A program made the translations under genes and the position numbers. Positions 1 through 64,000 of a DNA stretch of 64,000 nucleotides are shown here, piece after piece. The notes under the pieces are model-generated. The model had not been told where the DNA came from. It was given only the letters and a program-made list of their open reading frames with translations, and made no database searches. This stretch comes from Isurus oxyrinchus (lineage: Eukaryota), in contig JANJGN010000926.1 in NCBI GenBank assembly GCA_026770705.1, positions 1 to 64,000 on the forward strand. Reading direction: 5' to 3'. Positions within the stretch are counted from its first letter, which is position 1, and each line of letters starts with the position of its first letter.

Positions 1-14
1 GGATCAGAAATAAT

Positions 15-346
15 CCCTTAGACAATGAGGATCCAAAGAGATTCCTTAGACAATGAGGATCCAAAGAGATTCCTTAGACAATGAGGATCCAAAGAGATTC
101 CTCAGACAATGAGGATCCAAAGAGATTCCTTAGACAATGAGTTTCCAAAGAGATTCCTTAGACAATGAGGATCCAAAGAGATTCCTCAGACAATGAGGAT
201 CCAAAGAGATTCCTTAGACAATGAGGATCCAAAGAGATTCCTTAGACAATGAGGATCCAAAGAGATTCCTCAGACAATGAGGATCCAAAGAGATTCTTCA
301 GACAATGAGGATCCAAGGAGATTCCTTAGACAATGAAGATACAAAG
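15..346. repeat. 28-bp tandem minisatellite (GACAATGAGGATCCAAAGAGATTCCTTA), 11 full units plus partial, in leader-V intron of gene A
   Basis: Units start at 21, 49, 77 ... 301, 329 with no spacers; homologous shorter array at 31174-31336. Confidence 0.95.
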
Positions 347-559
347 TGTACCAATCAGATTGAACCAGATTAGCCAATCAGATGTGTTGAAGAGCAGACA
401 GGAATGTTAGGCTAATTAGTGATTCATGACGGTGATAATGGGGGGAGTTCTGAGGGCTCCTAATCCATTGTCCTGTCTTGTAAATCAGCACTGAATGGAT
501 CTCAATGGGTGGGTCTTGTAGACTCTGTGTTGGGTGGAAGACTGGCTTCACTAAGGGGA

Positions 560-835
560 AGCGGCAGTAGAGAGGCATTGTCACTGGGCTAGTATTGCAG
601 AGGCCCAGGGTGATGCTCTGGGGCCCTGGGTGTTAATCCCATCACAGCAGATGAATGGGATTAAAAAGCCTGGTTCACTGATCCCCTTCAGGGAAGGAAA
701 TCTCCACCCTTACCCAGTCTGGCCTACATGCCACTCCAAACCCACAGCAATACGATTGATTCTTAAATGCCTCTGATGGACATGGGATGGGTAATAAATG
801 CTGGGCACATCTCATGAACGGATAATTTGAAAAAC
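560..835 (+). mobile_element. tRNA-derived SINE, degenerate copy (approximate ends)
   Basis: Aligns by eye with the fuller copy at 47283-47603; ends in GGGATGGGTAATAAATGCTGG tail shared with the LINE at 19068-21127. Confidence 0.7.
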
Positions 836-1098
836 ACATGACTTGGAGACACTGTGTTGGGTGGAAGACTGGTTTCACTAAACAGGGTCCTGAGGACCAT
901 GAGCCAACGTAGAATGAACTTGTCCACTCCTGTGTCCAGGATTCTCTTCCATCCATTGTGAAACCTTGGGGAGATCCCTGTGTGTCCTGTAGATGGTCCA
1001 CACTGCAGCCACTGTGCCCCAGTGATGGAGGGGGTGGATATCGAGTCTAGTGGATCTACAAACCATCCAGAGTTAAATATTGATATTTCTCTCCCCAG

Positions 1099-1467
1099 TT
1101 GGACTGTCACAAGAGTGGAAAGGTGACACTCCACGAGAGGTGACAGAGCAGGAAGATTCGTGTGTACAGATTCCATGTCATTACAGTTATCCATCACATT
1201 TGGAAAGCCGACCATGAGTCGGAGTCTGGTTTAATAACGAGAATCAGATTCCTGGATCTCCCATAGCCTTTCACTCCAAGGATCACAGTCACGAGTTACC
1301 ACGGTTCCACCATCGGACCCGGCTGTCTGGAGACCTGAAAGATGGCGACTGTTCCCTGATTATAAACAACATCAGACGGGAAGATGCAGGACCTTATTTT
1401 TTCAGAATAGAATTTGACAGCAGGAATAGTTACAGCTACTATCCTGTAACCCGGCTTCACATTTCTG
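1099..1467 (+). pseudogene. Gene A Siglec-like V-set exon with premature stop (TGA 1215-1217)
   Basis: ccccag/GT boundaries, 369 nt phase 1-1; CVQIPC...GDCSLII...DAGPYFFRIE...YSYY matches CD33-type V-set; paralogs at 57242 and 59541 have CGA at the stop position. Confidence 0.92.
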
Positions 1468-1939
1468 GTAAGTGCTGTGTTATAATTACTCAACAATTCA
1501 CATCCAACACTCAATGGGAAATAACACAAACTGTGACGTTTACATATTAAAATAAAACAAAGCTTATTATAACACACTGTCTGATTCTCAATAACCTGGT
1601 GATAGCTTCCAGTTCAGTCCTAAAGCAATCTCTAATACTCACTTTAATATCAATGATGAAAAGCATTAACTGTATTATCAGGTTATCCATTCCCATCAAT
1701 CTCTCCTGTCCTGTTTAAAAGTCTGACGTATCGATAAAAGAAAGATGTGCATTTCTGCTGCGCAATTTACCACCTTAGGAGGATCCAAATCCCTTCACAG
1801 CCAATGAAATTATTCCTGAATTGTGGTCACAGATGTTAAACACAGCAGGCAGTTTGTGCACAGCAAGATCCAACAAACCACAAGGTGATAAATCACCCAG
1901 ATCACTGAGGAAATGAGAAGCCAGTGAACTCAAACCTCT

Positions 1940-2075
1940 GGTCTGATGAAGAGTCATACGGACTCGAAACGTTAACCCTGTCTTCCTCTCCAGTGATACT
2001 GTCAGACCTGCTGAGTCTTTCCAGCAATTTTTGTTTTTGTTTCAGATTTCCAGCATCCACAGTATTCTGCTTTTA
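1940..2075 (+). mobile_element. Penelope-like element terminal remnant with minimal hammerhead ribozyme motif (1940-1977)
   Basis: CTGATGA-A-GAGTC-atacg-GACTC-GAAAC-GTTAACC followed by the GCTG..AGACCTGCTGAG...TTTCCAGCATC tail also seen at 63445-63541. Confidence 0.6.
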
Positions 2076-2326
2076 ACTCCAATCTCTGGTCTGAGCCTCT
2101 TCTCTCATCCAGTGTTCTCAATTCACATGTCTCGGAGTGAACGTGTATTAAGCTGAGAGACAGAAACACTACTGCCAAAGAGCAAGAAAATCTTTCCTGA
2201 TCATTGTAACCTCTCAGTTCTGATATCATCCTTGTCAAAGTGCTTTCTCTTGTGGGACTGTGGTTTCTATTTGAACTGATGCTTCACGTTATATTTCTCT
2301 AAAAGGATCCATTCTCTGTCTGTTAG

Positions 2327-2623
2327 ATTTCACAGATAAACCCACGATATTCCCTGCTGAAATTATTGCAGGAAGGCGTGTGGATGTAAGCTGCACCTTC
2401 AACACAACGTGCAATGGAACAGCAGCACCTGTCTTAACCTGGGACACTCCCACTGACGTACCTAGATCAGTCTCAAACACTGTAACTCAGCATGGTGTCA
2501 CTCTGACCTATACTTCTGTTCTGACCCTGATCCCATCACCCAAACACCACGGACACACTCTCAGCTGCAGAGTGAGATATCCATCTGTTTCATCGGAGGG
2601 GACGCTCATACTGACTGTGCAAG
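2327..2623 (+). CDS. Gene A C2-a Ig exon (Siglec domain 2), intact
   Basis: ttag/GT, 297 nt; DFTDKPTIFP...SCTFNTTC...PVLTW...SVLTLIPSPKHHGHTLSCRV resembles CD33 domain 2 including the extra interdomain Cys. Confidence 0.92.
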
Positions 2624-2842
2624 GTAAGAATGGACACCCTTCATTCTACATTAGCTAGAAAGCTCTACATAGTACATTGCAAGATCCCACAACTGCATTG
2701 TGTTTAGCAACAAATCAATAGTCTTTAACTGATACAAATTCACCTCTGACACTGCAGCAGTCCCTGAATACTGATTCTCCAACACTGCAGCACTCCCTCA
2801 GTACTGAGTCTTGTTCACAATGAAATCTTTAATTGTTCTTAG

Positions 2843-2935
2843 ATGCACCACAGAATCTCTCATTTACTTCGCTTGATATGATTAATGCTTCATCGATCAA
2901 TATAATTGAGGGGTTCATAACCATCACTGTGGAAT
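2843..2935 (+). pseudogene. Gene A C2-b copy 1, internally deleted in frame (93-nt mini-exon)
   Basis: Both splice sites retained; DAPQNLSFTSLDMINASSINIIEG joined to FITITVE, 189 nt shorter than the 282-nt copies. Confidence 0.85.
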
Positions 2936-3571
2936 GTGAGTTAATGCAAACTTCAACATCACACACACACACACACACACACACACATGCAGAAACACAC
3001 ACAATCTCAACTCATACAAGCACACACACACATGCACATACAGACACACATGTGCACACACACAAACACAAACACCCAGATCCTTATTGTACCGAAACAT
3101 GCACACACAAGCCAACACACACATACACACACAAAAACATGTGGGTTCCCTCTCCTCTCCCAGTGCTGCACTGGAGTCTCGATATCAGCTCTGAATCTGT
3201 GTTGAAGGAAGGTAAACTCCAGATCATCAAGACCCTGAACTGCATGGAGCAACCTCCTGAACAGTGAATTGTAGATTTACCTCTCAGTGTTCCATCAATC
3301 AAATACAATTCATTGCCTTTGAAGCCTTTGGGGACAGCCTGAGGATCTGTAAGGGAGTTTGCTGCATTCTAGATGGACACCTCCACTGGTGGGAGAATGT
3401 AACTGCAGTGTGACAGTTTACATAGGCAGTGCCCATTGTCAATGTGAAATAAGTTCTTATCCTGAGGGAAGGTACCTGGAAATGCATTCAGACATCAGAT
3501 ACAGAGACATGATGCATGGAGTCTTGCTGTGCACTATATTTGCTCATATTAAAATCATTCTATGTTTATAG

Positions 3572-3853
3572 ATGCACCACGGAATCTCTCAATTACTTCT
3601 CTTGGTGTGATTAACGCTTTATCGATCGATGTAATTGAGGGGAATTCTGCAGTGATAATCTGCTCTGTCGAGAGCTTCCCAGCTTCTAATCTGACGTGGT
3701 GACATCTTAATGTCCCAATGAACAGAACAAGTTCCAGCAATGAGCTGTGGTTGGTGATTCCTCACGTTACATCCAGGGACACTGGAGACTATCAGTGTGT
3801 GGCAGAGAATGAACATGGAGCAGTGGAGGGGTTCATAACCATCACTGTGGAAC
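3572..3853 (+). pseudogene. Gene A C2-b copy 2 with premature stop (TGA 3700-3702)
   Basis: 282 nt AG/GT exon; TGG TGA CAT where other copies read TGG CGA CAT. Confidence 0.9.
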
Positions 3854-3879
3854 GTGAGTTACTGCAAACTTCAACATCT

Positions 3880-3924
<45 letters not shown>

Positions 3925-4533
3925 ACACGTGCACACACATACTCATAAACATGCACACACATTCACTCATGCACAGAAATATACACAAAGAGACACTCAG
4001 ATATGCTCAAACACATACACACATGCACACACAGACACATGCGTGCATACTCACACAAACACTCTCACTTGTGCAGAAACACAAACACACACACAAACAC
4101 ACAAATGAGTTCCCTGTCCTCTCTCAGTGCTGCACTGGAGTCTCGGTGTCAGCTCCGATTCTGTGTTGAAGGAAGGTAAACTCCAGATCAACAAGACCCT
4201 GAATTGGATGGAGCAACCTCCTGAACAGAGAATTGTAGATTTACCCCTCAGTGCTCCATCGATCAAATACAATTCATTCCCGTAAATCCCTTGGCAAAAT
4301 ACTGAGGATGTGAAAGCTTCTTTCATTAAAAGTGGATAGCACCTCTACTGGTGGGAGAATGTAACTGCAGTTTGACTGTTTACATAGGCAGTGCCCATTA
4401 TAAATTTGACAGTGGAAGTTATATGGAGGGAAGGTACCCGGAATTGCATACAGACATCAGATACAGAGAGATGATGCATGGAGTCTTGCTGTAAATTGTG
4501 CTTGCTCACATTAAACACTTGATTTGTTTTTAG

Positions 4534-4815
4534 ATGCACCACAGAATCTCTCATTTACCTCTCTTGATATGATTAACGCTTCATGGATCAATATAATTGC
4601 GGGGAATTCTGCAGTGATAATCTGCTCTGTCGAGAGCTTCCCAGCTTCTAACCTGACGTGGCGACATCTTAATGTCCCAATGAACAGAACCAGTTCCAAC
4701 AATGAGCTGTGGTTGGTGATTCCTCACGTTACATCCACGGACACTGGAGACTATCAGTGTGTGGCAGAGAATGAACATGGAGCAGTGGAGGGATTCATAA
4801 CCATCACTGTGGAAC
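4534..4815 (+). CDS. Gene A C2-b copy 3 Ig exon, intact
   Basis: 282 nt AG/GT, phase 1-1; CSVESFPASNLTW...DTGDYQCVAENEHG. Confidence 0.9.
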
Positions 4816-5304
4816 GTGAGTTAACACAAACTTCAACATTACTCTCACATACACACACACACACACACACATACACACACACACAGACACATGCACACAA
4901 ACAAGCATTCATGTGCAATCCCACATGTGCACAGGTGTGTACACCTGCATGCTCACACACACAGAAGGAAACATACACAGAATCACACGTGTGCTTGCTC
5001 ACACACACACAGACATGTGTGAGTTGTCTGTTCTCCCTGTGCTGCACTGGAGTGTTGCTCCAGATTCTGCTCTGAAACACTGACGACATCAGCTGAACAA
5101 GACCCTGTATGGGACGAGCAGCCTCCTGCACAGAGAATTGTAGGTTTATCACTCAATACCCCATTATTCTAAAGCAATTCCTCCACTGTCAAATCCCTGT
5201 GAACATCCTGATGATGTGAAAGACATTTTCTTTTCTTCTAGCCCAACAGTGTCTCCTCTGGTGGAAGGCTGTAATTACAGCGTGACAGTTTACATATCCA
5301 CACG

Positions 5305-5645
5305 CAGCAAGAGCTGAGCAACACTCAGCTTGGACTGAGAAATGACAATTAATGCATCACAAGTACCAGGCAGTGATCATGTCCAACAAGAGAGAATCTA
5401 ACCATCTCCCCTTGATGTTCAGTGAGTTTACTATCACTGAATCCCCCACAATCAACATCCTGGGGGATGTTAACCAAACAACTAACTGGACCGGCCATAA
5501 ATACTGTGGCTATAGGAGCCGGTCAGAGGCTGGGAATTCTGTGGGGGTGAAAAACTAACCACCACCTCCTCAAGGGCAATTAGGGATGGGTAATAAATGC
5601 TGGTCTAGATAGATACATCCACTTCCCATGAATGTACAAAAAGAA
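5305..5645 (+). mobile_element. LINE 3' fragment, internally deleted
   Basis: Matches parts of the LINE at 20340-20570 and its tail at 21045-21125. Confidence 0.7.
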
Positions 5646-5798
5646 AAACGCTGGCAGTGACCATTATAAAAGTTGACATAGAAACTTAAAACAGGAAAGA
5701 ACCTTGAAATGCACATAGACACCAAATAGAGAGAGATGTATCATGGAGTCTTGCTGTGCACTGTGTTTGCTCACAATGAAACCTTTATTTGTATTTAG

Positions 5799-6080
5799 AT
5801 GCACCACGGAACCCATCAATTACTTCTCTTGATATGATTAATGCTTCATGGATCAATATAATTGAGGGGAATTCTGCAGTGATAATCTGCTCTGTCGAGA
5901 GCTTCCCAGCTTCTAACCTGATGTGGCGACATCTTAATGTCCCAATGAACAGAACAAGTTCCAACAATGAGCTGTGGTTGGTGATTCCTCACGTTACATC
6001 CAGGGCCACTGGAGACTATCAGTGTGTGGCAGAGAATGAACATGGAGCAGTGGAGGGGTTCATAACCATCACTGTGGAAC
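5799..6080 (+). CDS. Gene A C2-b copy 4 Ig exon, intact
   Basis: 282 nt AG/GT, open frame, both Ig Cys and Trp present. Confidence 0.9.
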
Positions 6081-6869
6081 GTGAGTTACTGCAAACNNNN
6101 NNNNNNNNNNNNNNNNNNNNNNNNNNNNNNNNNNNNNNNNNNNNNNNNNNNNNNNNNNNNNNNNNNNNNNNNNNNNNNNNNNNNNNNNNNNNNNNNNNNN
6201 NNNNNNNNNNNNNNNNNNNNNNNNTGCAAACACATACAGAGGAATATATATACACAACTCACACACACACACACATTCATGCCCACACATAGACACACAC
6301 ATGCACATTCACTCACTCTTGGACAGACGTAGACACACAGACATGCGTGCCTGCGCACACACAGATACATGTGTGCATACACACACAAGCACACTCACTT
6401 GTGCAGAAACACAAACACACACACACTCACACACATACACAAATGTGAGTTCCCTCTCCTCTCTCAGGGTGCACTGGAGTCTCGGTATCAGCTCTGATTC
6501 TGTGTTGAAGGAAGGTAAACTCCAGATCAACAAGACCCTGAATTGGATGAGCAACCTCCTGAACAGAGAATTGTAGATTTACCCCTCAGTGCTCCATCAA
6601 TCAAACATTGCCTGTCAAGCCCTTGGCGAAATCCTGAGGATATGAAAGCAAGCTTCTTTCATTCTAGATGGACAACACCTCTACTGGTGGGAGAATGCAA
6701 TTGCAGTGTGACAGTTTACATAGGCAGTGTCCATTAAAAATGTGGCATAAGACCTTATCCTGAGGGAAGTTACCTGGAAATGCATAAAGACATCAGATAC
6801 AGAGACATGATGCATGGAGTCTTGCTGTGCACTATGTTTGCTCACGTTAAAATCTTTATATGTTTTTAG

Positions 6870-6969
6870 ATGCACCACGGAATCTCTCAATCAATTCTCT
6901 TGATATGATTAACGCTTCATGGATCAATATAATTGAGGGGAATTCTGCAGTGATAATCTGCTCTGTCGA
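6870..6969 (+). pseudogene. Gene A C2-b copy 5, 5' fragment
   Basis: DAPRNLSINSLDMINASWINIIEGNSAVIICSV then jumps into intron sequence homologous to about 4880-5360; no donor. Confidence 0.85.
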
Positions 6970-7542
6970 CATAGACACACAGACAGGTGCACGTAAACAT
7001 GCGTTCATATTTAATCGCATGTCTGCACAGGTGTGTACACCTGCATGCTCACACACAGAAGGAAACATACACAGAATCACACGTGTGTTTGCTCACACAA
7101 ACACAGACATGTGTGAGTTGTCTGTTCTCCCTGTGCTGCACTGGAGTGTTGCTCCAGATTCTGCTCTGAAACACTGACGACATCAGCTGAACAAGACCCT
7201 GTATTGGACGAGCAGCCCCCTGCACAGAGAATTGTAGATTTATCACTCAATACCCCATTATTCTAAAGCAATTCCTCCACTGTCAAATCCCTGTGAACAT
7301 CCTGATGATGTGATAGACATTTTCTTTTCTTCTAGCCCGACAGTGTCTCCTCTGGTGGAAGGCTGTAATTACAGCGTGACAGTTTACATATCCACATGCA
7401 GCAAGAGCTGAACAACACTCAGCTTGGGCTGAGAAATGACAATTAATGTTCATGCCGCACAAGTACCAGGGAGAGCTGTTCCTTGTATTGACCCTTGGGA
7501 TTGTTTATCTCAACCTGATAGGGCAGAGGGGGCCCAGGTTGT

Positions 7543-7609
7543 GACTATCAGAGTGTGGCAGAGAATGAACATGGAGCAGTGGAGGGGTTCATAACCATCA
7601 CTGTGGAAT
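7543..7609 (+). pseudogene. Gene A C2-b copy 6, 3' fragment
   Basis: [22 protein letters not shown] plus GTGAGT donor; Cys codon changed to Ser; 5' part missing. Confidence 0.8.
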
Positions 7610-8427
7610 GTGAGTGTGGAGATACATTTGTTTGTTTGTTGTCTCCGTGGTCTCCGTGGAGCCATTGGGATCGTGTTGTTTTTAATCCAGTTTTCTTCAA
7701 TCCTCGCTCAGTCCACGTTATCCACACACCCAATTTTTCCTCTCCCTTTCTGTTTTTGCTCTCAGTTTCTCCTTCATTGGTTGTGAGGACAAGGCTGTCA
7801 GGTCTTCGTTTCCAATCTCCATACTTGACGACCTTTCGCTCTCTAACTGTCCTGAACAACCCTTTTAATTGCTGAACTTCTCATTCTTTAATTGATAAAT
7901 ATTATATATAAACGTTACATGGATTACTTTGAAATGCAACACTTGTATTCATAAATAGCTTAGAAATGACTAAAATTCAACAGTCAATGAAGCATTATCG
8001 AAGTAAGCTCACTGCTGTAAAGGAGGAAACACAGGTACTGATTTGTACACAGCAAGATCCCACAAACCACCGTGTCTTAATGACCTGATAGTCGATTATT
8101 TCAATGAGGTTGGTTGTTTAATGTGTAGAGAGACTACATACCCTTTAGGGAGGGAAGCATGTCTCGATGTGGATGTGACTCCAGTCTCAGACACCAACAT
8201 GGTTAACTCTTACCTGCCCTCTGAACTGGTCTCCCAGTTTGGGACAAACCAGTGGTTCAGGAACAAGACCCCCCACCACCTTCTCAAGGGGAAACTAGGG
8301 ATGGACAATAAATGTCAGCATTGCCCGAGAATGAGTATTTAAACATTGAGTGAGTGTATCGCTTCTCGAGATACATCGGAGCATCATTGTAAACCTGTAG
8401 TGCAGTAATTAATGGCTGTTTTTACAG

Positions 8428-8524
8428 GTAGAGACTCCAGTAAATGGACAGTAGGATTGTTCACGGCTGGGATCATGTTGAGTGTGTTCCTGGCTGGAAT
8501 CTTCATCTTCATCTGTGTGAGAAA
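8428..8524 (+). CDS. Gene A transmembrane exon (uncharged, inhibitory type)
   Basis: tttttacag/GTAAGT; RDSSKWTVGLFTAGIMLSVFLAGIFIFICVRK; phase 1-2. Confidence 0.9.
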
Positions 8525-8649
8525 GTAAGTCTGAAGATTTAACTTGATTTTAATATAAACATTTGCTTAGGACTAATTGGACAGTTTTTACAAAGGGCCA
8601 GCACAGGCACGATGGGCTGAGTGGCTTCCTCCTGAGCTGTGAGATTTAA

Positions 8650-9115
8650 AATTCTTTCATCGAATGTGACTGTCACTGGTGAGGCCGCTATTAAATTGCC
8701 TATCCCTAATTGCCCCTTGAGAAGGTGGTGGTGGGCTGCCTTCTTGACCCGCTGCAGTCCATGTGGTGTAGGTACACCCACAGTGCTGTTAGAGAGGGAC
8801 TTCCAGGATTTTAACCCAACGACAGTGAAGGAACGGTGATATATTTCCAAGTCAGGATGGTGAGTGACTTGGAGGGGAACTTCCAGGTGGTGGTGTTCCC
8901 ATGTGTCTGCTGCCCTTGTCCTTCTAGATGGTAGAGGTCGTGGGTTTGGAAGGTGCTGTTGAAGGAGCCTTGCTGAGTTGCTGCAGTGCATCTTGTAGAT
9001 GGTACACACACTGCTGCCACTGTGTGTTCGTGGTGGAGGGAGTGAATGTTTAATGTGGTGGATGGGGTGTGGATCAATCGAGCTGCTTTGTCCTGGATGG
9101 TGTCAAGCTTCTTGA
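8650..9115 (-). mobile_element. LINE 3' fragment
   Basis: Reverse complement of about 20670-21120; duplicated at 37140-37600. Confidence 0.85.
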
Positions 9116-9247
9116 TTCTGTGCTTTGTGCAGAAGTGGTTTAAAGAGACAGTCCAGTCGTTGGTGTAAGGTTACAGTGGGCTCTGTGTCTGTGCTGCACT
9201 GACTCTCTGCTATATGATAACCACAGTGTGATATTGTGTTATTGCAG

Positions 9248-9329
9248 GAGAAAGACAGCGATGGAGGAGAGAGTTTCAGGGACCAGAGACATTGCATTGA
9301 CCCCCAGTCCACTCTCTGTGAAGCACCAG
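9248..9329 (+). CDS. Gene A cytoplasmic exon 1
   Basis: ttgcag/GTACAG; 82 nt phase 2-0; RKTAMEERVSGTRDIALTPSPLSVKHQ; conserved at 15540 and 37728. Confidence 0.85.
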
Positions 9330-9464
9330 GTACAGGAGCTGTTTACACTCACTCCAAAGCTTCAATCTCAGTGTGTAGACAACACATGTCCCAGATTCCC
9401 AGCCCAGTTACCGACTGATTTGTACCTGTGGAGTCAGCAATGGTTCAGTATCATGCTGTCTCTC

Positions 9465-10195
9465 TGTTATGACACAGCAACTGTTAAAGGCTGTTGTTTA
9501 AAATCCCAGAGGGAAACTTTAAACAACTGTCATAACCTATATTTCCCAGTGGAATGTTTGAGATGCAGCTCTAAATTCAGGAATAAGACCACCAGTTCTC
9601 GAGATGGTTTTATATCAGTCTGCATGAGACATTTATTAATTTACACAAGTTAAACATATGCACATGGCTACAAACTAGTATTATCATAACTTTAACAAAT
9701 TCCCAAACTAATCTCCTCTAAGACAACACATAGACTTTAAGCAGATTCCAGCGAAGCATTTTCACCTCACAAATTCCAAATGAGGTTCCTTTCACTTTGG
9801 TTCCTTTGCAGACAGGTGTAGGCTTACAGCTGCTTTGATGTTACAAGCCTCTGCTCTGCACACACAAAACTGCTCAAGTTATACCCAGCACTGCTCTTTG
9901 AATGTAAATTCTCATTGAATCATCAGGACCTTTGAACTCCACCCTTCATCGTATCAATTTTATTAGTAATATAAACATTGATTCGTTTAAGATTTCACTC
10001 TCAGACATTGAATGCTCTGTTTAAAGATGCAGATTACCCCTTTACCTCTTTGTTTACATCTCAAAACTACTATACATCAAATACCCAGACTGGCTGGCTT
10101 TAATCCAATTAAAACACTCACAGACACACCCACAGACTAAACCCCTGTTTAAAAAGACAATTTCCACTTACATTACATACATTAATAGATTAATA
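9465..10195. mobile_element. Solo-LTR-like element (approximate ends)
   Basis: Begins TGTTATGACAC, similar along its length to the insert at 13423-14253; duplicated at 37945-38700. Confidence 0.55.
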
Positions 10196-10329
10196 ACACC
10201 CTATCTCTATCCCTTTCTCTCTTTCTCTTCCCTCTCATCCTCTCTCTGATTACAAGGTTCTTGTTAATGAGCCTCACGTCAGGCACCTGAGTGCAGAATC
10301 CAAGCCGGCACTCACCAGAGCCATTCCCG

Positions 10330-10475
10330 AGGGAGTGCGAGACTGACAGAGGGTCAGTCCTGAGGGAGTGCTGCGCTGTCGGGGGTCAGTACTGAGGGAG
10401 TCCGAGACTGACAGAGGGTCAGTACTGAGGGAGTGCTGCGCTGTCGGGGGTCAGTACTGAAGGAGTGCTGCCCTG
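10330..10475 (+). repeat. 33-bp minisatellite, about 4 units
   Basis: GAGGGAGTGCTGCGCTGTCGGGGGTCAGTACT-type units. Confidence 0.85.
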
Positions 10476-10618
10476 CCATAGGTGGTTTCTTTTATATGAT
10501 ATGAGAGAGAGAGTTAAACCAACTGAGACACGACTGACACACGAGGCTGCACAATAATTTAACCCTATCAGTGCCTGTAATTGATGTGAGGATGTCTTCT
10601 GTTTCCATTTCTCTGTAG

Positions 10619-10867
10619 GGTAAACAGAACGTGCTGATTACTGAGCCCCGGAACACAACCAGAGACACAACTAGCGAGGGGGAGACCCCAGCTCCCCGGG
10701 ATCTCTCTGAAGGTCCAGTGAGAGGCAATGCTGGACATGGAATCCCTGACAATCCCAACGACCTTCTCTACGCCAATCCCCAAGTCTTCAGGGTGCCCAG
10801 TGGTGATGGGTCTGTCCACAGGGAAGAGGAGACGGAATACGCACAGATCAGATTCAAGCGAAACTGA
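10619..10867 (+). CDS. Gene A terminal cytoplasmic exon: degenerate ITIM (LLYANP) plus ITSM (TEYAQI)
   Basis: ctctgtag acceptor, phase 0, open to TGA; two tyrosine motifs spaced as in CD33-related Siglecs. Confidence 0.9.
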   Translation, partial: GKQNVLITEPRNTTRDTTSEGETPAPRDLSEGPVRGNAGHGIPDNPNDLLYANPQVFRVPSGDGSVHREEETEYAQIRFKRN

Positions 10868-12709
10868 GTGTGAAATGGGGAGAGGGGGTGAGGAGGTTTG
10901 TGGATGGAGGCAGGCATTGTAATTCCTTGGAACATGAGACAACCCACTGGGGAAGAGGGGGAGAGAGGGAGGAAGGGACTGAATGAGTCTGTGGTTGGTG
11001 TGGTTTGGAATGAAATGTTTCCCCAGAGACGACTTGATGCTGAGTCAGTGTGGACAGAGATTCAGTGTCTCTCTTTCTCCCAGTCTGTCACTCNNNNNNN
11101 NNNNNNNNNNNNNNNNNNNNNNNNNNNNNNNNNNNNNNNNNNNNNNNNNNNNNNNNNNNNNNNNNNNNNNNNNNNNNNNNNNNNNNNNNNNNNNNNNNNN
11201 NNNNNNNNNNNNNNNNNNNNNNNNNNNNNNNNNNNNNNNNNNNNNNNNNNNNNNNNNNNNNNNNCTCTCTCCTCCTTTAACATGGTCCTTATTAACTGGC
11301 TTTGTTAACTCAGCTTTTTGTCACCTGTCCCTTATATCTCATTATTTGTCTCAGAGATGGATTTATATGTGGTTAACAATCCCCTGAAGAGCTTTGGGAC
11401 AGTTTGCTACTTTAAGTGTGCTATATAAATGCAAGTTGTTGTAGTAACGTTGATCTGCCTCGATTCAGAATGCAAACACGGAGAATCCTTCGGCAGGGCA
11501 TGTGTGCAACAGGCTCGCAATAAATGCATTGCACGGCAACAACTAAGCATGTCCTTTGATGCTGATGCATCCCAGTCCTTCTGTGTGGACACATCACAAC
11601 CGAGGGACTGCCTGACTGCGTGCAGCCAACATGGCCGAATAGTAATTAGCAGAAATGTGACATCACTGAACATTGTTAACATTTCAGAATGTGCTTTCTG
11701 AATTCTGCAACTTGTTTATTCTGTGATAGATTACAAGAAGCTTTTGCATTTTCTATAATATTACATTTATTGTCACAAGGGATTGAAATGCCCAGACAAC
11801 TCGGTACAGATATATTATTATTAAACATCTTACTCTGGGACAACCTCCCTGCTCCAATCTGTTAATTCATGTCATTGCATTTCCCCACCAAATTATGTAA
11901 ATTCCTGTGTCCACATTTATCATGAGAATTTCCCATGTAAACATGTCACACTGTACTTACAGTCTCTTGCCAGTGGTGGTGCTGTAAGCACACCAAGTAC
12001 TTTCTCAGCGATTGCAGCACATCTCCCAGTTGTCTTTACAATATTATTAAGATACAGGGAATGGGGACAATCTTCACACTGTGGTTACGATGTTAAGACA
12101 GAGAGCTGGTGAAACCACCCCCCCCCTCCCGAGGCAACATCTGTTCTGGCTGTGAGACCCCCACACTTATCCCACGCCCCCTGTTCATTTCTGCATCCCT
12201 GCTCTAACTTAGCGCTTTTGGACATGAAGGGCGGGGCCCTCAGGAAAGTGTGGAAGGGCTGCCCATCGCAGCTGGAAAAAGGAACCTGGCAGGTCTCCCA
12301 GGACAGAATGGCAGAGTGGGGGAGGGGGAGCAGTGGGGTCAATATTCACACCCTCCAGGAGGGCAGCATCACTCATCAGGGAAACGCAGGGCCGAATGCC
12401 CCTCCACCCGGAACGCTGTCCACCATGATTTCAACGTCCTTCACCGGAAGCCTTTTGAAGGTTGCCGTGGCCAGATTTGAATCGGCCGCTGGGTCACCAT
12501 TGGTCCAAGCAGTCACTAAGCACCCACCTCTGCCCGCCCCTTTGCACTCATTCTGCAGACACATCTTATGCTGGCAGGCCTTTATTAGCCCGGCTGCGTA
12601 AAATCGCAGCGCGGAGCTGATCGCGGGCGATAGTCGGATTCCTCACCGCCCCCAGCCCTGTGCACCCCTGCCGAGGGCAAAAATCTGACCTGAAGGATCC
12701 CAGCAGAAT

Positions 12710-14680
12710 AATAAAGAGGCAGAAATGATGATATGAGAGTAAACTAGCAAGAACCATAAACAATGACAGTGAGATGTTGTACATTAAAATAAGAGAGAAG
12801 CTACAGTAATAATGGGACACATAGAAAATCAGACTGGGGAATTAATAATGGGAAACAAGGAAATGACAGAGACTTTCAACAAGAATTTTGGGTCTGTCTT
12901 CACAGTAAAAATCTCTAAAACCATCCCAATAGCAGGAGAAAGTCACGGTGCAACAAGGAGGGAGGAACATAAAACAATCACTATCACCAGAGAAAAAGTA
13001 TTAAGAAAACTAATGAGACAAATGCTGACAAGTCCCATGGAGCAGACGGCCTGAATGTGAGGGTCTGAAAGGAAATGGCTGCAGAGACGGTGGATGCATT
13101 GGTTGTAATCTTCCAGAATTCCTTAGATTATGGGAAGGTCCCAGTGGATTGGAAAAACATAAATGAAACATCTCTGTTCAATAAAGGGGGGAGGCAGAAA
13201 GCAAGAAACCACAGGTCAGTTAGTCTAATATCTGTCATTGGGAAAATACCAGAATTCATTATGAAGGAGGGAGCAGCAGGACATTTAGAAAACCATAATT
13301 CAATCAGACAGAGTCAACATGGGTTTGTGAAAGGGATATCATGTTTGAAAAAATAATTAGATTTCCTCGAGGATGTAACAAGTGGATTGGATAAAGGGGA
13401 ACCTGTAGATGTGGTGTATTAGGGACTATGACACAGCCAAGGGTAAAGGCTGAGTTGTTCAAATCCCAGAGGGAAAATTGAAACAACTGTCATAACCTAA
13501 TTTTGCTGTTTGTAATTTCGAGATGAAGACTTTGAATTCAGTAGGAAAAAGACCACCGAGGATTTTGGGTCTTTTATATGAAACCAAATAAACCATTTAT
13601 TAATTTAACAACAAATTTAACACATACACATTGGCTACAAATAACTACTATAATAACATTTTAACAAATCCCCAAATTAATCAACCTCACGTAAATCTCT
13701 ACTAAGGCAACAATGAACCATTGACATAATATAGACACCAGGCAAAGCACATTTGACATTACGAGTTCCGAATGAGGTTCCTTTGCAAGTTGGTTGGAGG
13801 CTACAGGCTGGTTCGGTCTGAAATGCTCCTGCCTCACACACACAAACTCCTTCCTTTATATAGCTAGCTTTCCCTTTGAATGTAAATTTTCCATTGTATC
13901 ACTCGGTCTTCTGAACTCCGGCTCTTCGAACAATAAAACCCCCTTTCATAGCACCAATTTCATTAGTAAGTTCAAGAAAAAACACATCTTTTTGGCTCCT
14001 TCTAACTAGGTGCAAGATTTTACCCCCTGTCTGGAATGGTTTATTCAACAATTACAAATGAACACTTTACTGTTCTCCTCACAATTCACCCAATTAACAT
14101 CTCAAAACTACTAAACATCAAAGCACACAGACCAGCTGGCTTTAATCCAATTAAGACACACCCAGACACACACCTATACATGGACCACCACTAGAATTCT
14201 ATTTGAAGATATTATTTCCAAGCACATGTTACACACAAATATCTCTTCATGACATTGGATTTCCAAAAGGCATTCGATAAGGTGCCACATCAAAGGATAC
14301 TGCACAGGGTGAAATTGGATGGTGTTGGGGGTGATATATTAATATGGATAGAGGACTGGCTAACTGACAGGAAACAGAGAGCCAGGATAAATGGGTGATT
14401 TTCAGCTTGGTAAACTGTAACTAGTGGAGAGCCACAGGGATCAGTGCTGAGGCCTCAACTATTCACCATCTACATTAGTGACTTGGATGAAGGGACTGAC
14501 TGTACTGTAGGCAGATTTTCTGACTGTGTGGTGAAGATAGGTAGGAAATATATAAGCTGGGCAGGAAAGCTAGTTCTGAGGAGGACACAAAGAGGCTGCA
14601 GAGGGAGATAAATAGTTTCAGTGAGTGGATAAAAAAATGAGCGGATGGAATATAAGGAATGAAAATGTCAGGGTGTCCAG
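12710..14680 (+). mobile_element. CR1-type LINE ORF2 remnant interrupted by a solo-LTR-like insert
   Basis: FQNSLD.GKVPVDWK, QSQHGFVKG.SCL, DVVY / LDFQKAFDKVPH split by insertion, PQGSVL.PQLF. Confidence 0.9.
13423..14253. mobile_element. Solo-LTR-like insertion nested in CR1
   Basis: Splits the DVVYLDFQKAF coding sequence; approximate ATT(A/G)G target duplication; copy at 42138-42968. Confidence 0.7.
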
Positions 14681-14764
14681 CTGATCCTACTTGTTCTGTT
14701 CTTATATTCTTATACAGACACAGGGTTTACTGACAGTGCACAGCAAAGTGCTGTTCACTCACTT

Positions 14765-14911
14765 TGTTCCAACTTCCTCATTTTGTCTCACAGTGACACA
14801 TCAGCTCTTTCTAATTAAATACACAGAGGGAGCAGCACAGGAAGATGTCATTCAGCCCAAGCAGAGCGTGTGGGCAGTTCCTCCCCAGGCGAGCAGTCGG
14901 ACAGGTCCTGG
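14765..14911 (+). promoter_or_regulatory. Unit B putative promoter and non-coding exon 1
   Basis: AACTTCCTC (PU.1/ETS) at 14771, AT-rich TAATTAAATA, then conserved ~90-nt block ending CCTGG/GTAAGT; same module precedes all four leader exons. Confidence 0.7.
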
Positions 14912-15539
14912 GTAAGTAACGGAACGATTGGAATTCACTTCCACCACCAACACCGTCCTTTGTTGATGTTGTGACTTTATAAAGACAGATTCCAATGCCT
15001 GTTATCCAGATGAATAATAATCAGTTGCTGTGATCTGGAAGGTGCTGCCTGAAAGGGCGCTGGAAGCAGATTCAGTAGGAACTTTCAAAAGGGGAATTGG
15101 ATAAATACTTGAAGGGGGAACATTTGAAGGGCTATGGGGGGAAGAGCAGGGGTGGAGGGGGGGTCAAAGATATGGCGTGTTATTATAATGATATTATACC
15201 TTAGGCTTATTTATTGTACAAGAAACAAAGCACCAATCGCTCACAGGGATTGGGTGAGAATGTTAATGATTTGTTTATCAAGACTCGGCACGAGAACAGT
15301 TATACATACGGAGAAAGCTTGAAGGTATCAGAGCTGTGAGTGTGTGCTCTGCTCAAAGCAAATGTCAAACTAAGATTGGATCACATGTCACACTTCCATT
15401 ATAGTGATGTCACGCTGATACCCCTTATTGGAACTAGAGACAGTCCAGTCATTGGTGTAAGGTTACAGTGGGCTCTGTGTCTGTGCTGCACTGACTCTCT
15501 GCTATATGATAACCACAGTGTGATATTGTGTTATTGCAG

Positions 15540-15621
15540 GAGAAAGACAGCGATGGAGGAGAGAGTTTCAGGGACCAGTGACATTGTATTGACCCCCAGT
15601 CCACTCTCTGTGAAGCACCAG
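15540..15621 (+). CDS. Unit B cytoplasmic exon 1 (no ectodomain or TM exon between it and the promoter module)
   Basis: Paralog of 9248-9329, splice sites intact, ATG at 15553 in GCGATGG context. Confidence 0.8.
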
Positions 15622-15834
15622 GTACAGGAGCTGTTTACACTCACACCAAAGCTTCAACCTCAGTGTGTAGACAACACGTATACCAGATTCTCAGCTGGGT
15701 TACACACAGATATCGCCCTGTGAAGTCAGCAATGGCGCAGTGGTCAGCACTGTCTCTCGCTCCCAGGCTCTGTCTCCCTCCATCACTCGCTCTTTGACCT
15801 TAAACATGAACACAATAATGACGAGGCACCTGAT

Positions 15835-18440
15835 GTCAGTAGTGAGGGAGTGCTGCACTGTCAGAGGGTCAGTAGTGAGGGAGTGCTGCACTGTCGAAAG
15901 GTCAGTACTGAGGGAGTGCTGCACTTTCGGAGGGTCATTACTGAGGGTGTGTTGCACTGTCAGAGGGTCAGTACTGAGGGAGTGCTGCACTGTCAGAGGG
16001 TCAGTATTGAGGGAGTGCTGCACTGTCAGAGGGTCAGTACTGAGGGAGTACTGCACTGTCAGCGGGTCAGTAGTGAGGGAGTGCTGCACTGTCAGATGAT
16101 CAGTATTGAGGGAGTGCTGCACTGTCAGAGGGTCAGTACTGAGGGAGTGCTGCACTGTCAGAGGGTCAGTAGTGAGGGAGTGCTGCACTGTCAGAGGGTC
16201 AGTAGTGAGGGAGTGCTGCACTGTCGGAGGGTCAGTACTGAGGGAGTGCTGCATTGTCAGAGGGTCAGTATTGAGGGAGTGCTGCACTGTCAGAGGGTCA
16301 GTATTGTGGGAGTCCAGCACTGTTGGAGGGTCAGTACTGAGGGAGTGCTGCACTGTCAGAGGGTCAGTATTGAGGGAGTGCTGCACTGTCAGAGGGTCAG
16401 TACTGAGGGAGTGCTGCACTGTCAGAAGGTCAGTACTGAGGGAGTGCTGCACTGTCAGAGGGTCAGTACGGAGGGAGTGCTGCACTGTCAGAGGGTCAGT
16501 ACTGAGGGAGTACTGCACTGTCAGAGGGTCAGTAGTGAGGGAGTGCTGCACTGTCAGAGGGTCAGTATTGAGGGAGTGCTGCACTGTTGGAGGGTCAGTA
16601 CTGAGGGAGTGTTGCACTGTCAGAGTGTCAGTACTGAGGGAGTGTTGCACTGTCAGAGGGTCAGTATTGAGGGAGTGCTGCACTGTCAGAGGGTCAGTAC
16701 TGAGGGAATGCTGCACTGTTGGAGGGTCAGTATTGAGGGAGTGCTGCACTGTCAGAGGGTCAGTATTGAGGGAGTGCTGCACTGTCGGAGGGTCAGTACT
16801 GAGGGAGTGCTGCACTGTCAGAGGGTCAGTACTGAGGGAGTGCTGCACTGTCAGAGGTTCAGTAGTGAGGGAGTGCTGCACTGTCAGAGAGTCAGTAGTG
16901 AGGGAGTGCTGCACTGTCGGAGGGTCAGTACTGAGGGAGTGCTGCACTGTCAGAGGGTCAGTATTGAGGGAGTGCTGCACTGTCAGAGGGTCAGTATTGA
17001 GGGAGTGCAGCACTGTTGGAGGGTCAGTACTGAGGGAGTGCTGCACTGTCAGAGGGTCAGTATTGAGGTAGTGCTGCACTGTCAGAGGGTCAGTACTGAG
17101 GGAATGCTGCACTGTCAGAAGTTCAGTACTGAGGGAGTGCTGCACTGTCAGAGGGTCAGTACTGAGGGAGTGCTGCACTGTCAGAGGGTCAGTAGTGAGG
17201 GAGTGCTGCACTGTCGGAGGGTCAGTATTGAGGGAGTGCTGCACTGTCAGAGGGTCAGTAGTGAGGGAGTGCTGCACTGTCGGAGGGTCAGTACTGAGGG
17301 AGTGCTGCACTGTCAGAGGGTCAGTATTGAGGGAGTGCTGCACTGTCAGAGGGTCAGTATTGAGGGAGTGCAGCACTGTTGGAGGGTCAGTACTGAGGGA
17401 GTGCTGCACTGTCAGAGGGTCAGTATTGAGGGAGTGCTGCACTGTCAGAGGGTCAGTACTGAGGGAGTGCTGCACTGTCAGAGGGTCAGTACGGAGGGAG
17501 TGCTGCACTGTCAGAGGGTCAGTACTGAGGGAGTACTGCACTGTCAGCGGGTCAGTAGTGAGGGAGTGCTGCACTGTCAGAGGATCAGTATTGAGGGAGT
17601 GCTGCACTGTTGGAGGGTCAGTACTGAGGGAGTGTTGCACTGTCAGAGTGTCAGTACTGAGGGAGTGTTGCACTGTCAGAGGGTCAGTATTGAGGGAGTG
17701 CTGCACTGTCAGAGGGTCAGTATTCCGGGAGTGCTGCACTGTTGGAGGGTCAGTATTGAGGTAGTGCTGCACTATCAGAGGGTCAGTATTGAGGGAGTGC
17801 TGCACTGTCGGAGGGTCAGTACTGAGGGAGTGCTGCACTGTCAGAGGGTCAGTACTGAGGGAGTGCTGCACTGTCAGAAGTTCAGTAGTGAGGGAGTGCT
17901 GCACTGTCAGAGGGTCAGTAGTGAGGGAGTGCTGCACTGTCGGAGGGTCAGTACTGAGGGAGTGCTGCACTGTCAGAGGGTCAGTATTGAGGGAGTGCAG
18001 CACTGTTGGAGGTTCAGTACTGAGGGAGTGCTGCACTGTCAGAGGGTCAGTATTGAGGGAGTGCTGCACTGTCAGAGGGTCAGTACTGAGGGAGTGCTGC
18101 ACTGTCAGAAGGTCAGTAATGAGGGAGTGCTGCACTGTCAGAGGGTCAGTACTGAGGGAGTGCTGCACTGTCAGAGGGTCAGTACGGAGGGAGTGCTGCA
18201 CTGTCAGAGGGTCAGTACTGAGGGAGTGCTGCACTGTTGGAGGGTCAGTATTGAGGGAGTGCTGCACTGTCAGAGGGTCAGTATTGAGGGAGAGCTGCAC
18301 TGTCGGAGGGTCAGTACTGAGGGAGTGCTGCACTGTCAGAGGGTCAGTACTGAGGGAGTGCTGCACTGTCGGAGGGTCAGTATTGAGGGAGTGATGCACT
18401 GTCAGAGGGTCAGTACTGAGGGAGTGCTGCACTGTTGGAG
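15835..18440 (+). repeat. 33-bp minisatellite (GAGGGAGTGCTGCACTGTCAGAGGGTCAGTACT), about 79 units, intronic
   Basis: Direct inspection; 11-aa periodicity in the spurious 890/910-aa ORFs. Confidence 0.97.
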
Positions 18441-18625
18441 TGCGATAGAGATTAAATTATTAAGAGAGAGAGAAAGCGAGAGAGAAAGAGAGACAGAGAA
18501 AGAGAGTGAAAAAAAGGCTTAAACCCACTGAGACACGACTGACACTAATGAGGCTGCACAATAATTTAACCCTATCAGTGCCAGTAAATGATGTGAGGAT
18601 GTCTTCTGTTTCCATTTCTCTGTAG

Positions 18626-18874
18626 GGTAAACAGAACGTGCTGATTACTGAGCCCCGGAACACAACCAGAGACACAACTAGTGAGGGGGAGACCCCAGCT
18701 CCCCGGGATCTCTCTGAAGGTCCAGTGGGAGGCGATGTTGGACATGGGAACCCCGACAATACCGACGAGCTTCTCTACGCCAACATCAACTTTTCAAAGC
18801 TGCCCGGCGGTGACAGGACTGTGCACAGGAGCGAGGACACGGAATACACACAGATCAGGTTCCAGAAAAACTGA
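18626..18874 (+). CDS. Unit B terminal cytoplasmic exon: ITIM (LLYANI) plus ITSM (TEYTQI)
   Basis: Acceptor intact, open to TGA; paralog of 10619-10867. Confidence 0.88.
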   Translation, partial: GKQNVLITEPRNTTRDTTSEGETPAPRDLSEGPVGGDVGHGNPDNTDELLYANINFSKLPGGDRTVHRSEDTEYTQIRFQKN

Positions 18875-19067
18875 GTGTGAAACAGGGAGCGGGGCTGTGG
18901 GGTGTGTGCAGCCAACATGGCCAAATAGTAATGAACACAAATATGATGTTGCTCAACTTTTTTTTATTGGTTCTGAGTGAGCTTTCTGAATGCTGCACCT
19001 TTTTCCATGCTGTAAAAGATTGTGAGAAGCTTATGGGTTATGTATAATTTAACATCTGTTAATACAA

Positions 19068-21127
19068 GGTGAGGTGAGAGTGACAGCCCTTAACATTAAG
19101 GCTGCATTTGACCGAGTGTGGCCTCTAGGATCCCGAGCATAACCGGAGTCAATGAGAATCAGGGTTGGTACGAAAGTATAATAATTTGCATAATATTCTC
19201 CTGGTTTGTTGTAAACAAGGTTTATGAGTGTGAGTGTAGATGTGTCTGTCTGTGTGGTTTAATTACATCTGGAGACAGGTAGACTGCAAGTTTGAGATTA
19301 TCAAAAGAAGCTAGATGTAGAAATGTACTTGAAATGCTAATGAGAACACATGGAGGCTGTGTTAACATGTAAGGTGTGAAGGGGTTGTTTAGATTTCAAA
19401 GGGATGTCGGTCTGTTTAGGACAAGCCCAACAAGCAAAGCTAAGGAGTTTTTTTTTAATTTTACCCAAACTTCATTGACAATATTGGCAACATGAAAGTT
19501 TATATTATGGGAAAGGTACAGTTCCAAAGAATTTACACATCAAAGAGAGAGAAACATGTATAAAGGAGAATGAAAGGCTATGTTGGGGGCCATGTAAGAT
19601 CTAACAGGAGTGTGTGAAACAGGCTTGAAGAAGCCTCCAGGCATTTGTGCATAAGTCTGTTATGTTCAGTAAATAAAGTTGGAGAAATCCATTTAGAATT
19701 CCACTGTCAAGTGTGTGCTGTGTTAACTCGCTGGGTTTGTTTTTAATCTAAAATCTTATTTTGGACTGTTGCCTTAAACGGGCTCTGTAACTGGGAGTCA
19801 GGTTAATTAGGAATTTGAGAATTTATTTTAATTGTAACTAACTGTGGTATTATGTCTGTGCTTGAAATCTTTTATTTTGTTAATAAGTATCTTAATCCAA
19901 TTTTTAAAATGTCTAAAGGTTGTGGTCATCTCATTATCCTGAATTCAGTGCACGCTTCTTGTAATAAATACAAATTGCAAAACTATTGTGATAGCATGAC
20001 CAATTTTCCCTTGTGGATTTGGAGCACCAAGCACACATCATCTGCCATGTCATGTCACAGGGAAAACTCTCCACTCGTTGGATTCATACCAAGTACAAAG
20101 GAAGGTGGTTGTGGTTGTTGGAGGTCAGTCATCTCAGTTCCAGGACATCACTGCAGGAGTTGCTCAGTGTAGTGTCCTAGGCCCAACCATCTTCAGCTGC
20201 TTCATCAATGACATTCATTCTATCAGATGGTCAGAATTATGGATGGTCGCTGATGATTGCACACCGTTCAACATCATTCATGACTCATCAGATGCTGAAG
20301 CAGTCCATGTCCAAATGCAGCAAGACCTGGACAATATCCAGGCTTGGCCTGACAAGTGGCAAGTAACATTCATGCCACACAAGTGCCAGGCAATGACCAT
20401 CTCCAAACAGAGAGAATATCCCTTAATGTCCAATAGCATCACCATTGCTGAATCCCACACTATCAACACTCTGGGGGTTAACATTGACTAGAAACTGAAC
20501 TGGACTAGCCATATAAACACTGACTATAAGAGCAGGCCAGAGCCTGGGAATCCTGTGGTGAGTAACTCACCTCCTGACTCCCCAAAGCCTGTCCACCAAC
20601 CTCAAGGCACAGGTCAGGAGTGTGATGGAATACTCTCCACTTTCCTAGATGAGTGCAGCTCCAACAACACTCAAGAAGCTCGACACCGTCCAGGACAAAG
20701 CAGCCGCACTTGATTTGCGCCCCGTCCACAAACATTCTCTCCCTCTACAACTGACGCACAGTGGCAGCAGTGTGTGTACCATCTACAAGATGCAACTTAG
20801 GGTTTCACCAAGCCTCCTTAGACAGCACCTTCCAAACACATGACCACTACCATCTAGAAGGACAAGGGCAGCAGACACATGGGGAACACCACCACCTGGA
20901 AGTTCCCCTCCAAGTCACTCACCATCCTGACTTGGAAATATATCACCGTTCCTTCACTGTCGCTGGGTCAGAATCCTGCAACACCCTCCCAAACAGTTCT
21001 GTGGGTGTACATACACCACAGGGACTGCAGCAGCTCAGGAAGGCAGCTCACCCCCATATTCTCAAGGACAATTAGGGATGGGCAATAAATTCTGGCCTAG
21101 CCAGTGTCAGTGAATGAATACAAAAAA
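19068..21127 (+). mobile_element. 5'-truncated non-LTR LINE (RT remnant) with nested LTR-like insert
   Basis: VRVTAL.IKAAFDRVW at 19075, resumes at 20060; ITAGVAQ.SVLGPTIFSCFIND, VADDC, QQDLDNIQAW.DKWQVTF; 3' tail ends GAATGAATACAAAAA. Confidence 0.88.
19165..20058. mobile_element. Solo-LTR-like insertion nested in LINE
   Basis: Interrupts the RT frame; its right end is the reverse complement of the start of the element at 52132-53058. Confidence 0.65.
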
Positions 21128-21504
21128 GAAGCTATTAAAATGCCCTGACATTTCTGTACATTTTTATCAAATTAAATACGTACTCTAGTGAATAATTCCA
21201 TTCTCCAAGGCACCACTTCCTGTTGTCACATGTCCTTCTGATTATTTAAATTCCTGTGTCATTGGTAATGGAACATTCCCATGTAAACATGTCACACTGT
21301 AATTACAGCCTCCTACCAGTGGTGGTGCTCTAGTGTTCTACCTTTGCTTCTCAGAGACTGGAGGAGCTGTATACTTTGTGTTTACAATATTAGTAACACT
21401 CAGGAGTGACCAGGGGGATTCTTTTGGCCAAGTTTACAATGTTGCTAAGATACAATGGCCCCCTGGGATTTTTCCTACTGCGTTTACAAGGTTGAATTGA
21501 AGAG

Positions 21505-22130
21505 ATTTTTGAAGTGTCTGGCACAGTTTTATGAAGGTCCCCTCACACCCAATCTGGAGTCACTGGGTTCAGTCCAGAACACCGCACCTCGGGGAGGATA
21601 TATTGTCCTTGGAGGGGGTGCTGTGCAGAGTCACCAGAACGATCCCGGGGCTGAAAGGGTTAAATCCCGAGGACAGGTTGCACAGACCAGGCTTGTGTTC
21701 CCTCAAGTCTCGAAGATTAAGGGGTGATCTAATCGAGGGGTTTAAGATAATTAAAGGATTCGGTGGGTCGATAGAGAGAAACTATTTCCCCGGATGGTGG
21801 GGGTGAGGGTGGGGGTGGGGGTGGGGGTGTGGGGGTGGGGGTGGGGGTGAGGGTGAGGTGAGGGGGGGTCCAGAACAAGGGGGCAGAACATTAAAATTGG
21901 AGCCAGGCCGTTCAGGGGGTGATGTCAGGAAGCACTTCTTCACACAAAGCGGGGGTGGAAATCTGGAACTCTCTCCCCCAGAAAAAGCTGTCAAGACTGG
22001 GAGGGGTCAATTGTAAATTTCAAAACTGAGATTGGGAGATTGTTGTTGGGTCGGGGGTTAAGGCTCACGGAACCGAGGCGGGTGGATGGGGTTAAGATAC
22101 AGATCGGACGTCATCCAATCAAATGTTAGG
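21505..22130 (+). mobile_element. CR1-type LINE 3' fragment with internal (GGGGGT)n tract
   Basis: LEGV..R.TR.IPGLKGL..EDRL...GL.SL..RRLRGDLIE.FKI. Confidence 0.85.
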
Positions 22131-22849
22131 ACGGTGAGTCTCAGGGAGGCTGGCCCAACCCCAGACGCAGCCGTCTCTGTGACCTGCTTCAACCCTGTTG
22201 GTCAGCAATGACAACATGAGTTGATGTTAGCCTGATATGTAGTGCATGGAGGGATATTACTCTCCAGGGTGTGTGTGCATCACAGTGCTCATTCACATGT
22301 GTTCCATGTGCACCTACATCAGCTGTGTAGACATACAAGCCTCAATGCTGCATCCGGGGAATGTACCATGTCTCACACCTTAGCTGCAGCACGACCCTTC
22401 CCTTGGAGCTCTGTGTGCTCGAGACATATTTTGTTATTTTTTCCTGCCGTCTCTGTGTCCCCCGACCCGGGAGTGAAAATCCGGCCTTAACTTCCACTTT
22501 CTAGTGTCTGAGACAAGAGGCAATGAGTGAGTGGGCTGGCGGTCAGGATTAATGCTGTTAATCTGTGTTTGAGGGGCTGTGAATTCTCGGGGGACTAGTT
22601 ACTCTCTGAGCAGCAGCTTCCAATTCCTTATTTGATGCCGTGCATGTGGGGTTGGAAGATTTTTTTTATAACCACAGGCAGTTCACAGAAACCCACAGGA
22701 AACCCACAGAGAGACAGTCACTGGGATACACACTCACTCCTTGTGGTTTCACCTTTTAACCACATCCTGTCTGTGTGGCTTAAATGTTAAACACAGCGGC
22801 CACACTCAGGGAGGTTTCACTCTGTGAAGCGCTTGCTCTCTCTCTCAGA

Positions 22850-23135
22850 AACACACACACACAGACACAGACATACACACATACACACTCACACACACAC
22901 ACTCACACACACACAGACACACACATACATACATACTCACATACACAGACACACCCACTCACACACACACAGACACACACACACACTCTCACTCACACAC
23001 ATACAGACATGCACACACACATACACAAACACACATACACACGCTCACACACTTAGAGACAGACACAAACACACTCACATTCTCACACACACAGACTCAC
23101 TCACACACACACAAACACAGACAAACACACACACA
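22850..23135. repeat. (CA)n-rich compound microsatellite
   Basis: Direct inspection. Confidence 0.95.
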
Positions 23136-23159
23136 AATATCCTGACAGCAAACTGTGAT

Positions 23160-47603: not shown

Positions 47604-50600
47604 AAAGTTGCAGTTGTAGGTGTCGATCTCAGATGTAACATTGCAATGTGTGGATCTTGCTTGGCCTGTCTAGATTTGAGAATTAGGGATTTCACTGTGT
47701 GAATCATTCATTCAGCGAGGCTGTTAGATCTGGGGTAATGAGGAGAAGAAGTAGTATGATTGATATTCCAGATTATCTGTAATCATGTCCCTAGGCTCAC
47801 CAAATAAACTGAAAATAGTGCTTAGAGTGTGTGCACCAGTTGTGCTTGGTGTGTTGTGCTATTTTTGAATAATGGGATATCTGGTAAAGCTGTCGACGAT
47901 GATGATGAAGTCAGTGACATGGAAATGAAAGGATTCAGACCTGATTTTGGACTAAGAATGGGCAGGAATTTCCTGTGGAATCAGTGGTTCTTTGTGCTGA
48001 CTTGGCTCATCCTCTTGACAAGCCTCGTACTTCCCTACAACGACTTCAAGGTCATTCTTCATACCCGGCCAGGGAGTATATCTCTTGTGAGTCTCCTTGT
48101 CTGATCTGTGCCCATGTGTGAGGGATGAAGTTGTTGAAGAATATAGGATCACAAAGGCTCCGGTATGATGCCCTGCCTGCCATTAAAAATGGTTCCCTGG
48201 GAGATGCCTCACTTATCCCGATGAGGTCAAGCTGAATCAGGCCACCCTTCCAATGATATTTCCCCAGTTCCTGTAGAATTTTTCACTGTTCCCTTTTGTA
48301 GCTGCTGTCATTTCTGTTGTGCTAAATATACTGGATCAATTGACAGACTTGCATTCTCCTGCAGGTGTAATGTTGCAGCTCCCTTGAAACTGCCAATATT
48401 GTTGAAACTTTCTGCATATTTCAATGTTATGTCAATGAACTGAGGTGATGGGGTAGTTTCTGAGGTTGACCCATGTGAGGTCTGACAGATTCCATGGATT
48501 GTCACTAGTGTGAGGTCACCGCATGCCGGTAGACTTGCAATTGCTCAGCCTTTATTCTGCACGATGTAGAACATCTGTGACACCCAGGAAGATTGATTGT
48601 ACTTGCACTCTAGGACTATGGATTCTGCACATGGAGTTGGTGAAGTGTTGTACACAGCAGTAGGTTTCCCCATGGACTTCCATGTCCTTGGATATATGTC
48701 TTTGAAAATTTGCTGGGGTGGGCTGGGGGAGGGGAATGTTGGCACTTGTCCCTGTATCAATCTTGGCCAATAAAGGGGAGGTAGAAACTTTCTCAGGGCA
48801 GATAATTGGAATCTTGGCCAATAGTGCGGGTGAAGTGACGGCATCTGTTCTCCATGAGATTGATGGTGTAATAGGTGTGAAATTGTTCAACAGTTGCACA
48901 ATACGTTGAGCACAAGTGTTGCAAAAACTCTAAGCCGGGGTTTTCCGGCCCAGTCATGGTGGGACCTGCCGTGGGAGATTGGGACAAATATAAATCCATT
49001 GGCTTTCGGCCGGACCGGACAATCCTGGCAGTGGGTGGGGCCAGAAAATCTAACACCTATGGGACATTTTCAGTTTCTTTGATGTGCCCAGAGATATCAT
49101 GAAGGACAACAATCCACAATTTATTGGCAAGCCACGTCAGGATATGTGTGAGAGGTGGAATATCGATCACCGCACCTCGTCTCGTCATGCACATCATCGC
49201 CATTTCCTGGCTTGTCAGTCACCACATGTATATGTTCCTGATGGGATAGCGGATGGTCATTCTTATTGCTTGAAGGTTCCCCGTTGTGTAGGGTCTGTTT
49301 GGATCAGCGCACGGCTCTTTGTAGCTGCATCAGCCTTTGCTCTAGTGCCCTGCCGCTGTCAATGGCCCTTTCTGCTACAAGCCTTGCAGGATTGGTGGAA
49401 AGCTGGGGATTTCCTTGGTGCCTGCCACACGTCTCACTAGGTTTGGATGTGCTAGTGAGTGTGTCAACAATTGATGTTGTACTGAGGACCTGTAAGCTTC
49501 GTTGACCTGCGAGGATTACTTCGTATTTATGTCCATCCTTGAGTAGCTCTTCAATGCTATAGGTTTTGGTCTTATCTAGCAGATCTTTCTGGAAGGCTTC
49601 CATGGGAGTGGATGCGATCGCCAACTCAACAACTCTGTCTGCAGGCTCTGTGTTTGAAATCACAGTGCGTACCCTTTTCTCTACATCGGCTGATGAAGTG
49701 GTCTATGGATTGTGTCGGCTGATGAAATGACATAAACTCTAGTTGATGAATTTGGAGTTTCACCTGATTCTGAAACTGTCTTCCAATACCGTCCGTGTCT
49801 ATTGGGGATCCTTTCGCTCTTCTGCTGTTAATCCTGATGTCTTCAGCCTGTGTAGACCTTCATTCCCAATCGCGAGGTGAATTTTTATGGGTGGTTCGTC
49901 TGGTTCAGTCACACCAGAATCAGGAAACCAGAGTTCTGTACGCTGTTTAAACATTCTGAATTCAGATAGTCAGCTACATCCCAGTTCAAACTGGGGAATT
50001 TTGTGGACATTCTGACAATATTCCTTTGACCTTCCTTCTCCTACAGGACCTGGGATGAGTGTCGCTTTAGCCCCTTTCACGTGCTTTTCCGAAGCTCCGC
50101 CCACGAAGATGGGTTGCGGCAGGAACACACCACGGAGTAATGGAGTCTTTGTTTTTTATTCAATTTGCTGTTCAGCAATCTCGAAGCCGCCCGTTATAAT
50201 CACTAACTTCTCTGGGCTGATTTTTATAATGGTTTTTGTGTGTTTGACTCTCCCTCGCTCACTATCGATCCAGCCCACACCCTGGTCACTCGCCTTCCCT
50301 GACTGAGCTAACCCGCTGCTGGTCCTGGCGATACACACTATCCCACTCACTGACCTACAGGCCGTGTGCTGTAATCCCACCACGAGGGATCCGTCTGCTC
50401 CCCAGCTCTTTACTTAAGCTCTTTCCCGTCACTGTGTCTTCAAAGGTTTCCTGAGAGTCAGTACACTGCGATTTCAACCCTCTCTGATGCTGTGTCTCTG
50501 TTGTGGTCTGACCAAAGCGTCGAGGGTCATCTCATGTCATGTAGCTCGATCTCAGGCTGTTCACCATGTCATACCTGTACTGAATCTTGCTGCCAGAATG

Positions 50601-50811
50601 TTTGGCCACCGCTGATCACCATGTTGTGTTTTTATAATGATATAAAGGCACCAGCCACTGATACGGAATTGGGTAAATACATTGTGGGTTCAGTTATTTA
50701 GAATGGGGACATGAGAACAGATGTACAAGGATAGAAAGCTGGGAGACACCTGCAGCCAAACTGTGTGAGCTGTGTTCTGCTCACAGGCCAAAGTGAAACT
50801 TGGACTGGATG

Positions 50812-52070
50812 GTGTTATCATCCCAGCTGATGTTACTACTGGGCAAGTCAGATCCCAGGGTGGAACTCAGCTTGATAGGTCCTAACTTTTATTTTTTATT
50901 TAGGAATGTGGAGTGCTGCTACTGAACAGAGTCACAGGAATCATCTGATGACCTTCTAACAAAAGAATAAAACATTTGTTAAACTAGGAAAGACAAACTA
51001 TATTACATTACTCCTTCACCCAGACCTATACATTTACAGATTCATAAGTAGAATACAAGTTACAATAACTATCTTATACTCTCATGTTCACACTAAGTAC
51101 ACAGTTCATGCAAACCAATAGACGACCTGGTGTCAGGGACACCACATTCTGTAACCAAGTGATAGACCCCAATTGGAACAAATGCTATGGGTTTCAGCTC
51201 AACTGACTCCAGACACTTGTTTCACCATGAGGCAACTGGTCTTACAAAACTGTATCTTTCACATGAGAGTTTCCAATCTCTACTCGTCAAGTGCTCTCTT
51301 TGGAATCTTCTCTAACATGACACTTTCACTCAGAGACCTTCCACAAGGGTCCACTTCCACGATTTCAAACTCTCCTTCCCATGTTCCTGCCCCCTGGATC
51401 ACCACATGCATTCAGCCTTCCTTCTACGCGTTGTCTTTCCAATGCTCAGTCATGCCAATGGAACACCATGGCTTCACATGGTCATAGTAAGAAGACATCA
51501 ACATTTGGCTGTCTCCTATGATCTTCTGGCTTCTAATAAGCCTTTTTTGCTTTAGGTCTGTGTCCTTTTGCTTTTTCTCTTTTAGCTTGGATCCCTCCTC
51601 TGCTCCTCAATCTTATCTCGACTTAACAGGACCTTTTTCAGATTCCTGATCTTCTTTGGAGTAGAAGGTCTTCTTGGCTCTTTCTCCTGTTCCACTCGAT
51701 AGTTTTGGCTTCTTCTTTACTTTGGGACTGACTATCTGTCCCGCTCCTTTGCTGCTTCTCCTGGCAACTCCTTTCAACCAAACTGAAAGCACATTTCTGT
51801 TTTTCTCTGTCTCTATGGGTCCGTCCCTCTGGATCACTGTTGCTTAGCAATAGCACAGTTTCTTACACATTGTGTTTGTTTTGACTTCCCTTCAAGAGAC
51901 ATCAAACCCCATTAGATTGCTAAACGAAAATGAAACCAAAACTGAAGTTTCCCCCTTTCTTAACACACAAATACAGAAATCAAACTAAACTTGAACATAA
52001 ACATATGCCTTATCCCTAACACACACAAATACACATAGAACTTACTTAAGCTATACCCAATTCCTAAAAT
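50812..52070. mobile_element. LTR-like element nested in the Gypsy LTR region (approximate)
   Basis: Begins TGTTATCA...; resembles the other LTR-like inserts in layout; boundaries inferred. Confidence 0.45.
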
Positions 52071-52131
52071 CACATGACACACTTCCCCTCGAGTGATGTC
52101 ATGCTGCTGTCCCTGAAAGGCATATTACAAC

Positions 52132-53058
52132 AGTGTTATCACTTGGCAGGTGATGTGTGCCAGGCAGACCAAGTCCCTGAGAGAAAGATGGTCACATGAT
52201 CATAATGATTTTGCAATTTGTATTTATTATGAGATGTGTGCACTGAATTCAGAAGCAATAATTACACAAAGACCTTTAGCGATTTGAAAATTAAATTAAA
52301 ATACTTGCTCTCAAAATAAATGATTTGAAGCACATACATAACTCTACAATTACCACTATAATAATTCTTAAAATTCTGAATTAAACTGACTCCCAGTTAC
52401 ACTCCCTTTAAGGCAACGGTCCAAAAATAGACTTTATATTTAAAACAAACCCAGCAAGTTAACACAATATAAAAGCAATACCCTGCACAGAGGAATTCCA
52501 AGTGGCTTTTCCCCAACTTCAGTTCTGTTGGATAGCAGGCTTGTGCACAAATGCTAGAGGTTTCATTAAGACTATATCACACACTCGTGTTAGATCTTAC
52601 ATGGCATTCTGACACATAGCCTTTCATTCTCCCTGATAGATATATATTTCTCTCTTTGTAACATGAAAATTCTATTGTTCCATATGTTTTTGAAACTGTA
52701 TCTTCCACATAACAAACTCTTTCGTGGTGCCCATATTGCCAGGAGCCTTTGAGAAAAATAAACACATTCCTTAGTCTTGCTTATCTGGCTAGTTGTAAAC
52801 AAGCTAAGATTCCTTTGAAATCCAACAACCCCTTCATTGATAGAAAAATGCAAATTCTCTTCATACCTTCCATGCTAAGCAGCATCCATGTTTCCTCAAT
52901 AGCATGTCAAGCACCTAGCTCCTTTTGATCATTTTAAACTTCCAATCTAATTAACTCCAAATGTACTTAAATCACATGCAGACCCATCACGCGTACCCCC
53001 ATAAACCTACTTCACAATATACTATAAAATATTATGAAAATTATTATACTTACATCAC
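52132..53058. mobile_element. Solo-LTR-like element
   Basis: TGTTATCAC...CATCACA termini; reverse-complement relative of 19165-20058. Confidence 0.6.
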
Positions 53059-53462
53059 AATAGGAACCACTGCCTTAGACACTGAGGATCTAGGACAGCT
53101 AGGCCAATTCATGATTCATGATGGTGATAATGGGGGAATTCTGAAGGCTCCTAATCCATTGTCCTACGTTGTAAATCAGCAGTGAACTCACTTCAATTAG
53201 TGTGTCTTGTAGACACTGTGTTGGGTGGCAGACTGACTTCACTAAATAGGTACCTGAGGGTCATGAGCCAATTTAGAATGAATTGGTCCACTCCTGTGTC
53301 CGGAATTCTCTTCAATCTGTTGTGAAACCTTGGGGCATTCATTGTGTGACCTGTGGATTATCCAGACTGCAGCCTGTGTGCCCCAGTGATGGAGGGGGTG
53401 GATATTGAGTCTAGTGGATTGAGAAAACATTCAGAGTTAAATATTGATATTTCTCTCCCTAG

Positions 53463-53837
53463 TTGGACTATCACAAGTGTGGAAAGGTGACACTCCAGGA
53501 GAGGTGACAGCGCAGGAAGGTTCGTGTGTACAGATTCCATGTAATTACAGTTATCCATCATATTTAGTAGCGAGATCACCAGTCGGAATCTGGTATATGA
53601 GAAGGAATTGGGAAAAATGGAATGAACGGTCTATAGCCTTTCACTCCAAGGATCATAATCGCGAGTTACCACAGTTCCACCATCGGACCCGGCTGTCTGG
53701 AGACCTGAAAGATGGCGACTGTTCCCTGATTATAAACAACATCAGACGGGAAGATGCAGGATATTATTTATTCAGCCTAGAATTTGACAACAGGAATAGA
53801 TACAACGACCGTCCTGAAACCCAGCTTCACGTTTCTG
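53463..53837 (+). CDS. Gene E V-set exon 1, intact frame, essential Arg replaced by Ser
   Basis: ccctag/GTAAGT, 375 nt; CVQIPC and GDCSLII kept; DAGYYLFSLE (AGC 53774-53776) versus DAGPYFFRIE. Confidence 0.92.
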
Positions 53838-54099
53838 GTAAGTGCTGTGTTATAATTACTCAACAATTCACATCCAACACTCAATGGGAAATAATAGTGT
53901 TTGATCTGCTTGTTTTTTGGCCGTGTTAACCAGCGCCACTATTTTTAATGATTTGTCTATTTCTGCTCCCAGATCCATAAGCTTATTGTGTGTGATTGTA
54001 TCCACATCATAGCTGTAACATAAACCGAGCTGAGGGGTGATGACACCTGCCCCCTGAGTGAAGTATCTCCTCCCCACTACACCTTCCACCCCTCACACT

Positions 54100-55835
54100 G
54101 TCCGTGTAAACCCCCGTCCCATCTCCAGCCTCTCTTTCCCCTCCAAAGTCCTGCAACCTGTTTCCATCTCCCGAATCTGTTCCCATCTTTCCCGGAACTC
54201 CATGTTTGAATCCCTCCAATCAGGTTCCCACCCCAGCCACTGTGCTGAAACAGCTCTTATCAAGGTCACAAATGGCATCCTGTGTGACTGTGACAAAGGT
54301 CAACTTTCCCTCCTCGTCCTTCTCGATCTGTCTGCAGCCTTTGACACGCTCGACCACACCATCCTCCTCCAACACCTCTCCACTGTCGTCCAGCTGGGTG
54401 GGACTGCTCTCCCCTGGCTCCATTCTTATCCATCTCATCGTAGCCAGAGAATCACTTGCAATGGCTTTGCAGCATCATCTGAACAGTGTTAGTTTTCACC
54501 TGTCCACTGAGGATGCCCAGCTCTACCTCACCACCACCTCTCTCGACTCCTCCACTGCTGCTAAATTATCAGGCTGCTTATCCGACATCCAGTACTGGAT
54601 GGGCAGAAATTCCCTCCAATTAAATATTGGAAAGACTGAAGCCATTGTCTTCATTCCCCGCTCCAAACTCTGTTCCCTCGCTACCAACTCCATTCCTCTC
54701 CTTGGCAGCTCTCTGAGATTGAAGCCAATCTGTTCACAGCTTTGTTGTCCCATTTGATCCTGAGATGAGCTTCCGGCCTCCTATCTGCGCCCTCACTAAC
54801 ACCGTCTATTTCCACCTCCGTAACATCGCACGACGTCACCCTGTCTCAGCTCATCTGCTGCTGAAACCCTCATCCACGCCTTCATTACCTCCAGTCTCGA
54901 CTGTTCCAACACACGCTCTACACTCCATAAACTTGAGGCCATCCAAAACTGCTGACCACGTCCTTACTCACACCAAGTCCCGTTCCCTTATCACCCGCTC
55001 TGCTCGATGACCGAGACTGGCTCCTGGTCAAGCAAAGTCTCAATGTCCAAATTTTCATCTTTGTTTCCTCACTATCTCTGTAATCTCCTTGTCCTCCTCC
55101 AGTACCTACAACCATCCCATTCTCTGTAACCTCTTCAAGCCTCTACCGCTTCCCTATATCTGTAAATTCATCCTGCCCAACAAACCTACCAATCTCTGCA
55201 ACCTCCTCCAGCCACTACAAACCTCCCTATTTCTGTAACTTCCTCCTGCCCCTAAAAGCTTCCCTATCTCTGTAGCCTGCTCCAGTCCCGACAACTTTCC
55301 CTGCCCCTGTAACCTGCCCCAGTCACTACAACCCTCCCTACCTCTGCAAACTCCTCCAGACCCTACACTCTCCCAATCTCTCTTAACTTTTCCAGCCCCT
55401 ACAAACCTCCCTATCGCTATAACTCCTCCAATCACTACAAACCTCGCTATCTCTGTAACCTCCTCCAGCCCCTACAACCCTCCCTATCTCTGTAACCTCC
55501 TCCAGACCCACCAACCTTCAGAGGTCTCTGCGCTCCTCCAATTCCAGCCTCTTGACCATCCCCCGATCTCAACACTCTAACATCGGTGGCCATGCCTTCA
55601 GCTGCCTGGGGACCGAGCTCCGTAATACCCTCCCTTAAGCCCTCTCCATCCCTCACACTCACTCTCTCTCTCTCACTAACCATTTCATCCCTCTTTTAAG
55701 TTTCTCCATAACACCGATCCCTTCTGGTCAGCTGTCGCTAATATCTCCACATGTGTCTGGGTGACATACTTTGTTTTATGACGCTCCTGTGTAGCACCTT
55801 GGGGTGATTTGTCATGTTAAAGTTGTTGTGAAAAT
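54100..55835 (+). mobile_element. L2-type LINE RT remnant with tandemly amplified 3' region (about 55070-55520)
   Basis: RPIS.L.F.SKVL, ETALIKVTN.IL, LVLLDLSAAFDTLDH.ILL, EDAQLY, LQLNIGKTEAI. Confidence 0.9.
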
Positions 55836-56389
55836 ATAAGTTGTTGCCCTTTGACCCTCGACCCCAGATTGAGTCTTATTTTTGAGGGAATGTACAACCT
55901 GCTTAGATTTCTGACCAAAGTGTCATTTGATTATTTTTATTGAGCGAATGCCAAGCCCCGATACCGAGCGAGAGCCTCCTCATTTGCTGAGTTTAAGGTG
56001 ATGAGTCAGCCCCTTAGTCCGTAGAGGGGATTCTCCTCGGTAATGTACAGCCTTGTTTGTGTCTCTCCACAAGCGCATGAGGGATTTGTACAGAGGCTGC
56101 AGCGCTGGAGGGGGTCTGCACAGGGGTCCTGGCCTGTCCTGAGCTGGTTTTAGCAAGGACCACTCTGGCCTTGGCAGCTGAAAGCCAGCCATTGGACAGA
56201 CAGGGCCTGTCACAAGGAGCCTGTTAGTCACTCCCCCCCGTGTCTCCTGTGCTCGGATCCAGACCATGTTGGCTGGTGGATCTGGCTCAGGAAGGGTCCT
56301 CCCCATGGGACCCCCAGATGGAAGGTGGGTCGAGCGGGTCAGTCACTTGCATGTTTATTCTGCAGCTTTAATATTTTAAGAAGGTAAGA

Positions 56390-57183
56390 ATGTAGGAACA
56401 TAAGAAATAGGGACAGGAGCAGGCCATTCGGCCCCTCGAGCCTGCCCTCGCTGATCTGGTTGTGGCCTTAACTCCATTTTCCTGCCTGTCCCCCAAACCC
56501 TTGACTCCCTTGTCGATCAAAAACCTGCCTCACTCAGCCTTGAGTCTATTCAATGGCCCAGCCTCCACTGCTCTCTGGGGAAGGGAATTCCACAGGCTAG
56601 CGCCCCTCTGAGAGAGGAAATTCCTCCTCATCTCAGTCTTAAATGGGAGAGTCCTCATTCCGAAACTGTGCTCCCTGGTTCTAGATTCCCCCACGAGGGG
56701 GAAACATCCTCCCAGCATCCACCCTGTCAAGCCCCCTCGGAATTGGATATGTTTCAATAAGGTCACCCCTCATTCTTCTAAACTCCAATGGATACAGGCC
56801 CAACCTGCTCAACATTTCCTCACAGGACAAACCCTTTAATCCCAGGAATCAGCCCAGTGAAGCTTCTCTGAACTGCCTGTACACAATGATCCTGTTACAA
56901 TCTCACTAACGCCCTGTGCAGCTGTTGCAAGACTTCCCTCCTTTTATACTCCATCCCTTTGCAATAAAGGCCAACATTCCACTTGCCTTCCTCATTCTGT
57001 GGTGTTCCTGAATGCTGACTTTCTGTGATTCATGTACAAGGACACCCAGATCCCTCTGTACTGCATTCTGCAGCCTGTCTCCAGTTAAATAATATTCTGA
57101 TTTTCTATTCTTCCTGCCAAAATAATTTGTTGCCATTCTCCTCAGTATTGACCATCCCCCCAATTCAGCCTCATCTGTAAATT
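56390..57183 (-). mobile_element. CR1-type LINE 3' fragment
   Basis: Minus strand QRDLGVLVHESQK, KASGMLAFIAKG, FKTEMRRNF.SQR...LWNSLPQ. Confidence 0.88.
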
Positions 57184-57241
57184 TTGAGTCTAGTGGATCC
57201 ACAAGCCATCCAGAGATAAATATTGAGATTTCTCTCCCCAG

Positions 57242-57610
57242 TTGGACTGTCACAAGAGTGGAAAGGTGACACTCCACGAGAGGTGACAGCTCAGGAAGGT
57301 TCGTGTGTACAGATTCCATGTCATTACAGTTATCCATCGTGTCTGGAAAACCAACCGCGAGGTGGACTCTGGTTTAATAATGAGAAACAGATTCCCTGGG
57401 CTCCCATTGCCTTTCACTCCAAGGATCACAGTCACGAGTTACCACGGTTCCGCCATCGGACCCGGCTGTCTGGAGACCTGAAAGATGGCGACTGTTCCCT
57501 GATTATAAACAACATCAGACGGGAAGATGCAGGACCTTATTTTTTCAGAATAGAATTTGACAATGGTCCGAGACATAACTATTACCCTGTAACCCGGCTT
57601 CACGTTTCTG
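57242..57610 (+). CDS. Gene E V-set exon 2, intact, essential Arg present
   Basis: ccccag/GTAAGT, 369 nt; EWKG, CVQIPC, GDCSLII, YFFRIE. Confidence 0.93.
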
Positions 57611-58689
57611 GTAAGTGCTGTGTTATAATTACTCAACAATTCACATCCAACACTCAATGGGAAATAACACAATCTGTGACGTTTACATATTAACACAAAA
57701 CACAGGTTATTATAACACACTGTCTGATTCTCAATAACCTGGTGATAGCTTCCAGTTCAGTTCTAAAGCAACCTCTAATACTCACTTTAATATCAATGAT
57801 TAAATGTATTGACTGTGTCTATCAATGTTATCAGTTTATCCACTCCCATCAATCTCTCAAATCCTGTCTTGAAGTCTGACATATCGACAGAAGAAAGATT
57901 TACATTTCTACAGCGCCTTTCACCACCCTAGAGTTCCTACCCTAAATCTCTCCCTCTCCCTCTTCCTCTCCCTCTCTCTCTCTCTCTGTCTCTTTATCTC
58001 TGTCTCTCCATAACACCGACCTCTTCTGGTCAGCTGTCGCTAATATCTACACGTGTCTGGGTGACATACTTTATTTTATGACGCTCCTGTGTAGCACCTT
58101 GAGGTGATTTGTCATGTTAAAGTTGTTGTGAAAATATAAGTTGTTGCCCTTTGACTCTCGACCCCAGATCGAGTCTTATTTTTGAGGGAATGTACAACCT
58201 CCTTAGATTTCTGACCAAAATGTCATTTGATTATTTTTATTGAGCGAATGCCAAGCCCCGATACCGAGCGAGAGCCTCCTCATTTGCCGAGTTTAGGGTG
58301 ATGAGTCAGCACCTTAGTCTGTAGAGGGGATTCTCCTCGGTAATGAGCAGCCTTGTTTGTGTCTCTCCACAAGCGCATGAGGGGTTTGTACAGAGGCTGC
58401 AGCGCTGGAGGGGGTCTGCACAGGGGTCCTGGCCTGTCCTGAGCCGGTTTTAGCAAGGACCACTCTGGCCTTGGCAGCTGAAAGCCAGCCATTGGACAGA
58501 CGGGGCCTGTCACAAGGAGCCTGTTAGTCACTCCCCCCAGTGTCTCCTGTGCTCAGATCTAGACCATGTTGGCTGGTGGATCTGGCTCAGGAAGGGTCCT
58601 CCCCATGGGACCCCCAGATGGAAGGTGGGTCGAGCGGGTCAGTCACTTGCATGTTTATTCTGCAGCTTTAATATTTTAAGATGGTAAGA

Positions 58690-59482
58690 ATGTAGGAACA
58701 TAAGAAACGGGGACAGGAGCAGGCCATTCGGCCCCTCGAGCATGCTCTCACTGATCTGGTTGTTGCCTTAACTCCATTTTCCTGCCTGTCCCCCAAACCC
58801 TTGACTCCCTTGTCGATCAAAAACCTGCCTCACTCAGCCTTAAGTCTATTCAATGGCCCAGCCTCCACTGCTCTCTGGGGAAGAGAATTCCACAGGCTAG
58901 CGCCCCTCTGAGAGAGGAAATTCCTCCTCATCTCAGTCTTAAATGGGAGAGCACTCATTCCAAAACTGTGCTCCCTGGTTCTAGATTCCCCCACGAGGGG
59001 GAAACATCCTCCCAGCATCCACCCTGTCAAGCCCCCTCGGAATCGGATATGTTTCAGTAAGGTCAGCCCTCATTCTTCTAAACTCCAATGGATACAGGCC
59101 CAACCTGCTCAACATTTCCTCACAGGACAAACCCTTTAATCCCAGGAATCAGCCCAGTGTAGCTTCTCTGAACTGCCTGCACACAATGATCCTGTTAAAA
59201 TCTCACTAACGCCCTGTGCAGCTGTTGCAAGACTTCCCTCCTTTTATACTCCATCCCTTTGCAATAAAGGCCAACATTCCACTTGCCTTCCTCATTCCAT
59301 GGTTTTCCTGAATGCTGACTTTCTGTGATTCATGTACAAGGACACCCAGATCCCTCTGTACTGCATTCTGCAGCCTGTCTCCAGTTAAATAATATTCTGA
59401 TTTTCTATTCTTCCTGCCAAAATAATTTGTTGCCATTCTCCTCAGTATTGACCATCCCCCAATTCAGCCTCATCTGTAAATT
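58690..59482 (-). mobile_element. CR1-type LINE 3' fragment (duplicate)
   Basis: Copy of 56390-57183. Confidence 0.88.
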
Positions 59483-59540
59483 TTGAGTCTAGTGGATCCA
59501 CAAGCCATCCAGAGATAAATATTGAGATTTCTCTCCCCAG

Positions 59541-59909
59541 TTGGACTGTCACAAGAGTGGAAAGGTGACACTCCACGAGAGGTGACAGCTCAGGAAGGTT
59601 CCTGTGTACAGATTCCATGTCATTACAGTTATCCATCGTGTCTGGAAAACCAACCGCGAGGTGGAGTCTGGTTTAATAATGAGAAACAGATTCCCTGGGC
59701 TCCCATTGCCTTTCACTCCAAGGATCACAGTCACGAGTTACCACGGTTCCACCATCGGACCTGGCTGTCTGGAGACCTGAAAGATGGCGACTGTTCCCTG
59801 ATTATAAACAACATCAGACGGGAAGATGCAGGACCTTATTTTTTCAGAATAGAATTTGACAATGGTCCGAGACATAACTATTACCCTGTAACCCGGCTTC
59901 ACGTTTCTG
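59541..59909 (+). CDS. Gene E V-set exon 3, intact, essential Arg present
   Basis: Differs from V exon 2 by three residues (L/V, R/H, R/W). Confidence 0.93.
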
Positions 59910-60376
59910 GTAAGTGCTGTGTTATAATTACTCAACAATTCACATCCAACACTCAATGGGAAATAACACAAACTGTGATGTTTACATATTAACACAAAAC
60001 ACAGGTTATTATAACACACTGTCTGATTCTCAATAACCTGATGATAGCTTCCAGTTCAGTCCTAAAGCAACCTCTAATACTTACTTTAATATCAATGATT
60101 AAATGTGTTGACTGTGTCTATCAATGTTATCAGTTTATCCACTCCCATCAATCTCTCAAATCCTGTCTTGAAGTCTGACATATCGACAGAAGTAAGATTT
60201 ACATTTCTACAGCGCCTTTCACCACCCTAGAGTTCCCACCCTAAACCTCTCCCTCTCCCTCTTCCTCTCCCTATCTCTCTCTCTCTCGCTGTGTCTCTCT
60301 GTCTCTTTCTCTCTGTCTTTCCATAACACCGACCTCTTCTGGCCAGCTGTCACTAATATCTCCACATGTGTCACAG

Positions 60377-60664
60377 ATAAACCCACGATATTCCCTGCTG
60401 AAATTATTGCAGGAAAGCGTGTGGATGTAAGCTGCACCTTCAACACAACGTGCAATGGAACAGCAGCATCTGTCTTAACCTGGGACACTCCCACTGACGT
60501 ACCTGGATCAGTCTCAAACACTGTAACTCAGCATGGTGTCACTCTGACCTATACTTCTGTTCTGACCCTGACCCCATCACTCAAACACCACGGACACACT
60601 CTCAGCTGCAGAGTGAGATATCCATCTGTTTCATCGGAGCGGACCCTCATACTAACTGTGCAAG
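60377..60664 (+). CDS. Gene E C2-a exon; native acceptor deleted, in-frame cryptic CAG acceptor at 60374-60376
   Basis: DKPTIFPAE...TLILTVQ open, donor GTAAGA intact. Confidence 0.78.
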
Positions 60665-60987
60665 GTAAGAACGGACACCCTTCATTCTACATCAGCACTC
60701 CCTCAGCGCTGACCCTCTGACAGTGCAGCCCGTTCTCAGTGTCCACATTCTCATGCCTCTCAAAGTGCTTCACAGTCGATAGAAGTTAACTGATCTTTAT
60801 TTGATTGTTGCTGAATGAAGAGACAAGCTGTCTAAACTTTACATCTCACACACATTATTTTCCATGGCAACACCTCCTCCAATCAGAGACCACTTGCTGA
60901 TTAACCAGCACTCTCTTCCCTTTAAATATAAATTGTTGTTCACTTTCTGTTGGTAAACCTGCAATCTGCCTTGTTGAGTCCGGTCCT

Positions 60988-61139
60988 GACATCTGAATAT
61001 CACAATGAACAGAACAAGTTCCAACAATGAGCTGTGGTTGGTGATTCCTCACATTACATCCAGGGACACTGGAGACTATCAGTGTGCTCAGAGAATGAAC
61101 ATGGAGCAGTGGAGGGGTTCATAACCATCACTGTGGAAC
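60988..61139 (+). pseudogene. Gene E C2-b 3' remnant with 1-bp deletion; 5' half missing
   Basis: MNRTSSNNELWLVIPHITSRDTGDYQC then TGTGCTCAGAG versus TGTGTGGCAGAG; no acceptor. Confidence 0.85.
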
Positions 61140-62253
61140 GTTAGTTAAGGCAAACTTCAACATCTCTCTCAGATTGAAACACTACAAAAACACACATAAA
61201 TATCCAGCCTTAAATAGACACCTGCAGACAAACAATCCCACATCTATGAGCACACACAAAGGCACACTCACAAACAAACACACTAGCACATACTCCCCTG
61301 TGGATTACCTGACCTCCCTCAGTGCTGCACCGGAGAGTTGACCTGGATTCTGGGATTTGTGTTCCCTTTCATATTTATGGAAGAATATGGAAATTGCAAA
61401 GTCTATTACAGACACTCAGATGCACAGAGATACTCACAGATACTCTCTGCCTCTCCAACTCTCTATCCTACTTTAAGAACCTTCCTGAAATCTAACTCTT
61501 TGACCAGTCACCTGTCCCAATTCCTCCTTACGTGATTTTGTGTGAAATTTTGTTTGAGTATCTGAGAGTAAGAGGGAAGTGGAGAGGTTTAGGAAGGGAA
61601 TTCCTGTTGCTGAAAAGCTTACATCAAGTTCTCAGCTTTCCAGTGCCCATTTTTCACATGATGTCCATGTTCATAATGGGGATTGCCTATGTAAACGTCA
61701 CGCTGTAGTTACACTCTCCCACCAGTGGTAGCACGGTAACACTTAACCCTTGCATCTCCAAGCTTTTCAAGCAATTTCACTTCCTAATTTCCTACTATTC
61801 ACCTCAACCATTCCCTGTGGGAGCGAGTTCCATATTCTCCCCTCTCTCTGGGTAAAGATTGGAACTGTTTATTAAGCGGGGGGTGTAAGTCCGTGGGGGA
61901 GTCCATCTCGATCCTGCCCGATTCGCACACACGTCCGAGATGGATTTTCACCCGGCACTAAACGTTTCCAGAATTTTCTACAGCACAATCCTGTACACAG
62001 CAATAGAGAGAAACATTGGACAGGGAGTCCAACAGCACAATGATCCATTCTCACCAATGTTCCACGCTAAGGAGAAAGTTCCGATTGTCCACTCTTAGAG
62101 TGTTTACAATGAAAACATTCATTCCACATTGAATCCCAGTGGATGGGTCAATATTACAGCAAATGTTGCAGTGATATGAAGTTTGATTGTTCAGCCAGAG
62201 TGAGAGATTGAAAGCGGAGAGTCAGTGATGATTTCTTTCTGTGTGTTCTCTAG

Positions 62254-62393
62254 ACAGTGGAGGAGAGATTCTGCACGTGATCCTGATCCTGGGAATACGA
62301 GCTGTGATATTCCTTGTGGCTGTGGTTATCACTATCACTGGAGTCTGTGTCTGGGAGAGACAAACAGTGAAAGGAAGTCGACAGACTGTTTGA
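62254..62393 (+). CDS. Gene E activating-type transmembrane/short-tail exon with intramembrane Arg
   Basis: Pyrimidine tract plus TAG at 62251-62253; phase-1 reading DSGGEILHVILILGIRAVIFLVAVVITITGVCVWERQTVKGSRQTV*; not shown in the ORF track in this frame. Confidence 0.8.
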
Positions 62394-62776
62394 AGCTTTG
62401 TACAGCAACAATCTGGTCAGTCAGTGCGGACAAATAACGTGTGATGTTGTGTTAAGTTGTAATGAAACTGGTCAGTGTCCTGGTTATAATCATCTCCGTA
62501 TCATCGAGTCATTCCAGCAATGGAGGAGGACATTTGGCCCATTGAGTCTATGCTGTCTCTCTGTAAAGCAATCCACTCAGTCCCATCCCCTGCTCTATCC
62601 CCGTATCCCTGCAAATTTATTTCCAATTTCCGTCCAATTTCCTTTTGAAATTGTTCATCGAATAGGAATGAACAGAAATGTGACGTTGCTAAACTCTGTT
62701 CTCTGATTGGAATGTGCTTTCTGAATGCTGCACCTTTTTCACGCTGCGATAGATTGTAAGAAGCATTTGGCTTATG

Positions 62777-62782
62777 AATAAA
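62777..62782 (+). terminator. Candidate polyadenylation signal AATAAA for gene E
   Basis: About 385 nt after the stop, within a block homologous to sequence downstream of the inhibitory tail exons. Confidence 0.4.
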
Positions 62783-63125
62783 ATTACATTGATTAACTCA
62801 AGTGATTAAAATGCTCAGCCTGTTCTGTAGATATTTAAAGATTAAAATTCTTGTTTTGCTGCAAAATACTTGGCTCAAAGACATAGCTTCCTGTTGTCAC
62901 GTTTTCCAATCAGATGAATTCCTCTGTCCATCTTTATAATAGAAATTTCCAATGTAAACATGTCACATTGTAACTGCACACACTTGCCAGTGGCTGGTGT
63001 GATACCAAAGCTGTCTTGCTGCAGAGAAACAGCGAGAAATATTCCTGTTGTGTGCATGAACTTCATGTTAGCATGAGACACAGGCATCAGATGAAATTTT
63101 GTGCAATTTGTACAATGTTCTTTAG

Positions 63126-63445
63126 ACAGTGCAGCACTCCCTCAGATCAGACCCTCCGACAATGCAGCACTCCCTCAGTTCAAACCCTCTGACAGTGCAG
63201 CACTCCCTCAGTTCAGAACCTCCGACAGTGCAGCACTCCCTCAGTTCAGACCCTCTGACAGTGCAGCACTCTCTCAGTTCAGACCCTGTGACAGTGCAGC
63301 ACTCCCTCAGTTCAGACCCTCCGACAGTGCAGCACTTTCTCAGTTCAGACCCTGTGACAGTGCAGCACTCCCTCAGTTCAGACCCTCCGACAGTGCAGCA
63401 CTCCCTCAGTTCAGACCCTCCGACAGTGCAGCTCTCCCTCAGTTC
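63126..63445 (-). repeat. 33-bp minisatellite variant (GACAGTGCAGCACTCCCTCAGTTCAGACCCTCC), about 9-10 units
   Basis: Direct inspection. Confidence 0.92.
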
Positions 63446-64000
63446 TTCTCCGCCGATGCTGCCAGACCTGCTGAGTTTTTCCAGGTATTTCTGTTTCTGT
63501 TTCTGTTTTGAATTTCCAGCATCTGCAGTTTTTTTGCTTTTAGTGCTGGGCAGTTCCTCAGCAAGGATTCGGGCCACAAAACATTGCGAGTGCTGTGGGT
63601 CTGCGCCACGATTTAGAGAGCTGTGCTTGGCACGCCTATTCTAGTCCCAGTCCAGTGTGGTGGGGAGAGTCTGGCAGTCCTGGGTTGGTGGTGCCCAGCA
63701 TGGTGTGCAGGACGTGGTCAGTCGCTCACACACGTCCATCCTGGGGGTGGGTGGCTTGATACTAGGCCGCAGGTGGCACAATCCCAGTCAGGGGAGGCAT
63801 CTGCAGCCTGTCAGTGGGGAGCAGGTAATATAGAGAGTAGGGGTGGGGGTGGGAATCGAGGGGGGCCGGTGGTCTCTGTAAGTCACAGTACAATGGGCCT
63901 CTAGTTGGAGAGAGGTCAGGTCTACATGGGGCATTGGGATGTCAACATCAGACAGTCTAGGGAGGAGGACTGGGATGTCAACCCCGAACACAATAAGATC

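What the first reader, a model, noticed from the sequence alone, without database searches (positions are those of the whole stretch)
1099..62393. Paired activating/inhibitory CD33-related-Siglec-like receptor cluster, probably in a cartilaginous fish
Seen: near-identical leader, V and C2 exons are attached to two unrelated membrane modules. One is an uncharged TM with an ITIM-like/ITSM tail (8428-10867, 15540-18874, 36662-39412). The other is a TM with an internal Arg and a 12-residue tyrosine-free tail (62254-62393). Established: the V-set Cys pattern (B-E intrasheet disulfide plus interdomain Cys), F-strand YFFR and proximal-ITIM/distal-TEYxxI tail define CD33-related Siglecs, and mammalian Siglec-5/14 and 11/16 are paired receptors of this design. 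Inference: this is a lineage-specific paired sialic-acid receptor system; I cannot verify whether it has been described.
Basis: partly seen in the sequence, partly recalled or inferred. Interest (0 to 1): 0.9.

Follow-up and report, generated by a model that had tools for sequence, protein, structure and literature searches.

The report
Shark paired Siglec receptor gene cluster
This stretch of a shark genome holds a cluster of Siglec-type immune receptor genes whose near-identical sugar-binding ends are joined to either a 'brake' tail or an 'accelerator' membrane anchor, a design known from mammals but, in the papers I searched, not described for cartilaginous fish.

Summary
The window carries repeated leader, V-set, C2 and membrane exons with correct splice sites and phases. 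V59 matches solved Siglec V domains best (Siglec-5, E 1.3e-14; the top 17 hits are all Siglecs). It keeps the B-E and interdomain cysteines and the YFFR arginine.

There are two membrane modules:
- an uncharged TM exon plus two tail exons ending in LLYAN(I/P)...TEYxQI;
- the exon 62254-62393, with an in-membrane Arg and a 12-residue tyrosine-free tail.

Contigs of four runs join the C2 exon to 62254 at a GT..AG intron. RefSeq models in white shark, two catsharks and bamboo shark show the same leader-V-C2-TM(Arg) build.

Caveats:
- All three inhibitory units in this window are broken: a nonsense codon, an orphan tail, and a unit with a deleted V, a lost donor and a frameshift.
- The activating unit is intact, but the expressed contigs differ from it at several sites, so they may come from a near-identical copy.
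- Grouping with tetrapod CD33-related Siglecs is favoured (bootstrap 78), but a MAG-like grouping is not rejected.

The family is already auto-named Siglec/CD33-like in many elasmobranch genomes. This scan has also noted it on other pieces of this genome. I class it as a new member of a known kind.

The parts
1099..1467 (+). Gene 1 V-set exon (V1), with an in-frame TGA at 1215-1217 where the other copies have CGA
   Evidence: ag|..|gt, 369 nt, 90% DNA identity to V59; YFFRIE kept; nonsense codon seen in alignment A1
2327..2623 (+). Gene 1 first C2 exon (C2a), acceptor ttag|ATTTCACAG
   Evidence: Pfam C2-set_2 for the 60376 copy
3572..6080 (+). Gene 1: three full C2b (I-set-like) exons at 3572-3853, 4534-4815 and 5799-6080. 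Remnants lie outside this span at 2842-2934, 6869-6969 and 7543-7608
   Evidence: each 282 nt, phase 1-1. Gap 6097-6224 lies in the following intron
8428..8524 (+). Gene 1 uncharged TM exon
   Evidence: matches the TM of white-shark inhibitory model P0013
9248..9329 (+). Gene 1 cytoplasmic exon 1 (KRKTAMEERVSGTRDIALTPSPLSVKHQ)
10619..10867 (+). Gene 1 last exon: LLYANPQVF (ITIM-like, Pro at +3) and TEYAQI (ITSM), then stop
15540..18874 (+). Orphan tail unit: cyt1 15540-15621 and cyt2 18626-18874 (canonical ITIM LLYANI plus TEYTQI). No TM or Ig exon of its own. A 33-bp minisatellite fills the intron
28867..29906 (+). Remnant of a third membrane module: TM-like exon 28867-28962 and cytoplasmic exon 29822-29906. 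Copies of the latter lie at 14819-14911, 31960-32052, 43534-43626 and 45291-45383
   Evidence: 94-100% identity to Cetorhinus models P0174/P0175; tail type as in P0019
30350..30389 (+). Leader exon copy (MIRKSYFLLSLLQ + 1 nt, donor G|gtaat)
   Evidence: (loose end before 59539)
32503..32542 (+). Leader exon copy in front of gene 3
33226..39405 (+). Gene 3, a broken inhibitory unit. V reduced to its last 39 nt (33226-33264). C2a 33993-34289 with the donor GT changed to GA. TM 36662-36758. cyt1 37728-37809. cyt2 39160-39405 with a 2-bp deletion before the ITIM and the stop lost
   Evidence: Gaps 34549-35583 lie in its middle intron
44067..44106 (+). Leader exon copy
45828..45867 (+). Leader exon copy, the nearest one upstream of V53 (7.6 kb away)
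53463..53837 (+). V53: a diverged V-set exon in which the key arginine is replaced (YYLFSLE)
   Evidence: the white-shark counterpart in P0170 keeps Arg
57242..57610 (+). V57: intact V-set exon with YFFRIE and an extra Cys (YPSCLEN)
   Evidence: It lies in a 2.3-kb tandem duplication, 55700-58056 vs 58002-60369, 96.7% identical
59541..59909 (+). V59: intact V-set exon, the one next to C2a
   Evidence: RNA-type contigs show a leader->V joint and exon-peaked depth
60377..60664 (+). Activating unit C2a exon. The usual acceptor (ag|ATTTCACAG) is lost because the upstream sequence was replaced at 60370. An in-frame substitute, cacag|AT, sits at 60376/60377
   Evidence: The donor joint to 62254 is
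60988..61140 (+). C2b remnant: 5' half missing, no acceptor, 1-nt frameshift at 61086. Skipped by the observed splice
   Evidence: (T inserted at 61086 in the contigs; joint skips it)
62254..62393 (+). Activating TM exon: in-membrane Arg, 12-residue Tyr-free tail, stop at 62391-62393
   Evidence: joint 60664->62254, GT..AG, in 4 runs; 78-93% identical in 8 models of 4 shark species

Best explanation
The window is part of a large, tandemly duplicated cluster of Siglec-family receptor genes in a lamniform shark. One shared ectodomain cassette (leader, one or more sialic-acid-type V-set domains, a Siglec-type first C2 domain, optional further Ig domains) is combined with alternative membrane modules.

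(a) Inhibitory module: an uncharged TM plus a tail with an ITIM or ITIM-like motif and a TEYxxI ITSM. By analogy with CD33-related Siglecs, these motifs would be phosphorylated and recruit SHP-type phosphatases.

(b) Activating module: a single exon giving a TM with a buried Arg and a 12-residue tail. By analogy with Siglec-14/-16 and other paired receptors, the Arg would pair with an acidic residue of an ITAM adaptor (DAP12 or FcR-gamma type).

Shown here: the exon anatomy, Siglec identity of the domains, splicing of C2a to the Arg-TM exon, conservation of both builds in other sharks, and intermixing of activating and inhibitory ectodomains on a tree.

Inferred: sialic-acid binding, phosphatase recruitment and adaptor pairing.

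In this window the three inhibitory units are pseudogenes or fragments. The activating unit (V53, V57, V59, C2a, TM-Arg) is open-reading but rearranged.
For: - Siglec identity of V59: Pfam V-set plus Ig_CD22. In the PDB sequence search the top 17 hits are all Siglecs, Siglec-5 at 1.3e-14, with both B-strand Cys, the E-strand Cys and YFFR aligned.
- C2a aligns to CD33 domain 2 with the C-x6-C pair.
- The AlphaFold model of the catshark orthologue P0187 (pLDDT 91.6) hits CD33, MAG, Siglec-10, Siglec-5 and CD22 before any other fold.
- Splice: joint 60664->62254, GT..AG, in X1, X2, X6 and X12, with depth 10-100 times higher on exons than on introns. One 850-nt contig carries C2a, the TM-Arg exon and 3' UTR.
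- The same runs show a C2b exon running on into the start of the uncharged TM exon, and a leader->V joint.
- Orthologous full models with leader-V-C2a-TM(Arg): P0187 and P0203 (S. canicula), P0184, P0166 and P0170 (C. carcharias), P0006 and P0082 (S. torazame), P0022 (Chiloscyllium punctatum). Inhibitory V-C2a-TM-cyt1-cyt2: P0013 and P0153.
- On the V+C2a tree the membrane types are interspersed by taxon. The activating label needs at least 3-4 changes. P0187 (activating) is sister to P0168 (inhibitory) of the same species at SH-aLRT 95.
Against: - The runs are only guessed to be RNA, and they are contigs.
- The expressed contigs carry ATT at the C2a acceptor. They also differ from the window at 60469 and 60572 in all depth and at 62337 in part of it. 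They may therefore come from a near-identical paralogue or allele rather than from this copy.
- No leader lies within 7 kb of the activating unit's V exons.
- All inhibitory units here are broken.
- The assembly has eight gaps and recent tandem duplications, so some rearrangements could be assembly errors.
- No binding or signalling was tested.
- No shark adaptor sequence was available to test pairing.
Confidence: 0.85

Rival explanations
1. Gene graveyard. Everything in this window, including the activating unit, is non-functional debris of unequal crossing-over. The expressed paired receptors are encoded by near-identical copies elsewhere in the genome.
For: - V1 nonsense codon.
- Gene 3 has a deleted V, a donor changed from GT to GA, a 2-bp deletion and a lost stop.
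- The tail unit at 15540-18874 is an orphan.
- The activating unit lost the family's normal C2a acceptor, and its C2b is a 5'-truncated, frameshifted remnant.
- The contigs carry bases that differ from the window at 60368-60370, 60469 and 60572.
- The scan noted the same family on many other pieces of this genome.
Against: - V57, V59, C2a and the TM-Arg exon are open and have good splice sites.
- An in-frame substitute acceptor exists at 60376/60377.
- In X1, part of the depth at 62337 carries the window's base.
- The white-shark models P0166 and P0170 show the same partial-V + V + C2a + TM-Arg layout.
- Contigs drop rare variants, so absence of the window's bases proves nothing.
Confidence: 0.35
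2. Not CD33-related. The family is an elasmobranch-specific expansion from a MAG-like or undifferentiated ancestral Siglec. The ITIM/ITSM tail and the activating partner would then have arisen or been recruited independently, by convergence with mammalian pairs.
For: - The shark family is its own 100%-supported clade, not nested in the tetrapod CD33r clade.
- The split uniting it with the CD33r-type clades has only UFBoot 78.
- Shark+MAG-like is not rejected (AU p 0.21), and a short tree search even preferred it.
- PDB scores for CD33r members (51-58 bits) are close to MAG (50.6 bits).
- An unchecked scan note places a hepcidin-like gene just beyond the window. From my own knowledge, HAMP neighbours MAG and CD22 in human.
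Against: - The best careful tree puts sharks with tetrapod CD33r and a teleost clade, away from the MAG-like and CD22-like clades.
- The best PDB sequence and fold hits are CD33r members.
- The tail pattern xxYA(S/N)(I/V)xFSK ... TEYx(E/Q)I(K/R) is shared with turtle, mammal and teleost members.
Confidence: 0.35
3. The exon at 62254 is a chance ORF or belongs to a different gene.
For: It lies 1.6 kb after C2a, behind a dead C2b remnant. It has no Pfam match.
Against: - A GT..AG joint from C2a into it is seen in four runs.
- It is 78-93% identical at the C-terminus of eight Siglec models in four shark species.
- A search restricted to this module found only Siglec-family proteins.
Confidence: 0.02
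4. The V domains no longer bind sialic acid and recognise another ligand, for example a protein, as some Arg-mutated mammalian Siglecs do.
For: - V53 has lost the key Arg.
- The C-C' and F-G regions differ strongly between the V copies.
- No binding data exist.
Against: - Arg is kept in V1, V57 and V59. It is nearly invariant (90% or more) in the 50-protein alignment, as are the Cys and Trp framework residues.
- The motif is present in most homologues.
Confidence: 0.15

Closest known systems
Mammalian paired CD33-related Siglecs (Siglec-5/Siglec-14, Siglec-11/Siglec-16)
   Same: - Near-identical V and first C2 domains are attached either to an ITIM + ITIM-like/ITSM tail or to a TM with a basic residue and a short tail.
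- Ectodomains are homogenised within a species.
- The genes sit in a tandem cluster with many pseudogenes.
- The essential Arg sits in YFFR. The B-E disulfide and the interdomain Cys are present.
   Different: - The shark family forms its own clade, so pairing arose or was maintained separately from the primate pairs.
- The activating module is one conserved exon shared across three shark orders.
- Tandem V exons give double or triple V domains.
- V identity between the partners in this window is 87-90%, not above 99%.
- The adaptor is unknown.
CD33 (Siglec-3), two-domain V-C2 Siglec
   Same: It is the best structural match of the catshark orthologue (TM-score 0.76 over the target, 30% identity). 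The build is the same V + C2 + TM + tail with two tyrosine motifs.
   Different: CD33 has no activating partner with a charged TM. In two of the three copies here the shark proximal motif is LLYANP, with Pro at +3.
MAG (Siglec-4) and CD22 (Siglec-2), the 'conserved' Siglecs known in fish
   Same: The V-set fold and the Arg are shared. MAG scores only slightly below the CD33r members. The RefSeq pipeline names several family members 'MAG-like'.
   Different: MAG-like and CD22-like proteins, including a white-shark CD22-like protein, form separate clades. MAG has no ITIM/ITSM pair and no activating twin.
RefSeq gene models of other elasmobranchs (for example XP_038670873 S. canicula 'Siglec-8', XP_041037179 C. 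carcharias 'CD33-like', and the S. canicula 'Siglec-14 isoform X2' model P0187)
   Same: They are direct homologues at 70-97% identity, with the same exon build and the same two membrane modules.
   Different: They are automatic names only. Several models are chimaeras of neighbouring units. I found no paper that describes them.

Membership tests
Siglec family (I-type sialic-acid lectins) | N-terminal V-set domain most similar to Siglec V domains | tested here: met
   Pfam V-set 5.8e-11 and Ig_CD22 4.5e-09. The 17 best PDB sequences are all Siglecs, E 1.3e-14 to 1.9e-11.
Siglec family (I-type sialic-acid lectins) | Unusual cysteine pattern: B-strand to E-strand intrasheet disulfide, no F-strand Cys, plus an extra B-strand Cys paired with a Cys in domain 2 | tested here: met
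   GSCVQIPC and GDCSL align with the Siglec-5/-7 cysteines, and YFFR stands in place of YxC. C2a SCTFNTTC aligns with CD33 TCSVSWAC. The bonds themselves are not shown.
Siglec family (I-type sialic-acid lectins) | Essential F-strand arginine | tested here: met
   YFFRIE in V1, V57 and V59 aligns with the Siglec-5 and Siglec-7 YFFR motif. It is nearly invariant (90% or more) in alignment A4. It is lost in V53, which reads YYLFSLE.
Siglec family (I-type sialic-acid lectins) | Two-domain fold like solved Siglec ectodomains | tested here: met
   The model of orthologue P0187 (pLDDT 91.6) has CD33, MAG, Siglec-10, CD22 and Siglec-5 as its top 31 ranks. The test was done on the catshark orthologue, not on a joined window model.
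Siglec family (I-type sialic-acid lectins) | Sialic-acid binding | not testable with these tools
   This needs Fc-fusion binding with sialidase and R->A controls.
CD33-related Siglec subgroup | V/C2 domains group with CD33r rather than with Siglec-1, CD22, MAG or Siglec-15 | tested here: inconclusive
   The careful tree has a split {shark + tetrapod CD33r + teleost clade} against {MAG-like, CD22-like, two others} at UFBoot 78 / SH-aLRT 91. Shark+MAG-like is not rejected, AU p 0.21. No named Siglec-1 or Siglec-15 reference was in the tree.
CD33-related Siglec subgroup | Membrane-proximal ITIM plus distal ITIM-like/ITSM (TEYxxI/V) about 20 residues apart | tested here: met
   18626-18874 reads LLYANINF...(23 residues)...TEYTQI. 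10619-10867 reads LLYANPQVF...TEYAQI, with a non-canonical proximal motif. The pattern is shared with turtle, mammal and teleost members.
CD33-related Siglec subgroup | Location in the cluster syntenic with human 19q13.3-13.4 | not testable with these tools
Paired activating/inhibitory receptors | Closely similar ectodomains on an ITIM-bearing form and on a short-tailed form with a charged TM residue, both expressed | tested here: met
   C2a is 97% and V 90% identical between the units. The C2a->TM(Arg) joint is seen, and a C2b exon runs on into the start of the uncharged TM exon, in the same runs. Both forms exist as models in the white shark. Expression is shown at family level only.
Paired activating/inhibitory receptors | Association of the charged TM with an ITAM adaptor | not tested
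   No shark DAP12 or FcR-gamma sequence was in hand.

The most novel reading that the evidence does not exclude
CD33r-type Siglecs, with the ITIM/TEY-ITSM tail exon, already existed in the common ancestor of cartilaginous and bony vertebrates. The shark, teleost and tetrapod clades would then be co-orthologous, independently expanded descendants. The published view that fish lack CD33-related Siglecs would be wrong. A dedicated Arg-TM activating cassette would have been maintained in galeomorph sharks since their orders split.
Probability: 0.4. Interest if true: 0.7.

Novelty: new member of a known kind. Interest (0 to 1): 0.5.

Why it matters
Paired Siglecs are thought to arise when hosts counter pathogens that exploit inhibitory Siglecs. 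They have been studied almost only in primates and rodents.

Papers state that fish genomes lack CD33-related Siglecs (PMC7226832). A 2026 preprint repeats that only the conserved Siglecs have clear fish orthologues (10.64898/2026.08.25.746757).

This shark family has both arms, expressed, and conserved across three shark orders. That gives an independent, very old instance of the same arms-race design. It also gives a concrete system for asking when the ITIM/ITSM Siglec tail and adaptor-coupled Siglecs arose.

The value is tempered. The genes are already auto-annotated as Siglecs in many elasmobranch genomes, and this particular window holds mostly broken copies.

Tried and rejected
- Leader search by ATG plus a hydrophobic ORF plus a phase-1 donor near the V exons found nothing useful. 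The leader was instead found from an RNA loose end.
- PDB labelling of tree clades at E<=1e-25 returned nothing for three queries, so those calls were wasted.
- The FastTree and 'quick' trees gave unstable deep nodes. A constrained tree beat the quick tree by 17.6 log-likelihood units, so only the careful tree is used.
- A search with the Arg-TM module alone (P0184 residues 224-270) found only Siglec-family proteins. The earlier scan note that other receptor families reuse the exon was therefore not reproduced within that length range.
- Pairwise tail similarity to tetrapod CD33r members is weak (E 0.07-0.3 in a 260-protein set). I use it only as a motif resemblance.
- Complex prediction was not used because no adaptor sequence was available.
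Exons were searched one by one by reference.
- One joined row (V59 + C2a of the window) was built inside the local tree script only. The conclusions from that tree rest on the database proteins.

Full report
**What is in the window**

Six-frame reading, self-BLAST and alignment show a set of repeated exons, all on the + strand, with canonical ag|..|gt borders. The Ig exons are in the phase 1-1 arrangement typical of Ig-superfamily genes. The other exons join in frame.

The exon types are:
- a 40-nt leader (MIGKSYFLLSLLQ + 1 nt);
- a 369-375-nt V-set exon;
- a first C2 exon (C2a), 288-297 nt depending on the acceptor;
- a 282-nt I-set-like exon (C2b);
- an uncharged TM exon;
- two cytoplasmic exons;
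- one exon at 62254-62393 that encodes a TM with an internal Arg plus 12 residues.

They form these units:
- Gene 1, 1099-10867: V, C2a, three full C2b exons plus remnants, TM, cyt1, cyt2.
- An orphan tail, 15540-18874.
- Remnants of a third membrane module, 28867-29906.
- Gene 3: leaders at 30350 and 32503, then 33226-39405.
- An activating unit: leaders at 44067 and 45828, V53, V57, V59, C2a at 60377-60664, a dead C2b remnant, and the TM-Arg exon at 62254-62393.

Units 839-15000 and about 31900-43700 are a segmental duplication, up to 98% identical. V57 and V59 lie in a 2.3-kb tandem duplication.

**Gaps**

None of the eight N runs lies in a called exon.
- They interrupt introns of gene 1 (6097-6224) and gene 3 (34549-35583), so the number of C2b exons there is uncertain.
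- The gap at 27254-27382 may hide the 5' part of the C2b remnant at 27537.
- The remaining gaps lie in intergenic repeats.
- The activating unit is gap-free.

Continuity across the gaps cannot be shown, and nothing below depends on it.

**Identity of the domains**

- V59, V57 and V53 match Pfam V-set and the CD22-type first Ig domain.
- Against all PDB sequences, the 17 best hits to V59 are Siglecs. They run Siglec-5, -7, -8, -10, CD33, then MAG and sialoadhesin, with E 1e-14 to 2e-11. Siglec-15 and CD22 score much lower.
- The alignments place GSCVQIPC, GDCSL and YFFRIE on the Siglec cysteines and on the essential arginine.
- C2a aligns with CD33 domain 2, including the C-x6-C pair.
- C2b is a generic I-set domain.
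- A high-confidence model of the catshark orthologue P0187 (pLDDT 91.6) has CD33, MAG, Siglec-10, CD22 and Siglec-5 as its first 31 structural matches. Nectins follow.

**Organism and relatives**

HMMER against 1.8 billion representatives gave 1218 hits. The closest are RefSeq models of many sharks, rays and skates. They are named 'Siglec-5/7/8/10/11/12/13/14', 'CD33-like' or 'MAG-like'. Window exons are 94-97% identical to Carcharodon carcharias and Cetorhinus maximus proteins. The source is therefore a lamniform shark.

**The activating exon belongs to the Siglec gene**

Contigs of four runs (three samples, three studies, two organism labels) were laid on 59400-62700. The runs are only guessed to be RNA.
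- Depth on exons is 10-100 times that on introns.
- In all four runs there is a joint 60664->62254 across a GT..AG intron. It skips the C2b remnant.
- One 850-nt contig carries C2a, the TM-Arg exon and 3' UTR.
- Loose ends gave the leader sequence, which led to the four leader exons.
- Other loose ends showed a V->V joint in a paralogue, and a C2b exon running on into the start of the uncharged TM exon.

The same leader-V-C2a-TM(Arg) build exists as models in four species:
- S. canicula: P0187, auto-named Siglec-14, and P0203.
- C. carcharias: P0184, P0166 and P0170.
- S. torazame: P0006 and P0082.
- Chiloscyllium punctatum: P0022.

White-shark P0013 and P0153 give the inhibitory build V-C2a-TM-cyt1-cyt2 and confirm the splice pattern used here.

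**Pairing**

Between the activating and inhibitory units of the window, C2a is 97% identical in DNA and V is 90% identical. On a V+C2a tree of 51 elasmobranch models, the three membrane types intermix by taxon. The activating label needs at least 3-4 changes. A catshark activating form is sister to a catshark inhibitory form at SH-aLRT 95. The Arg-TM exon itself is 78-93% identical across three shark orders. The module is therefore old, while the ectodomains are exchanged or homogenised within lineages. That is the signature of paired receptors.

**State of the copies here**

- Gene 1 has CGA->TGA in V.
- Gene 3 keeps only 39 nt of V. Its C2a donor is GA, and its last exon has a 2-bp deletion and no stop.
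- The 15540 unit lacks TM and Ig exons.
- The activating unit is open, but homology upstream of C2a breaks at 60370. This destroys the family's ag|ATTTCACAG acceptor. An in-frame cacag|AT acceptor remains.
- The expressed contigs carry ATT at that position. They also differ from the window at 60469 and 60572. At 62337 both bases are seen in X1.

Expression is therefore shown for the family, not proven for this copy.

**CD33-related or not**

A V-only tree left the deep nodes unresolved. The short V+C2 search was shown to be unreliable.

The careful V+C2 tree (69 proteins, 221 columns) recovers seven groups:
- the shark family (100/100);
- tetrapod CD33r, labelled by marmot, turtle, frog and caecilian names;
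- a teleost clade whose best PDB hit is CD33;
- a MAG-like clade;
- a CD22-like clade;
- two others.

A split at 78/91 unites the shark, tetrapod CD33r and teleost groups. An AU test does not reject shark+MAG-like (p 0.21).

The tail pattern YA(S/N)(I/V)xFSK...TEYx(E/Q)I(K/R) is shared with turtle, mammal and teleost members. Orthology with CD33r is thus favoured but not established. The design works like CD33r pairs either way.

**Literature**

Searches combining Siglec with cartilaginous fish, shark, elasmobranch, Chondrichthyes or species names found no description of this family. PMC7226832 states that fish genomes lack CD33-related Siglecs. A 2026 preprint repeats that only the conserved Siglecs have clear teleost orthologues. 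The library searched is limited to open papers and preprints.

**Earlier scan notes**

The same family was noted on many other pieces of this genome, with similar conclusions by follow-up agents.

What I checked here:
- the Arg-less V53;
- the extra Cys in V57 and V59, which sit behind another V exon, and its absence in V1 and V53;
- the three V exons in series.

What I did not confirm:
- I could not reproduce the claim that other receptor families reuse the Arg-TM exon.
- I could not check the hepcidin-like neighbour, which lies outside the window.

**Limits**

One joined row was used only inside the local tree script.
- Adaptor pairing, phosphatase recruitment and sugar binding are inferences from established knowledge of Siglec-5/14, Siglec-11/16 and CD33.

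Noticed in passing
window 53463-53837: V53 has Ser where the essential sialic-acid Arg sits (YYLFSLE). It differs most in the C-C' and F-G regions. The white-shark counterpart (P0170) keeps Arg.
   Followed up: partly
window 57242-57610 and 59541-59909: V57 and V59 carry an extra Cys (YPSCLEN) that V1 and V53 lack. This fits an earlier scan note that V domains placed behind another V carry it.
   Followed up: partly
window 55700-60369: A 2.3-kb unit with a V exon is tandemly duplicated (2.03 copies, 96.7% identity). Its end at 60369/60370 coincides with the loss of the normal C2a acceptor.
   Followed up: partly
window 28867-29906; also 14819-14911, 31960-32052, 43534-43626, 45291-45383: These are remnants of a third membrane/tail module: a TM 76% identical in DNA to the inhibitory TM exon, and a cytoplasmic exon SSTGRGHSAQAERVGSSSPGEQSDRSW. 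In other sharks this tail ends in ..DIYxx..VYVNV. The cytoplasmic exon is repeated about 440 bp upstream of each leader exon.
   Followed up: partly
window 15835-18435, 25797-26615 (inverted), 63125-63445: A 33-bp minisatellite, up to 79 copies, fills the intron between the two tail exons of the orphan unit and recurs elsewhere. It creates long false ORFs on both strands.
   Followed up: no
window 59549 (loose end in X2): A contig joins the end of a V exon directly to a V exon that starts CTGAACCC.. (AEPSQEW, as in P0184). Double-V transcripts therefore exist in a paralogue.
   Followed up: no
window 61086: Contigs in all four runs carry an extra T here (all depth at this place in three runs, about a third in X1), so the window's C2b remnant is frameshifted relative to the expressed C2b exons.
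   Followed up: no
proteins P0126, P0106, P0130, P0140 (teleosts): These uncharacterised teleost proteins have Siglec V domains and tails of the form xxYA(N/S)IxxSK...TEYTxVK. They form a clade near tetrapod CD33r. The statement that fish lack CD33-related Siglecs may also be outdated for bony fish.
   Followed up: partly
window 12788-14608, 20000-20488, 41503-43110, 54058-54489: Reverse-transcriptase (LINE-like) ORF fragments lie between the receptor units. The copies at 12707-14997 and 41423-43712 are 98.3% identical.
   Followed up: no
run X16: A run labelled as a coral metatranscriptome holds 6% of the words of the shark stretch. I have no explanation for it.
   Followed up: no

What the first reader, a model, noticed from the sequence alone, without database searches (positions are those of the whole stretch)
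53463..53837. Arg-less V domain with changes concentrated on the ligand-binding face
V1 has an open frame but YFFRIE is YLFSLE. The B-C segment (YLVARSPV), C-C' loop (YMRRNWEKWNERS versus FNNEKQIPWAP) and G strand (RNRYNDRPETQ versus GPRHNYYPVTR) are heavily changed, while RTRLSGDLKDGDCSLIINNIRREDAG is nucleotide-identical to V(A) and V2. Established: loss of this Arg abolishes sialic-acid binding (as in human Siglec-12) and the C-C' loop sets specificity. Inference: diversifying selection toward a different, possibly pathogen-derived ligand rather than neutral decay.
Basis: partly seen in the sequence, partly recalled or inferred. Interest (0 to 1): 0.7.

Follow-up and report, generated by a model that had tools for sequence, protein, structure and literature searches.

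The report
Shark Siglec heads repeatedly lose arginine
In a shark's large family of sugar-sensing immune receptors, the outermost domain has repeatedly lost the arginine normally used to grip sialic acid while the inner domains keep it, which likely frees the outer domain to recognise something else.

Summary
Observation confirmed. V1 (53463-53837) is an open Siglec V exon with Ser at the sialoadhesin Arg97 position.

V1 is the outer domain of a Leader-V1-V2-V3-C2-TM(Arg) receptor in a shark cluster of at least 661 V exons. Its changed loops mark an older outer-domain class, shared with Arg-bearing paralogs and with white and basking shark proteins; one paralog differs from V1 by only two codons. 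V1 versus V2 shows no non-synonymous excess on the face (pN 0.45, pS 0.54), and the identical core fits gene conversion.

The real signal is family-wide. The Arg is replaced (Ser, Gly, Thr/Met; at least three origins) in 42 of 106 sampled outer exons against 1 of 138 inner ones. The Ser class has 21 open copies on both activating-type and inhibitory-type tails, and spliced Ser-form sequence occurs in contigs of one study.

A new ligand is untested, and relaxed constraint remains a strong rival. This copy has also lost its normal C2 splice acceptor. Arg loss is known in primate Siglecs, and the scan noted a similar outer-domain loss on other DNA of this genome.

The parts
45828..45867 (+). Leader (signal peptide) exon of the V1 gene
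   Evidence: spliced joint 45867 to 53463 in runs X1, X2
53463..53837 (+). V1: outer-class Siglec V-set exon, open frame, Arg-less
   Evidence: model pLDDT 86.5, best fold match sialoadhesin TM 0.84
53558..53584 (+). B-C segment SYLVARSPV, an outer-class feature shared with Arg-bearing paralogs
53594..53632 (+). C strand end and C-C' loop YMRRNWEKWNERS, an outer-class feature
53684..53761 (+). 78-nt framework block identical in V(A), V1, V2 and in 77 of 247 sampled V exons; likely homogenised by gene conversion
53774..53776 (+). Ser104 codon AGC at the canonical Siglec Arg position (AGA in most paralogs)
53801..53803 (+). Tyr113 on the G strand, aligned to sialoadhesin Trp106 (retained aromatic)
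   Evidence: alignment
57242..57610 (+). V2: inner-class V exon with Arg
   Evidence: V1-to-V2 joint in runs X2, X3
59541..59909 (+). V3: inner-class V exon with Arg, a 2.3-kb tandem duplicate of V2
60377..60664 (+). C2-set exon; its normal acceptor is lost in this copy, and an in-frame AG lies at 60375-60376
60990..61138 (+). Remnant of a second C2 exon (5'-truncated, frameshifted), skipped in the RNA joint
62254..62394 (+). Last exon: transmembrane segment with Arg (62298-62300) and a short tail without tyrosine; activating type by inference
   Evidence: joint 60664 to 62254 in 4 of 4 runs

Best explanation
V1 is the outermost domain of a tandem-V, Siglec-type shark receptor in which a single base change replaced the canonical arginine; the inner Arg-bearing V domains likely keep sialic-acid binding, so the outer domain is likely free to act as a variable head that recognises a ligand without sialic acid. 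Shown: the gene layout (Leader-V1-V2-V3-C2-TM with Arg); the two V classes; the loops as an older class feature; the one-base AGA-to-AGC step; repeated loss of the Arg in outer-class exons; amplification of the Ser form to 21 copies; its use on both tail types; and spliced Ser-form sequence. Inferred: that the Arg-TM form activates through an adaptor chain and the tyrosine-motif form inhibits, as in primate paired Siglecs; that gene conversion homogenises the framework and moves heads between tails; that Ser104 removes carboxylate binding; and that the head binds something else, most plausibly a microbial surface molecule, or at least escapes sialic-acid mimicry.
For: Class asymmetry: 42 of 106 outer exons against 1 of 138 inner exons lack Arg, and that one inner exon is broken (the sample is biased to V1-like exons and the copies are not independent). 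Genome-wide exact pattern: 572 Arg, 22 Ser, 8 Gly, 59 Thr/Met/Lys. Of 30 of those 59 that were read, 26 Thr/Met are all outer class and 4 Lys all inner class. The three codons AGC, GGA and ACG sit in different loop backgrounds, and one clade for the Arg-less exons is rejected (p-AU 0.0065, quick tree). Broken exons: 0 of 42 Arg-less outer exons against 22 of 202 others (Fisher p 0.018, copies not independent). Ser-class tails: 14 Arg-TM (6 read contiguously, 8 by position 7-18 kb downstream), 4 inhibitory-type TM, 3 none found. RNA-like contigs: GT..AG joints and a 106-nt Ser-codon contig with 0 differences in X1 and 1 in X2. Outer-class face pN/pS is 1.03 against 0.49 for the rest. With CpG codons removed, 8 of 11 top sites lie in the three face segments. 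Precedent: PMC6288428 (section 6 part 1 and passages read) reports Arg-less Siglec-5/14 in great apes and sialic-acid-independent binding of GBS beta protein.
Against: No ligand is known and no binding was tested. Single-rate omega is not above 1 in any region (outer face 0.95, p 0.80; F-G 1.37, p 0.28). The M2a signal is as strong in the inner class (p 2e-6) and weakens with segment-specific trees (p 0.011 and 0.055), and recombination can inflate it. Within the Ser class the changes (7 non-synonymous, 3 synonymous outside one shared block) do not show purifying selection. Four Ser-class genes, this one included, have lost the normal C2 acceptor (4 of 106 C2 exons), and three of these show no TM exon. 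Two of 26 further Thr/Met exons carry stops. None of 18 outer-class domains from white and basking shark has Ser/Gly/Thr/Met, so the losses look recent and are not shown to be conserved. RNA evidence is from one sample, its kind is guessed, and it cannot be assigned to this copy.
Confidence: 0.5

Rival explanations
1. Relaxed constraint only. Inner V domains make the outer Arg redundant, so mutations there are tolerated and ride along with neutral duplications. V1 is a folded spacer without a ligand of its own.
For: Face omega near 1; no purifying signal in the Ser class; damaged genes within it; very young, near-identical copies (19 exons at 98% or more).
Against: The F-G segment of V1 differs from three RTD-type sisters by 5 non-synonymous and 0 synonymous changes (small numbers). 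The Arg-less exons are mostly open. Three separate Arg-less classes were amplified, to 21, 8 and 53 copies.
Confidence: 0.3
2. V1 still binds sialylated or other anionic host glycans through a non-canonical site (retained aromatics, basic C-C' residues RR and K), so only affinity or specificity changed.
For: [quoted passage not shown]
Against: The Arg is described as essential in virtually all Siglecs (PMC13358205, passages), and natural loss abolishes binding in Siglec-XII and ape Siglec-5 (PMC6288428, passages).
Confidence: 0.12
3. One reading: a V1-specific burst of diversifying selection reshaped B-C, C-C' and G together with the Arg loss.
For: V1-V2 differences are concentrated in those segments.
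Against: The same loops occur with Arg in paralogs and in other sharks; a sister exon differs by two codons; pN does not exceed pS on the face.
Confidence: 0.04
4. The Ser class is a set of transcribed pseudogenes or assembly duplicates.
For: A lost C2 acceptor in this copy and 3 others; a stop in V2 of one copy; some contigs look like parallel haplotypes.
Against: Ten Ser copies lie on one 4.2-Mb contig, in both orientations and with different downstream exons. The window's exons join to an open frame of 526 residues if the in-frame AG is used. Spliced joints are seen.
Confidence: 0.04

Closest known systems
Primate Siglec-12 / human Siglec-XII
   Same: Two V-set domains; the N-terminal one has lost the essential Arg in humans (R122C) and no longer binds sialic acid (PMC6288428, passages).
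   Different: A single gene that is heading to null alleles in humans. Here there are dozens of Arg-less copies of at least three origins, genes with up to seven V exons, Arg-bearing inner V domains, and both tail types.
Paired Siglec-5/14 and Siglec-11/16
   Same: Near-identical heads on inhibitory and activating tails, kept alike by gene conversion. Great-ape Siglec-5/14 lack the Arg, and human Siglec-5/14 bind a bacterial protein without sialic acid (PMC6288428 section 6 part 1; PMC5701461 passages).
   Different: One V domain and two genes per pair. Here there are tandem V domains in a cluster of at least 661 V exons. The adaptor and the ligand of the shark receptors are untested, and orthology to CD33-related Siglecs was not tested.
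Sialoadhesin (Siglec-1) and MAG V-set domains
   Same: Best sequence and fold matches (E 4e-14; TM 0.84-0.85). The three V-set cysteines and the Trp2/Trp106-type aromatics align.
   Different: About 30% identity; they keep the Arg and have one V domain.
Annotated shark 'Siglec-12/-13/CD33-like' proteins (white shark P0022, P0011, P0079; basking shark P0012)
   Same: The same outer-class loops and V-V-C2 layout. P0022 ends in the same Arg-TM tail, with 86% identity over its matched V1 part.
   Different: They keep Arg or Lys; none of the 18 outer-class domains seen has Ser, Gly, Thr or Met.

Membership tests
Siglec family (I-type lectins) | N-terminal V-set Ig domain of Siglec type | tested here: met
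   Pfam V-set and Ig_CD22; top PDB sequence and fold hits are Siglecs
Siglec family (I-type lectins) | Siglec cysteine pattern in the V domain (intra-sheet B-E pair plus a free N-terminal Cys; pattern recalled) | tested here: met
   C21, C26, C86 invariant in 30 of 30 aligned sequences; the bonds themselves were not tested
Siglec family (I-type lectins) | Essential F-strand Arg in V1 | tested here: not met
   Ser104
Siglec family (I-type lectins) | Essential Arg in some V domain of the same protein | tested here: met
   V2 and V3 carry YFFRIE
Siglec family (I-type lectins) | C2-set domain(s) and type I transmembrane segment | tested here: met
   C2 and TM exons with a spliced joint; this copy's normal C2 acceptor is lost
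Siglec family (I-type lectins) | Binding of sialylated glycans | not testable with these tools
   needs a binding assay
Paired activating/inhibitory receptors | Same head on a charged-TM short tail and on a tyrosine-motif tail | tested here: met
   Ser class: 14 Arg-TM and 4 inhibitory-type TM of 21
Paired activating/inhibitory receptors | Adaptor (DAP12/FcR-gamma) association and opposite signalling | not tested
   inferred from the TM Arg only
CD33-related Siglecs (orthology) | Common descent or synteny with the mammalian CD33-related cluster | not tested
   database names are automatic; closest structures are sialoadhesin and MAG
Positively selected ligand-binding surface | dN/dS above 1 specific to the V1 face | tested here: inconclusive
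   V1-V2 not enriched; M0 not above 1; M2a significant in both classes and weak with segment trees

The most novel reading that the evidence does not exclude
Sharks run a two-tier Siglec repertoire of hundreds of V exons. Conserved inner V domains read sialic acid, while exchangeable outer V domains repeatedly abandon it for non-self ligands and are shuffled onto both activating and inhibitory tails, forming a large germline pattern-recognition repertoire built from a self-glycan receptor.
Probability: 0.25. Interest if true: 0.75.

Novelty: new variant of a known kind. Interest (0 to 1): 0.5.

Why it matters
Loss of the Siglec Arg is known from a few primate genes, where decay and adaptation are hard to tell apart. 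This cluster offers many independent losses, an internal control (inner domains that keep the Arg), and a natural pair of exons that differ at the Arg codon and one other codon. That makes 'what does an Arg-less Siglec bind' directly testable. The shark tandem-V expansion did not turn up in four literature searches (a fifth, on fish Siglec expansion, also showed nothing relevant), but the library lacks most subscription papers.

Tried and rejected
- Site models: one search left the null model's p0 at its start value, so they were refitted. Only values are used.
- Exon extraction was off by one base; classes and broken counts come. The Arg codon read by position was unaffected.
- One search used a TM start one base off; corrected.
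- The automatic class call failed for 25 of 31 rows, which were read by eye from the printed peptides.
- Sequencing runs: no RNA holder listed as on record; the RNA nature of X1-X4 rests on GT..AG joints. X14 and X5 showed no Ser-form piece, which is no evidence. Contig depths were not used to rank expression. No joint into 60377 appeared among the listed joints (21 were not shown).
- 'No TM exon, so secreted' was dropped once the Arg-TM exon was found.
- Rows dropped: 1 partial V hit of 248; 3 unclassified exons of 247; selection tests used only the 71 outer and 94 inner unique intact exons.
- The look-up of earlier findings by sequence returned nothing.
- No complex prediction was run. Supplements of the papers were not opened. 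PMC13324755 was seen only as a search listing.
- PMC8455134 and PMC13262535 (passages) mention Siglecs only in passing, and PMC13358205 has 0 occurrences of 'shark' or 'cartilaginous'.

Full report
Observation. The finding's coordinates are exactly one exon, 53463-53837, with AG/GT ends. Read from 53465 it is an open V-set domain. Its best matches among solved structures are sialoadhesin, Siglec-5 and MAG. An AlphaFold model (pLDDT 86.5) matches sialoadhesin best (TM 0.84). The Ser of YLFSLE (AGC, 53774-53776) aligns with sialoadhesin Arg97. One detail was missed: V1 keeps a Tyr at the sialoadhesin Trp106 position, where V2 has His.

The gene. The window holds Leader 45828-45867, V1, V2 57242-57610, V3 59541-59909, C2 60377-60664, a broken second C2, and a last exon 62254-62394 coding a membrane segment with an Arg and a short tail without tyrosine. 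Contigs of four runs from one sample show GT..AG joints Leader-V1 (2 of 4 runs), V1-V2 (2 of 4) and C2-TM (4 of 4). A 106-nt contig spanning the Ser codon matches with 0 differences in X1 and 1 in X2. The runs are only guessed to be RNA, introns are covered too, the joint arms are short (19-29 letters for the V1 joints), and near-identical copies cannot be told apart. This copy has lost the normal C2 acceptor, as have 4 of 106 sampled C2 exons, all in Ser-class genes. An in-frame AG remains, and using it gives an open frame of 526 residues.

The family. G000 is a 4.98-Gb genome. All 74 homologs of the first protein search are shark or ray proteins, many with several V domains; the closest are from white and basking shark. 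An exact pattern that catches 224 of 247 sampled V exons finds 661 V exons genome-wide: 572 Arg, 22 Ser, 8 Gly, 46 Thr, 7 Met and 6 Lys (CGY codons not counted; some contigs may be parallel haplotypes). I read 247 exons from about 1.4 Mb chosen for likeness to V1 or V2, so that sample is biased. They fall into an outer class (106 exons; 92 followed by another V, 1 preceded by one), an inner class (138; 120 preceded by a V) and 3 unclassified.

The loops are class features older than the Arg loss. L023-L025, L028 and L030 carry them with YLFRTD, as does white shark P0022 from C-C' onward. White shark P0011 and basking shark P0012 share the LVARS and WYMRR segments, also with Arg. Exon C52:614102 differs from V1 only by H73D and S104R. 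Between V1 and V2 the face has pN 0.451 and pS 0.537, the rest 0.048 and 0.066, and the core 0 and 0. Silent sites are as diverged as replacement sites in the loops and homogenised outside them, which fits old loops inside a framework levelled by gene conversion (inference).

Selection tests across the family. Pairwise pN/pS is 1.03 on the outer face, 0.49 on the outer rest, and 0.50 and 0.45 for the inner class. Tree-based single-rate omega is 0.95, 0.76, 0.78 and 0.67, none above 1. My own M1a/M2a implementation finds a class with omega 2-3 in both outer (p 5e-6) and inner (p 2e-6) sets. For the outer set it weakens with segment-specific trees (p 0.011 and 0.055) and without CpG codons (p 0.005); 8 of the 11 top sites of the latter lie in the face segments. 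Diversifying selection on outer faces is therefore possible but not shown, and it is not specific to V1.

What is really there. Non-conservative loss of the Arg is almost confined to outer domains: 42 of 106 (21 Ser, 13 Thr, 8 Gly) against 1 of 138, and that one is a broken exon. In the unbiased pattern hits, 26 Thr/Met exons read were all outer class and 4 Lys exons all inner class (30 of 59 read); one extra Ser hit is a broken inner exon. The codons differ (AGC, GGA, ACG/ATG). A tree without the Arg region needs 7 changes (4 forced by strongly supported branches) and rejects one Arg-less clade (p-AU 0.0065); conversion may add to that count.

State and tails of the Arg-less copies. None of the 42 has a broken exon, against 22 of 202 other exons, though 2 of the 26 later Thr/Met exons have stops. 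Ten of the 21 Ser copies lie on one contig. Tails: Ser class 14 Arg-TM (8 of them by position only), 4 inhibitory-type, 3 none found; Thr class 11 inhibitory-type and 2 Arg-TM of 13 checked; Gly class 8 of 8 inhibitory-type. In other species, 152 unique V domains gave 138 Arg, 11 Lys, 2 Tyr (distant domains) and 1 Ser (a stingray middle domain). None of 18 lamniform outer-class domains had Ser, Gly, Thr or Met, so the losses look recent.

Mechanism. The most likely reading (0.5) is that inner domains keep sialic-acid binding and the outer domain serves as a variable head that has dropped it. On an activating tail this would avoid firing on self glycans; on an inhibitory tail it would avoid sialic-acid mimicry, while other ligands are bound. 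These steps are inferred from primate paired Siglecs (PMC6288428, section 6 part 1 and passages; PMC5701461, passages). Relaxed constraint without a new ligand (0.3) explains most of the same data. Arg-independent glycan binding (0.12) has precedent (PMC12953582, abstract). That the C-C' loop sets specificity, and that a TM Arg or Lys couples to DAP12/FcR-gamma, are recalled and come from no call.

Known and new. By layout and fold the protein works like a paired Siglec. V1 itself fails the Arg criterion, V2 and V3 meet it, and binding was not testable here. Arg loss, tandem V domains and paired tails each have primate precedent. The scale, the tandem layout with an Arg-keeping inner class, and the repeated class-restricted loss did not appear in my searches. 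The scan's earlier notes on other DNA of this genome describe an outer-domain Arg loss, the Arg-TM exon, head shuffling and an extra inner-class cysteine. I saw them after reaching my reading and checked them in part; for example, Cys stands at the B-C position in 102 of 108 intact inner exons that follow a V and in 0 of 93 outer exons scored. Verdict: a real, new variant of a known kind; interest 0.5.

Noticed in passing
window 1098-10864: Gene A: V(A) has an in-frame TGA; several C2 exons, some broken; an inhibitory-type TM near 8430 and a tail with LLYANP and TEYAQI tyrosine motifs. It looks like a pseudogene of the inhibitory type.
   Followed up: partly
window 32503-39600: A gene copy with leader, C2, TM and tail whose V exon is almost wholly deleted at about 33232.
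   Followed up: no
window 46800-52000: Decayed LTR-retroelement-like fragments in the Leader-V1 intron (the likeness is recalled, not searched); RNA-like contigs splice from the leader into 46843 and 50045.
   Followed up: no
window 57242-57610 and other inner-class exons: An extra Cys in the B-C segment of inner V exons (102 of 108 that follow a V) is absent from outer exons; it could pair with the free Cys of the preceding V (also earlier finding e1-9575185).
   Followed up: partly
window 28873-28962; L171, L196, L128: A third TM exon type (WKAGLLGAGICLSVG...), seen 4 times in the fetched DNA.
   Followed up: no
G000:C52:1871387-1891000 and G000:C189:684800-705194: Ser-class genes with seven tandem V exons about 2.3 kb apart; V number varies from 2 to 7 among Ser-class genes.
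   Followed up: partly
window 15724-18519, 25786-26600, 63125-63445: 33-bp minisatellite arrays that give long open frames on both strands.
   Followed up: no
L182, L183, L197 and other Thr-class exons: Many Thr-class heads also change the G-strand YY to VS and the C strand Y to K, so that class departs further from the sialic-acid site than V1; it is the largest Arg-less class (53 Thr/Met hits).
   Followed up: partly
G000:C34:15163755: One Arg-type V pattern hit on a large contig away from the cluster contigs.
   Followed up: no

What the first reader, a model, noticed from the sequence alone, without database searches (positions are those of the whole stretch)
62254..62393. Hidden activating TM exon with intramembrane arginine
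Missed by the ORF track. Splicing C2-a (ends in G at 60664) to 62254 gives in-frame D-SGGE-ILHVILILGIRAVIFLVAVVITITGVCVW-ERQTVKGSRQTV*. The Arg (CGA 62298-62300) lies inside the hydrophobic stretch. Established: a basic TM residue with a short tail recruits ITAM adaptors (Arg in Siglec-14 with DAP12; Arg in LILRA, FcalphaRI, GPVI with FcRgamma). Which adaptor is used here is unknown. The mutable CGA codon is intact here while CGA codons in gene A have become TGA twice.
Basis: partly seen in the sequence, partly recalled or inferred. Interest (0 to 1): 0.85.

Follow-up and report, generated by a model that had tools for sequence, protein, structure and literature searches.

The report
Shark Siglec arginine membrane-anchor exon
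This is a real, spliced last exon of a shark Siglec-like immune receptor gene; it encodes a membrane anchor with a buried, always-conserved arginine and almost no tail, the usual build of an activating receptor that signals through a separate adaptor chain, and automatic annotation already shows it in other sharks.

Summary
Exon 62254-62393 (+) follows a strong acceptor. It reads D-SGGEILHVILILGIRAVIFLVAVVITITGVCVWERQTVKGSRQTV* when joined in phase 1 to the C2 exon that ends at 60664.

- **Junction:** one spliced contig in public run X1 has exactly this join, 60664|62254, with GT..AG ends.
- **Family:** a whole-library phmmer search with the exon found only shark proteins. Each match lies at the extreme C-terminus.
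- **Arginine:** counting later hits, 16 of 16 cassettes, including the window, keep I-L-G-I-R-A.
- **Other annotation:** RefSeq models of great white shark and catsharks carry the same '...TVQ|DSGGE...' junction on a V + C2 Siglec body.
- **Reuse:** the cassette also closes models named CD22-like, pIgR-like, sialoadhesin-like (one V domain) and SLAM-like. It looks like a shuffled module.
- **Neighbour:** gene A in the window has an uncharged membrane exon and an ITIM/ITSM-like tail, so the locus resembles a paired-receptor cluster.

Signalling through an adaptor is inferred, not shown, and the adaptor is unknown. In this gene the C2 exon has lost its native acceptor.

The scan found this cassette before on other pieces of the same genome (s1-868598, s1-300793). 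I class it as a new member of a known kind, of moderate interest.

The parts
62254..62393 (+). Terminal coding exon: short stalk (D-SGGE), membrane span with Arg, 12-residue tail, and TGA stop at 62391-62393
   Evidence: sequence, frame, acceptor. (spliced contig). (cassette family, 62-89 bits against 3 or less for all other proteins).
62298..62300 (+). CGA codon of the intramembrane arginine
   Evidence: Arg is invariant in 16 of 16 cassettes.
62229..62253 (+). Pyrimidine-rich tract and AG acceptor of the terminal exon
   Evidence: tgatttctttctgtgtgttctctag|. The joint ends at this AG.
60377..60664 (+). C2-set exon (C2a), phase 1-1, whose donor is spliced to 62254. Its 5' end uses an in-frame AG because the native acceptor is missing.
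   Evidence: (PF08205, 6.6e-9).
60665..62253 (+). Intron removed in the observed joint (1589 nt, GT..AG)
   Evidence: table 5: 60662->62252, 'cut +2', both=2.
60990..61138 (+). Relic of the 3' half of a stalk Ig exon, with a frameshift at about 61088, lying inside the intron
   Evidence: tblastn with P0002 and P0003. (DNA similarity to the gene A stalk exons).
59541..59909 (+). V-set exon V3 with the Siglec FFRIEF arginine motif, phase 1-1
   Evidence: (Siglec-5/7/8, E about 1e-14).
57242..57610 (+). V-set exon V2, a 98% (aa) duplicate of V3 within a 2.3-kb tandem duplication
53463..53837 (+). V-set exon V1, which reads YYLFSLEF where the other V exons have FFRIEF (no binding-site Arg)
45828..45867 (+). 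Leader exon (MIGKSYFFLSLFQ, donor G|gtaat, phase 1) assigned to this gene as the nearest upstream leader
   Evidence: Matches the leaders of P0012 and P0016. Assignment to this gene is inferred.
62394..62860 (+). Probable 3' UTR. AATAAA at 62777; ATTAAA at 62805 and 62841.
   Evidence: An X1 contig covers 62380-62568 with no differences. The true end was not determined.
8457..8519 (+). Context: uncharged membrane exon of the inhibitory-type neighbour gene A (a second copy lies at 36691-36753)
18770..18880 (+). Context: gene A tail exon with ITIM LLYANI and the ITSM-like TEYTQI

Best explanation
Positions 62254-62393 are the last coding exon of a Siglec-like receptor gene of a lamniform shark. 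The great white shark is the closest relative found. The gene model is leader 45828, three V exons, one C2 exon, then this exon, with every junction in phase 1.

The exon supplies a five-residue stalk, one membrane helix with an arginine about one third of the way in from the outer face, and a 12-residue tail with no tyrosine. It belongs to a cassette (core I-L-G-I-R-A-x-I-F) found in lamniform, carcharhiniform and orectolobiform sharks. There it forms the C-terminus of models named Siglec-like, CD22-like, pIgR-like, sialoadhesin-like (one V domain) and SLAM-like.

The most likely mechanism is that the buried arginine pairs with a membrane aspartate of a disulfide-linked ITAM adaptor of the DAP12 / FcR-gamma / CD3-zeta type. 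That adaptor would be needed for surface expression and would signal through Syk-family kinases. The gene would then be the activating counterpart of the ITIM/ITSM-bearing Siglec-like neighbours.

Shown: the exon, its frame, its splice to C2a, membership of the cassette, invariance of the Arg, and the inhibitory-type neighbour. Inferred: adaptor pairing, the activating sign of the signal, and sialic-acid binding.
For: - **Splice:** one X1 contig joins 60664 to 62254 with GT..AG ends. The two shared letters (AG) show direct abutment. X1 depth is exon-like over V, C2a and this exon plus the 3' UTR, and low in the introns.
- **Library search:** phmmer of the 45-aa exon against 1.84 billion representatives gave 8 true hits (E 3e-13 to 4e-5). 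All are shark proteins and all match at the extreme C-terminus.
- **Full models:** SP+V+C2+cassette models of 270-273 aa exist in Scyliorhinus canicula and Carcharodon carcharias, with the junction ...TVQ|DSGGE or ...TVQ|YSGGE.
- **Closest relative:** C. carcharias P0017 is 96.7% identical to V3 and 93.5% identical to this exon.
- **Cassette HMM:** it splits 104 proteins cleanly, 16 at 62-89 bits and the rest at 3 bits or less. Arg and eleven other positions are invariant among 13 distinct sequences.
- **Fold proxy:** an AlphaFold model of P0020 gives one continuous helix, residues 228-263, that contains R240.
- **V exon:** it is Siglec-type, with YFFR aligned to Siglec-5.
- **Neighbours:** the C2a exon is 94% (aa) and 97% (nt) identical to the neighbours' copies. 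Gene A carries an uncharged membrane exon plus LLYANI/TEYTQI.
- **Literature:** a basic membrane residue with DAP12 coupling is the accepted design of Siglec-14/-15/-16 (PMC6288428).
Against: - No adaptor was identified or tested.
- A 2014 survey found no FcR-gamma homologue in sharks (PMC4016189, based on old data).
- The RNA evidence is a single contig in one run whose RNA status is only a guess. Its upstream side (27 nt or more of C2a) cannot be told apart from paralogous C2a exons.
- X1 also holds an unspliced contig across the acceptor (61955-62262).
- In this gene the native C2a acceptor (ttag|ATTTCACAG) has been replaced. Only a weaker in-frame AG at 60375-60376 remains, and no V3-to-60377 joint was listed.
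- Conservation does not show a significant one-sided helical pattern (p = 0.25).
- There was no DNA from other species, so no dN/dS.
Confidence: 0.7

Rival explanations
1. The exon is real, but the receptor is a tail-less, non-signalling form. It could be a decoy or a purely adhesive lectin. The arginine would then serve another role, such as ER retention and quality control, regulated surface expression, or pairing with a partner that has no ITAM.
For: The tail has no known motif. No adaptor is known for sharks, and FcR-gamma was reported absent (PMC4016189). Batoid relatives have short-tailed forms with uncharged membrane spans (P0055, P0058, P0061, P0065), so tail-less Siglec-like receptors exist without a buried charge.
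Against: Arg and its neighbours (ILGIRA, I+3, F+4) are invariant across five ectodomain families and three shark orders. A simple anchor would not need this. In every system studied, this design couples to an ITAM or YxxM adaptor (PMC6288428, PMC8102735).
Confidence: 0.15
2. The exon is intact, but gene E in this genome is decaying and makes no useful protein. The spliced contig would then come from a leaky or paralogous transcript.
For: - The native C2a acceptor is lost.
- A half-exon relic with a frameshift lies in the intron.
- V1 lacks the binding-site Arg, and V2/V3 are a very recent duplication.
- The neighbouring genes are pseudogenes: gene A has two TGA stops, and the 33-kb copy has its donor changed from GT to GA.
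- The only V-to-C2a joint seen in X1 carries the paralog-type 'ATT'.
Against: All six exons have open frames and compatible phases. An in-frame AG 6 nt inside the exon keeps the frame. Both CpG-containing CGA codons of this exon are intact. The 3' UTR is covered without differences in X1. The great white orthologue-like model P0018 has the same architecture.
Confidence: 0.13
3. It is a chance open frame next to a chance AG.
For: None beyond its short length (46 codons).
Confidence: 0.01

Closest known systems
Human Siglec-14 (paired with Siglec-5) and Siglec-16 (paired with Siglec-11)
   Same: - Siglec V-set domain plus C2 domain(s).
- A basic residue in the membrane span and a short tail.
- A neighbouring ITIM/ITSM-bearing gene with a near-identical ectodomain exon. 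Here C2a is 97% identical at DNA level within a 326-bp patch.
- Pseudogenisation of one partner also occurs in the primate pairs (PMC4042635, PMC5701461, PMC6288428).
   Different: - No detectable sequence relation between the membrane exons. The exon hits only shark proteins and nothing in the PDB.
- The V domain is about equally distant from Siglec-5, -7, -8, -10, CD33 and MAG, so there is no one-to-one orthology. The RefSeq names 'Siglec-12/13/14' are automatic.
- The adaptor here is unknown.
- There are up to three V exons in series.
Siglec-15
   Same: V + C2 ectodomain, a basic membrane residue, and conservation across vertebrates.
   Different: The V exon matches Siglec-15 far less well (E 1.3e-6) than it matches the CD33-related Siglecs and MAG (1e-14 to 1e-12). 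From my own knowledge, Siglec-15 has Lys rather than Arg and a long tail.
Macaque activating KIR3DS (membrane and tail region taken from KIR2DL4)
   Same: An Arg-bearing membrane/tail module was moved by recombination onto a different ectodomain, and the module sets the adaptor choice (PMC8102735). This is the best analogue for a shuffled cassette.
   Different: That case involves one family and a recent primate event. The shark cassette sits on five kinds of ectodomain in three orders.
RefSeq models XP_072325011 (S. torazame 'CD33-like'), S. canicula 'Siglec-14 isoform X2' (P0012), and C. carcharias 'Siglec-12' / 'CD33-like' (P0017, P0018, P0020)
   Same: Same cassette, same junction and same V + C2 body. 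P0017 and P0018 are 93.5% identical in this exon.
   Different: These are automatic predictions with no published study that I could find. The window gene lacks the 'DFT' start of C2a and may carry three V exons.

Membership tests
Siglec family (I-type lectins) | N-terminal V-set domain with the conserved arginine of the F strand (YFFR-x-E type motif) | tested here: met
   V2 and V3 read PYFFRIEF, aligned to GSYFFRVE of Siglec-5. PF07686 and PF24518 pass their cut-offs. V1 reads YYLFSLEF, so it does not meet this feature.
Siglec family (I-type lectins) | V-set domain followed by C2-set domain(s), with the Siglec cysteine pattern (C-x-x-x-P-C) | tested here: met
   SCVQIPC aligns to LCVLVPC of Siglec-5. 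C2a matches PF08205 at 6.6e-9 and the second domains of CD33 and MAG.
Siglec family (I-type lectins) | Binding of sialylated glycans | not testable with these tools
   Needs a glycan array or a binding assay.
Adaptor-coupled activating immunoreceptors (Siglec-14/-15/-16, LILRA, activating KIR design) | A basic residue inside the membrane span | tested here: met
   Arg is the 11th residue of a 29-residue uncharged stretch. It lies inside the predicted helix in the model of P0020, a close homologue.
Adaptor-coupled activating immunoreceptors (Siglec-14/-15/-16, LILRA, activating KIR design) | A short cytoplasmic tail without ITIM, ITSM or ITAM | tested here: met
   The tail is ERQTVKGSRQTV, with no Tyr and the stop inside the exon. 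No frame with an ITIM-like motif can be joined downstream, because the stop lies inside this exon.
Adaptor-coupled activating immunoreceptors (Siglec-14/-15/-16, LILRA, activating KIR design) | Physical, Arg-dependent association with DAP12, FcR-gamma, CD3-zeta or DAP10 | not testable with these tools
Paired activating/inhibitory receptors | A neighbouring inhibitory gene with a near-identical ectodomain | tested here: met
   C2a is 94% (aa) and 97% (nt) identical, and V is 87% (aa) identical, to gene A. Gene A has an uncharged membrane exon and LLYANI/TEYTQI. Gene A carries two in-frame TGA stops in this assembly.
Shark ILGIRA Arg-membrane terminal cassette (defined here and in earlier scan reports) | A match to the cassette profile, at the C-terminus of the protein, joined in phase 1 after an Ig exon, with Arg present | tested here: met
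   E 3e-13 to 4e-5 in the whole-library search. Members score 62-89 bits against 3 or less for non-members. The junction is the same as in P0001, P0017, P0018 and P0020.
Orthology to mammalian SIGLEC14 | A specific one-to-one relation of the V domain and the membrane exon | tested here: not met
   The V exon scores alike against Siglec-5, -7, -8, -10, CD33 and MAG. The membrane exon has no hit outside sharks.

The most novel reading that the evidence does not exclude
The ILGIRA exon is a single portable 'activation module'. Galeomorph sharks would have shuffled it onto at least five Ig-superfamily receptor families (Siglec-like, CD22-like, pIgR-like, a one-V family, SLAM-like), all feeding one dedicated adaptor. 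Paired activating and inhibitory Siglecs would then have arisen independently in cartilaginous fish. If sharks truly lack FcR-gamma, the partner is either DAP12 or CD3-zeta, or an adaptor not yet described.
Probability: 0.35. Interest if true: 0.65.

Novelty: new member of a known kind. Interest (0 to 1): 0.45.

Why it matters
Activating Siglecs with a charged membrane span have been studied in mammals. For cartilaginous fish I found no published account.

This locus places an activating-type Siglec-like gene beside inhibitory-type paralogs in a shark. The cassette family gives a concrete handle, one invariant arginine in a 140-nt exon, for asking three questions:
- Which signalling adaptors already existed at the base of the jawed vertebrates?
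- Is the paired-receptor arrangement ancient or convergent?
- How does exon shuffling spread a signalling module between receptor families?

For annotation, it shows that short terminal exons of this kind are missed by length-based ORF tracks.

Tried and rejected
- **Paralogs in the window:** tblastn of the exon against the window found none (best E 0.029). DNA similarity to the neighbouring genes stops at 60696, just after C2a.
- **Pfam on the exon:** only sub-threshold noise (DNER_C 0.15, SPAR 0.2).
- **PDB sequence search with the exon:** no hit at E up to 10.
- **P0008 in the library search:** a low-complexity repeat protein, not a relative.
- **Batoid Arg-bearing span:** I tested whether the stingray span in P0093 (LAVRGVLF) belongs to the same cassette. 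It scores 1.5 bits, no better than inhibitory spans, so it is rejected as evidence.
- **Helical periodicity of conservation:** the variable face points away from the Arg, but the moment is not significant (p = 0.25).
- **Region-restricted word searches:** searches with P0001 and P0002 added only three proteins.
- **The look-up of encoding contigs:** I therefore had no orthologous DNA, no dN/dS and no check of exon structure in other species.
- **Literature on shark adaptors:** searches for shark DAP12 or FcR-gamma gave only PMC4016189, which reports no FcR-gamma in sharks.
- **Spliced model:** Exons were searched one by one by reference. The fold was done on the database protein P0020 as a proxy.
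- **Read laying:** given 4741 letters.

Full report
**Observation**

- A pyrimidine-rich tract and AG (tgatttctttctgtgtgttctctag|AC) precede an open frame that ends in TGA at 62391-62393.
- From 62256 the exon translates as SGGEILHVILILGIRAVIFLVAVVITITGVCVWERQTVKGSRQTV*.
- The upstream C2-set exon ends ...GTG CAA G|gtaag at 60664, in phase 1. G+AC therefore gives Asp and the frame continues.
- The arginine codon is CGA at 62298-62300.
- The hydrophobic stretch has the highest Kyte-Doolittle score of any non-repeat + strand frame in the window (2.93 over 21 residues).
- The flanks are acidic outside and net +2 inside, which fits a type I membrane protein.
Gene A has TGA at 1215 and 3700 where paralogous exons keep CGA.

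**Is it spliced?**

I laid contigs of four public runs on 58350-63090.
- Run X1 contains one contig that joins 60662 to 62252 with 'GT..AG (cut +2)'. This equals 60664|62254 exactly.
- The two ambiguous letters are the AG that ends both the exon and the intron, so the two sides abut directly.
- X1 matches the window almost perfectly; for example, 62380-62568 shows no differences.
- X1 depth is high over V, C2a and this exon plus about 400 nt downstream. It is low in the unique intron parts (60735-60893 and 61212-61688).
- Limits: this is one contig in one run, and the RNA status of that run is a guess. The run also holds an unspliced contig over the acceptor (61955-62262). The C2a side of the joint cannot be told from paralogous C2a exons.
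- AATAAA lies at 62777.

**Relatives**

The exon has no paralog within the window. I searched it by phmmer against 1.84 billion representative proteins.
- Eight true hits came back (E 3e-13 to 4e-5, 68-82% identity). Each match lies at the extreme C-terminus of the hit protein.
- All eight are shark proteins:
  - Scyliorhinus torazame 'CD33-like', 'Siglec-12' and a hypothetical protein
  - Chiloscyllium punctatum 'Siglec-13' and 'CD22-like'
  - Hemiscyllium ocellatum 'CD22-like'
  - Rhincodon typus 'sialoadhesin-like', which has a single V domain
  - Mustelus asterias 'SLAM family member 9-like'
- Further searches added:
  - S. canicula 'Siglec-13' and 'Siglec-14 isoform X2' (272 and 273 aa: signal peptide, V, C2, cassette)
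  - S. torazame 'pIgR-like'
  - Carcharodon carcharias 'Siglec-12' (P0017, P0018) and 'CD33-like' (P0020, 270 aa)
- The great white proteins are the closest. P0017 is 96.7% identical to V3 and 93.5% identical to this exon, so the window comes from a lamniform shark.
- P0018 begins with part of a V domain of the same kind as V1 here, followed by a full V, C2a and the cassette. It looks orthologous to this gene.
- Siglec-type models in four species (P0001, P0011, P0017, P0018, P0020) read ...TVQ|DSGGE..., and P0012 reads ...TVQ|YSGGE....

**The cassette**

I built a local profile from the 16 cassettes, including the window.
- It separates 104 collected proteins cleanly. Members score 62-89 bits, and every other elasmobranch Siglec-like protein scores 3 bits or less.
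- Among 13 distinct sequences, the invariant positions are I-L-G-I-R-A, then I+3, F+4, V+8, G+14, C+16 and V+17.
- The variable face points away from the Arg, but the helical moment is not significant (p = 0.25). I make no claim from it.
- A stingray protein with another Arg-bearing span (P0093) scores 1.5 bits and is not shown to be related.
- The cassette is therefore documented only in Lamniformes, Carcharhiniformes and Orectolobiformes. Absence elsewhere is not shown.
- An AlphaFold model of P0020, used as a proxy because the spliced model of this gene was not to be joined, gives two Ig domains and one helix at 228-263 that contains R240.

**The gene and its neighbours**

- The V exons are Siglec-type. 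V3 matches Siglec-5, -7, -8, -10, CD33, MAG and sialoadhesin at 1e-14 to 1e-11, with PYFFRIEF aligned to the sialic-acid-binding YFFRVE. Pfam V-set and Ig_CD22 pass their cut-offs.
- The coherent gene model has every junction in phase 1:

| Exon | Coordinates |
|---|---|
| Leader | 45828-45867 |
| V1 | 53463-53837 |
| V2 | 57242-57610 |
| V3 | 59541-59909 |
| C2a | 60377-60664 |
| Terminal exon | 62254-62393 |

- V2 and V3 lie in a 2.3-kb tandem duplication.
- DNA identity to the two other C2a copies (2330-2655 and 33996-34317, 97%) is confined to 60371-60696.
- Upstream of 60371 the native acceptor, ttag|ATTTCACAG, has been replaced. The next AG (60375-60376) keeps the frame but drops three codons (D-F-T) and follows a weaker pyrimidine tract.
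- The one V-to-C2a joint listed for X1 carries the paralog-type 'ATT'. Use of 60377 in this gene is therefore not shown.
- The intron holds a relic of the 3' half of a stalk Ig exon with a frameshift (60990-61138). This suggests descent from a longer V-C2-Ig(n)-cassette gene like P0002 or P0003.
- Gene A upstream has uncharged membrane exons (8457-8519, with a copy at 36691-36753) and a tail exon with LLYANI and TEYTQI. It is the inhibitory type, although it is broken by two TGA stops.

**Mechanism**

The build is that of Siglec-14, -15 and -16 and of other receptors that pair with DAP12 or FcR-gamma through a membrane Asp (PMC6288428): a buried Arg, a 12-residue tail without Tyr, and inhibitory neighbours with a near-identical ectodomain exon. 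Movement of an Arg-bearing membrane module between ectodomains, with the module fixing the adaptor, is known for macaque KIR (PMC8102735). I consider adaptor coupling the most likely function, at about 0.7.
- Which adaptor is used cannot be read from the sequence.
- The position of the Arg is not diagnostic. It is the 11th of 29 residues here, and the 8th of 26 where Asp replaces His.
- The only paper I found reports no FcR-gamma in sharks, and it rests on 2014 data (PMC4016189).

**Rivals**

- A tail-less, non-signalling form: 0.15.
- A decaying gene whose last exon is still intact: 0.13.
- Chance: 0.01.

**Novelty**

The exon type is already present in automatic RefSeq annotation of at least eight shark species. 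I found no paper on shark Siglecs of this kind. Earlier reports of this scan described the same cassette on other pieces of this genome and reached the same reading (s1-868598, s1-300793). I treat those reports as leads, not support. Verdict: a new member of a known kind, of moderate interest.

Noticed in passing
window 60360-60700: The C2a exon sits in a 326-bp patch (60371-60696) that is 97% identical to the copies at 2330-2655 and 33996-34317. Unrelated sequence bounds it on both sides. The native acceptor ttag|ATT is replaced at the 5' edge, and a 33-bp satellite unit starts at 60693. This looks like a conversion tract or a rearrangement edge.
   Followed up: partly
window 60990-61138: A relic of the 3' half of a stalk Ig exon (HLNITMNRTSSNNELWLVIPHITSRDTGDYQCA / [17 protein letters not shown]) lies in the intron before the terminal exon, with a frameshift near 61088.
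   Followed up: partly
window 55743-60342: A 2.3-kb tandem duplication (period 2299-2300, 96-99% identity) carries V exons V2 and V3. All three V exons are phase 1-1, so they can be used in series or skipped. Great white models P0017 and P0018 have two V domains in series.
   Followed up: partly
window 34289-34291: The C2a copy at 34004-34289 has its donor changed from GT to GA (CAAG|gaacgt). Its V exon is reduced to a 26-residue relic at 33228-33305. This copy is a pseudogene.
   Followed up: partly
window 30350, 32503, 44067, 45828: There are four leader exons of the MIGKSYFLLSLLQ type, more than the number of intact downstream gene bodies.
   Followed up: no
window 15835-18440 (-), 25797-26611 (+), 63125-63445 (+): Large arrays of a 33-bp satellite (consensus GACAGTGCAGCACTCCCTCAGTTCAGACCCTCC) flank the Siglec-like genes. 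Single units sit at rearrangement edges, for example 60693-60740.
   Followed up: no
proteins P0055, P0058, P0061, P0065, P0093 (skates and a stingray): Batoid Siglec-like proteins have other short-tailed membrane ends. One type reads 'SWKC...VWAACCRN' with a 6-7 residue tail. One stingray form has an Arg in the span (LAVRGVLF). Neither matches the shark cassette profile.
   Followed up: partly
protein P0099 (Chiloscyllium plagiosum 'Siglec-11'): The cassette lies at residues 47-79, inside the model and followed by a C2a domain. This is probably an annotation that runs two neighbouring genes together.
   Followed up: no
In human, HAMP lies beside MAG and CD22 (my own knowledge). The shark cluster may therefore be syntenic with the MAG/CD22 locus rather than with the CD33-related cluster.
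   Followed up: no
window 62658: Contigs of X1, X19 and X20 share a loose end (...TGTGTGCAGCCAACATGG) just before 62658. From 62659 to 62999 the sequence resembles an interspersed repeat also found at 11636, 18924, 21134 and 40051. This is either a repeat boundary or a structural difference in the 3' UTR.
   Followed up: no
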